From Penicillus capitatus (Eukaryota; Plantae; Chlorophyta): DNA of 64,000 bases. This document shows, piece by piece, positions 1 to 64,000 of this stretch. Position 1 is the first letter of the stretch; each line of letters begins with the position of its first letter. The position numbers and the translations under genes are program-made. The stretch is from positions 666,301 through 730,300 of the forward strand of contig OZ287704.1 in the NCBI GenBank assembly GCA_965649825.1, written 5' to 3'. Below the pieces are notes generated by a model. It was not told the origin of the DNA and searched no databases. It saw only the letters and a program-made list of their open reading frames with translations.

Positions 1-2685
1 AGATCGCTCAGCATTTTCGCGTTTCAGGTCATAGAATTGTTCGCGAAGATCCTCCATGTACCGTCGAATGCGTTTCTTTTTCTGCAGGGCGTGTGCTTCG
101 GCGAGTTCTTGCGACATCTTGCTTTGAGCTTCGTCAATCGAATATGTCTCACGACCAATGATGTCCTGCGCTTCTGGGCTGGGATCTTGTGACTTCAGAG
201 GCAGCCGTCGCTCAGAGAGGATCTGTTCGGCAATGTCCATCCCTGTCATTTCGGCCTTCTGCATGGAGAGCAATAAAGTGACGCGAGCAACATTCCGAGA
301 AGGCCTTGCCGTTGAAAAAAGAGTGCCATTGTGTGCGACGCTCACGATATGATGATGGTCCATTGACAGACCTAAACCAACAATGGCCCCGTTCTCTGAA
401 TCATGCAGCATCCATCGTTTTTCTTCGTGCCATCCAGATTCTCTTTCAGCATTTGTCGCTTCCATACGGCCGATGCAAACGATGCCGTCTTTGGAACCCA
501 AGATGAGACGGTTGGAAGAGGCGCAGACCCTGATACATGTCACGAACAAGCCGTTGTCGATCGAGGTCACCCATTTGAATGTACTGTCTGCCAAAGAAGC
601 GACGATAACCTAGAAAGAAACTCCAAATAGAAACAGAAAAGACGCTGCCCGGTGTGTACCGTATTGAAACTCCGTCCACCGAGCGATACAATCAGCCAAG
701 GATCACTGCTGCCTTCAGTAAACATATTTTCGATGGCCAGAATTGAAACGCTCTCGCAATTTGCGCCGTACAAAGATTCTGCTGGTACAGAAGCAAAGTA
801 TAAGACGCCAGAAGATGTGATGTTATGTACCTAGCCCTATTTCGACTGGTGAGCAATCGAACTGTTGTATTTCATTAGCGTGACATGGCTCCGACTGCTC
901 CAGGAACTGCAGATCGATCCTGAAGAGCTTTCCATGTCGTGTGCCATGATAGAGTTCTCTGTTTCCCTTCGCCAAACACCCAGCCGTCATCTCGTCCGCA
1001 GGAAGAGTACCCGCTGCGTCATCCAAAGGCACAGCACCCTTTCCAAGGGGCAGAAGATTGCAGCTTGAAAGCGAAAAGAAGAAAAGACTGCCATCTTGAG
1101 AGACGGTAGCCACGGATTCGTGCAAAGCATGAACAGCAATGACCGGCGCCTAGATGGACACCATTGGTAATGCCATCTCTTCGGCAATTCATGTCCGTGC
1201 CTTGTGCGGTTTGACAGCAGAGATGAGTTTCCATCCGTCGAGGCATCTCTTCAAAACACGCACCGTCCCATCTTCAAATCCAACGATGCAGTGTCGGCCG
1301 TCCAAATCTGAAGACAAAAGCATCGATCCCATGCACGTTGCGCCCGCGGAAAACGGAGCACTCTTGTATAGCAACCTCTTCTCCCTAAATAACAGCAGTC
1401 GTCTTTTATGTGACAGGGACGTTATATCTCTCACTCAATCGCGTACAGACAGATCGTTCCATCTCCAGCAGCAACAGCACAGCAGTCGCCTTTCTCAAAG
1501 ACGACCAATCCGCCGATTTTTCCCGAAGGAAAATCCCAGATCATCTCTATTTTCAGCGTTTTTTCGTTGGGATGTTGTGTCGGTGACGCCAATGAGAGCA
1601 GCCCTCCTGAGGCGAGAAACACAACCCAGGTGCGTTCTAGTTGGATCAAGCTCTCGATGCGATAAATCTTTCCCGCTTCTGATCCGTCCTGATCTTTTAG
1701 ATCGACAACGCGTAGAGGGATGACTTCCACGTAAGGAATGCCTCCGACCTCAGCATCGGGAGAATGCAACAATTGCTCCGGTGCCCAGAACTTAATACAT
1801 CCATCCGAAGCAGCTGTGATCACTTGATGTGATTTCATGTCCAGCTCCACGTGGCGGATGGCATCGTCGTGGCATTTCTTGCCACCAGGGCATCGGAATA
1901 CTGCCTGTGCGAAGCAATGGATTTCAAGACACCCGTTTGCCATAGCAACACACCTGAACCAGGCATTCCCTCCAGAGAAGCAGTTCGCCGCTGTCTGTTC
2001 CTGATACCACATCTCCATTCTCGAGCTCAGCAAAGGCAGGGACATCCGCCAACTCCACTTTGCCAAAACGTCCGAGTTCGCCTTGCAGTTTGGTACCCGT
2101 AAACGTATCCGCCAGCGTCCAGAATCGAATGTGACTCGTGCCGGATGTGATCAACTGCTTATCAAAAAATCGCGAAAACTTTACGGTATAGATCTCTTGC
2201 GAAAAAGCCTTGGAACGCAAAATCACATCGCCGCTCTTCCAGTCCCACAACGTCAGCAGAAAATCTGGACGGCCGCTAACCTACAACCGCTTGCGACGAA
2301 TACAGAAGCATCGAAGACGATGTGATCGACGTACGCTTGCGAGAATGGTGCCGTCGCGACTGAAATCCAAGGCGTCGATCTTTTGCTGCGCTCCGTTGTA
2401 CAATGCAATGACTTCTTTCGGCAAGTCACTGTCGCGAGAAGCAAAGACGACGATACGAGGAGGAGTTGTACTGCATTGCTCTCCAAGCGCCATAAAAGCG
2501 CCGTCGTCAGTAACCGCAATCGCTCCCAAACTGCTGCCCGTCGTCAGAACCGCCTGGGCGGATGGATTGCGTATGTCCATGATGACGGCATCGCGGCCGC
2601 CATGTATAACGAAGCGATGCCCATCGAGTCGATGGATAGGATGCCTTCGTGTGGCATCGATGGCGAGAGGACAGGCAGACGCCAT
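1..2685 (-). CDS. CFAP44: Cilia/flagella-associated WD40 protein 44 (WDR52); multi-exon, 3' end runs off the left edge
   Basis: Minus-strand exons give WD40 repeats with LWDWKSGDVILRSKAFSQEIYTVKFS...HIRFWTLADTFTGTKLQGELGRFGKVELADVPAFAELENGDVVSGTDSGELLLW, matching recalled CFAP44 sequence. Coiled-coil DIIGRETYSIDEAQ...LREQF lies at 1-165. Start ATG (2685) is inferred. Confidence 0.85.
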
Positions 2686-2773
2686 GGACCTCCACGGATG
2701 CGAACACTGCTGAGCAATGCAAGGCGTCACCGAATCAGATGTTCCATTTCTGACACATTCTGCGCATTCCACT

Positions 2774-3952
2774 ATGGCCCGACGCGCCGCTTATCTGACG
2801 GCAATGGCTCTGTCACGAGTCGCAACTATGGAGACTGTCGCGCCTTCCACGACTCGATCTGCCCACCTCTACTCGGCTGCTGTCGCCGCAGCAGGATCGG
2901 CTGTGTTATGGAGTGCCGATCGCAGCCTGGGTTGGCGCTTTCTATCAACGGTCATCGACTCCTGTCGTCTCTTAACAACTTCGACCGTGTTGCAGGCTGA
3001 GGCCATTGCCGATCAACGCTTCACTTTGCCAACAGTCGTGCTCTATCAGTACGAAGTCTGTCCCTTCTGCAGCAAAGTCCGAGCGTTCCTCGATTACCAC
3101 AAGGTCATAGATCTGTATTCCGTGCCTAGCCTGCTGACAGCTATCGGTGTTTTTAGATTCCGTATGAAGTGGTGGAGGTCAATCCCATTTCCAAGTCGGA
3201 ACTGAAATGGTCCAGCTACAAGAAGGTTCCGGTTGTGCAGTTAGGAGGGGAACAGATCAACGACAGTGACGTCATCATCTCAACCATCTCTGCAAAACTC
3301 AAAGATGATGCCTCACACAAATGGTCCATACCGATGCCGTTCTCCAACGACTGTCCTGGAAAAAGTGTGAGATTCTGTGCAGGTTTGACAAGAGTTCAGG
3401 TATTGCCTCGGACGGAACGGAGGCGGAGAAGAAATGGCGGACATGGGTGAACGAGAGGTATGTTCGGATCATCACGGCAAACATCTATCGTTCGTTTGGC
3501 GAATCGTGGGAGACGTTTGACTACATCGTCAAACATGGCAATTTTGGAACGGTATCTCGGTTGATGACCCGGATGTTCGGAACAGCCACGATGTACGTCA
3601 TCGGCACACGCATGCCAAAGAAATACAGCATCGAGGGCGACCTGCGCGAGGCGCTGTATGCAGCAACGGACGAATGGATCGAGGCATTGGAGGGCAAAGA
3701 CTTTATGGGCGGAAAGAGACCAAATCTGGCAGATCTTGCTGTCTATGGAGTGATCCAGGCAGTTGAAGGTATGAGTCTTGGACGCTGTCTAAGTGTTGAG
3801 ACAGACAGATATCTTTAGGGACGTCCGCCTACAAAGACGTCATGCAGAGGACGAAGATTCAGCCATGGCTACATAGAATGGCAGAGGAGGTCGGCGAGAC
3901 CTGCCGGACAAATCCTGCAAAGAATGAGACTGTGCTCAAGAGCGAACTCTGA
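2774..3952 (+). CDS. PTGES2: Prostaglandin E synthase 2-like (glutaredoxin/GST fold), organelle-targeted
   Basis: LYQYEVCPFCSKVRAFLDYHK|IPYEVVEVNP...YKKVP and FMGGKRPNLADLAVYGVI motifs; three GT-AG introns (first 3104-3156); TGA at 3950-3952. Confidence 0.9.
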
Positions 3953-4006
3953 ATGGAATAACAATATGAAACGGTATAATATCCAATGGCACGCCGTTCT
4001 CTCGCC

Positions 4007-6096
4007 TCACAGTTTCAGAACAGCCCCACCACCCGACGGCTTGGATGCAAAGATGCAGACATCCAATGCATCGGCAGCGATCTAGTCACATCACCCTCGA
4101 AAGAGGATTGCCCTCCTGTTGAAAACGCGACAGACCTGTCCAGATTGGATGCGCTTTGCATAGAAGCTGTCTTTGACGCTCTGTGTGAAGACGGCTGTGT
4201 GGGATTCGGGAATCAGAGAGACGGCACATCCTCCCCATCCTGCACCTGTTAATCGACTTCCCAATGCTCGATTTGCGTTGCAGATGGAAATCTGAGCATC
4301 CAACATCATGTGACGTTGCTATCGAGGCAGGCAAGGGTCACCAGTTCCTCAAGCTCAGGGCAACTGCAGTCGTAGAGGTCTCGACAACTGACATGGCTCG
4401 CATTCATATAATCGCCGATTCTTTTTAATTTCTCGTCTTCTGTCAGACCCGCATCCTGTCACATCAGAAAGGAGAATGGTACTTCGCATGCATTGCACAC
4501 TTCGCAGATTTCTTTGACACGCAGGACTCGAGCAGATTCTTCAAAAACATGAAGCGCTCGTTTGTGTAGCCGCAGTCCTCTGCCATTATCCCTTAACCAT
4601 TCCAAGACACGGAGACCGTTAGCAGAATCCTCAAATGACTTGTTCAACGAACAGCCGAGCGCGTCCTCCACCTGCACGATCGCAGTGTTCTCCATCCAGT
4701 CTAGGCATGTCTTTGAGAGACCTCTTGCACTGTATACTCTGCATCTCTCAGTACTTTTCTGACCAGATTTCCACAGAGAGAAGCCGGCACATCACCGTTC
4801 GACGATCCCAGCAGTGACGCTGCTCTCTCTGCTAGATCCTCGAGATCTTCGATCTGCTTCAACATCTTAATGTCTTGAATACGATCAAGTGGCAAACCGA
4901 GGGCTTGGCCCAGCAACATCGCTGCTGTCCGACACTCAACCACACGGAGATTGTATCTAAGTGCAAGGCAGTCGACGCCAGAGTGCGTCATATCGTGTGG
5001 CAAGATCTGACCTTTCAGCTGCTGTCTCTGCTTTGTTGGAGACGGTCAAGGAGTTGGCCACGACAAATGTGCCAGACAATGGCAACGATACATCTGTTCC
5101 CCGAACCTAGTCGGCCGGCACAACACGCAATGAACGGGATCGTGCACAAGGTGCTGGTACTGGATTGAATTCAATGAGCTTTGCAAAACCGGGCTCTGCC
5201 ATGATAGAGATCGCCTGATCCATTCCGCCAGATTCCGTCCCCGAATGCCTCTCACATGTGCATGTAAACTCAGCAATGTCGGATTTGGTCACGCGCTCTA
5301 ATAGCTGATGCACTGCCAAGATGGCTAGTGCAGAAGAACACACCAACGCAGACGAGCTTGATAGACCAGACCCTATGCAAAGCTGCTGGTGGCCTGGATG
5401 ATAAAAGCATGTGGCATGACCTGTCGGCACACGCCCGTCCACAAGGACCTGGAGTCCACTCGGAGTGGGATGCGAGATACCTCTGCTGTTTAAGAACTCA
5501 TAAACTCCCTGCGAAACGCATCGGTGACGGAGCTATCTGATTTCAATGTCGAATGGACCTTGTAGGCGGCCAGGAAGTAATTTGTCCATGCTTTGGACGC
5601 GATATCGACCTCTTGCTCTGGATCTACTGAATAGTGATGTGCCGGATACTTTTTCTCGTTCGAATTGATAATATGCAGTTCCTCTCCGTGTCGCCGTACT
5701 GCCACGACGGTATCCTGGTCAGCAGATCCAGCGGTACCTTCTGTGCAGATTGAATGCATTTGGACACACTTGTGCAATTGCCATGGGGAAAACGGCATAG
5801 CCTTCGTAGTCGATATGCTCCCCGATCAAATTCACTCGACCTGTGTCAGAGTAAAGAATCCATCCAGCGTTGCTCAAGAACACACATCACGTACCCGGTG
5901 ATCGGGCGTAGCACTCGGGCTCCGATTGGAAACACTCGATAAACTTCTTTCGAATTTCTTCGAATCTCTTCTTCGCATGTTCTGTGAATTGCCTTTAGCC
6001 ACAGCAGCTAAAGAGCGAGATCACTTTACCGTTGTCTGCACCGTAGACGTCGTCGATATTCGTGACGGTCGGAACGTGATCGCCATGGTCCATCAT
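4007..6096 (-). CDS. GALK: Galactokinase (GHMP kinase)
   Basis: Spliced product MMDHGDHVP...YARSPG|RVNLIGEHIDYEG, GSGLSSSSALV, CERHSGTESGGMDQAIS, GSRLTGAGWGGC, ending FASKPSGGGAVLKL*. Confidence 0.95.
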
Positions 6097-6168
6097 CAGA
6101 CGCGACGGACGAAATCGACGAGCATTCAGTGCATCGTCGCGTACCGTGCATTCTCTTGAGGCTTCATC

Positions 6169-8098
6169 ATGGGCAAAGGTCGAGACAAACGCCGAAAGAA
6201 GAAGGGCAGCACAAATGCTGGACTCGGTGCTGTTAAGACGCAACGAAAAACAGCCAAGAACGAAGAGAAGACGGAACGGCGACTCGATCGACGACTTGAA
6301 CGCGACGAAGAAGACGTCGACGCACTCATTGCGAAATTCAAACTGGAAGACGAACGCAAAACGCAAGTCGTCATTGAAGACGACTGCGACCCGCCCTCCG
6401 TTCGTGTGCATGCCACGTACACATCCCTCCCAGCAGAGGTCGAATGCACCTCCCTTCTTTTCTTTGCTACATATGGGTAACCAACGCTAGGTGCACAAGG
6501 ATGGTCTAGTCATGGTGTTCGGTGGAGAATATGAAGATCAGCAGGATCATCGGGTGTACACTTACAACGACCTCTACAAATTCAACTGCGAGAAGCACAG
6601 ATGGACCAGAATCGTGGCTCCAAACGGGTGCGTGTCTGCAGATCTTCTGGCAGCATCCATCTGTGTTCGGCTTGTAGTCCATCGCCAAGGTCTTCGCATC
6701 AGACAGTGTACTACAAAGGCAGTCTCTATGTTTTCGGTGGAGAGTTTACATCGCCAAGACAGGATCGATTCAAACATTTCAAAGATATCTGGAGATTTGA
6801 TCTCTCGAGCAATGTATGGGAGAAGTATGATATGAAGAAGGGTCCGACAGCACGTTCCGGCCATCGAGCTGCCGTCTACAAGGACAGAATGGTTGTCTTT
6901 GGCGGATTCAATGACGCCGGAGACGAGGCAGTGTTCGCCAAGACTCGCTATCCATCGTCCTCGTGGATTCCTGGTTGTTAGATACTACAACGATGTCTGG
7001 GTGTTTCATCTGGACGAGCTGCGCTGGGAGCTCGTGGCGGATGATGCATCTCAGAAGCCAAGCAAGAGAGGTGGCTGTCGAGCCGTGGTCCATGATCACT
7101 ATCTCTACATCTACGGAGGGTACTCGAAGTACAGGGATGAAGAGGACAAAGACATTGAACATGGGAAGACAGTCGATGACATGTGGCGACTCAACCTGCA
7201 TAACTACGCGGTACCGTGCCAAGTGTGTGAGACTATGTGTGAGTGTGGTCTCCCAGTGGGAAAAGGTCAAGAAAGCGGGAATAGCACCCAATGTGCGTTC
7301 TGGATTCAATATGTGTCTCCATCAACATCGATCCATCTTTTTTGGAGGAGCGACAGATAACGAGGCCAGGAAAGGTGAGCACATGCTGTGTCTCCTATCG
7401 AGGAAGTTGGTCGGATGTTGCTGTTCTTAGGGGAGAGCATCATTTCAGATTTTCACAACGATCTGTTTCAGTTCAACTTTGAAAAGCAGAGATGGTATAC
7501 AGTCAATCTCCGACCGCCCAGAATCGCCCGAAAGGATATTCTCCCGGGTTAGACACACCGGCTGCTTTACTCCATGACAGGAGCTGTTTCTTCAGATGCA
7601 GCTGCTGCGGCAAATCTGGCAGAAGAGGAGGAGAAACTGAGGAGACACAAAGCTGCTGTGAAGATACAGTCCAGGTGCGTCTCAAAGGGCAGTGGGTGAA
7701 GAAGGGAGTTAACTTGTCGCTGTAGGTATCGTGGCTACGCTGTGCGAAAAGCATACAAGGTGTACAAATTGGGAGGCAAAGTGACTGAACTGCTCTACTC
7801 TCCAGCGACATACGGATTCGATCTTTCTGTTCTCAACGCTCCGAAGCCAAGAGGACGCATCTCCGCCGGTCTCTGTGTCGTCAAGCATCATCTCTGGCTG
7901 TTTGGAGGCATCGTTGAGATTATGGACAAAGAGATCACACTGGATGACATCTGGCGACTCAGTCTGAAAAACTACGATGGATGGCATTGTATCAAATCGA
8001 ATATTGTGGGAGAGGACATCTTCAAGGAGGACCTCCAGAACACGGAGGAAGAATCGTCTGGGTCTGAAGACAGAGAGAGCGACATGGACACCGATTGA
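6169..8098 (+). CDS. KLHDC4: Kelch domain-containing protein 4-like, with an internal IQ motif
   Basis: Basic N-terminus MGKGRDKRRKKKG...KTQRKTAK, kelch repeats (VFGGE, YVFGGEFTSPRQDRFKHFKDIW, RSGHR, VFGGF, LWLFGG) and an acidic C-terminus. Confidence 0.9.
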
Positions 8099-8288
8099 TC
8101 TCAACAAAGACACCATCTTCACTCACTGTTCATAGAATAGCCATTCCTGTGTCAAAAAGATGGTTGGTAGAATTTTCAGCTTCTTCTGCTCGAGATTCGA
8201 GATTCGTGCGCGAGCGACGGCCTGGTGAGGAGGGTGGAGATGAGACGAGATGGCACTGATTGTCTTCGGACGCTTCGGGGTCGATAGT

Positions 8289-8362
8289 GGCTCCTTAGCT
8301 CAGCTGGTTAGAGCGCGGTGCTAATAACGCCGAAGTCATGGGTTCGATCCCCATAGGAGCCA
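8289..8362 (+). tRNA. trnI-AAT: tRNA-Ile, anticodon AAT (IAU), intronless
   Basis: GGCTCCT/AGGAGCC acceptor stem, D-arm TAGCTCAGCTGGTTAGAGC, anticodon stem CGGTG-CT AAT AA-CGCCG, T-loop GGTTCGATCC. Confidence 0.97.
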
Positions 8363-8367
8363 ATCTC

Positions 8368-8372
8368 TTTTT
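8368..8372 (+). terminator. RNA polymerase III terminator (T5) for tRNA-Ile
   Basis: TTTTT begins 6 nt after the discriminator base. Confidence 0.7.
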
Positions 8373-8526
8373 GTTACAATGGCCATTTCACATCTCAAAG
8401 AACCAGACACGCTCATGGCAGTTTAAATTTTACATTCACAACACCTTGTTTTCGCATAGCGTTCTCGTCCGTCTGTCCATTCATTTTTAACAGTCAAAGA
8501 AAACATTTGTAATTTGCCAAGAGACA

Positions 8527-9307
8527 CTATGCATCGATCTTCTTTTCTTGTTCTCCTTCGACTGCCGCGGAAGACTCGTCGCTCTCGTTCGATAACCCCT
8601 TGGGGTAGAAGGCCTCCCACCATCCAGGTGAGTAAGGTGAATAAGGCGCTCTCCAAATCTTCGGTTTCTCAAAATCTGGAATCTTTCCTCCAACTTTCAA
8701 AACTTCTTCCTTTGGCATGTCGCCAAGCCTGATCTCCATCACTTGATCCAACCGGGTTTTCATGAATCTGATAACAGGGACTGTAGCGAAAGGTATGATC
8801 GAAACAGGCTTTACCGCATCCAGACGTGATCCGGTGAGACCAGGGCGACACAGGGACGACCTATACGTTTGGCCTTTTCAGGATAACGGGCATCCAGCCA
8901 CCCCGGCTCAGGGACAAGGAAGAAGTCCACTTCATGTCCCTTGATGCCATAGTGACGCACTTTTTCGCGCAACTGCTCCGCCAAAGACTCGTTCTGGACG
9001 TCGTGCAACATGAACTCGGCATTAGCTATCAAAGCAATCCATTCCTAATCCCATTCCCCACTTCCCTTCCAGCCCATCGCGTCTTTCGTATTACCTCAGA
9101 TTTTGCCACATCTGATGTTCCTGACGCATCGGCCGCTTGCGTTTCCATCGCGTGCATAGCGATCAGGTGTCCTCTTCTCCATGGTCTGATCGAGGGACGG
9201 GTCCTTCGACTGTGGGAGGAAGGTGTCGCGACAACATGTGTCTGGCCGTTTCGGATATCATGAGCGGCGCACAGAGTCGATGGCAAACGACGCACGTGGA
9301 GAGCCAT
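8527..9307 (-). CDS. YCF54: Ycf54/LCAA/CGL78, auxiliary factor of Mg-protoporphyrin IX monomethyl ester cyclase, with plastid transit peptide
   Basis: Spliced EWIALIANAEFMLHDVQNESLAEQLREK...DFFLVPEPGWLD...RPCVALVSPDHVWMR|FMKTRLDQV...FEKPKIWRAPYSPYSPGWWEAF matches the family consensus. Confidence 0.9.
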
Positions 9308-9427
9308 AGTAAAACGGAGGGCAATAAAAAAGCGTGTAGCAGGCCAAAGCGGATCAACAGATCGGCTGGGTCACCTCACTCTGGACGTGACGTCAAAGCT
9401 CATATCATGCGACCGCCAGATCATGCG

Positions 9428-10802
9428 ATGAAGGACTCTGGCGTTTGGTTTTCTCTTTCCAAGATCTCGACATTCGCAAAGTGTTTCCTTTGCTACTCGT
9501 GTTCACGATGTCGGAAAACACAAGAACTCGAAACGACCTTTCTTTCGTGAAGTTTCTCGGCGAAAGTTGGCTGTTGCGCTACACGTACCTTAAGGAACAC
9601 GGCTCTCCGTCGGCCCACGATGCGACGCCTTCCAACCGCTGCGCATCTTTTCAGGTCTATATGTTACTGCACCGAACGGCAATGATCAGAATTCGGATGA
9701 TTCGCAGAAAAGTCCAACGACGAGCGTCGCGACCGACGAGTCGTATCCTCCTTCCATCTGGTGCGTCAGTCAGGAATGGTTTGGACAACGCCAGGCACTA
9801 CTCGTTGAACGTGCAAAGCTGGAGGAAGAGGTCAGGCGCAGCCAGCCACATGCGATACTCTCGTCTTGCCAATCGTTCTTGTTTTACAGACGTGGCACCT
9901 CGAAGAGACACGCCAGATGTTGGAGACGAAAGCAGCCAGCCTCGAATGCACGAGGGAAAAACTTCGTCGCCTGCGCCGCTTGATCTTCACCGGAATTGAA
10001 CGCCATCGGTCCGAACTCGGCGAATGGGTTCGATCATCTCCTTGTCGCGCCACGTCGATCTTGATTGTGTTTGCCGCAGCGAGAAAAGCTCGAGCAAGAT
10101 CGACTGGATCGTGACAAAGAAGGTCACCGTTTGGAAGAGCAAAGACGCGAGATCGAAGGCCTGCTAGCGGAACTCGACCGTCGTGAGCAGCACATCGAAA
10201 ACCGCAGACGCGAAATCGACACCTCCGAGCAAGAGCTTTGCAGCAAAGAGACGAAACGTGCAGAATTGGAAAGGCAACTGACGACCACATGCGAAAAGCT
10301 GGAGGCGTCGGAGAAGGACTTACAAGAAACGTACAAAGTAAAGCAGCAACTGATGGACGACATCGCCACGCTCGAGTCCAAAATCGAGAAAGGGAGCCTG
10401 AGAGTAGAACTTATGCGTTTTAATGTTCAGCAAATGCAAGACGTTAGCATAACTATGATTGTGTGATATGTGTGAGCTGTGTGTGGAGTGCAGGATGTGA
10501 AGAGATGGTTTGCAGGGTGGAAGGAGTTTCATCCATTGAAGGAGTGGGCCACGACGGCACCCATTCATTGTCCTTACTGTCTTTTCTACGAAAGCCCCGT
10601 GGGCAGCAGGATGCGACCGCAGGCCATCTCTCTGGCACATGAAAAACAGCTTCGTCTGTTTGACGAACTCATGGATCTCAAGGAACTGGGTCACACAACT
10701 CCAAGTGCCATCAGGAGCTACTGGAAAGAAGCGAAAAAGCGAGAAGATTTTTATCCGCGAGCGGCACACCTGTTCCGAACTCAGCATCTGAGAGAATTCT
10801 AA
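9428..10802 (+). CDS. Uncharacterised coiled-coil protein; 5' end unresolved
   Basis: Exons joined by GT-AG introns give a long heptad-rich E/R/K stretch (about 9770-10440) and a last exon containing HCPYC, stop at 10802. No consistent start exon was found. Confidence 0.55.
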
Positions 10803-10976
10803 ATTTTGTGGAGGGAAAGGGAAGGGAAGTGTAGATGAGAAATATACTGTGTCGAGGTGTGTTCTTACGTGCAGAGAATATACTGAACGAATTCCTGTAA
10901 GCAGACTTGTTTTCTATGATCTAATGGTAATGGGAGCCAGCTGATGCATTTGTTGAATGACTCAAGGAGGCCAAAA

Positions 10977-11092
10977 TGTTCGATTCTGCTTCCTGCAGCC
11001 AGCGCGTCCTATATTCAGCATGTAAAGCACTTGTTCGATTCTGCTTCCTGCAGCCAGCGCGTCCTATATTCAGCATGTAAAGCACTTGTTCG
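10977..11092. repeat. Perfect 55-bp direct tandem duplication (2 copies plus 6 nt)
   Basis: TGTTCGATTCTGCTTCCTGCAGCCAGCGCGTCCTATATTCAGCATGTAAAGCACT at 10977-11031 and 11032-11086. Confidence 0.97.
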
Positions 11093-11303
11093 TTTCTGAT
11101 CCAACCGAGATGTATCATTCAACACTTCATTACCTTATGCGTTTCATTTGCCGAACGGTAGATCTTCCGCGTCGCCGAAAGGCCGTGTGTTTCGAGTACT
11201 GTGTGGAAGGTGACGATCGCAGGTGTTCTTTTTTGAAGTTTGTATGTGGAGATTCGGCGTTTGTGTTGATGGACCATCTTTGTCGATGCTGATGGTACGT
11301 TGT

Positions 11304-11365
11304 GTGACGTCTGTCGCGAAGTCTACGTGCGTGACGTCTGTCGCGAAATTTATGTGCGTGATGTT
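11304..11365. repeat. Imperfect 27-bp tandem repeat (about 2.3 copies)
   Basis: GTGACGTCTGTCGCGAAGTCTACGTGC / GTGACGTCTGTCGCGAAATTTATGTGC / GTGATGTT. Confidence 0.9.
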
Positions 11366-11594
11366 AACCACCTGCTGGTATTGCGTGCTCTAAACGGGTC
11401 GTGCAGAGGCGACGGTTGTGTCAACATTCTCGAACGTCGTTCGTCGATTGCGCGCCTTCATACTGTGGCGCTACGCATTGAGCCGTCTAACTGCATCGCG
11501 CATCTTATCCCCCGCTGCGCTGTGCTACGCAAAAAGAGCGCATTGACTTCAGCCGTTATCGACGCGCGGAATTCTTTGGTCTTCTTGCGCCATA

Positions 11595-14500
11595 ATGAAC
11601 CGAGGCAGGGTTGGAGTCGTCTTACGAGTAAAACCACGAGAAGAGAACAAACATTCCGACCGTTTGACCGTCTTGGACGCCGAAACGGTAAAAATACCAG
11701 AAACAGATATCGCTGCAGCATCCCCAAGAATAGCCTGACTCAAGAGCGAGTTCTGACGATGGAATGGTGTGTTGCAGGGCGGAGCTACTGTCATTCTCAA
11801 AAAGTCTAACAGAAACGAGGAGCTGTTTCAGGCACGTACAGCTTTTCTTCATTGAAAATGGAGAGGAATGAGTCTGCTTGTGCATAGTATCGATTTTATC
11901 GGGCATTGGAAAATGCATCGCAGGAGAAAACGTATGCCGTTTGCGGCGAAGAAGTGATAAACTCGTGTTTGGAAGGATACAATGGGACAATTTTGGCCTA
12001 TGGCCAAACAGGAGCTGGAAAGACATTTTCGATGTTTGGACCAGATGGCATCGGACACGACGATATCGAATTTCATGGGATTATGCCTCGTGCAATAGAA
12101 CATGTACGACAGTCTGTCATCACAATGTTGATGTGACAGTTGCATGACGGTTGTCGTGCCTAAAGGTGTTTTGTGGCGTTAAGCGCAGTTTGGAATGGCA
12201 AGTGAAAATGACATTCGTTGAAATTTACAATGAGACATTCAGAGATCTGTTGACACATTCACGGGCGCCCATTTCTGTACAGGACAGTTCGAATAGGTCA
12301 CCGTCCATACCGTATAGACCTGGTGCTTTATGTGGCATTGGTGTTTAGAGGAAAGGGTCCGACCTACCTCAAAGGACTGACACCCGTCAATGTTCGATCG
12401 GTGGAACAGGCATTTGAACTGCTGTTGGAGGTAGAATACGATCGATGGATTTCGTGTGAAGATGACAAGTGTATCCCCAGGGACAAGAAGCAAGAAGCGT
12501 CGCTGCTCATGCGATGAATGATCGTTCTTCGCGTTCTCATGCAATTCTGACACTGTGGATCGAAATCACGACGGAAGGTGCGTGCAGTTAGAGACAAGTG
12601 AGAAAAGAGTGAGATTGAGCTGTCTGTATGTGTGTTGCAGATGGACGGACTCGGAAGTCAAAACTTAACATGGTTGATTTAGCTGGTTCGGAACGCACCC
12701 GCAAGACTGGCGCTGCGGGTACCATCGCAAAGGAAGCAACATTCATCAACAAGTCACTCAGCTGTCTCTCAATGGTCGCCAAAGAACTGCGAAAGAAATC
12801 GACCCATGTGCATTATCGAGATTCAAAACTCACACACTATCTCAAGGTACAGGCATATCGTAAAGAGTGATAAATTTCACGAGACGATGATGTGACAGGA
12901 TTCATTAGGGGGGAATTGTCGCACGCTGATGATCGCTTGTATCTGGGGAGATGCTAATCATCTTAACGAGTCTCTGTCAACCTGTCGATTTGCTGACGAT
13001 ATTCAGCAGGCAAGCGCAATGGATTCTTTGGCTTTCGTTATCTGCCATTGGTTACAGGTCGAGGTGAACGTTTCGAAGAACAGTGGCGTTGAAAGTGTCC
13101 ATGGAAATCTGTTCAAATTGAATCCAGCTATGACAAAGTACATCGATCAGATGATGGCGAAACGCGTTGCGCAGGAGAAGGCAAAGATGTTCCGGGATTT
13201 AAAAAGAAGAGGCCTGGTGACACAACTGGGTGACACGATGGATCTCATTGAGGAAACTGACGAACAGCCCACGGCAGACGAAGAGTATTCGGAGCTCGAA
13301 TCCCTTCGAAAGAAGGTTAAGGAACTGGAGGACATGGAGGCGACCAAGAGAAAGTGGGGCGTCTCCAAGGAAGGCTCTTTTGAAGAGCTGCAGACATTGA
13401 GGCAACGCGTTGCAGACCTGGAATCGGAAAAGGAGGAGGTGCAGTACGAGATGCAGCAACGTATGAAGGAAGCGGAATCGAGTTTACTGGAAGAAATGCA
13501 GGAGCTCCGAGTAAAGGTCTGTGAGCTGCAGAAGATCCGAGCACTGACCCACAGCGAATGCTCCGAACTGTACGCCCTGCGAGAACAGATGTCACAGGTG
13601 GCAGGACGGCGATCACGGAGCGGTTTGAAAAAGACATACAAAACATGGCATCCCAGCATGTTCATGGGCAACTGTGACATGGCAATCCAGGAGCCGTACC
13701 CGGAGCCGGCGAATCGAAGAAAGATTGCTGCGGGCATTCAACTTCCACCGGACCCTACGGAATCGGAGTCTTCAACAACAGATGATGACCATCAGAGTTG
13801 CCAGACCGTGGAAGAGCAGGCTCGCGTTGTGGGTCAGCTGGAGGGACTGCGAGATCGATTACGGGAACTGCACGATGTTGCCGTGGGCAAACTCACACAG
13901 GACAACTATGATGAACTCTCATCCATCCGCGATCGGATACTTACATTTCGGTCAATGGATATGAGCGCCGAGGAAAAGCCAGATGAAGATCACGGCATCT
14001 TGAACGAACTCGAAGGCATGCGAGAGAGACTGAAGGAACTGCAGTCCGTGTCCGTCGACCGCATGACACCAGACAATCTGAGGGAACTCGCACATATCAA
14101 AGACAAAATCGTCACCCTTCAGGTAGTCCACCTATGGGCCCTTTGAGGATGAAGGGATGTGTGTTGCTGCCTACAGAACAATGACAGGGTCAGAAATATC
14201 TTGGCATCGAGGAACGAAGCAACCGTGTCGACACAGCCGCTTGTGACGAGCGCCTCAGCAGGGCTCTTTCTGGAGAGCTCACCCGGCACGACGCCCTCGA
14301 GTGCGCATCACCAGCACAGTTTGTCTTCACATCTCCAGTCGTTCATGGAGACTCCTCATGCTAGAACACGCGTCCCATCTCCCAGAGACCATAATCAGCC
14401 TCCTCCTTCAACAAACATGGCTCCATGTATAGCTCACTGTTCCTTTCCATCGCCTGCTGAGGAAGACGACATTGTGCAGTTGAAGGTTCTCTGGATTCTA

Positions 14501-14993
14501 TGAATATGGAAGTGCCTGTCGATCAACGAGATCGTCGATTGAGTTACATTCCTCCATTTCCTGGAAGCGAATTGGATCGTCAATCGAGTCCAGACCATCT
14601 ACCAGATGCTTCAGGATTGGAATGCTCTCCTCCATGTTTCTCCAATGACGCTCGGTGCTTCACGAATCTCAGGTAAGCACATCTACCTTTGTCATCATGA
14701 CTGCGATCGAGGGGCCATTGCTGCACAGCAAACCTGACAAAAAGAGGAGTTTGGGAGGGCGTGTGGGCTGGCACTTGTGGAATCTTGTGAGTTTTGGAAA
14801 ACTGGGGATGGTACAAGAGAAACAACGTGATAAACCTTTAGATGAAACAGCCAACATCGTCATTCTCAACTCTTTAACCCATGGACAAGTGCTAGAGCTC
14901 CTTAGGGATCGTTACGCCACGCATCCGTGCATGGGCAGTTCAATCGGATCGGATTATCCATACGATCAAAATGTTTATCTGCGTGGACCTTAA
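11595..14993 (+). CDS. Kinesin motor protein, most like kinesin-9 (KIF6/KIF9/KLP1) with a long tail
   Basis: [15 protein letters not shown]-loop [13 protein letters not shown], switch [12 protein letters not shown], switch [24 protein letters not shown]|[17 protein letters not shown]...ESLSTCRFA. Tail exons after 14123 are less certain. Confidence 0.85.
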
Positions 14994-16681
14994 ACGTTCT
15001 CCCTAAGGCTTAACTTCTTTTCCTGACTCTGTTTAATAATTCCCCGACATAAGAGAACTGTTTTCAAGTCACCATCATCAAGTTGTGATTCGCTGCATGC
15101 ATCCTGTTTCAGCAACGTTTTCGTGCACGATGTCTGATGTGACAGGAGTTCTGACATCTTTCTTTGCTGTGACGGGGACTTCCTTTCACGGTGGAAGACA
15201 GAGTCTGTTAACCCCCTTTCGCCACCGCTTGACCTTTTTTATTGAGGTACTGTGACGATCGATCATCAATCATCCGCTTGCCAAGCTGCAGCTGTTGAGA
15301 TGATTCGTTCTTTCAACATCCGTCTGTGCGTTCACAACTGAGTCGTTCCGTTATGTCTGTCGATTTATTCCGTCCTCTCAGTCGTGATAGCCACCACGCC
15401 TTATTCCTACGAATCGTTTTGGTATCCTGTCTTCTTTTGATGATATACACTTTGCGTCGTCGAACGGTTTGTTTATATCTGGAGGGGTGGGATGATGCAG
15501 GATGGAGCTTTTGTGTTGTGGCTGATTGTTTTGTTTGTTTTTGTTGTCGTACATTCTCCACAGCTGCATGATTCGATTAGTGAGCGAGCGAGTTATGTAT
15601 AAATCACGCTACCCTCGAATTTGTGAAAAAAAATAAGCCGAGAACTTAATGGAAGGTGCGCCGAGTGCGCTACAGGAATAGGCAATAACATAAATTGTCT
15701 AGGAATGTGCGTGGCATCTTTACCGCCAGGAACACAACGATGTTGCTTATGGCTTAAATAAAGAAGAGGGATCGTTTAATGTGTGATGCCAAGCCGTCAA
15801 ATGTGATCCGGTCTCACGCATAGATCGCGATATTCATCGCAGTGGAAGTGTTTTTGTCGTGTGTGTGTTGGGGACGACAATGGGGTGTTACAAGCAGCAT
15901 CCATGTCCGAGCAATGGGGGTGAACTCTCCTGTAAATACAGAGCAACACCTGGTTCGGAATCGGTCTCCTGCCCACCACCGAAAGACAAAACGGACGCCA
16001 TGCGGTCCCGCTCAAAGATGGAGGCAGTATGTGGACTGTGGTATTTTGGTTTGTATCGGGTCTCGTCTCAGGACAAAGCGCAGCAAGACGGATCATGTGT
16101 TTCACACCGCGGTCGGCATTGCCATTTGGCATTCTCGATGCAGCGTGCATGGATTTAGAGGTCTGGTTGATGTCGCAGTACCTTCGGTCCCTCCTGACGA
16201 TTGTGTTTCGACAAACGTATTATGTTTTGCAATTCAGATCTCCGGTCTGATATTCGTATGTTGGCCGCCCTGTTATTCTTTACCATCTTCATGTCATGTA
16301 GCAACAATCTCAAACAGAATCTCAGCGTTTCATTCTTTGAGACGATCTCGACGCGATTCGTGACGACCATCAGACGGATACCGTTTTGTACAGTACTGTC
16401 TATCGCGGCAGCTTCATTTGGAACATTGCCAATGCGTTGCTCATGTTTACTGACAGTTGATGATGCAAAACATCACACAAAATCTGTTCGACTGTATCAA
16501 CATTGATCCGCACAGTCAGGACAACGAAGAACTGTTGTGTTAATAAAATGATAAAAACGGCCGGAAGAAGCAGGCCATGTGGAATGATGATGTTGATCAG
16601 CCCCGCCCGATCGACATTCACATTCCGTTCGACTTTATACCGGAGAAGAGATTTTTAGCAGCAATAACGAAACACACATTT

Positions 16682-19600
16682 CTAGACGCTGGACGATTCC
16701 TTATTCAAAAGCGCAGACAGGGAAGCAACAGGTGCAGCAGGAGATGCGACATCCTCATTTATTGGCTGGTTATCTACTAGAGATCTCCAGTCAGAAAATA
16801 AACCGTATAGTTTAAAACAGAGGCTGAAAATGCCCATACTATTTTCGCTGGTTGTCATAGACGTTGTATGCGTTGTCTGTCGTTTCAGATCGAGGAACAA
16901 GTGAAGTCCGGCGTACAGACGATAGGAGATATAGAGTACAAAAACAGTATTTGTAACAAATGCAAAACTGCTTATAAAGGCACGGCCAAATGCAGAAGAT
17001 GCCGTGTCTTGCAATACGACGGCACAGTAAAACACAAGTGCGGAGGACATTAACGATACCGACTCGATGATATTAAGGTGAACAGCATTGTTAAAATTCA
17101 ACCACTTACGGGCGAGATGCGGCTGACGCAGTACATAGAAGACGCGTCCAGCGTACTCGGGTAGATTCTGGCACTTCTGTGGCGTCTTGAACGGCACGAA
17201 GATGGCTTGCAGTGCGAGAGACACCGTCAGGACTGCGGCACAGAGAGAGGCGTTAAGAGTCGGTGTCAGGTGCACGGTGAAGACCACGGCTGCGGCGATC
17301 AATGACTTTCGGGTAAGGATAACGGCCTCCCAGCAGACGGTATACCACTCACGTCGGTAAGCCTGATAGAGAAACCAGTATCTGGAGAGAAAGAGTGCGT
17401 TCGTTCGGTGCTTTCTGTTAAGCGGCAACCAGAGAACGATAAACACGATGCCGCCGAACGCAAGGATCAGACCGACAATGCCGACCACGACAAGAGGCAG
17501 ATGCGACTGTCGGAAGCACGTCAGCTCTGTATCTTCGGCCCAAACGCGTTTGCCGGTCACTTCGGTGGCATAGATGAGGTAGGGATGGTCTGAACGCACT
17601 TCCGTCTGCGGTTCTCCCTTCTTGACGCAGTTGATTGTCCTGAGCAGCTCCCGGACGATGTCGATATAGGAGAAGTGCATCGTGACGATAGAGACGACGA
17701 TGGCCATGGTAACAAAGCCCCGTCGGGTCAATTGGAAAGGCAGATCTGACGTTGTCGTTGCCCCGGCGCGAAATCTGAAATATAAACAGAGGAAGAGAGC
17801 GAAGAGGATGAGTGTCAGACCGACGGCAAAGGGCGAAACCAGTCGCATCCATAAAGCTGCAACGGATGCAGGAACGATGGTCCCATTGAAGCTGCACTCA
17901 AAGGGCGCCGTGACCAACGTTGCCAGCGATCCCACAAAGCAGCCTGACACAAAGGACCCACCGTCGCAGGTGCTTGGTGTTTTCGGCATTGTTATTACCC
18001 TCCATCTGCAGGAGGACTTTCAGCGGTCCACTCCACTTCGCTTGAAGACGAAGGGCGATGCCGGTCACTTGTAAATAGTTGATCAGAATCTAACGGCAAC
18101 ACGTGACGAAGCCATTCAGAACTCTATCGGTGTCACTTTTAGGGTTTCGGTCAGGAGAGCGGTGGTCACAAGCTGATGAACCGTCGCCGAATCAGCCGCA
18201 CCGCCGTTGAGCGCCGTCACGGAATCCCCTAAACACAGCACGCGCTTGACTGAGACAATGTACTTCTCTCTATGCACGTTGCGTACCCGTTCTCGCTGAA
18301 ACTGTCATAGTGTACTGTGTCGCAGAGTGAACAGACGACGGCGGCGCTGGATTTTTGGATGCCGCCATCTGCAGCTCATGTTTTGCCAAGGTTACCCGCG
18401 AGTTTGTCGATGACCAGGTGATGGCGCAGTTCGTGCCGATCAATAGAAACAGCCAAACGGCATTGAGGAACATCCGAAAGCCGCCTAGACCTTTGCTTTC
18501 CGGACAGGCGGCGCATTTCCCCGTGTAAGAATGGCCATATCCCGATTGACAGGATCCGCAGAATGGACCCGCGTATCCCTCGGCGCATTGCTCGTATTCC
18601 GGAAAGACAGGTCTCGGTGCTTGACCGTCGTTGTAGTCGACGAGCTTCTCCAAGTGCGTCTTCAGCGATGACACCTCTTCGTAGAATGCCTCGAGTTTCT
18701 GCTGTCGACCGTCGTAACGACAGGCGGATGGATAGATGCACTTGTAGAAGGCTGGGGAGAAAGGACCCGAATGCCAGAATCCGTCCAGCGGGACAAGCAT
18801 CGCTCCTCCGTGACAGACCGCATGCTCTTCGCAGCTCTCGCATTTTTCCAATGAGGCATCAAATCCATACTGACCCACGGGACACGGTCTGCAGACGTCC
18901 ACCTGTTCGACCTCTCCGGGGTAGCACTCTCGAGTGGAGATCGGAACATCGACGAACACGGATCTGTCGTATTCGCTGGCGATGGTCAAGACGCTCGTCT
19001 GGTTGATGCCCCATGCTCGTGTACCAGAGATTTCGACGACGCCGTTGACGGCGGTGTAAGTGTTGTCGCCGACGATAGCATCTGAGACCAGAACGACTTT
19101 CAGACTGGCATCTTCAATGCCTCGTGTGATTGTTGTGTTTAGGGCGTCTTTCACAAGGATACGCGGAGGACGGGTGCAAGATGCGTTGCCTTTGCAAGGC
19201 ACTCGTAAGCTCTCTCCACTGTTGACCGGTACAACTCTGTCCCATTCTTCAATCTCGAGTCTGACGGCTCTGGTTCCCACGTCGGCGCCAAGACGGCTGT
19301 CGCTATCAGTGATGACGTTGTCGGTAATACTGGTGCAAAACCGACGGGAGTCGTCTCCTTCTGTGCTCGACTGTAAGTGCGTGATGGGTACCCACTTCTC
19401 ATCGTCAGCGCCACAGGACGCCACGATGCCTCTCGGTACGGATGAGAACACACCGCCTGCAAACATGGCCCTGTTGCCGGTCACCGTCACGTTCTGAAAC
19501 TCAAAATGACGGCAGACATCGAATCCGATGGCAATTGGAAAACACGACAGCCTTCTGTCTTCGTTCCATGGAAGATCTGCCATCTGAGCCGAGACGCCAC

Positions 19601-21828
19601 CTAGATCAAAAGGCCCATCACGTGTTTTCTCGAGGGAAGGGGCGCACCTCCGACGACTGCTTCATTTTCTTTAATCAGGATGTTTTTGAATATCACTTCG
19701 ACGACGGCAAGTGGTCGCAGACTGACGAACGAAACACTCAGTCCTCCGCCGTTTCCTTCAATGGAGCGAGCGACTGAGTCCACTTCCGTCGCACGACTAC
19801 CGAAGCGAGTGGCGTCGAAAGGGGCAGGAGGATGATAGCGTCGAGATTCAGCACGGAAAGCCGCCATTTCTGGATCGGCCAGCAGTATTGCTCTGTTACC
19901 GATGAACGAGGCGTTTTCGATCTGCGCAGGGATCGGATGAGATCGCGATATCCATTTGGGAATCGCACCGTGCAAAGAAAAAGCGATGATTCGCCAACTT
20001 CGTAGAGCGCGCCGCCGCCAGTAGCGGCGATGTTGTTTCGGAAGACACTTGGCTGATCATCCGACGATGTCACTCTGACATTCGGCACTCCGAAAAACGC
20101 CACTCCTCCGCCGACCATGGCGCGATTGTCCTCTGCTACGATTCCGCGAAGGACGACGGAAGAGTCGCCATCCACATGAATGCCGCCTCCCGATCGATAG
20201 GACGTGTTGTTTCTGAGTAGGAGTCTCTCCAATTCCAGCATGCCTACGCAACACGCGTGCACGTCTGCTTTGGTCCTGCGTCGTGTTACGTGCCTGCACT
20301 CGAATAAATCCCGCCGCCAGTCATTCCAGTGTTGTTTTCTATGATGTTGTTGGCGGTATGGTTGTCCCGGGCACGGACAGACTTCAACACTGAGGATTCG
20401 GCAAAGAATGTACCTCCGTACATCGACGTGCTGTTTCGGAAAACGGAGTTCTCGAACGACAGTTGTGTGGAGGCCAATGCGACGGCGCCTCCGCCTGTTA
20501 AAGCGATGTTCCCGTCGAAACGACAGGAAAGAATCGAATGGCGTGACAGAGACGGACTTTTGGCACGCAGTCGGATAGCCCCGCCACGATATGCTTGGTT
20601 GCCCGAGAATGTCGTGTTCCTGAACGACCACACAGACAGAGCGATGTCGAGCGCCTCGAGTGCCAAAGCGCCTCCGTCGTTCGATTCTTGAGAACTGGAA
20701 GCCATCTTCCAAGCATTCGGCTGCGGTCCACAAAAAGCCATATTTCTTGCAAACTCAGAATCTTCGACGTCAAACAGATGCGATGCGCCGTGCCAAGTAC
20801 TCGGTGAATACACAACGAAAATGGCGCCGCCGCCGCCACAGCCGACGTTGTCTGAGAAATTAGACGAGGATATGAACGTCCTTCCCGGATTACTCGCAAA
20901 GAGAGCGCCGCCCGTCCCTATACTCTGAGCATTGCGGTTGGCGGCAAGGCCAAGAAGGTCGCCCAGGGATGTCGTTAGAGTAGCGGGTCCGTGAGCCTTG
21001 TTTTGCGTGAAGCTCGACTTCGTGATCCTCAAGCTGCCTTCGTGAGCATCGCTGGTGCAGACAGCACCGCCAGAAAGAGTGGCTTCGTTTTGGTCAAACG
21101 TGCATTTCTTGAGACCTATATCGGCATTCTGAGCAAAAATCGCTCCGCCTCGTTTTGCTTGGTTGTTTTCGAATCGACACCATTCGAAGCGAACCAGAGG
21201 TCGGACACACGAAGTCTCCATACATGCTTCCACCCGAACAGCTGCGCCGACCATGTCATCCTCGACGCTTCCGTTATCAACAAAATCGACGCGCTCAAAA
21301 GCGACCTGCCGTTTACGCTTCGTGATCCTTCGTCCGACGTCAACAACGATCGCCGAATGACCACGACACCCAGTGAGACGCAAAAAGGCGACTGTCGTTT
21401 CGCCTTCTCTACGAGGCACACACAACTTTGCTTTCTATACCAAGAGAGATACCGAGCTTACCTGATGACAATTGCTGGTTCGTTGCCGTTCCCTGGACAG
21501 CGCAGTACCGTCATCTTTTCCTGTACCCCTTCAATACTGACTCCGCGTTCATTGAGAAATAAGGTTCTTGTGAGAACGATCTCGGTCGTGTTTACGAGCA
21601 CTCTCCCTCCGTTCCGCAGTCCGCGAACGGCATCGTGGAGTTCCTCCTCCGTGCGAACGACGACCGCTTCCTCAGCGCTACGGGAGATGGGTCTTTGTTT
21701 TTGACACAGTACTAAGCACAAAAAACATAAGTACCGCTGCGTTGGTTAGGATGGGTACTCGACGACTCACCGCTCTGCTTTTTGAGAAGGAGGATGAGCA
21801 CAACTGAGAAGACGATTCGAATTCGCAT
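16682..21828 (-). CDS. Large receptor-like membrane protein: signal peptide, right-handed beta-helix (GGA/GGG-x-F-x-x-N repeats), Cys-rich repeats and about 9 TM helices
   Basis: First exon MRIRIVFSVVLILLL; repeats such as FENNQAKRGGAIF, FSGNQAYRGGAI, GNRAMFAGGVF; CxxC-rich CRPCPVGQYG...CAEGYAGPFCGSCQSGYG; hydrophobic helices in 16750-18500. Confidence 0.8.
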
Positions 21829-22572
21829 CTTTGGGTATAACGCCAGAGTGAACCGAGTACACAGCAAGCTGCGAAATGTGGCAGTTAAGGCCTCCGTAGA
21901 ATTTGGAGAAAACGCAAAACGCGAGACACCAGTTTGTGAGTGAACGAACGCACAGCTTCGCGTTTTAATGCCAAAACTCCATGCGGAATCTCAAGGCAGA
22001 CATAAAACGTACTGCAGATGATTGTCCTGCGTTTCTCGAATGCCCTGTCGGATGTCGTGATGTTCATGAACTGCAGACGAAGTTCATTTTCTGACCGACA
22101 TCGATGCGAAGCCAACCTTCTGAAAGACACGTAACACCTGTGCAATGAGACGTTCAACATGGACGAACAACGACCTTATTTGAAAGGCCTTTTGCACGAC
22201 AGTGATACTCATATTGCCACCAACGAGACACAGCTCAACAACTCGAGAAAACACTACTCCACGTATGCAATAGAAAGATCCCAGTTGCGATCGGCTTCGA
22301 CATGCTTGGTCGCTTCACAGAGTTCACACACAGAATCGAAATCTACGCTCTGATTGTCGGTCACGTGCTGTGATGCGTGTCTCCCTCGCATCGAGCATTT
22401 AACGAGACGTGTCTCTCCTCTTGACGGTCTAGAAGTGTTCTAGACACCGCCTTTATGATCCCCTAACGTGTCCCTGTCTATTCAAGGTGAGCGAGACATC
22501 TTTGTTCATCTCCTCACATGCCACTGGCAGAAGGAGCTTCTAATCCATGAATGATCATTATCTCTATTCATC

Positions 22573-25500
22573 ATGACGACGCGACTCTTTACCAAAGAGA
22601 CTGGGGGTGTGGATTGGAGTCACGTTGACAGAGAACTCGACAGTCTTCCTTCCGATCTTCGCACTCCTCGTTTCGACGCCCTGAAGCATGTCGTCGAGAT
22701 TCTTTCGGCAGTCGACCCAAAGGACCTTGTCGAGGAACTCACTGCGTCGAAAAATCGACTGGAGTCGCTCATTGACAGCGTAGTCGATGTCTACCACAAC
22801 GGTTTCAATCTCGCTATCCAGAACTACTCAAAAATCCTGCAGCTATTCTCCGAGTCCAGAGAGCAGGCAGGTTGCTTCTGGGATGTGACGTGCACAGAGC
22901 TCTGTCTATCAGGTGGACAGCATACAGCTCGCGTTGAATGAAACGAGACGACGACTCGGTGCCCAGAATCTCTCTTTGGAGACACACTGGCAGCGAAGTG
23001 TGAAGTTTGATACCATTTGCAAAATCCTATCGGATGTGGAATCGGTTACGGCCATCCCGGCAGAGGTATCCATCGCGTGACAGAACGGACCACCACACTT
23101 GTGTGTTCGTACAGATCGATGCATGTCAGGCTCATCGCGACTGGCCCAACGCCGCAAATCTATTAGTCGATGCCTGTCACAAGATGACCCGAAAGGAGCT
23201 TGAAAAAATCAAAGGCCTCAGCAAAATCAAGGTGATCCGTTTCTGTATCGAAAAGGAGAAGAGATCGACATCCAGGATGATCTCTGCACGAGGTGGAAGA
23301 TGGTTCAGACACAGATCGCGTCCGACATCGAACGCATCATCTTTGAGAATGAAGTGTGGATTGGTCGCTTTGCTCCTGGCAATGTTCTGTTCTAGGCATT
23401 CTGTTTTGATGTGGATGATGACCCGACACCTTCAACGACGCCATCTAAGCTTGCCATAAAGCGACTGAGTAGTGTCCATGCCGCTGGCAATACGCCAAGA
23501 CACACGCGTTATCCGAGCGCCTTTAGCGCTGGAACACCAAATACTGATGGGTGTTGCTATCCGACCCGTACCAGTACATTATCGCAGTCTTTCCGCCGCC
23601 ATTTTCCGCACAAGACAACGGAAGGGACATCGACTGCCGCTGCACCTTCGAAGAGAGTGAATTTTTCTGTGGAATCCCTGATTGATTGTATGGGGCGCTT
23701 GGGGAGTCTGCCTGAGTTTAAGGAGAGCCTGAGGAGGAGTCTGAGTTCCAGATTGAAGTCAGCCATCGTGGCTGTCACTCAGGCGGTCAAACAGAAGAAG
23801 GGAGCAGCACAGGACGCATCTGCTTTTGGTCCGCAGGCTTCGACCAAAACGAATCTGAGTCTATCTATTCCACCCTCCATCGCACGGATCTCCGAGGATC
23901 TCCTCTCCGAGCTGTGCAAACGTGTTCAAGTCATCCTCTACAATCTCTTTGGCGTTTTGAAGATTGTCTCTTTACGAGATGAACATCTGAACACGTCAGA
24001 GGTAAAGAATGGCGAAAGGAAACACGCTACACGTCTGGGTGTAGGTGTGGTTTTTGAGAAACTATTTCTTACAGGATGCTGAAGGTGATGAATCGCCTCT
24101 TCCCCCACAGATCAACGCACCCCGAAAAGAGAGTAAGAAGGGAGCACTCGAAGACAACCCCCAGCAAATGCCACTGCGTTTCATGACTGGCAGTAACCGC
24201 ACCTTCGAATCGGGAGCACAAAACAACGGTGTGCATCTAGGTGAATACTTGGACGCAGCCTGTCTGGATGCCTGGAACATCGTGCAGGATGAATTTGTGC
24301 AGATCATTGCGGAGATGCTGAACGTCCCTCTGCAACAGGCAAGCTGTCTGTCCATCACGAGCCATCGATACCGAGCACGCAACCTGATTTAGGTGGATCC
24401 GAGAGACATGTCCGATACGATGGCGGGCGTATGGCTCAAGAGATTGGACGAGAACAAGGGCTCTGGCATTACCAAAGCGTCACGGACGCGTTCTGGTACT
24501 CTCTCTGAGCGCAAGTCACGACTGACCTTCTCATTCGGCATTGATCTGGAACAAGATATCGATGCAAAGGCCAGAGGAGGCAAGATGGACATTCCCTTTC
24601 GAATATCCAAAGGTTGTGTTGACAGGGTACAGTCCGAGCAAGAAAGAGGCTTCCTATACGAAGCACATCCAGGAGGTGCTGAATGGTTCAGGTGGAACGT
24701 ATCTCGCACCGATTGTGTACAAGGCTATTTCTGATTTCCTATCGGCAACGCGCATACGGATCCTAACGGTGCGCCTTACAGAATCAATCAGGGCATATCT
24801 TTGCTGCAGATTATGCGCGAATTTGAATCGGCGACTTCAGTTTCGGTACTCGAGTCGAGTAAATCGCTGGCGGAAGGAGGTCAGAGACTCAAATCCTTTC
24901 TGGAGAAATACGTCATGGAGACATTTCTTTCTCAGGTTTGCTAAAAATGTGTTGGATGGGACACCGAGTGCCTGTTGCAGGTATGGGTCGATTTTAGAGG
25001 CCGTGTTACGGCAGCCATGGAAGATCCGGAAGCATTCAGACCTCAGATTCGTGCTCGTCCGGGGACCTCTCGAAAACATGATGGTACGGTTAGAGTTATG
25101 CACACGATTGACACCTCGCTACCCTGCTAGATGGTCTCGTTTTGCGTGCTGCCACCGTTGCCGACAAGATGGTGAGGGAAGTCATGGGCTGGGCAGTGTG
25201 CATGCCACCCTTCGCTTCCTCCCTCACAGGCGTCGTCGAGAATATCCTTGGCCGAGTACAAGATGCATTCTTTACGAATATCACGCAGACACTGGGCAAC
25301 ACTGTATCTGGAAAGCACGCTCTGAATCAGGAAATGGCTCTGCTTATGAGTCTCGAATCTGATGCGGAGCACATCGCAGGTCAGTCCCTTCCCTTCACTA
25401 TCATTGAAGGACTGGGCGCTGTGTAGACCCTGCCAGGTTTTCCATTGTGAGTGCAGGCGAGCCGCTGGATCCCGCTGCCTGTCCTTCTCCCTTTTCCCAG

Positions 25501-26555
25501 GGATCCATCGAGAGCGAATTGGCCGAAAGAGAGGTCCTCTCTGCCGTGCTGCACGAAGTTCCCATCGCTGTCGATTCTCTGCTTGCTCGTCCAGGCCATT
25601 TCTGGAGACTGGTAACACTGGCCTCTCTGAGCGGCAGCTTGGACTTCATCGCAAAATGCGTTCTTGAGATCTCTAACGCCTCCGAAGTCATCGGCAGTCC
25701 AACAAACTCAGCAGAACCTTTCCGCACATCCTCCCGATCTAAACGGCATCAGAGACGCAGCAGCGGCGTGGGCAACTGGGAAGGTCTCTCCACGAGTCTC
25801 TCCATGATCATCGATCGCTACCGCTCCCTCTCAGGTAATCTCTACTGCTTTCTTTAGGCCTCGTGATCAACATTTTCGTAGGGATCTGCATCCGGGCACT
25901 TCGATTGGAGATGATATCGCTGTGCGTTCATCACTTGGGTGAGTTATCGGAGTGTTCGCATGTCTGTGACGACGAAGAGCAAAAGGAGATCCCCTTCTTC
26001 GTTGGCGCTTTGATCCGAAATGCAGCCCGGGCACAGGAGGAGATTCAGCCACACCTGTCGCCGGAGAAGCTGCGTTACGTGACGAATGTTCTCCCAAGTG
26101 CCTGTGCCACGACGATGGTTGCTCTACTGCCGACGTTTCGTGAGATCAATCCCACAGGAATGGACCGTATCCAGCGCATTCTCGCTGTCTTGAAGCCGGC
26201 GATGACGATGCTTTTGGGAGAAGGCAGCGCCGTCGAACGGCAAAAGCTCTTTGAGCATGCACAGACATACTACACCTTGCTCTCTCTGAATCCCTACGAT
26301 CTAGTGGATGCCGTACGGAGACGACCGGCGAGATTTACAGTGAGAGAACTCAAAGCTCTGTTGGAGATTCACGTGCCAGGTACAGGCCGATACTCGCAAG
26401 AAGAGCACATCTCAGAGAGTTGCTGTGTAGGAAGGAGAGTCATGGAGGTGCACTTCAACGAGATCGAATCCCTGACAGAACAAACGATGGAGGCGAGATT
26501 AAAGAAGCTTCAGCAAATGAACTTGAAACGCAATCGAGCTCTGATACGTCACTGA
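22573..26555 (+). CDS. SEC8: Exocyst complex component SEC8/EXOC4
   Basis: N-terminal RFDALKHVVEIL...VVDVYHNGFNLAIQNYSKILQLFSESREQ|VDSIQLALNETRRRLG matches plant SEC8; C-terminal RALRLEMISLCVHHL helical region; intron-rich. Confidence 0.9.
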
Positions 26556-27417
26556 CTTTACTGACCATCGTAAAGCAACATCGCCATGTGGCCGGCCAAA
26601 CATGCAATCCACGATCCTGTAGTGAAACGTGACATCTGTGTCTCTGTAGCTTGACATTTCACTTTAAATGTGTACTAGACGGCGAGAGTTCTCGCGAGAT
26701 AAGTCGTGTGCCCTTCTGTAAGGAGCTGACTTTTGGAGGAATCGACTGGCTTCATCTTCCTGGTGAGATGAAACCGCCTTCAACGGGTTCTGCTGGAATA
26801 TAATACAGAAACGCATAGCGTGTTCCTTTGCAAGTTGACCAGAGGCTCTTGTCGTTCGATTCTTACATCTCTCTGGCAGACAACGACGAATTTTCTGTCA
26901 TTCTGCGACACCTCATTCTCCTTATGGAGAATTCAGAATCCACTTTGGATATTATGGTCTGGCTTTGTGTATCTAAGTATCGCTGCCAAACGCAATGGAC
27001 TCTACCCTGTGAACGCTTCAAATCAATAATAGTCCGTTGGCGGCTGCTACGGTTTCGGACACGGTGCTGTCTGTTACAGTTTAGCTAACAATGAAGCTCA
27101 CCAGACTCACGTGTCATAGATACAGCCCTGATTTCGGAGTGCCAGAAGTGAATGACGTCGACATATGCTGGCTGTGAATGGACAGTTAATGCGTTCAGCC
27201 ATAACGGGTTTACTGTTCAGTCACCCAAAACCACAAGTTTCTCTTAAACAAAGACCGATCGTCGTCGGAGAATTCTCTGTTAACGCCGATACAACTCAAC
27301 ATCACGCGTGTTTCCATCGATGCTGTCTTTTCACTTCGCTTCAGGACAGCAGTATCATCCCCTGTTTGCCGAATCGGCGCTGAAACTGAAATGCTTTTTC
27401 CAAATCGACGCCGGGAC

Positions 27418-28577
27418 ATGGCTGCAAAAACTCTCTCTTCTCTCTGTTTTCTTTTCGTTCTTTTCTGGAGTCCTTTGACTGAAGGTAAGGTTACTGAAGT
27501 GGCATCAGCTTTGGCGCACGTTTCTATGCAGCGAACCACATCGGAAAGCTGGGATTGTTTCCCGAAAACGGAGACATGAAATCTGAAGGGTAAGGATTCA
27601 ATCGCCTCGAGTGCGTTACTACACGGAGCGGTGTTTTCCATAGGCTTTGGACAGTTTTCGGTCGTGCTGGAGCGAATATGGCCAGAGGCGTATTTTCGCG
27701 AAAATCGAGGGGTCCCAGAATCCCCATGAAGACACAGAAACGCGTGGACCTCAATGTCGCCAAGGCGCTCGCAGAACTCGTGAGCGTCTCCTACTGCCAT
27801 GACCTGACAGCTGTGGCCAATTGGTCCTGCACTCGATGCGAACGGCAGCCCAACTTCGTTCTGACCGAGATCGTGCAAAACTCAACGTGGAATGTGCTTG
27901 GCTACGCGGGGTACTATGAGCCGCTGAAAGCAAAGATGCTCATTTTCAGAGGCACTCACGGTAGAGATTTTAAAAACTGGGTCGAAAACTTCAAAGCCCA
28001 ACAGCATCATGTCCGATTTGAACTCACGCTTCCGGGATTCGAAGACGTTCGTGTGCACAACGGATTTAGTCGTATCTGGAATATCCCGTTCAAGAATTCT
28101 GTTCTGACAGCCATGAAGCATTTGGAGGAAATCTATGGGAAAGACGGACCGCTCTACATTGCAGGGCATTCTGCTGGCGGCGCAACAGCACAGCTAGCCG
28201 CCGCAACTATTGCACTCGTCATGGAATACGATGACATTCATCTCTACACATTTGGATCCCCTCGAGTGGGAAACTTGCCCTTCGCTATGATGCTGTCAAG
28301 TCTCGTGAAAGAAAGCTGGAGATTCACACACAACAAAGACATCGTGCCCACATTGCCTTGGATGACTATGGGATTCTGGCACACCGCTCAGGAAGTCTTT
28401 CAACAAGAGAAAGCCGTTTTGCACAGCCATCACATCACAAACTATCATGTCTGTGATGGGACAGGCGAAGATCCCAAAGGACACAACTCGATGTGTCGCT
28501 TTGGCTTCGGCTGCAACAGTGTGAATGACCATTACTTCTACCTCAACACGATCATGGAAAACGATGGAACATGTTGA
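27418..28577 (+). CDS. Class 3 lipase (alpha/beta hydrolase), secreted
   Basis: Signal peptide [31 protein letters not shown], nucleophile elbow [33 protein letters not shown]-terminal DH. Confidence 0.92.
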
Positions 28578-28737
28578 TTCTGCTGAAGTGGATGGATGGA
28601 TGGATCATGCATGCGCTCTATATGTGTTTGTTTGTACGATCGAAGAGTATTCTGAAAAGACGTTATCTAGATTTAACTCCTCTTCGGTTTGTACGTTCGT
28701 GCATTCGCGATTCGGTCTTGTTTTCTTCGTTGCGACC

Positions 28738-29619
28738 ATGCCGAGCTTAAAGCTTCAGAAGAGACTGGCGGCGTCGGTACTGGACTGCGGAAAGAAGAAG
28801 ATATGGCTCGACCCGAACGAAGTCAACGAGATCTCTATGGCCAACTCACGTACGTCGGCGCAATGCGCATTCTTCTGCCGCCTTTCTTTCTTGGGAATGC
28901 CTAACGACGGATACTGTTTTGTGAATGATGTTTGATGCCTCTGTGCAAAAGAGTGAGAAAAGCGTGACGTTTGGCGGCGGTATGGTGTAGGACAGAACAT
29001 GCGCAAGCTGATAAAGGATGGCTTTGTGATTAAGAAGCCAAATGTGATCCACTCGCGTGCACGTGCCCGCAAACTGCTGGAGGCAAAGAGAAAGGGCAGA
29101 CATTGTGGACACGGTGCGCCTTATCCATCGACATGTGGATATCCGTGACGACAACTGCACAGGAAAGCGACGTGGAACACGAGAGGCGCGTCTCTCATCG
29201 AAGACCCTCTGGATTCGCCGCATGCGTGTCCTGAGGCGTCTCCTTCGCAAATACCGAGACTCCAAAAAAATCGACCGACACATGTATCACGAGATTTACA
29301 TGAAAGTATGCCTCCTGAGCTTATGCGTCTCCCCTGAGCCATCTTTTGGTGACATAGGTGAAGGGGAACATGTATAAGAACAAGCGCGTGTTGATGGAGG
29401 CCATTCATAAGCAGAAAGCTGAGAAGATGCGCGAGATGGCCATCGCCGAGAAAGAGGAATCGCGTCGCACGCGGAACAAGATTGCTAAAGAAAAGAAAGA
29501 AGCCAGACGAGAAAAGAAGATTACCGAAGTACACTTCTCTCCCGCAGTTTCAGCCCCCTGCATCTCTCTTTGCCTCTCAGGGAATACGCAGCGCTGAAGA
29601 GGCGAGGCAGAAGAAGTAG
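28738..29619 (+). CDS. RPL19: 60S ribosomal protein eL19
   Basis: [28 protein letters not shown]...ANSR|[10 protein letters not shown]...RKGRHCGH|[10 protein letters not shown]...[14 protein letters not shown]...[13 protein letters not shown]; 4 introns. Confidence 0.98.
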
Positions 29620-29970
29620 GGCACGTGCGTTTTCGCAAAGGGTAGCGGATCTGCGGTTGTGCGCACGATGGTTATGTAATCGAAGGGTCCTCTCGACCCC
29701 AGTGCAAAGCAACCGGCGTTTTGTCAAACCTTCTGCGTCGAACATGTGGCAGAGTCTTGTCAGCTCGCCGTCCTCTACGAGCTGAGTAAGACCGTTACAC
29801 AACGGCCTATCATTTGCAAAGAGTTGAGTTACCAACGAGGTCGTTTCATTAGACCTGGTCACTCAACGTTGAAGAATTCGTGGGTCAAGTTTTTTCGTCA
29901 GTTTTGTTTGATACTTTGCACACTGTCTCCGCGTCTCAGTCTTTATTGAACGGAAGACTCACGAACGACA

Positions 29971-31973
29971 ATGGCAAACAACGACAACTCCTCCGGACGA
30001 CGCGGTGTGTGAGATGGCCGTGTCTGTCGAGACGCGACCCGTGGGCCATTTTTGTAGGACTCCTTAACGACGACATTTCTCGACGCCAGAACCAGTTGAA
30101 CGACCCAAAGAATGGGTATGCGAAATCGTTTGTGACATACGAAGGTGAACGCATCGAGTCCATACCGTGACGATACTGACTCCTCCTGCGACTGTCTGCA
30201 GACTTTTCGCCTCTTCATTTGATTGCCAGAGATGCCCGTGCTGCTGGACAGTGCTCTCCAGCACCTGGTCATCACGGGCAGCCTTTCTATCCATCATGCC
30301 ATCAGCATCAACCTTACCCTACTATGTGTTCAGCAAATAACATCGGATCACATCCAGCTGCTGTCCAAAATGACACACATTCGAAGGATGCAGGTTACCA
30401 GTGCAATTCGTCGAATGGACGTGGTACTGCTTCGGTTGGACAGCAACAACAAACATATCATAACACTACATTAGCTACGCAACGCCTCCATTCAGTTCAG
30501 CAACAGCCGTATCCGTTACAACCCTGTCAAACTCCGTGGCAACCACATCCTGGGAATTTTCCATACCAACCGACCTCTGGGCAACTGGTTTCGAGCGTAT
30601 ATTCAGGCACTCAGAGCTCTTTCGTCGGAAATTCTAAAGATCGCCTATGTCGCCCTCTGGCCGTTCCATCCCAACATCAGCCATTCAATGCACTAAACGG
30701 AGCAGAAGGCAAGGATCGAATGAAGAATCTTTATTGTCTGTTTACCGCTGTCTCCATAGACATGAAAGCTCGTGCAGCGGTTGGTGGTGTGACATTTCGC
30801 CCGCCCAATACCGAAACATACAGTCTCCCACGTGATTCCTCTCCTTACTCTCCATCTACAGCTTCCCTCTGTTTTCTAGTCAAACGCTGCGTCGCCATCC
30901 TTCAGGGCAAGTTCAGCGATGCAGAAGTCGAACTGTTGGGAAACTGTATAACAAGGATGGGCTTCTCTAAGCCAAAGATCTACAGGGAACCTGAGAAAGC
31001 CATCCCCAAAGAAGTCGTCGAAAGAGAAATCGGAAAGCTTGTGGACGGCCTCTCTCCGGGTTCCAATCTGCTTCTGATTATCGCCACCCGTATACGCCGC
31101 CAGCACATTCTTTCGCGTTTCCCACTCTCGTGTGTTCTAGTCACCACAAATGGCATTGAATTGGATAAGCGGTTTCTCATGGAACAGGTCTATGAGAAGG
31201 TTGCCCGCGACAATAACACCATAGCAGAGTGGAGGGAAAACCGACGCAGATCAAAGAGCGATACATTCGACAGTAGATCCTATGAAGGCGTGACATTACA
31301 CGTGGTGTTGGATGGCCTATCGGGATGCGTCCTCCCTGAGGCTCTACTTTTCGAGCCCGATAGAAAGAATGAGTCTAGCGGACTTCGAGCCACATGGGTC
31401 CGCGTTCCCAAAGGAACCGAAAACCATGGCGATTTGTCTCTGTTGAAGAACGGGCGAATTGTGCAGATCTGTTCAGGCGCCCATCGATACGGGCACAGCT
31501 CTGGAAACTTGTTGAGCGTTTTGGCCTGTGTCGTTAACGCCCAAGCATACGTTCCGTACAACGTCCTAGCTTATAACATCTTGTTGTTCACAAATCATTT
31601 TTTCTGCGAAACCTACGAGAATGGCGAGAAAAGGTGGAGAATTTTGGTCGATGGGTTGGTTGATGCCTGAAAGTGTGTTGTTTGTAGACATAACGCGAGA
31701 CAGATGATCAGTGGTGCTTCGGCACGTACAGGAGGAGAGATCGCTACCTTTTCCTTCTGTGCGATGACGGCGCTGTATCAGAAATTCAATGCACTAGCAG
31801 AGAAACGTCGAAAGGAAATTGTTGCGTCGATGCTGGCGAAGGGTGAGATGCTGTTTTCTTCTGCCAACAGATTTGATCCGAATCTCTGTGTGGACGTCGA
31901 TTGGGATGACGATGAAATACCTCTTAGTCATTGTATGACGAGCGAAAATGTCTTATTGTCGTTGGGGCAATAG
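29971..31973 (+). CDS. Probable degenerate (catalytically inactive) type I metacaspase-like protein with a Q/P-rich N-terminus
   Basis: Spliced model with one ~1.4-kb exon; KLVDGLSPGSNLLLII, GVTLHVVLDGLSGCVL, GEIATFSF and LFSSANRFD resemble metacaspase segments WLV..A.PGDSL.FHYSGHG, GV.L.AI.D.CHSG..L, GAMT..F and QL.SS..FD. Confidence 0.45.
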
Positions 31974-32455
31974 GAGAAGGCACAATGTCCGCTTAAAGCA
32001 AAGAGAAAATGTGTCTATCTATTGAGTCTGTGCATGACGTGTGTATCGTGCGGCAGCGTAGCGGACGTTAGCTCGCATAATCGAAACGTCACATCACTCA
32101 GCGATGCGTGAGCTCGATCCATGGCAAAACGGAGAGTTCACTTTGGGGTATCGTCTTGCCCGTCGCCTAAAGCGTCGTAACGTGACGGGACCGATGCTAG
32201 TCACATCAACACCGCCTATTTGAACGCGAAGGAAAAGGCGTGACATTCGAGAACATATTCGGCATATTTGAGACGCTGACTGTCCTGCTCGCGTTCTCTG
32301 CCATTTATTAGGTTTCCGTGAAAAGATATCCATTCCGATCAACCGATCGAAAAGGCCGCGGATTCTATTCTCAAATGGAATGCGTTTCACAACCGTTTGT
32401 TCTCAAGAAGAGGTTCCATATTCTTAGGATATGACGTCGGGATAGTGTGGTTGGC

Positions 32456-33794
32456 TTATTTCGGAAAGATTTGTTCAAGGGCTTCTGAGAAGGGCGTCAA
32501 CGGGAACGGTATTCTCGCCATCAGTGCCCGGCAGTCCATAGAGATGTCCAATGGACTGCGAACCTTCCTGCAAAGCACGATTCTCTATCACACGGCTGCG
32601 TGTTCTCTCACTCACTCTTACCGAACGATGTCCACACTTTTTGTTTCATCAATCTCGGGGTTCTCTATTCCCAGATGCAGAGCAACCTGTCACATCATCT
32701 CAATCTCCGCCCAGGACGTACGAGTGCAGAAGAGCGCACTTGTCTTGCCATGTCGACACGACTGAGACGCTGTGGTCCTCCCATATTCAGCGTCAACTGA
32801 AGAGATCCCTTTCGCGATTCCTCCATAAAATACTCGACGATCTTCACGATGTCCAGGACAAAGATGGGACATCGGTACTCATCCGAAAAGAACTTTGTTT
32901 TCTTGCCAGACTTTATATTCTCGACCTGCACTACAGACAGTCACTTACCTCTATCCAAAGCAGTAGTATCCCATCACCATAAAATCCAAGAACTTCGGTT
33001 CCTCGCTCTTTTGTGTAGGTTGGCTGCCATAGATGAGACTGGATCGCAGAATAACATAGTTGTCCCACATGGACTAAACCAAACCCATCGATTATCACTT
33101 GTCACGAGTACTCTATGTCAGATGGTGGCGACACCTTAATGCATTCCTCTGCCTGTACTTTCGTTGTGCCGTAATGATTTACGGGTCGACACAGATCGTC
33201 TTCTCCATAGAACGATGACCCGCCGTCATACACCTGCATCTCCACAGCCATAGACCAACCGCCCACCAATAACTCCCTTTCTGCACCTGATCTGACGAGA
33301 GGTGCACGAACAGAGGCTGCCGGTCGTTCCGTGGATAGATCTTTGCCAGTTCTTCCAAGAGAAGGGTCGGAACATTGATCTTCCTGCAAAACATCAAAGA
33401 GATCTGCACCACCCTATCGATGAAGCGTGCTGTTGACGTTGCTTTTTCTTTGTTCTCCTCGCAGGTACCAGTACTTGACAGAGCAGCACAGTGCACAATG
33501 ACATCCAAGGGTCTCGTCTCGGTGAGACATGTCTCTAGACCTGCTCCCATTTCAAAATCCACCTACCAATCGACAAGCATTTCGCACTCATCTCATCTCT
33601 TAGACGTGACCTGCCAAAGCTGAACATCTTCTGCATGATGCAGCACCCGATGGCAATACGTGGCAGACACCTGCAACCGTAGCAACAGAGGGTTTTCAGT
33701 AGGTGGATATCGTTGCTTTGTATTCAGGAGTCAGATGCGCGAGAAGGTGTTGGCCCAAAAATCCAGAGCCGCCTGTGATCAATACATGCATCAT
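32456..33794 (-). CDS. RmlD-like NAD(P)-binding reductase (dTDP-4-dehydrorhamnose reductase / MAT2B-like)
   Basis: MMHVLITGGSGFLGQHL Rossmann motif, VHCAALS, VHLSSDQV|Y.G, YGTTKVQAE (YxxxK), NMGGPQRLSRVDMA, RSPLDISMD. Confidence 0.9.
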
Positions 33795-33902
33795 GATAAC
33801 GTACTTATGGTCTATTAAACATACGTCGATTCAATCGCTCGTGGGCGTTACCACCCTCTTCGATTAGACCCGTCGAAGGCTTCTTTGCGCCGATCCGCGA
33901 CG

Positions 33903-36900
33903 ATGACGACGCGCAACGCCGTCGGCTTCGAAGTGCGTCACGCTTTCGCCGCATCTCGCTCTTGCCTTCTGATGCGAACGTGTTACCCTTCTTTAGTTAC
34001 GTCTATCGTGTCCGACCGGACTGAGACTCCCTCCTAGCTGCCAGCGAACGTACACATACTCTGATCTGTGCTGAACCCTAAGCGACATCATGTCTGCCGC
34101 AGTTTTCGCCATGTTACCAAAGAGAGGCCGCTCTCACGCAGAGGATACCGATTTGTGCTGAATCGGCCAGTTCTGCTGCCCTCATCCCGTGCCTCGATGG
34201 ACTCGACGGATACAGATTTGGTTCCGGACACAGATGTCGTTGAACAAACGTCGGCCGAGACACCATCCGAAGACAGTGACAGTTCCCCAGAGGAGGCATC
34301 CGACGACAGCAGCGCCCTTGAGGCGTCCGAAGAGGATGATCTTCTGCCACTTCCTCCACGGAAATCTCTGGCAGAGTGTCGTGTTGGCGATGTCTTAGAA
34401 GCTAGAGTGGTAGGGTCATGCACTTCCTTTTTGCAAAGCCGTGGATGGCTGACTCTTTGTAGAAACATGTGATAAGTTATGGTTGTTTCTTGGATGCGAT
34501 TTGCGAGTGCGATGTCTTTGTCCATGTGTCTGACTTGACGGTAAGAGAACGGTGACACGTCCATGAGAAAAGAATGTTGGTTTGTCCAGACGGCGTTCGT
34601 GGAGGATACAGCGAAGCTACTAAAAATCGGTGACAAAGTCAAGGTCGAATTGATCGAAGTGAACGATCGGCTGAAAGGCAGTTTAAAGAATCACAACGAT
34701 TTCGGTCAGAAAGTCAAGAAGCAACAGCCGCAAAGGACGCGCCGGCCAGAAAGGAAAGAACGCAGCCCATCAGGATTTTTTGATGGTTTCATCGCAAAAC
34801 TGTCGCCTGACGGCGCAGTTGTGACATTCGATGATGGAAAGGCGTCAGGATTTCTCCCAGTAAATGAGATGGTGAAGCCGGACGATGTCGATTCAGAAGA
34901 CATTCAGCTCACAGACATGCTCACGAAGGATGACGGCATAAGAGTCAGGTGAAGTTTGCATGCAATGGGGATCGGTGAATGGAGAAAGTGTGATGTGATA
35001 ATAGAGTGCTCGAGATGGACAGGGCAACAAAGAGGACAATACTGACCATGCAACCACTCGTGGAAACTGAAGTCGATGAAATTGATACGGAGTTCGAGGA
35101 GGAAGACCAGAAAGGCGAATACTTCTTTGATGATGGTGGTTCTGGAGAGGACGCAATTCTGAAAGCTGTTTTGAAGAAAGCAGGATTCGTGCAAGCCATG
35201 TTTGCTGATCCAGAAAAAGAAGTTAGTTGACTCTAGGAACACGATGGATTCGAAGAACGGATGAGATGTCTGTGCATAGGGTGCTACGGATTTGCAAACT
35301 GCAAATGGGATTGAGCCTGTCTCTCAAGCAACAACAGAACTGTTAAAGACTGAGAAGACAGAAGAATCGCCAGAATTGGTTACTGAAGAAGATGCATTGA
35401 CAAGGGAAGAAGAGCCAAAGATTGTAGATGGGGTACCCGGGGTAACAGAAGAGGCTATTGAGCAAACTGAGATGAAGCCATCAGAGAGTGATGCAGAGGC
35501 AGTGGCGGAAGATGTTCCCGACCAAACGGAATCGGTATTGCAGACGGAGGCAGAGCAAAAACTGGAAACAACAGAAGAACCAGAAGACACAGAAAGCAGC
35601 ATTCCTTCAGTCAGCGAAGAGGTTGCTGAGCCGTCTATGTCTGAAGTGGAGGAGGAGACAGCCGATGCCGTGGATGTGCAGGATGCGACAGTAACAGCCG
35701 ATCCTTCCGTTGCTGAAGAGACTCTCGAACAGTCGATAACAGCAGAAGAGGCAGCTGCCGCGGAGGAGGAATCTGCGGCAAACATCGTTGCTTCTATCGC
35801 AGAAGAGATTCCTAAACAAGCCGAGTTTAAACCGGAAACCGAACCTGTCAACGACGCCAAAACGACAAGCGAGGATACCGAGGAGGTCACTGAACAACCA
35901 GAGACTGTTGCTGCAACGGAAGAAGCCGCTGTGGTCAAACCCGAGAGCACAGATGCCGAAGATCAGATACCAGGAACCCCTCCATCGCCCGAAGAAGAGA
36001 TTCCGGCCGCAGACTTGACAGACGTTGAGGAGAAAGCTGTCCAGGCAGCAGTGCCTGAGCAGCCAGCAGAAGAGAGTACACCACCGATGCGCATATCGGC
36101 ATCGGTGGTGAAGGACCTTCGCGAAATGAGTGGAGCAGGAATGATGGATTGCAAGAAGGCCCTGACCGAGTGCAACGGCGACATGAACGCCGCCGTGCAA
36201 TACTTGAAGAACAAAGGCATCGCCAGTGCTGCCAAACGCGCTGGCAAAATCGCCGCCGACGGCGTCATTGCCACATACATCCACGCAGGAGCCAAACTGG
36301 GTATTCTGTTGGAGGTCAACTCCGAAACGGATTTCGTGGCGCGAACAGACGCTTTCAAAGAATTCGTTGATGATGTTGCCCTTAGCATTGCTGCCAGTCC
36401 TGATGCCATCTGCATTTCACCGGACGACTATCCCTCAGATCTCCTTGCCAAAGAGAAGGAAGTCGAAATGGGAAGAGAAGAGATCGCGAGCAAACCCGAA
36501 GGCATTCGCGAGAAGATCGTGGCGGGACGGTTGGAGAAGATCAAAAAGACAGCCTCTGTCCTGGAGCAACCGTTCATTCGAGATCAAACAACAACGATAC
36601 AGACAGCACTGACCGAAATCGCAGCATCTCTCGGGGAAAAGATCTCCATTCGACGATTTGAACGATACGAATTGGGAGAGGGATTGGAAAAGAAGGAGGC
36701 TGATTTCGCAGCCGAAGTTGCCGATCAGATCGAATCCAAAAAGGCCGAAGCAATGACGACCAAACCCGAACCCGAAGCGGCACCTGAGGCATCTGATGCC
36801 GAGATGAAGCCCGTTGTCAAAGTGGCCGCTTCTCTTGTGAAGGAACTCAGAGAGATGACCGGTGGTGGATTGATGGACTGCAAGAACGCGCTGTTGCAGT

Positions 36901-37475
36901 GCGATGGCGATTTGGAACAGGCGGCTGAGTATTTGAGGAAGAAAGGCCTGGCAGGCGCGGCCAAGAAGGCGGGTCGTTTGGCATCGGAGGGTGTCATCTG
37001 TTCATACATTCATCTGGGAAGTCGACTCGGTGTCATGGCCGAGATCAATTGCGAAACCGATTTCGTTGCACGAGGCGACGAGTTTCGGCAACTGGCAGAT
37101 GACATTGCCGTTCAGATTGCTGCCTGTCCCGAAGTGGAGTACATTACAGAGGAGGCCGTTCCGAAAGCGCTTTTCGAGGCTGAACTGCAGAGCGAGATGG
37201 AGAAAGAGGACATCCAGTCCAAAGACGAACACATTCGTCAGAAAATCGCCGAAGGTCGAGTGCAGAAGACCGTCTCGTCGATGTGTCTCCTCGATCAGCC
37301 TTTTCTGAAAGACACGAACAAAACGACCGGCGATATCATCAAGGAACACATCGCCACATTGGGAGAGAACATCAAGGTGCGCAGATTCGTGCGTTTTAAT
37401 CTTGGAGAGGGTATCGAGAAGAAAGAGTCCGACTTTGCTACAGAAGTGGCAGAGCAGATGCAGAAAAGAGATTAA
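33903..37475 (+). CDS. PETs: Plastid polyprotein PETs: two S1 domains (PSRP-7), an acidic linker and two UBA-EF-Ts modules
   Basis: S1 domains (VGDVLEARV|KHVISYGCFLD...VHVSDL; FIAKLSPDGAVV...GFLPVNEM) and two copies of VK(D/E)LREM(S/T)G.G.MDCK.AL..C.GD...A..YL..KG(I/L)A.A.K...E(V/I)N.ETDFVAR...IRRF.R(Y/F).LGEG. Confidence 0.95.
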
Positions 37476-37568
37476 CTTTTTGTCGATACATGACTTTTTT
37501 GAGATTTTTCGTCCACACACCACATGTGTCCAAAATTGTGCACGGCGAAAATAAACGCGCCCCCAAAA

Positions 37569-38557
37569 TCACTTCTCACTCTTGGACGGGATTTTCGGAA
37601 CGATCAGGCCGTAACCGAATTCCTTTCGCTTGTATACCACTCGGATATCACTGCCTTCCTTATCCTGGAAGATGTAGAAACGGTGTCCTAAATTCTCCAT
37701 CGCCTCTGTGGCCTCTTCAGGCGTCATAGGTTCCAGATTAAACATCTTAGTGCGGACGATTTCTGGCATCTGTTCTTCTTCGATCTCGATGTCCGAATCG
37801 ATCGACTCCATATCTGGCTGCATCTCCTCGATATCGGCGGCTTGCCTTTCGCCGCGTCTGTATCTACCGCTTCCTGGCCATTTGCCTTTGATCATCGCAA
37901 TTTCTTTTACTTTCTGCATCTTGTGCTTCACTTTGTCGCCCACCAAATCGATTGAGGCATAGAGACTACTCGCTGCCGTTTCGGAACGCACGACACCGTT
38001 GCGCAAGGTGTAGATGGTGACTTCTGTTTTCTGTTCTCTGTTAGCGGATCATCATTTTTGCAAGTGTGAGAATGATGTGACGTTACTTGACGCCTTTGGT
38101 CCCTGTGTCTCCTCCTCGAACAGAAAGAGTGACTTCTGCCGTTTTGATCGACTGAGCATAATGATGCAACGCCTGTGCGATTTTCTTCTCGGCGTAGTTT
38201 CGGATCGCATCTGTCACTTCAAGTTTGCGTCCCTTCACGATAATCCGCACCGTTTCCGCTCCTGTCGGAGCTGCCGCAACGATCTCAGTCTCGACGGTCA
38301 CAGCATGGCGTCCCGTTAGAGGCGTCGTCGACCGCAGTCGTTCACCAAACACGGCTAGAAAGCAGCTCTTTCTAATAAGGCTTCTCAAACAAGGCGCTTA
38401 CTAGACCGGTAGCGATGCAAACGTGTCAAACGCGACGCTGGGGTGGTCGGCTAAAGAAGGAGATGAGGGGAAGCGGATGGGTATGTACGGGCCCAACCTG
38501 AAGAGATCGATGGCACAGCGCCCAACGCGGCTGTGTTTTTAGAAGGGTGGCGTCCAT
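37569..38557 (-). CDS. PSRP1: Plastid ribosome hibernation factor PSRP1 (long HPF / S30AE)
   Basis: Spliced transit peptide, then RIIVKGRKLEVTDAIRNYAEKKI, LSVRGG, EVTIYTLRNGVVRSE...LYASIDLV.DK, and C-terminal VRTKMFNLEPMTPEEA...LGHRFYIF...VVYKRK..GYGLIVP. Confidence 0.93.
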
Positions 38558-38649
38558 GAATGCCAATAGGCGTTTGAAAAGACAGCGAGAGCATTCTCTT
38601 ATCAAAATGAACGTCGAGACAAATTTTCTGCGCCGATGAAAAACGGGCT

Positions 38650-39507
38650 TCAGGAATAGAAAGGCAAAATCTGTGTACAAACGTAGGCCCATGCCACGCC
38701 AGACAGTCCACCCACGAGCCATCCAGCCGTAAACTCATTCCACCTATATACGCACAAACAAACATCTGTCTCTTGTCTGTCTGACTGGACATGAAGGCAA
38801 CGATCACGCAGCACTGTAAACAAGAAAGCCTTTGTTCTCTGGGCGAGAAAGATCTTTGGAGTCACATCACACGAGGTGCAAAACTCCAAGAGTGAACAAA
38901 CACACCCATGATCAGACAGGAGGGCATTTCTCACTCTTACCCGTCAGCGCTTTGGAGAGGGTCCCGTTGGATCTCTCGGCCTGTCAAGGTCTTGAGTCCC
39001 ACCTGAGGCTCGTTATCTTGAAAGGTAACCGCGCCGTATATGGATAGACAGCCAGTCAAGATGGCCACAAGGCCAGCACCGGCAAGGCAGCCAGCGACTT
39101 CGGCAGTGCCGGGGACATTGCGCAGGGGACCGAGTTTGATGAAAGGACCGACGAGAAAGAATCCGTGCGTCAATCCGATTTCGACGCCTCGTAAGAGAGG
39201 CGCGACACCTGTCCTGTAGGCAGGCAGGTTCGAGAGGAACGACGCAACGATCGGTGCCGATGTCACAGGGGTCTCCAGCATCCCGATAAAGGGATCGCCA
39301 TTCAACGGCTGAATGATTTGTTTCTACGCAACCACGACACGTCGATAGCGTCGTCTCTTTGGATACGATGGCCGGTACTTTGGGCTCGGCATTCACCACA
39401 GTGTTCGTTCGTGCAGAGCTAGGACGCGAACGCAGTCCATAGATACCGACGCCCAACGGCGTCCTGGCGACGGCGGCGGGTTGGGTGAGCGTCGTTGAGC
39501 GGATCAT
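38650..39507 (-). CDS. PSAL: Photosystem I subunit XI (PsaL), nuclear-encoded
   Basis: QPLNGDPFIGMLETPVTSAPIVASFLSNLPAYRTGVAPLLRGVEIGLTHGFFLVGPFIKLGPLRN...DPLQSADG|WNEFTAGW. Confidence 0.98.
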
Positions 39508-39617
39508 GGTGGGAGGGAGATGATGCAAAACGACGGGCAACGACGATCAGATGGCGGACGCGCTTACGTGGCGAAGGATGTGGAAAATGAGACGCATTTA
39601 AGAGTCGTAAGACCAGG

Positions 39618-40364
39618 ATGTCCACAACGGTGTTAGAATTTGAACGTCATCCGAATCGCAAATTGCACGTGTGGCTCTTCACAGACGTCTCCAATGCCAA
39701 GTCTGAATGCCCATTGCGCTGCAGACGGTGTCGGATCTCTGTGCAAAGGGAAATAGGAGATGATATACTGAACAGGAAACTGCCGAGGGATTACAGTTTT
39801 ATCAATGCTCTTTATGTGCGTTTGTGTGAGAAGAGTGAAAAAGAGTGAGAAATGAAAGTGTAGGTGCCAGATGTGTTCCTTCTACACCTCTGTGCTTCGA
39901 AAGCACTGTTTGCAGAGAGTGCCAAAATGCTGCGATCGAAAAAACTGCATGGAGAGCTCATTGTCAATCTCTCTGGCAGCAAACATGTGCGTCACTCTTT
40001 GAAAATGTGTGAGAAATTGCGTGACTCGTGTGCTGTGGTGCGTAGATTGCGGCGAGTTTGAAAAAGTATGGGGCAGCAGATGATGTTCGGCATTTCTTGG
40101 TGGCAGCTTTCGATCCATCCGAAGCGGATGCCGAATTTATCACGACCTATGTCAAAGGGACCACCCGGCCGGTTTCGGAATTGGATCAAATCTGCGACAA
40201 AAATCTTGTGCGAAAAGTGTGATCCCTGCCTGTCCCATCACCCCACTCTATCGCACAAATGTTTGTCGCAGACGTTCAAGATCACTCCCCGCGAACTCGA
40301 AATCGGATCTCTGATGGATGCTGTCGCTTGCCGTGTGGCGGCGCATGACTTAGAAAAGACATGA
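39618..40364 (+). CDS. CGI121: KEOPS/EKC complex subunit CGI121/TPRKB
   Basis: Spliced LHVWLFTDVSNAK...SKALFAE...LRSKKLHGELIVNLSGSKH|IAASLKKYG...FKITPRELEIGSLMDAVACRVAAHD. Confidence 0.88.
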
Positions 40365-40422
40365 AATGTACAGGCCTCGCACACAGAGGCAGCAATTTGT
40401 TACACGAGCGAGCAAACAAATG

Positions 40423-43400
40423 TCATGAATCGAGCACACGTTCCGTATCCAGTGCATCACAGGCACTTCGCAAGGCTCCGTGCATGACTGTGACAGCCGC
40501 CGAGGCCGGTGCCAGAAGAGCACGAGGTGCTGCCCATAGGGCTTTGGTCATGGCCACACCGATCCCTTCTCCGGAACGGACGCTCTGGATGGGCTCAGTA
40601 ATGACAGAGTGTGCGGCACGCCTCAGCGTCGATCGTGCTCGACGTAGACTCGATGATGTATCGGAAGTCGCAGGGGTCACTGCTGTACCATCCATCACCA
40701 GATGCATGCCCTCTGCTCCGTTGGCACAGAGATTGAGCACCTCCAGCGAAAAGACACGTCCGAATTCTCCCAAAGCACGCGACAGAGAGCGCGACTGAGA
40801 AACGGCAACGCCTCGAATGTCCTGCTCGGCGGGTTCTGTCCGCATCACTTTGCAAATGGCGGCGTGAACGACATCCTGTGCAGCCGGAGACACACGCTTG
40901 AGCACACCCAGTGCAGGAAAGCCTCCCAACAATCGATGTTTCTGTACGAAACAGTATGTCATTCATTCAGCGTTCGGTCAGTGGCATGAGCGCGTACCTC
41001 AGAATGTGTGATGTCATGTGTCCAGCTACTGACAATGTGTGAGAGAAGGTTTTCCCATCCAGATATACCGCACACCTTGATTTCATTGAGGAAAAATTCC
41101 AGTCCTTCCCACTGGACCATATTGATCAATTCGCTTGTCCTCCCACGCTTGAGCCGATCCAAATCGACCTTTCGAGGACAGTAGTCCACGACAACAAACA
41201 AAGCAGACACCGCACTTCTCTGAAAATACACACCACCTGCACACATCTCGCATTCAATGATGCCTCTCCCAATGATCCCCCGTACCCGATGCGTATCCCG
41301 CGGATGGCGGGAGGCTGCTCATGAAGAGATTTGCAAAATCTGTGAGGGATTGCGAGAGTCTGAGTCTGAGGGGCACGACTTGAAGGCCGACACGCATCTC
41401 TGTGGTTTTGGTTGCCTCTTTAGCATCCGGCAGCACCGTTTCCAGTGTTGCTCGGAACATCGGAGCACTGAGCGTTTGTTGTTGATTCAGTCTCTTGCTG
41501 CATTCCGTTCGCAGCTGTGATCGATTACGCTCCAGGACGCATTTCTCCTCTCCAGAATCGCGATGGTATACAATTCTGCATTCCTGTACAGATACTGTCC
41601 ATCGATTCTTGTAATGGACTCCAGGATGAAACTGTGCATAATGCAGGTGGACGCCTTCGCCCAAGAAATCCACATGCTCCGAAGGATCCAATCCAAAGAG
41701 AGAACAGACGAGTGACAACTCCAGACAACGAACGTTCCATGCGACCGGCATCGTACCAGAGGACTGCTCATGACCTAGCACGGATGCATCCATGATGCCG
41801 TATGGCGACGGAAAGTGGATGTAATCTTCGTGAATGCTCAACTGTCCGCCGTCTATCCAAGCGGCCGATGATTCTTTTCTGTCTCCCCTCTCTTTCGGAA
41901 TGAGATCGTCGATCACGATGAATCCGTCTTCATCCTCCTCACGCTCTACGATCTGACTGAGGATGGATCTCTTTTCGGCGGCGGTGTCATCTTTCTTTGC
42001 GGCGAAGGTATCATCCGCAATTCCTTGCAGAACATTGAGCGATGTCTCTTCTCGGAGATCGACCTCCATGACGTCTTCTCGATGAAAGAGAGATTTAACG
42101 GAATGCATGATACGGATCAGACGACCCAAACGATCCGGATCGACTTCGACAGAACACCACGCATTGCGGATTTCGACATCGGTTCCTTCCTCTTTGGGAC
42201 GCAACGAACATTGCAGATGCTTCTCGTGAAAGATCTTCTGGATCATACCATCCGTTGATCCGATATTCAGTGTGACGTCCAAGACCTCAGCTGTCAATCT
42301 CTCAAGATCTTGAAGCGTAAAATGCAGTCGATCAATACTGACCTCCAATGAGTCGCCAGTACTGGCAGCGTCTGTTGCGTCAACTGTTCTGAAGGATGCA
42401 TGAGAGTCATGAACGACATAGGAGATCGTGTTCTCCGCTTCGATATCCGTTTGGATTCGGTCCTTGTTCTTTTCGAGCAGTTCGCTCACGGCATCTGCCA
42501 TCCATCTGAGAGAAAGGACAGACCGATCGATATCGAGGCGCAGCGTCTTCTGTCGTATGGCCAGCCATTGTTTGAACTTTGCGTTTCGGTAATCCAGTTC
42601 CGAAACCTCGAAAAACTCAACACCCGGTTCGTCCAGATCCAGCACGCCTCCACCTCCAACGGAACAGAGTGGATGATCATTTACGTAAACGGACTTCAGT
42701 GTTCGGACAGAGACAGCAAATGTGGATATCGTTTTTCTCTGGACACCAGAGACAAGACAGATCTCTGTATCCTCCATTTCCAGTTCCAGAGGATGTCGCG
42801 CTTCCTGTTCTTTTACTTTTAACACAACATGCTCTGCGTTCAGCAGGAGCACCGATTGAGAAGAGCTCTCCAGCTTCATCTGGTCTGCCATCTTAGCCGG
42901 CCGCCAGAAATGCAGTACGGTATCCATAACTGTCTCCATGTCGTGTGTATCCACATCTAGCTCTGCCGACTCGAGGTCGAGTTCGATCACGATGTCTGCT
43001 GAGTGCACACACTTGCCTTCGAATTCCACACGATTCAGTCTCCGTTCCTGGAATCCTGCCTCTTCTGTCTGGGCCATCGTATGGACTAGATGATGCGCGA
43101 GGTTCGACAGATCGCTGGCGTGATGTCGTTGCTCAATGGCATTCCGGATGTCAACGGACAGGGCTTTGCCGCATGCTCGTGCCGAATCTGCGATTCCAGA
43201 TCGATGTACCGTACGGTCTGTGCAAGAGAGAACAGGACGACATCCCACGATCGTTCCACGGCGACACAGGCAGTGATAGAGACCGAGTCTGGCGATGGAG
43301 ATGGATGTCACACTGAGCCGCGTCGGAATGAACCCGTGCAATCGATGGCTGTCATAAGATGGTCTCTGCGTGACCAATGGACCATCCGCCACCGATTTTA

Positions 43401-44947
43401 ATTCCAAAAACAGCAGTCCAGTTTCCGCCGTGTCCTGGTTTCTGGCCCTCTCCATCACACCATACATTCCCGGAAGATTCCATTCGAATTCGACCTCCGG
43501 TAACGGCGCTTTGGCTTCCGTTCGACGGACAGGAAACGAAAACGTGCTGAGAAGAGTGAGTGCTCGCTGAACAGATGCACAGCTGCACCAAAAAGTAAAG
43601 GGATCCGATTCCATCGATCCCAGATAGGCATTGCCCTCCTTTCGGATCTTCAGATGCAGACATGCCTTCTGTCGGAGCTGAGGAAAACCAAACTGCCAAT
43701 ACGCGCATTGCTCTTCGCAGGAACGCATCATAGAGTGCAATGTCTGCGGAATTTCGGACCTTGTCGTGCACGGCGTCATGGGATCGGCACCGGGACTTTT
43801 GTCGACGAACCTCATCCCTCCGACACGCATCTCCAACTCTCTGCGATCTCCGTGTGTCCCTTGACACTGGACATCTTTCAGATCGAGCAGAAACGCAAGT
43901 TGGGCGCCTTCGTCGGACGTTCCGCGGATCATGACCTCCGTTTGATGCACTTCTGCGGAGAAATCGATCGACCGGAACGGGGATGCTTCCTCCTCGAGAG
44001 GCACATCTTCACAATCAAAGAATGCCGAGTCCGAAACATCTGAGTAGACAGAGCTCGTTCTGGAAAGGTCCATTGCATCGTAGTAGACAGAAGACGCTGT
44101 GTCCATAGCATCTCCAAAATCGCTGTCGTCTCCATCCTCCAGCGACAACAGTCTTTTCACACGATGCCACACATCTGATGTGACATCGAGCTCTGCGCGA
44201 TCGATCTGCAGGCGACTTTCAATTCTGTCCGTGTCTGAAAGGCCCAGCATCAATGCCACCGTCTTGAGGGCGAGAATGCGTTGGTCCTCTGTGGATGTGT
44301 GTGGCAACGACAGGTAGACTGTTCCCACTGTCACTCGAGGCTCCACTTTGCCGCAGCTGTCCTCTGTACACGTTGCTGCTTGATACTGTACATCTTCCAT
44401 TTCCATCTGCAGCGTGGCGTTTCGCTGGGTTTCTAACAGAAGAGTAAGATGCTGAATCTTGACGCCTAGATTTGATGTGAACCATTTCCAGACCGTATGG
44501 GCAATGGGAGCCGCACTCTTCCAGATAGCACCCAACGGCAAGAACCCCATAATCCCGCTGTCCTTGTTCCCTTCTGACATCGTCTCATTTTTCGCAGTCA
44601 GTGCTGTTGCCAAATGAATAGTCACTCTTTCAAGTTCCAATGATGTACGACAGGTGGCTAAATCAATGACACGGAGCTCTGCTCGAGTCGCATGTCCTCT
44701 TCGAAGTTCCAATCCAAAGGCAGCCTAGAAACGCCGTCCCCTCGACAAAGTGCATTCAGATGTGACAGGCGCATACGAGTTCCGTATTGAAAGCTGTGGT
44801 GTTCAGCAGAACATTGCGAAGTGTGACCTGTTTGCGATGCAGTTCGAGGGCGAGGGTTTCGGGGTCTCCTTCGACGACCAAGTACCGACCACAGATATTT
44901 TGCAAGACGGTTGCCAATGGACTGCTGACAAAACTGCGCACGTTCAT
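40423..44947 (-). CDS. ATG2: Autophagy-related lipid transfer protein 2 (VPS13/ATG2 family), compact
   Basis: Chorein-N-like start (NICGRYLVV...LELHRKQVTLRNVLLN); C-terminal YFQR...VVDYCPRKVDL..LKRG...ELINMVQWEG...W..DI; ATG_C-like amphipathic tail; one ~3.4-kb exon. Confidence 0.8.
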
Positions 44948-45159
44948 CGTTGCGAAGCGAAATTCCGGGTCAACCCCGTCGGACAACTCCACTGATGTGA
45001 CAGGTTGTCCGTCCATGATGTAAGAAATGATGCAGCAGCATGTATCGAATGAGTTCATCAGAAAACGAAAGCGAAAATACATCAGACAGCGAGATATACT
45101 GAAGAGGTACAGCCAAAGCAACCACGTCAAACAGAGAGAACACGGTGTTCAGTGCTATC

Positions 45160-46771
45160 AAATCATGCGGAGATTACATGTGATGATGCGAAGTCTGCCG
45201 TCCCTGTCGGATTTCACTTCCTATTGTCGCTCCCCTTGTCATAAAAGAAGCATCTGACAAGACAGGACCCACTCAGCGATACCATAGGACACATGATCCA
45301 TACCATCAGGCTTGGACAAGCCGCCACTGCCGTTTCGGTAGAGTAAAGGTTGTGGAGGATCTTCTTGAGATGTACGGGGTTGGCTGTCTTCGAGCTCTTC
45401 TTGGGGAATACTCAACATTCTCATGATATGCGTGCCAGACAGTATCACTTGATCGGTCGGATCAGACAAATCGCACGTATCTTTGGCAACTCTAGATGTA
45501 CTGCCTTCCGATTCATCGCGCCCATGTTTACTATCGTTGGGCTGTTTCAGATTCGATGGTCTCAGCCCTGCCAAGCGCTGGCTGAGCTGAACCCGTCGCG
45601 ATTCTGAAGATTCATCCGATTCCACGCGCTGCATAGGAATACTGGACGTTTGTTGTCGTACTTCTTGCTGTTGCTGTTGCTGAGCAGATGCTGTCTACAG
45701 GGAACGCACCCCACATCTGAACAAACAGAAACGGCAAATGGAAGTAGTGCTTACGACATCAGGTGATCCGCCAGCAATGTAGTCCTCATAAGACATTCCG
45801 GTCGTTTGAGGTGGCCGAAACACAGGCGGCGGCGGTCTCTGTATCAGTGGAGATGTGACATCCTCGCGTGGTTGCTCTTGGTGGCCTTCTGGACGTCGTC
45901 TTCGTGTGTCTTCTCGACTGGGCATCATGCTGTCGACCAAAAAACCGCATCCCGACGAAGAAAGAGTGAGAAAGGAGAGATCTCACTCCCATGGGTCTGG
46001 ATCTGTATTCGATGGAGGTGGATCCATAGAATTGTCTCTCTTCAAGCTTGCCGTGTCTTCTCGGCCGACCATCGGTTCGTTTTTCGAATCAAATTCCGAC
46101 AGGTTTGTATCGACAGTGTCACCCATATTAAACATAGGTTGTTGCTGTGGTTGTACCGGCGCAATAGGGGGCATCATCACTTGTCCAGGTCGAACAAACA
46201 CCTGCTGCGTTCCGTACTGATCCACATATGTCATCGGTTGTACAGCTACACAAAACATGATGTGACATCTGCTTCTGCATACCTCTCTCGGTGACGTCTT
46301 ACCTGGCGGTAAAGTCGGTTGCATGTACATCTGTTGTCCACCAGGAGGATAGACCATTGTTTGGGGAGGGTGTGGGATGGAGGTTTGCGGTGGTCGTGGT
46401 AAGGACGGAGTCTGGTGGTGCATCTGTCCAGTGTACGATGGCTTATGTGCTTCAATTTGGGCCTGAGCTTCAGCTTCTCTCCAGATTCTCGCCAGAGCAA
46501 CGCAATGACACAACAGATGCGCCAAAAAATCACCTGCAGCTGAGCCATCCAAACCGTACTTCCTTCTCATCCGTTCCCTCAACATCCATCCGCAGCAAAG
46601 ACAGTATCCTCCAATGCATGATTCGACCACTCCTGCAGGGGGTTCTTCGAATTGCTCAGAGGTGGCGTAGTATGCCAGAGCAGGACAGAGAATGGAAGCA
46701 AATAGTACACGACAGTCGCCAAAAATCCCTAAAATATTTGTCCTCCACGGCAACGGCACTGTCGATGCCAT
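45160..46771 (-). CDS. PLAC8 (Cys-rich) domain protein with long P/Q-rich disordered tail; 3' end approximate
   Basis: WRTNILGIFGDC...ILCPA...GYCLCCGWMLRERMRRKYGLDGSAAGDFLAHLLCHCVALARIWRE. Confidence 0.85.
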
Positions 46772-46975
46772 CCGCTGAACGAAATCGTTGATTTATTTGC
46801 TATCTCTCGGTCCGAGCGCAATGTTGACACATACAACGGACAGTTGGTAAAAACGACCGACGCGAGAGGCAAGGTGATAGGTTATGACGTGACGTCTGCA
46901 TTACTGAACCTTTTTGAGCGGCAATGTACGGAAGACCACACTCTTTGTTTATAGCGCTGTGGCGGAGAGCGTCTG

Positions 46976-47800
46976 ATGAATCCGGCGGCCATGTCTTTTG
47001 ATCAATCTGCGTCAGGTCGTCGATGGAAATCGTCACTCTTGTCACTCTATCAGGAACCCGTCCTTCTGCTCTCATCCGTCCTCTGTCCATGCGCTGCTTA
47101 CCGTAACGCCTCGGCGGCCTTTGAGAAAGAACCGGCGGATTGCTGTGAATCTGTCTGCGGTGGTGTCTGTTTTTGCTGCGGATTTGACTTGCGGTCGAGG
47201 TTTCGCGAGAAATACAATCTGCGTGGGAACGAAGGACAGGACTTCTGTATTCACTGCTGGTGCAATTGCTGCGGGTTGGCCCAGATACGAAGAGAGGCGG
47301 GACTGTGGAATGTGGACAGAGAACGGCCAAAAGCAACGCGTGTAACAGAACCGGGTCCGTCGAAGAGTGCTGGAACGCAAGACGAGATATCGGTCGCTGG
47401 CGAAATCCCACTTATTGAACGTCCGAAACAGACGGAGGAAGAGATTGTCGCGGACGTCCGGAATCCAACTCCATTCTCTAACAGTCAGCAACACATCACT
47501 CTTTCTCACACATTCTGTCTAAACCTCCCCTCATGTTTAGCACCTGAAAGCCGTTGGGCAGAACATGCCAGTCACATTTCTTATACGCCAACTCACGGGT
47601 AGGAGGCACACGGCCCCACCAGTCACGTGTCATGTGTTCTGCTCAGGACTCTGGGTGAGACGACGAGGACAGCATTGGAGCTGGGAGAGCTCATGGATCG
47701 AGTAGAGCATCCATCAGGCGAAGTGGAAAAAAATGTCGATGCTGGGGGCACAGAGACAATGGCAGATCTGATCAACGGCAAAAGACCGGTGCAGGTGTGA
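46976..47800 (+). CDS. PLAC8 (Cys-rich) domain protein, paralog 2; 3' exons uncertain
   Basis: WKSSLLSLY...VLCPC...CFCCGFDLRSRFREKYNLRGNEGQDFCIHCWCNCCGLAQIRRE. Confidence 0.85.
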
Positions 47801-48196
47801 TACTTGGACGTTTATCCAACGACGACACATGCACCGACACATACGCATTTTATTTCCACGAATCACTCGTTTCCACTAGCTGTAGCCTAACCGTCGGAAT
47901 CTTTGTTTCATGCTTGCGTTATCGAGCCAGTTTATGAATTTATCACATTCTGGGAACACTTGGTTTTCTGGGACACACAACGCAGGTGGTGGCGGGTCAT
48001 TATTAGGTTTCGAGCATATCGCATGGTTTTCCTATTGGACACTGCTCGTGATGCTGCCGTGTGACCACAAGTCCGCGGGATGGTACGTGGTGCCCCCTTT
48101 TAATGACTCTGTTGAATGCGAATGCTCTGCATGCATCTACACGACACAAAGTGCAATTCATGATTACATCTGTTCATTACGTGGCAATCGACACGT

Positions 48197-49468
48197 ATGG
48201 CGCTGTGGACGGAGAAGGTGCCGTTTCCTTTTGTATTCGATCAAAAGAGCCAGCCTGCTATCTAGTATTGCCCGAAAGAGCAGGGAGCCTTCCGTATTCA
48301 CAAGGGCATTGTCGAACGCTTCGAACGCCTTGTAAGTTATGGATATCTGTCGATGCTCATGCAGGTGTATAGGCCTTGACGTCGGATCTGCCACATTTGA
48401 TTCTGAATGGACAGTCGGGATCGGGCAAGACCGTTCTTGTTCGGCAACTCTTGCGACAGATCTTCGGCTCGACTGCTGATCAGGTAGCGCCGCAGCGATG
48501 GGACGGTGATTTGAGTGTCACATCAATGAGGTAGGTGTCTATGACCCATGCGCCGACGACGCTGCAGGTTTCGAGCACGAGGAAAGTGGAAATCGACATT
48601 CGTTCGTTCTGGAGTCCTGTCCATGTCGAACTGACGCCATCCGATTATAAGCAAAACGACATCCACGTGATCCAACACGAAATGAAGCAGATCGCCAATC
48701 GAAGACTGAAGCATCCCTTTGGCGTCCTGGTGCTCAACAGCGTCGAAAACATGAGCAAAGGAGCGCAACATGCGTTGCGGAGAACAATGGAGAAAGCTTC
48801 AAAGTACTGTCGGATCGTGATGTGTTGCTCCAATCTTTCGCAAGTGGCACCCTCGGCCCATGATGTGACGTCTGGGCAGCGTATCGTCTGCCATAGGTGG
48901 TGGACCCCATCAGGAGTCGCTGTACGATCGTCCGCGTGCCCTGTCCGACCACAATTGAGCTCTGTGGTCTGTTGCGAGATATTACAAAGGCAGAAGGATC
49001 TGAGATCGAGAAAGAGACGATCGAGGATATCGTTGGCAGCGCCGGACGGAACATTCGTCGCTGTATCCTCTCATTACAGGCCGTTTCTCTGAGACGTCAC
49101 TATACGGGATCGTCGAATGCGATCCACGAACCCGAATGGAGAATGAAGATTCGGGTGAGGGAGATATGAAGAGACGCAGGGTGAATGGGGTGCTGTAGGA
49201 GATGTCTGAGCAGATGCTGAAAGATCTGGATGCCAAGACAGTGTTTGAGATGCGGAAGGGTCTCTACGAGTTGCTCGCCAGTTGCATTCCGCCGTTGACC
49301 ATTCTGTCGACATTTTTCGACGAACTCCTGCCGAGATTCACGGAGGATGAGCTGCACGAATTCATCAGAGTGACAGCGCACTATGATCAGGAGCTTCGGA
49401 ATGGAGGAAAGTATATTTTTCATTTGGAAGCTTTCGTTGTGGAAGTCATGAGTCTCTGCTCTGGATGA
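48197..49468 (+). CDS. RFC3: Replication factor C small subunit (human RFC3 / yeast Rfc5 type)
   Basis: MALWTEK|YCPK, DLPHLILNGQSGSGKT, HVELTPSD, QHALRRTMEK, PIRSRC (SRC motif), GRNIRRCIL, IFHLEAFV. Confidence 0.9.
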
Positions 49469-49703
49469 GCGTGACGCGTCAGACCCTTGACGCACGTCAC
49501 ATCAGACAGAGGACCGTAAAAGAGTGATAGATGCCTGTCGCACGACGGTTATGTGACATCGAAAGAGTGACGATGATCCGAAGACGTGTCTGTGTAGTTA
49601 GACGTTTCGCGCTCTCGAAAATCGTCGCTTGGCGGCTGTGGTGGGATAAGAAGCGTCGAGAAACAATTGAAAGATTTTTGCACGTTGATGGAGAGATCTC
49701 TTC

Positions 49704-50901
49704 TCATACAATTTCCAATGGACGGTCCTTCCATCCAAATTTATCTTTGTGTGCGTTGTAGATACGAGTGAGTTCCTCGATCACTTTTTCGTGAAGCTTA
49801 TCCACAGCTTCTTTAAAATTCGGATCGTCGGCCGAAACAGCCGATTCCACTTTAACAGGTCGACCCACCACCATATAGATCGGATGCGGCTTCGGAATGG
49901 GCAGACCCCACCTACCATCACCACACGTCACATCGTGCGCGCACAATCTCTGTCGTTTACCGTCCGACCATGATGCCGACACTGATCCTCATCTTTCTGC
50001 AGAGATCGATGAGCGATTTTGGACCGATGGAAAGAATCCTGCTGTTTCCAAAATGGAAGACAGGGACGATGTCAACGCCATTCGTCAAAGCTAATCGTAC
50101 AAAGCCCTTTCGGCGACTTAACAAAACCTAAAGCCGCCATGGCATACAACACAGCCTCTTGATTGCGGAATGCCCCACCTGCTCTTTCGTTTCGTGCTGC
50201 ATGAACATCTCTGCAATGCCGCCGACGACGATCGCCACCGAAGCTTTGGAGATGAGCGCATTGAAGTGTTTCTTGTCTGCCGGTTGTGACCCCAACATAC
50301 ACATGAAGTGTCGATAGAGGGGAATCTTAAACAGTACATCTGCTGCCAGAGAATAAATCTTCTCGCCCGGAAACATCTTGGTAATGAGCGTTCCTGCTAG
50401 AAGGGGACCGATCGGAAACGTCCCGTGCGGAAACTCGGCAAAGAGATACCTCCGCCTAGGCGACAACTTCTGCACACCAAGTAGTTTGCACAAAATCTGC
50501 CGAGTTATGTGCTGGAGGACCTCTTCCATGTAGTAGGAGAAACTAAAGTACTGTCTCCAGAGTCTGAAGATCTCGAGGTTCAGAAAAGCTTCCGAGAAGA
50601 GAGGGCATGGCAGCAAGAGTGTCGATGCTATGAAGAGATTCAGGATCAAGATCGCCGGGACAAAGCTCAGCAGCAATAGAATAAACAGAATGTATGGCCA
50701 TGATGTGTACAGTGCTAGAGTGAACAGTGCGATTCCATGCTCCAGCAAGGACTGGTCCTCGACCATGCATTTCTCATCCGGATACACTCGCGTTTGAAGA
50801 GGGCAGGGATACGGTTCGTCCTCTTTGGTTTTATCTGAGGGTGCACCGTACGAGAGGGCGTCGCTTGGAGGATCATGCAACGCCGCATGGACCGAAGCCA
50901 T
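49704..50901 (-). CDS. DGAT2: Diacylglycerol acyltransferase type 2 (algal DGTT)
   Basis: WRQYFSF (YF), AEFPHG, VVGGIAEMF, RRKGFVR, IVPVFHFGN, MVVGRP motifs; N-terminal TM segment. Confidence 0.93.
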
Positions 50902-50978
50902 TCGAAGGGAGAAAAACGACGATGTTTGGAAATTGAATGCGGACGTCTGATCGATCGATCGATGACCGATCGTATTCG

Positions 50979-51792
50979 ATGAGGACGCTATCGATCGCCC
51001 GATCTCCGCGCCTACCGCGTCGCGATCATCGACGACGCATACGGTGCCGTTCTAGCCGTTCAGGGTTGACGAAAACACGTGCACCGCTGTCGTTGGGAGT
51101 AGGACCCACTCAATGGCGTCGTCTCTTCACAGAGGCGATGGCTTCAGGGAACTCGGACGATTGTGAAGTCAATGCTCATAGGCGGCAGCTTCTGTGCCGC
51201 AGGCGACATCATCGCTCAGACAATTTCCTCACTCTGTGGTGAAACGACGTTGCCCCTGTGAGAAATGGCGCTGAGTTCATGAGACAGGTGCGAAGAAGAG
51301 ATTGCACATTAATCCCGTTCAAGTGATTCGAACGGGAGGGTTTGGCCTTCTCTTCTACGGTCCAGGGCAAAACATCTGGTTTCGTGCCCTATATTTTCGC
51401 TTTCCTACGCAGTCCCTCAGACACACTTTTGCGAAAGTACGATCGTTGATTGGCTGCGTCCATCGATCTGCTGAATAGAGTGACCCCAGGTCCTGTTAAG
51501 TCAGATCTTGTGGGGTCCCACAACGGTCAGCGTTTCTTTTGCTTGGGCTTTTGTTTTCTCTGGACAAGCTGCAAAGCTGCCTGAGAAACTTAGAAGGGAT
51601 TTCTTAGCGACGCTGGTGACCGGATGGAGAATCTGGATTCCGGCAGCGTGCATTAATTTCAAGCTGATACCTCTCGAATCCCAAATCCTCTTCTCGAGCC
51701 TTGTCTCCATCTGCTGGACGACATATATGGGCTACCAATCCAACAAGGGATTCCCTCCAAAAAATGCGACCACCACACGGGATGGGTCTTAA
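50979..51792 (+). CDS. Mpv17/PMP22 family membrane protein with putative organellar transit peptide; start approximate
   Basis: GDIIAQ, FFYGPG, DQIVWGP, GWRIWIPAACINFKLIP...FSSLVSICWTTY. Confidence 0.85.
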
Positions 51793-51859
51793 AACAATGT
51801 GATCCGCCAATGTACACACAGACATACAGTGTTCTTTCTCTTCTCGGAGAGTATTGTGT

Positions 51860-52973
51860 CTATGGGACAGCATCTGTTTGCTGGAACCAGGAAGACCATC
51901 CTTTCATCCGTAGGTCCTCTGGGAGCTGCAGCCAAGCCTTTGCAATGGCAGCTGAAAGCACTTCGTCTTGGATCCACGTTTTCTGTGACGGGTGACAAAA
52001 CTGGGACGCAGTGGCACTGGCTCTCTGCTTCATGAATTCTGCTGCTTTGGTAAAGGGGTTCTCTTTCGAAGGAGCAGTCCCCATATTGCCACTCCTCCTG
52101 TCACATCATGTTATGGAGAGTGGATGAAGACCAGAGTAAGCGTGCCTCCTTGCAAGGATGACGGTATCTTCTCTGTGACACGACTTCATGACAAATTCCA
52201 ACAGAGCGAGTTGCTTCCTCTGGACAAAGTAAATGCAGTCAACGGGACACATGTCCATTGCTTCTCGAATCCACTCTTCTTCATCTCCCCATTGATGTGA
52301 CACCCGTGCTCTTCCCCACTCCTCTTCGATGAAAAACGTATTCGATGCACATCCAGTACAGTTTCGACATCCTAGATGTTGTGTGTGATCTGATGGGACA
52401 GCTGTGAATGGAGGGGGTATACCGATACAGTTCGTTTCATCCACAAAAACGGCACGATGCTCGCGATCGCTTCCGAGCCAGTGACTCACAGGTCGGCCAT
52501 CGAAAAATCCATGGAGCTGTCGAAACGCTCGGAGCTCTGCATCGTAAGGACGGCGTAGATCGATATCCATCAAAATCTGATAGGCTTTGTTCAGCAAAAC
52601 GGACAGATCAATCGCGGCATCGCCTACAGCAACGTCCCATCAACCGTCCTCTGGCGCTTAGATAACCTGCAATGTCGGGATGCACCAGTCGCTGCTTCTC
52701 ACGGAAGGCCGCTTTAATCGACGTCACATCAGCTTCTTGACTGATCCCGAGCAGCTCATAGAAATCGCCCGGCGCCGAGGTATTGTACTCGAGGCGAAAA
52801 TCCGGCACCTCTTTGTAGTAATACCGTTCGTCGTCGGTCCACTTGACGAGCGACGTTGCATGGCAGCGCACATCATATTTCCTTCCCGATCGACGTCCTT
52901 TGACCGAAAATCGCTTCACGGGAAAAGCAAAGAGATTTGGATAGAAGGCGACGACGGGTGCCATCCGATCCAC
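51860..52973 (-). CDS. Chloroplast DnaJ-ferredoxin protein (J-domain plus 4Fe-4S; CDJ3/4/5 type)
   Basis: DFYELLG...IKAAFREKQRLVHPD...LNKAYQIL; VFVDETNCIG|CRNCTGCASNTFFIEEEWGRARV...MCPVDCI. Confidence 0.92.
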
Positions 52974-53193
52974 TCAAAATGCAGCAGATGTGCATTTCGT
53001 CAAATTCGAGGCGATCGTCTGTCGGACCGATATACTCGAGACTTCTTCTCTTTTCACGCATTCATTCGTTTCGTCGCTGACGTCTTCGTCGTGCGTTCTG
53101 TCAACGGTCGGTCGCACCAGTCCTTGAACTTTGTGCTTCCGTCTTTCGTCGTCGTTATCATCTGCCACCAATACCGCCACATCGAACGTCATC

Positions 53194-54669
<1,476 letters not shown>

Positions 54670-54937
54670 GCCATCATTCACTACCTCGTGACTTCTCTGT
54701 CGAATGGACATGGATGCAACAACGATGTGTCATTCGGATGTGACGTCCCGCGAGCCGTCAAACGACTGTCGCGTAGGCTTGATCCGATTGATCCTCTAGA
54801 AACGACGTATAAATACCGCCCATCGTTGTCGCGTCTTGTGTTGCTTACGCTTGTGTTGTGGCCTTCGCGGATACTCGAGTCCTCACCGCTCAAGTGCACC
54901 GTCGTCGAAGCCATACGCTTACCACAAAGAATCCGAG

Positions 54938-56403
54938 ATGCGTGAAGTTGTTTCCATTCACATCGGCCAGGCCGGCATCCAGGTCGGCAATGCCTGCTGG
55001 GAGCTCTACTGTTTGGAGCATGGCATTCAACCCGACGGCCAAGTTGGACAACAGTCCGCAACGACCACGCCGCTAAGCAATGCCTTGACTGTCTAGTTGC
55101 CATCTGATAAGACACTCGGCGTAGAGGACGATGCGTTCAATGCCTTCTTCTCCGAGACGGGCACGGGGAAACATGTTCCCCGCTGCGTTTTTATGGACCT
55201 CGAGCCGACGGTTGTCGACGAAGTCCGCGCTGGCACTTACCGTCAGCTCTTCCACCCCGAACAGCTCATCTCCGGCAAAGAAGACGCAGCCAACAACTTC
55301 GCCCGTGGGCACTACACCGTCGGTAAGCGTCTCGATGCTCAGCAAAACGGACGGTTGACGGACGTGGTGCTGCAGGGAAGGAGATTGTTGATTTTTGCTT
55401 AGACCGCATTCGTCGTCTGGTCGATAACTGCACCGGTCTGCAAGGCTTCCTCGTGTTCAATGCTGTGGGAGGCGGAACCGGTTCTGGTCTCGGCTCTCTT
55501 CTTCTCGAGCGTCTCTCTGTCGACTACGGACGAAAGAGCAAGCTCTCGTTCTCCATCTATCCTTCTCCCCAAGTCTCGACAGCCGTCGTCGAGCCCTACA
55601 ACTCTGTCTTGTCCACGCATTCCTTGCTGGAGCATACAGATGTCGCTGTCATCTTGGACAACGAGGCCGTCTATGACATCTGCCGTCGTTCCTTGGACAT
55701 CGAGAGGCCAACGTACACCAATCTGAATCGCCTCATTGCTCAGGTCATTTCATCTTTGACGACCTCTCTGCGTTTCGATGGCGCCCTCAATGTGGATATC
55801 ACTGAGTTTCAGACAAATCTGGTGCCATATCCTCGCATTCACTTCATGTTGAGCAGTTTTGCTCCGATTATCTCAGCGGAGAAAGCTTACCATGAGCAGC
55901 TCTCGGTGCCACAGATCACCAATGTGGCGTTCGAGCCCAACAACATGTTGGTGAAATGCGATCCCCGTCACGGAAAGTACATCGCCTGTTGTTTGATGTA
56001 CCGCGGAGATGTCGTCCCCAAGGACGTCAACGTCGCCGTCTCTTCCGTGAAGACGAAGCGTACCATTCAGTTTGTCGACTGGTCTCCAGCAGGTTTCAAG
56101 GTTGGTATTAACTATCAGCCACCAACTGTCGTCCCGGGCGGAGATTTGGCCAAACTGCAGCGTGCTGTCTGTATGATTTCCAACTCGACGGCCATCGCCG
56201 AAGTCTTCAACAGACTTGACCATAAATTCGATCTGATGTATGCCAAGAGGGCCTTCGTCCATTGGTATGTCGGTGAGGGTATGGAAGAGGGTGAATTCTC
56301 AGAGGCCCGTGAAGATCTGGCGGCTCTGGAGAAAGATTACGAGGAGGCTGGTGCTGAGTCGGCAGAAGATGAGGAGGATGATGACGATGGAGAAGAGTAT
56401 TAG
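54938..56403 (+). CDS. TUA: Alpha-tubulin 2 (divergent tandem paralog)
   Basis: [13 protein letters not shown]...[14 protein letters not shown]...DDDDGEEY; same two intron positions as the upstream copy. Confidence 0.98.
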
Positions 56404-56561
56404 ATGCCATGATTGGTTTCTGGCCTCAATTCCAATAGACACACATTGTTGCGGGACATGAAATCTATCATCTGCATCCAGTGAATGCTGCATGATTCCT
56501 TTTCTTTGCATTCTCTCTGCCTTCAACATGATTGATGTGACACGTGTGGATTGAGTGTGCA

Positions 56562-56566
56562 TGTAA
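56562..56566 (+). promoter_or_regulatory. Putative chlorophyte polyadenylation signal TGTAA for alpha-tubulin 2
   Basis: TGTAA about 160 nt after the stop codon; UGUAA is the established poly(A) signal in Chlamydomonas. Confidence 0.4.
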
Positions 56567-56720
56567 TTTGAAGGGTCAGGCCGAGGAGAGTTTGCTGCTG
56601 TAGATGCTGCTCTGATAAAGCAGATTTGATTTCGACTCTTTCGCGCACGTCACATCGCAATAACGTCTTCTCGATGAAAAGACATCGGAAAGTCCGTTTC
56701 TATACCTTCTTGGTCGACAT

Positions 56721-57332
56721 GTGGCGGTAAGGAATGTTGCCAAACGAGCAGTCGTGGGAGGAGCGACGTCGCATCAGCGACAAAGCATCGATAGTGAAAA
56801 TGCGACGCTGCGTCTCGCGAAAGATCCAGAAATCGACGACGATTCGAAAGAACCGTCGCCTCTCCGTTTCAACAACACCTCGCATTCGGATGGGTGTTGG
56901 GATTGATAGAGAACGCACTAACAGCGAAGAATTGATACAACTGCTCGTTCAAGACGGTCCTGATCGAATGGGATCCACATGGGAAGATGAGCAATGCCGA
57001 ATGGAGCAGCGCCGTCAGGCAGACATCGATCAACGCATTGACGCCATCGCCTCCTTCTCCACCATTCCTTACCTATCGACCACGGAGACGACCGATGTGC
57101 AGCAACGACTTTACAAAGGCTCAACACCGTCACACGATCCCTCTAGGTGAATTGGGATGCGCTCGTGGAAAGAGAGGCTGTCCTGGAAGCTGATGTGTTG
57201 ATCGATTTGAGCTTTGGTAGTACATTAAGAGATGAAGATTTCGAAAACGTGTCCTGTATCGAAGGTGTGCAAAAGAGCGGAGATGATGGCGTCCATGTAG
57301 CGTCTGAGCCTTCAGAGCTGCCCCTTCTTTAG
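56721..57332 (+). CDS. Hypothetical protein
   Basis: Overlapping ORFs with acidic, protein-like composition can be joined by short introns; no recognisable motif. Confidence 0.35.
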
Positions 57333-57460
57333 TGGCTGAATTGAGAAAGGTGGTGTTCGTGGGGGGAGATTTGATTGGTCTTTTGGTTGCCGTGCATCCA
57401 GTGTTGTCGTCCTTTAAATGATGGTGCCAATGTCATTTGGATAGTGGCGGTTCTGTCACA

Positions 57461-58710
57461 ATGCACAGAACGACGGAGGCGATTCTCGCGTGTCAGATAT
57501 CGTCGTGGTATGCACGATTCTCTCATCTCTGCTATCCGCGTCGCCTCCTGCCTTTGACGAAAGAATTCGCGGAGTATCTCACTTCCGACCGCGTGTTTGC
57601 GAAACGCACGACACGACTGGTGAAGGACATCTATCTGAAGATGTTCCTCCGCTCACTCCTGTCCAGTTTGGAGGTGCTACTGTCGACGATGCGTCCGATG
57701 CCGATGCCGATGCCGATGCCGATGCATCGACTTCGAGCCATTCAGACGATGACGACCTGCCTTTCGCAGACATCACAGCGTCGATCGAGCGTAACGCGCA
57801 GCAGTTCTTTCAACGCCAGCGCTTTATGCCAGTCGATTTCTGCCTGCAGAAATGATCATCGAGCTTGGCGGCGCCGTGGTGCCAAAACTTAACTGGAGTG
57901 CTCCGAAGGATGCCATCTGGCTGTCACCAGACAAACAACTCAAGTGCACGTGTGCTGAAGAGGCATAGATGCTGCCACGCCGTTCTCACAATGTTACTTA
58001 CACAATGCTCACAGGTCGTTTTATTTTTGAAGAGTTCGGATCGCATCGCCCACGACATCTGTTCCCCATTCGATGCCTCCTCCTCTTCCGTCGAGTCCTT
58101 GGAGTTTGTGCTCAGTCTCAGCAAATTCTACTCTCTGATGCCGCATTCAGAATTCCGATGCTTTGTCAAGTGTGATCGACTGGTTGGCATTTCGCAACGA
58201 GATATCTCGCAATTTTTTCCGCAAGTCGTTGGAGAGGCAGAAAGAATTCGCCGTTTGTGTCTAGCATGGTTCGAAGAACACCTTCGCTCACATTTCAGCT
58301 TACCCCAATGTCAAGCACACCTATCATCGGTCCGAGCGTTCTGAAAGACAGCTATGGATGTGTAGATTCTTTTGATGTGTACATCACAAGGAACGACAAG
58401 ATCAAACTGCTGGATTTCAATGCTGTCTGCACAACATCTTCACCGTTGTTGTTTGCGTGGGAAGATCTGGGAATGGATCCTCAGAATCCGCCGCTCGAAG
58501 ATACAGGTGTCATGACGCCTGCCTCATCCGTAGCAAGTAAAGCTGATGATGGACGTAGGAGTCGGAGAGGTTCCGGTTCGCTTTGTCCAGGACGACGGTT
58601 CGTTCATGATGGGGTCGACATTTGCCGTCTCGATGCCGTACGACATGGTCGGGTGTTCTTTAGCAGACGCCCTCGAGAAGATGCAAAACGCAGACCATCA
58701 CCAAAACTGA
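57461..58710 (+). CDS. CDC123: Cell division cycle protein 123 (D123, ATP-grasp eIF2 assembly factor)
   Basis: [57 protein letters not shown]...LLDFN...PLLFAWE. Confidence 0.95.
57697..57725 (+). repeat. (GATGCC)4.8 coding microsatellite encoding (Asp-Ala)n in CDC123
   Basis: GATGCC x4 plus GATGC inside the acidic loop [15 protein letters not shown]. Confidence 0.9.
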
Positions 58711-58965
58711 CATTTATGGACAAGAGAGCAGTTGGCTATATCCCGTTAGACACCTCATCGATAGAAGGTCACACATGTTCACAAGAGTGAGATCTTTGTT
58801 ATTCGTCTGTCTGTCTACATCAAGCAAGCACCACAAGGGACGCTATCTTCTAATCGTCATGCAAACGACAACCGTTTTATGTATTTGGAATCTGTTGTGA
58901 TCGGTGCTGAAGATGCCGCAGCACGATCAGGGAATGCGCATCGCACTGTCAGTCTGCTAACTATC

Positions 58966-60484
58966 TCATGTCGCTTCTGCATCTTCTTTTACCATTTCTG
59001 GAGTGCCGTTGACGGTCGTCGTGGCCTCCTCCCTTGGCAGAATCTCACACTGTGCATGATTCTACACGGCACGTTATTACGATGGATGAGGGAAAGCTGA
59101 CCAGCACACCTGCAGCAAATGATCTGCCAATACCATCGCCACCATCGCCTCGACCATTGGCACGGCGCGTGGAACAACGCATGGATCGTGTCTTCCGCGA
59201 GCTCTCAGCTCTGTCTCTTTCCCCGTTCGCGTCACCGTGTTTTGTCGTTTGGTGATAGTCGATGTCGGTTTGAAAGCGATTCGCACTACGATGTTCTCTC
59301 CATTAGAGATGCCTCCTTGAACGCCGCCAGATCGATTTGTCTTCGTACGAATGCGATCGCCATCCATATAGAACGCATCGTTATGTTCGCTGCCTGTCAT
59401 CCTCGATCCGGCAAATCCACTTCCGATCTCAAATCCCTGAATCAGAGTGCTAACGGCAGGGGCATTGTCTCGCGTATTCTGACTTTGGTGGCAGGGAGTG
59501 ACATCATGGCTTGGGCTAGATCGGCTTCGAGTTTGCCGAAAACGGGAGATCCGAGTCCTCGTGGACATCCCCGTACCACACATGTCACTTCACCACCACA
59601 CGACTCACCCTTCGTACGAACCGCATTGATGGCTACACAAAAACGGCATCACCTCCTGACCCCGTTTCAGTCAACCGGCACTGTCACCATCAATCATTTT
59701 CTGAGCGCCGACGGGATCGGGGCAACGAACAATGTTCTGCTCAACCTCTTCAACCGTAAAGCGATCCAGATCCACATCGCAAACCACTTCGTGCACTCGA
59801 TTGACAAACGCCAAGATCTAATATCCATATTTCCCGCACTCAAGATGTGCATCGTCAAAGCGCGAAGAGATCTGTGACCTCTGTGCCAGCAACGGCATGA
59901 AGGAGCTTCTTCGCAAGAGCCCCTGCCGCCACACGTCCAATCGTTTCTCTGGCCGATGATCGTCCGCCGCCAGCCACCGCACGAATCCCGTACTTAAAGT
60001 CATACGTCGCATCAGCGTGGGATGGCCTAATGTCTCCATCTCACACTTTTGCGCGTCTATGCAGATGGGGGTACCGGTATGCCACTTCCATTTCGGCATA
60101 GTCCTTCGATTTTTGGTCTTTGTTTCGAACGAGCACGGCCACAGGTGTTCCGAGAGTGATACCATCGACGACACCCGATAGGATTTCGCATCGATCCTCT
60201 TCGTTGCGAGGCGTCGTGATGATACTCTGCCCAGGTCTCCTTCGATCCAATTCACGCTGAATCTCTTCTTCCGTGATTGGCAGACGCGGCGGCACGCCAT
60301 CGATGACGCAGCCGACCCCTTTGCCATGCGATTCACCAAAGGTGGTGACGCGAAATGTCGTCCCGAAGCAGCTGCCGGCTGACATGGTTACGAATCGACG
60401 ACGCTTGCGTGCGGCGGGCCGAGAACGATGGAGCGAAAAGCGCAGACACGGCAACGGTCCATTGAACGTAGCCAGACGCAACAT
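58966..60484 (-). CDS. aroC: Chorismate synthase, plastid-targeted
   Basis: [79 protein letters not shown]. Confidence 0.98.
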
Positions 60485-60518
60485 GATCCGTGCGCGTGGG
60501 ATTGTGCAATTGACGTGA

Positions 60519-61468
60519 ATGGTTTTGGTTCTGGTACTTCATACCCTCGACGACATTACGGCCACGGTGCCGATGTGCGTCATCCTCCTCAACGACATGC
60601 AGATACGCAAACAGATACCCGAAGGCTTTCATCTGCGAGAGGCACGTGTGACGCATCGGATGGAGCGTGCAGAAGTGTCATGCATCTCCAGGTGGTTCCC
60701 ACGACAGGACAGACATCGACCAGTATATGGGATGTCACAGACCTCGCTTTCTTTTCTGAATGGCTCGGACAGAGCCTTGGTCCGGGTGTCACGCATTCTG
60801 TTATGGAAGTGTGTGAATCGAGCTGCGAAGACGGATGCTTTGCTGAAAGAGTGAGTGCGGTGTTAGATTGTGGAGCGGTTTTCGATTGGACTGATGGGGC
60901 ATGTCAAGCAAGCACGGACGGCAGAGAAGGCCAAAAACCAACTGGCAGCCATATCGACCTCGACAAAGACGGCAGTCTCGAAAGCAGGAGAACAGGTAAA
61001 GAGGCACTGAGTCCAATGTCTGAGCAAAGATGCTGTGTTGCAGTTGACTGAGTTTGACAAGAAGTATGATATTTCGGAGCGAACGTCGCAGACCTTTAAA
61101 GTGTGATCTCGCTCAATAACGGACGGAGTCTTTGAATTGTTGCTGGCAGAAAATGTCGACGGCAGCATCTCAGGCAAAAGAACGCGCCATGGAGAATCCG
61201 ACAATAAACCGCGTCTCGACCAATGTCAACGCTGGTGTACAAGCTGGAATGTAGGATCCTGTGCATGGCCACAATACGTCCCATCATCACACTATTGCGT
61301 AGAAAATCAATGGGATTGGGCATTGACTGGGCCCGGCAGCGTCTGTCGGGATCACTGGGGGGCGGGACATCACCTGCACGTACACAGCCGGGAAATCCAC
61401 CGACAGAGCCTCCTGTCAATCAAGCGCCTCCCGTTTCGACCACTGCTCCTCCGCCGGCGACACGGTAG
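60519..61468 (+). CDS. Hypothetical protein with amphipathic helical core and Pro-rich tail; start uncertain (60519, 60572 or 60597)
   Basis: Six segments join in frame through 50-60-nt introns (...GFHLRE|VVPTTG...SVME|IVERFSIG...AGEQ|[19 protein letters not shown]|KMSTAA...). Confidence 0.5.
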
Positions 61469-61622
61469 AACGGATCAAGATCTGTTGATGTGACAGAAAA
61501 ATGAGAGATTGTTGGACTAGGGTGGAAGGCAACAGGGAAGCGGTTTTTGATCTTGAAGGCGATGACGACGGAGCATGACGACTTGTATGTTTTGACGTGA
61601 CGTCTCAATCAGCTTATCGGCC

Positions 61623-62612
61623 ATGCGTTGTGTAGTGTCCTTCGCTCGACGACCGGCCCGCATCGTCAACCGTCGCTGCTACAGAAGGCGGCCCGCTCTC
61701 GTTGTGCACAGACGACGTTTGGTGACATCGGCATCGCCTGTCGAAGATGAAGTCGCGACACAGACGCCCGTTGTCCTAACCGACCTTCAACTCGGCGAAT
61801 TGCGACAGAAGTTTCCTCAGAAGAACGGAAAATACGACATCGAAGCGATCCGTGTCCTCGAACAGGACGTCGGCCTGCCATTGAAAGACTGGTTTCCACA
61901 GGAAGACATCGACGCCATCCTCCGTCAAGGATACGTATCGTTCGATCAGTTCTCCCGACTGTGCCAGGCGAACCTCATCTTGGAAGGAAAGCTCAAAGAG
62001 TACCGTGCCGCTTTCGATGCCGTGGACACGAGTGGCAACGGGACCATCGGTTACGATGAGCTTTCTGATCTCCTACAGTTTCTCAATACGTCGCTGTCGG
62101 ATGCCAAGATCACAGAACAGATGGTGAAGTACGATATGGACAAATCGGGACAGATTGAGTTCAATGAATTTCTGTTGATGTTCCACAATCAGTTCTTGGA
62201 TCTGAAAGAGGTGCTGCAGTATACGAAACGGGCAGATCAGACGCCGCCAGAGAAGGCAGGGTTGATTCGACTGAAGGATGGTGAAGTGACAAAGATTTTC
62301 AGAGAGGAGGAGTTTGACGAGATTCTGAATCGTAATCCGCAGAAGCTCGTTGCCGTGTTCGCAGGACTCACCTGGTGTCGACCCTGTCGAGCTATGAACA
62401 GGACCTACGAGAAATTTGCCGTACACTATCCAGATGTCATCTTCCTGAAATTCTTCGGAAACGCCAATTCGAGCACGAAGCGTCTCTTTGTGCAGAGGCT
62501 CAAGGCCGAGGCGACACCGGCTTTCTTCTTCTTTAAGAACAATGAAATGGTCCATTCGCACACGGGAAAGGACAAAGAGAAGTTTGAACGGTATTTGAGG
62601 GAGTATATGTAG
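61623..62612 (+). CDS. CRX: Calredoxin-like protein (EF-hands plus thioredoxin WCRPC), intronless, plastid-targeted
   Basis: R/A-rich transit peptide; EF loops DTSGNGTIGYDE and DMDKSGQIEFNE; thioredoxin TWCRPCR...EATPAFFFF. Confidence 0.9.
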   Translation: MRCVVSFARRPARIVNRRCYRRRPALVVHRRRLVTSASPVEDEVATQTPVVLTDLQLGELRQKFPQKNGKYDIEAIRVLEQDVGLPLKDWFPQEDIDAILRQGYVSFDQFSRLCQANLILEGKLKEYRAAFDAVDTSGNGTIGYDELSDLLQFLNTSLSDAKITEQMVKYDMDKSGQIEFNEFLLMFHNQFLDLKEVLQYTKRADQTPPEKAGLIRLKDGEVTKIFREEEFDEILNRNPQKLVAVFAGLTWCRPCRAMNRTYEKFAVHYPDVIFLKFFGNANSSTKRLFVQRLKAEATPAFFFFKNNEMVHSHTGKDKEKFERYLREYM

Positions 62613-62680
62613 TTGTAACCGTACTCGATTCTTTCTTAAGACAAAGTGTGATCGGCAACGTCTGGCGTCATCCCAGAAAG

Positions 62681-62685
62681 TGTAA
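62681..62685 (+). promoter_or_regulatory. Putative polyadenylation signal TGTAA for calredoxin
   Basis: TGTAA 69 nt after the stop codon (another copy at 62614). Confidence 0.35.
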
Positions 62686-63234
62686 CTGGATGCTGCTGTG
62701 AGAGCTTCTGTATATGCAGGTCATAGAGATGCATACTTGCCTGTGCGTCTCATGCTATACCCATCGAATGAACGATGGTCAAAAGCACATTCGACCTTAC
62801 ATCTTGTATCTTACCTTAGATGGTGACCATCATGGGAGAGGGCGCAGTGAAGAAACGCGGCATCTGATCAGTCAGTCGCCTCAAAATCAAAGGAAGAAAG
62901 GTGAGAAGGATGCATGCGTGGGCAACAAGTGCTGCTCCTGCGCTACCCCATCACTGACGTGCCTTTCCTATTTCTCACGTACGGTTAGAACACACGTGGG
63001 TGGTTGATGACGTGGTGGAGCTGATCGTATCCTTCCTTTGTGTCGACACAGTACTAAATCCGTTCGCTGTCGTTGTCACTTCTCACCTGGCTATCATATA
63101 CCTCATTGTATTTGCTGTGATATCCTGACGGGACGTGTTGAACTTCGAGGCAGCATAAAATCAACGGCGTATGTCTATTCTACATTCTCAGTTTTTGGAG
63201 CAACTTTCCTGCCATCAGGAAAGTTTGTTGAACT

Positions 63235-64000
63235 ATGGAGCCACCCACAGCGCGACGAGGCGCCCTACTTTGCCTCATCTGTTTTTCTTTTCTCGCGGTA
63301 CTGCTGCCGCAAGCTACAGCAGAAGGTTTCCTTGCTGAAGAGATTCCACTCGAAATCGTTACCGTCACACCGTCGGCTCTTCTCGACGGCGGACGCGTTT
63401 CCGTTGAAGAAAAACAAACAATCACCGTACCCAAACGCACTTCTCTCGGAAAACAGTTGACCTTCGGTTATAATGGCTGCTTAGGCTGTCTTCAGCCGTC
63501 CCGTCATTGCGCTTGGGGCCGATTTCGGCGTCGAAGAATTGCCAGTCAATCTGGTTCCTTTCACGCTGTCGCCCGAAGTTCCCGGACGACTTCGCTGGGT
63601 AACGACCTATATCGCTCGATTCGATACGGACGAAAACTGGCCACTCGATCTTCATGTGACGCTAAAGTGGAATGCCGATCTCACGACATATGACGGTCGT
63701 GCTTCGGACATGTCCCTCGTGTGCTTATGGGCATGTCTACGATGCTGTAGGTGTCAAGCTGCTGCTTCCGAGTGGACCGACGGCACTTTTGAAAACGCCG
63801 TCGAATCGCATGTCCATTGAAGATATCGTCAGTCAGACGGCGAATAATCTTACCAGCAACAACTGGTCGGCATTCGACGGACTGGACTCTGATATTCTTC
63901 CGGAACGTGTTCAGGACGGTGCGCGCCCCGTTCATCTTCATCTACCAATCACTCTTCTATGGTTCTAGGTGTGATTGAACTGAAATTTGATGCGCCAGTG
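63235..64000 (+). CDS. Secreted protein whose N-terminus resembles bacterial-type alpha-2-macroglobulin; truncated by the window end
   Basis: Signal peptide, then QTIT|AVFSRPVIALG...PFTLSPEVPGRLRWVTTYIARFD..ENWP, resembling the Ig-like (Big_5-type) N-terminal domain of bacterial A2M. Confidence 0.55.

Follow-up and report, generated by a model that had tools for sequence, protein, structure and literature searches.

The question raised by this locus is why one 8-mer, GATGTGAC in one orientation or GTCACATC in the other, recurs in the non-coding DNA of the window (the whole 64-kb stretch that was analyzed), and what might read it. The window holds 27 exact copies compared to 4.2 +/- 1.8 in dinucleotide shuffles, the largest of which gave 9; none of 100 shuffles attained 27. 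Whole-window Markov expectations are 4.5 at order 3 and 9.3 at order 5, and the 9-mer TGATGTGAC is the most overrepresented of its length, with 21 copies versus 1.0-2.5 expected. When the window was split by our own gene models and Markov models of orders 3, 4, and 5 were trained on the non-coding DNA alone, 24 non-coding copies were found against 2.6, 4.4, and 7.5 expected, and the 3 coding copies stood at chance level (about 2 expected). (T)GATGTGAC is about ten-fold too frequent in introns and other non-coding DNA. The first-pass annotation had counted at least 24 copies and placed them mainly in non-coding DNA. All 24 of its starts were correct and the location was borne out (24 of 27), but three copies, at 38074 (+), 48517 (-), and 54737 (+), had been missed; the excess persists under the 4th- and 5th-order non-coding models (24 versus 4.4-7.5) against which it had proposed to set it. 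GTGACGT, which it had also described as recurrent, is indeed enriched (22 copies versus 8.8-15.8 expected), and nine of the 22 are the GATGTGAC word followed by GT. The copies are given below with their strand and, for many of them, their state in the sister species.

4085..4092 (-): sense, abutting the TAG of the 54-nt last galactokinase intron (4082-4135, - strand); annotated by hand from galactokinase homology; unchanged in the sister (L005)
4458..4465 (-): sense, galactokinase intron of 63 nt (4456-4518), abutting its AG; galactokinase homology; unchanged in the sister
12130..12137 (+): sense, mid-intron in kinesin (12104-12165, 62 nt), 28 nt 5' of the 3' splice site; sister has the enriched variant GATGGGAC
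12889..12896 (+): sense, kinesin intron 12847-12898 (52 nt), abutting its AG; junction LTHYLK/DSLGGN; unchanged in the sister
15136..15143 (+): within 1.8 kb of highly conserved DNA that lacks a long ORF
22882..22889 (+): sense, first intron (22854-22899, 46 nt) of a Sec8-like gene, 10 nt from the 3' splice site; comparative model; unchanged in the sister, flanks diverged
32088..32095 (-): convergent 3' region of genes ending at 31670 (+) and 32456 (-), in a conserved island of about 60 nt
32200..32207 (-): same convergent 3' region (31670 +, 32456 -), followed by TAG (TGG in the sister); 8-mer unchanged there beside an adjoining 28-nt deletion
32689..32696 (-): sense, epimerase-like gene, abutting the AG of its 53-nt intron 32687-32739; comparative gene model; unchanged in the sister
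38074..38081 (+): antisense, 49-nt PSRP1 (- strand) intron 38038-38086, 5 nt past the 5' splice site; unchanged in the sister
38861..38868 (-): sense, last PsaL intron (38854-38940, 87 nt), 7 nt from the AG; unchanged in the sister
44177..44184 (+): antisense, within an ATG2 coding exon; compatible with chance
44759..44766 (+): antisense, ATG2 intron 1 (44725-44776, - strand), 10 nt past the 5' splice site, followed by AGG; unchanged in the sister despite an indel in the far flank
44994..45001 (+): antisense to ATG2, whose start codon lies about 50 nt downstream in the direction of that gene; followed by AGG
45852..45859 (+): intergenic, with a minus-strand gene on either side; palindromic form GATGTGACATC; not conserved
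46259..46266 (+): antisense, 57-nt PLAC8 (- strand) intron (46246-46302), 13 nt from the 3' splice site; indels in the sister mark the stretch as non-coding
48517..48524 (-): antisense, RFC (+ strand) intron 48484-48534; sister has GACGTGAC
48862..48869 (+): sense, RFC intron 48844-48896, 27 nt from the 3' splice site
49496..49503 (-): convergent intergenic DNA between RFC (+) and DGAT2 (-); sister has GGTGTGAC
49927..49934 (-): sense, last DGAT2 intron (49912-49960), 15 nt from the AG
52100..52107 (-): sense, GC-AG intron of 48 nt (52098-52145) in a DnaJ/4Fe-4S gene, abutting its AG, the intron being predicted from the codon periodicity of substitutions; sister has GACTGTGACAG
52294..52301 (+): antisense, coding exon (Fer4 domain); compatible with chance
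52723..52730 (-): sense, coding exon (J domain, ...EADVTSIK...); compatible with chance
54737..54744 (+): between the first and second alpha-tubulin genes, 68 nt past the stop codon of the first
56534..56541 (+): between the second tubulin gene and a D123-like gene (both + strand)
56649..56656 (-): intergenic, second tubulin/D123-like gene, 115 nt from the 56534 copy and in the opposite orientation
61487..61494 (+): 136 nt upstream of the ATG of an EF-hand/thioredoxin gene, followed by AG

The word is sharply defined. Among the 24 single-mismatch variants of GATGTGAC, 21 stand at background level, and the 33 matches to YGAYRYGAC include 21 that are the single word TGATGTGAC; the variant GATGGGAC is also enriched, and its intronic copies are all sense (3:0). 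The flanks of the copies share no similarity beyond 8-9 bases, no longer repeat, repeat family, terminal inverted repeats, or target-site duplications were found around them, and the duplicated DNA does not contain them. Away from splice sites, AG is the next dinucleotide after 5 of 22 copies (1.4 expected), including the antisense copies at 44759 and 44994. A second word, AAGAGTGA, is the top intron word, with 8 copies compared to 0.14 expected, four in each orientation; twice it is fused to the 5' splice site, which it overlaps as GTAAGAGTGA. The word itself is built of two TGAY units 5 bp apart and is commonly extended to TGACAG or TGACGT.

Comparison with the sister species, at about 85% identity, showed that 15 of 20 non-coding copies are unchanged versus 19% of all non-coding 8-mers (P = 9e-8). 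Identity is 0.90-1.00 within the 8-mer and about 0.7 in the flanks, so that the footprint of purifying selection is exactly the 8-mer. The unchanged copies include four of six antisense non-coding ones (three of the four antisense intronic ones) as well as conserved copies outside introns at 32088, 32200, 44994, and 15136, and the word is enriched too in the sister loci L001 and L004. Its preservation in this way marks the word as a genuine functional signal, which may be read in DNA or in RNA. In loci of more distant relatives it is nearly or entirely absent (0 copies in 19.9 kb of L003, 2 in 21.1 kb of L006), and on these loci the word is lineage-specific. Motif-bearing introns nevertheless occupy identical positions in L003 and L006, where they lack it: kinesin introns 1 and 5, the last DGAT2 intron, the PSRP1 intron with the 38074 copy (position common to L003), and ATG2 intron 1. 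Therefore, the word arose inside old introns.

Introns, whose median length is 52 nt, hold 14 copies in 4.3 kb, or 3.3 per kb, whereas the rest of the non-coding DNA has no more than 0.5 per kb. Ten of these copies are sense (0.2-0.4 expected) and four antisense (0.14-0.24 expected; P about 1e-4); when the word and GATGGGAC are pooled in confident introns, the ratio is 13 to 4. Half of the sense copies adjoin the AG of the 3' splice site (P = 7e-5) compared to none of the antisense ones, and every sense copy lies within 28 nt of the intron 3' end. The five copies that the first-pass annotation had placed at intron 3' ends (4085, 4458, 12889, 32689, 52100) hold on the evidence of homology, a junction, a comparative model, and conservation, and its antisense copies in ATG2 (44759) and PLAC8 (46259) are joined by two more, at 38074 and 48517. 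The remaining intronic copies, five sense and four antisense, are scattered along the intron and are thus neutral in orientation; two of the antisense ones lie close to the 5' splice site. Outside introns, where the transcript strand is unambiguous, two copies are sense and three antisense. Positions -13 to -5 of the introns are G+T-rich (G 31%, T 36%, C 21%, A 13%), and by this composition a pyrimidine tract is absent at their 3' ends. The word is present in just 14 of 79 introns and so cannot be a general splicing requirement. A simple branch point, doubted from the start, was rejected because copies away from the AG are neutral in orientation (5:4); moreover, four antisense intronic copies stand against about 0.2 expected, and the five sense copies at the AG would place the candidate branch adenosine, that of GAC, at -4, which is too near the 3' splice site for a branch.

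These observations are best explained by (T)GATGTGAC being a discrete lineage-specific cis-element kept by selection in the non-coding parts of genes, chiefly in introns of about 52 nt. A DNA-level factor site with putative protein binding is the most economical single reading, and we consider it plausible, if short of probable, that a sequence-specific factor recognizes (T)GATGTGAC as double-stranded DNA, the word being similar in sequence to TALE-homeodomain sites, among them the ZYRE of Chlamydomonas. A sequence-specific protein, possibly a DNA-binding protein of the TALE type with an effect on transcription, would recognize the word in double-stranded DNA, where it would act in either orientation as an intragenic regulatory site. 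The two TGAY units with the TGACAG or TGACGT extension would then correspond to the architecture of a TALE-homeodomain heterodimer site (ZYRE, YGACAYGAC); we take TGACAG to be the MEIS/KNOX consensus. Copies would pile up at the 3' splice site because the last three bases of TGATGTGAC-AG are common with the fixed CAG/G, so that only seven or eight more bases need match there, and AAGAGTGA, overlapping the 5' splice site as GTAAGAGTGA, behaves likewise at the other end of the intron.

Enrichment, sharpness, selection, orientation neutrality, the AG extension, and the parallel word AAGAGTGA all favor such a site. The neutrality and the conserved antisense and non-intronic copies also support the DNA-level element proposed in the first-pass annotation, but nothing points specifically to the general regulatory or nucleosome-positioning factor that it had suggested. 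Against a DNA site stand the intron density, with 9 intronic copies remaining versus 3-5 under uniformity even when the five that abut the AG are set aside; the sense orientation of all of those five, although GTCACATC-AG could share CAG equally and the composition of the 3' tract gives merely a two-fold preference for the sense word; the sense-only GATGGGAC; and several copies that lie in last introns where genes converge, with the nearest start codon over 1 kb away (4085, 4458, 49927). Transcription-factor sites are also usually more degenerate than the word seen here. In Chlamydomonas reinhardtii, the ZYRE is a zygotic response element and the proposed site of the TALE heterodimer GSP1-GSM1; it lacks strand bias and is enriched in promoters, 5'UTRs, and introns, with a functional intronic copy (PMC4889651). 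Like it, TGATGTGAC is a 9-mer of two YGAY units 5 bp apart; seven of its nine positions agree with ZYRE and eight with the functional intronic variant TGACGTGAC, from which it differs solely by CpG to TpG, and at 46886 a single C-to-T change at a CpG, visible as a polymorphism, is the origin of one copy. The ZYRE is degenerate, with its peak at 51-100 bp before the transcription start, and is a mark of zygote-specific genes (PMC4889651); by comparison, one exact word dominates here, a promoter peak is not evident, and the word is densest in the introns of housekeeping genes, with five copies fused to the 3' splice site.

The main alternative, possible but on balance doubtful, is that the word works at the RNA level, UGAUGUGAC in the pre-mRNA being bound by a lineage-specific splicing factor or forming a fused branch-site/3' splice-site signal. 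Two UGAY units followed by AG would help in recognition of the 3' splice site where very short introns have lost their polypyrimidine tract, and the seven-fold greater density in introns, the sense excess, the copies at the AG, the confinement of sense copies to the 3' end, and the G+T-rich tract agree with this, as do the orthologous introns of AT-richer relatives, which have TTGAC, CTCAT, or a T-rich tract in that position (in L003, the last DGAT2 intron has TTTTGAC at equal distance from the AG). However, an RNA signal would not account for the antisense intronic copies, mostly conserved, or for the conserved copies outside introns, the neutrality of copies off the AG, or the few introns involved; the adenosine at -4, the poor pairing of the word with the canonical U2 GUAGUA (by hand), and the unused AG between the motif and the true splice site in introns 12104 and 48844 tell against it as well. 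The yeast Mer1 enhancer AYACCCUY is reportedly a factor-specific intronic splicing enhancer. It is read by one dedicated RNA-binding protein and, like the present word, is a sharp 8-mer in a subset of introns, but it is strand-specific, and the conserved antisense and intergenic copies do not fit this. Another precedent is the fused branch-site and 3' splice-site motif ACTAACACAYAG/ of Trichomonas and Giardia (PMC13548475), likewise a fixed word ending at the AG of short introns with a branch-like unit 8-9 nt upstream (CUAAC there, UGAU here); that motif is sense-only, with a canonical CTAAC, and present in practically all introns, whereas 5 of 79 are fused here and the word also occurs elsewhere in introns, antisense, and outside them. 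The Mamiellophyceae, green algae with short introns, have an extended branch point GACTGACG, BOC1 introns, and introner elements (PMC2483917, PMC3879977). Their lineage-specific extended word also contains TGAC(G), and BOC1 introns are short and signal-poor; however, GACTGACG is sense-only, 40-50 nt upstream, and found in most canonical introns, and this alga lies outside the mamiellophytes, with about 55% protein identity to its nearest named relatives.

Pairing within or between introns, by which sense and antisense (or partial) copies draw splice sites together or loop out exons, is improbable. The copies at 48517 and 48862 flank an RFC exon, CATCATT pairs with AATGATG in the PSRP1 intron, and CTGTCATCA pairs with TGATG..ACAG in the kinesin intron 12104 (z = -4.6 against shuffles); motif-bearing introns form more stable folds than their shuffled counterparts, with a mean z of -1.15 (n = 13) versus 0.02 for other introns (n = 29). 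This gap rests on three introns, however, and most copies are without a complementary partner in their own transcript; pairing does not need one exact word genome-wide, and covariation was not seen. The eroded ends of an introner-like element, suggested in the first-pass annotation, or footprints of another mobile element that made or invaded introns, are contradicted by the data and a very remote prospect. A lineage-specific word in both orientations and in non-coding DNA only would suit them, but the same introns are older than the word, there is no repeat or flank similarity, one copy arose from a single C-to-T change, and selection holding the exact 8-mer is the opposite of erosion; introners show intron-length similarity and presence/absence polymorphism, neither of which was seen here. 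That codon usage, dinucleotide bias, or local duplication produced the excess is almost inconceivable. The order-5 expectations of 7.5-9.3 lend this some color, but they are inflated by the motif's own counts, and 24 versus 7.5 is still highly significant; shuffles, the enrichment in sister loci, and conservation refute such an artefact, as does the position of the copies outside duplicated DNA.

For the double-stranded DNA site, precedents also exist among short elements that lie in introns or transcribed DNA and act independently of splicing. These include the Arabidopsis intron-mediated enhancement motif TTNGATYTG, confined to about the first kilobase of a gene (bioRxiv 10.1101/269852), and the enhancer in RBCS2 intron 1 of Chlamydomonas, which is active in either orientation (PMC6952782). 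Both differ in sequence from the present word, and compared to TTNGATYTG some copies here lie in last introns (4085, 49927).

An exact search of the window returned 27 copies of the 8-mer GATGTGAC/GTCACATC (referred to below as the word), compared with 4.2 ± 1.8 copies and a maximum of 9 in dinucleotide-preserving shuffles. All 24 starts listed in the first-pass annotation were correct, and three additional copies were found at 38074, 48517, and 54737. Together with a preceding T, the word forms TGATGTGAC, which is over-represented beyond any other 9-mer in the window (21 copies versus 1.0–2.5 expected under order-3 to order-5 Markov models). Coding exons hold 3 copies, where about 2 are expected. 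Non-coding DNA holds 24, versus 2.6 (order 3), 4.4 (order 4), and 7.5 (order 5) predicted by Markov models trained on non-coding sequence only. The enrichment therefore survives a 4th–5th order model of non-coding DNA, under which the first-pass annotation had reasoned that a spurious signal should vanish. The 8.6 kb past the window's right end, which consist for the most part of long exons, contain no further copies.

The flanking bases that the copies have in common are limited to a T at −1 (21 of 27) and an A or G at +1 (24 of 27); the dinucleotide after the word is AG in 10 copies and GT in 9, with TA(G) in 2. Only two of the 24 single-mismatch variants exceed expectation, namely GATGGGAC (10 versus 3.6) and GATGTCAC (12 versus 4.7), and three of the GATGTCAC copies are palindromic sites read from the opposite strand. 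The degenerate pattern YGAYRYGAC has 33 matches, 21 of which are TGATGTGAC itself, and the other 12 are within the expectation of 15. No longer repeat family containing the word was found in the window, and the word itself was not found in the searchable literature. The observation is real and robust: chance, composition, and duplication as its cause are excluded by the shuffles, the repeat search, the Markov and conservation analyses, and the enrichment at loci of a sister species.

The genes of the window are green algal and include those for PsaL, the PETs EF-Ts polyprotein, PSRP1, DGAT2, ATG2, alpha-tubulins, and kinesin. Their nearest named proteins, from Chlorella, Pedinophyceae, and Chloropicon, are only about 55% identical; the alga is therefore not a mamiellophyte, and a Mamiellophyceae low-GC (BOC1) region was rejected on the same grounds. 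Close relatives for comparison came from metagenome assemblies only. Two loci (L002 and L007) are from the same species as the window (99.5% identical), and three (L001, L004, and L005) are from a sister species with 75–88% DNA identity, colinear with the window at 2.8–16.7 kb and 22.6–54.4 kb. The remaining two (L003 and L006) represent a more distant, AT-richer relative with 43–44% GC and proteins 61–65% identical. Gene models combined hand annotation of conserved proteins (kinesin, galactokinase, and the DnaJ/Fer4 gene), a dynamic-programming gene finder that scored the codon periodicity of substitutions relative to the sister species, and intron positions checked against the distant relative. 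A composition-only gene finder (3-periodic Markov with a semi-Markov intron state) was dropped because codon bias is too weak, the kinesin exons scoring about 0, and listing introns by ORF-junction enumeration was dropped because it yielded far too many candidates.

These models provided 79 confident introns of 41 to 127 nt (median, 52 nt; 4.3 kb in total), 78 of them GT-AG and one GC-AG. Their splicing signals are sparse. Only the GT is fixed at the weak 5′ splice sites, and the 3′ splice sites are TAG in 35, CAG in 31, GAG in 9, and AAG in 4. No clear branch consensus was found in these introns of about 52 nt, and a pyrimidine tract is absent from them, positions −13 to −5 being 31% G, 36% T, 21% C, and 13% A. 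Over approximately the last 13 nt, the introns are rich in G+T and poor in A; T-rich tracts are found instead in their orthologs in the AT-richer relative. The single GC-AG intron is probable, as suggested by the codon periodicity of substitutions on either side of it; reading through it, the frame would stop at a TGA within the word.

The word is concentrated in these introns, with 14 copies at a density of 3.3 per kb. The remaining non-coding DNA (at most 21.9 kb, probably still with some coding sequence) has 10 copies, or at most 0.5 per kb. Few copies are found in the 200 bp preceding a start codon (44994 and 61487). The word-bearing introns are 14 of 79 (18%, about one in six), and some genes with many introns have few or no copies: 1 of 13 introns in the Sec8-like gene, and none in the RPL19 and Kelch genes. 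Both orientations are enriched in introns, since 10 copies are sense to the host transcript (0.2–0.4 expected) and 4 are antisense (0.14–0.24 expected). Five of the 10 sense copies are directly fused to the 3′ splice site, with 2–3 nt of intron left after the word (P = 7e-5 for at least five such placements among 10 copies).

Word copies fused to the 3′ splice site, and the GC-AG intron
4085, sense, GAC-TAG fusion
4458, sense, GAC-AG fusion
12889, sense, GAC-AG fusion
32689, sense, GAC-AG fusion
52100, sense, GAC-AG fusion
52098–52145, minus strand, probable GC-AG intron of 48 nt in the DnaJ/4Fe-4S ferredoxin gene

In the remaining five sense copies, the distance from the word to the intron end is 7–28 nt. 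The antisense copies at 38074 and 44759 lie 5 and 10 nt past the 5′ splice site, and those at 46259 and 48517 precede the 3′ splice site by 13 and 10 nt. Copies away from the AG appear neutral in orientation and position (5 sense to 4 antisense in introns), although these numbers are small, whereas all five AG-abutting copies are sense. The composition of the 3′ tract at −10 to −3 favors the sense word only two-fold, so that the 5-to-0 strand result at the AG is weakly explained by composition. Outside introns, where convergent intergenic copies were left out because no strand could be assigned to them, the unambiguous copies are 2 sense (54737 and 56534) and 3 antisense (44994, 45852, and 56649). 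At 44.1–46.3 kb, five plus-strand copies are situated opposite genes of the minus strand. An AG also follows five copies away from splice sites (1.4 expected), two of which are antisense.

Among the non-coding copies alignable in the sister species, 15 of 20 are unchanged, compared to 19% of all non-coding 8-mers and 14% of those within introns (binomial P = 9e-8); at −10 to −3 of introns without the word, 17 of 76 8-mers are unchanged. Identity to the sister is 0.90–1.00 over the eight bases and about 0.7 on either side, and the T at −1 reaches just 0.65. Copies altered in the sister mostly retain (T/G)GTGAC or become GATGGGAC. Conservation extends to antisense copies, with four of six in non-coding DNA unchanged and three of four in introns conserved. 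The sister loci are themselves enriched, having 13, 10, and 7 copies in 21–23 kb each, while the distant relative is at chance level (0 copies in 19.9 kb and 2 in 21.1 kb). The copy at 15136 is inside a stretch of about 1.8 kb (14150–15950) that has no ORF above about 120 aa and no Rfam or Pfam match. This stretch is 90–100% identical to the sister, exceeding neighboring exons, and part of it (14765–14967) is a 70% match even to the distant relative; an unusual gene or a long non-coding RNA could lie here.

The word is younger than the introns in which it resides. L003 or L006 shares the positions of kinesin introns 1 to 5, and word-bearing introns at identical positions in the distant relative include kinesin introns 1 and 5, the last DGAT2 intron, the PSRP1 intron, and ATG2 intron 1. 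At their 3′ ends, the orthologous introns lack the word and have ordinary TTGAC, CTCAT, or T-rich sequence, so that the word originated in this lineage, within introns that already existed. The birth of a copy is seen within the species, in the divergent PLAC8 promoter region (46885–46893), where the window and the sister have TGACGTGAC and L002 has TGATGTGAC, a single CpG-to-TpG change at 46886 creating a copy. The first-pass annotation had suggested the eroded ends of an introner-like element. This idea, or that of transposon ends, is rejected because intron positions are shared, a copy was created by a point change, and no element-wide similarity, terminal repeats, or target-site duplications were found among the copies, whose flanks are unrelated. 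The distant relative has an enriched word of its own in L003, ATCTACGA(T), with 7 copies versus 0.7 expected, which is unrelated in sequence to GATGTGAC and not obviously intronic.

Copies of ATCTACGA(T) in L003, a locus of the distant relative (some tandem, some between genes)
148
4032
5495
5502
5746
7202
16076

The explanation that we tentatively prefer is that the word is recognized, in double-stranded DNA, by a sequence-specific protein. Such recognition would account at once for the apparent indifference to orientation and position, for the conservation of copies that are antisense or lie outside introns, and for the sharpness of the footprint. Two TGAY units with a 5-bp period make up the word (TGAT-G-TGAC), which is often extended to TGACAG and resembles in sequence the tandem YGAY/TGAC arrangement of ZYRE (YGACAYGAC), the element that the TALE heterodimer GSP1-GSM1 is proposed to bind in Chlamydomonas. 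ZYRE has no strand bias, is enriched in promoters, 5′UTRs, and introns, and is functional as an intronic variant, CGTGACGTGAC (PMC4889651). The same CpG transition that is polymorphic at 46886 separates TGATGTGAC from CGTGACGTGAC. However, a TALE site should peak in proximal promoters and be enriched as a whole degenerate family, whereas the word is mainly intronic and YGAYRYGAC beyond TGATGTGAC is not enriched. A palindromic bZIP/CRE site (GATGTGAC.GTCACATC) was rejected, as the second half-site is not conserved among nine GACGT copies. Shared bases could account for the accumulation of copies at the 3′ splice site: because TGATGTGAC-AG overlaps the fixed CAG/G, far fewer matches would have to arise there. 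Recognition as DNA does not explain well the concentration in introns, the lack of degeneracy, or the copies in last introns, far from any start codon; nor does it sit easily with the strictly sense AG-abutting copies and intronic GATGGGAC copies (3 sense to 0 antisense).

The strand bias at the AG, the intron density, the five fusions, and the G+T-rich 3′ tracts fit a word that acts in RNA at the 3′ end of the intron, as an enhancer with a dedicated binding factor or as a branch site and 3′ splice site fused into one word, which would have evolved as T-rich tracts eroded in the GC-richer lineage. We consider this main rival somewhat less likely than recognition as DNA; seven conserved or enriched antisense and intergenic copies would need a separate explanation. 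Trichomonas has a fused branch-site and 3′ splice-site word, ACTAACACAYAG/ (PMC13548475), but words of the Trichomonas/Giardia type are fixed and abut the AG in (nearly) all introns, compared to 5 of 79 here. A simple branch point, which the first-pass annotation had already doubted, is excluded: a branch point should be sense-only and present, perhaps in degenerate form, in most introns, whereas antisense copies are enriched, 18% of introns have the word, and single-mismatch variants are at background. In addition, the GAC adenosine is at −4 or −5 in five of the 10 sense copies, outside the branch-point range of roughly 10–40 nt, and two introns have unused AGs after the word but before the genuine 3′ splice site. 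A model of RNA structure or pairing, with some support from folding z-scores and little otherwise, is very improbable. Consensus U2, U1, U5, and U6 snRNAs, compared by hand, offered no convincing complementarity, and no snRNA gene was found in the window or the comparison loci. For a C/D-box snoRNA or k-turn (UGAUGU...CUGA), the introns are too short and no Rfam match was obtained.

Another exact word, AAGAGTGA(G)/TCACTCTT, is also over-represented in the window (21 copies versus about 3 expected). AAGAGTGA is the top intron word (8 versus 0.14 expected; 4 sense and 4 antisense) and is fused twice to the 5′ splice site as GTAAGAGTGA, thus paralleling the behavior of the first word. It is also lineage-specific, being enriched in the sister and having 1 copy in L003. 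Three times it stands beside a copy of GATGTGAC in the order TCACTCTT..TGATGTGAC, 3–19 nt apart.

Examples of AAGAGTGA/TCACTCTT copies in the window
12605
12863
32612
38888
38931
39831
39841
45962
49520
49563

The two words, TGATGTGAC and AAGAGTGA, could conceivably constitute a DNA-encoded, orientation-independent intron-marking system in which transcription or chromatin is coupled to splice-site choice, although we regard this as improbable. In such a system, factors would bind the DNA of very short introns in its double-stranded or transiently single-stranded state, replacing the polypyrimidine and branch signals lost as GC rose from about 43% to about 50%. If true, it would explain the intron concentration, both orientations, and the splice-site fusion together.

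Short cis-acting words are a known type of feature in the non-coding DNA of genes, and if the word is an ordinary transcription-factor site, the finding is modest. What is unusual, besides a word new to the searchable literature, is the combination of exactness, intron concentration, apparent orientation neutrality, splice-site fusion, and recent origin. One exact word under strong purifying selection in about one-sixth of introns provides a handle on the recognition of signal-poor introns, or on regulation packed into the introns of a compact genome. Moreover, the word arose within older introns after the split from a relative that keeps those introns, which offers a natural experiment on the birth of a cis-regulatory code, with a second word of like behavior alongside.

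Other features of the window were observed. A segment of about 5.8 kb (16707–22559) contains large, nearly intron-free minus-strand ORFs that are repetitive, Cys-rich, and membrane-protein-like; it has no copies of the word, is absent from the colinear sister contig L005, and represents a lineage-specific insertion or deletion. A 55-nt unit is perfectly duplicated in tandem upstream of the kinesin gene (10977–11086). A tRNA-Ile gene (anticodon AAT; 8288–8363, plus strand) lies between the Kelch-repeat and Ycf54-like genes, a position kept in the sister and the distant relative. Two tandem alpha-tubulin genes (53100–54669 and 54900–56403) share about 80% DNA identity and have short introns at identical positions.
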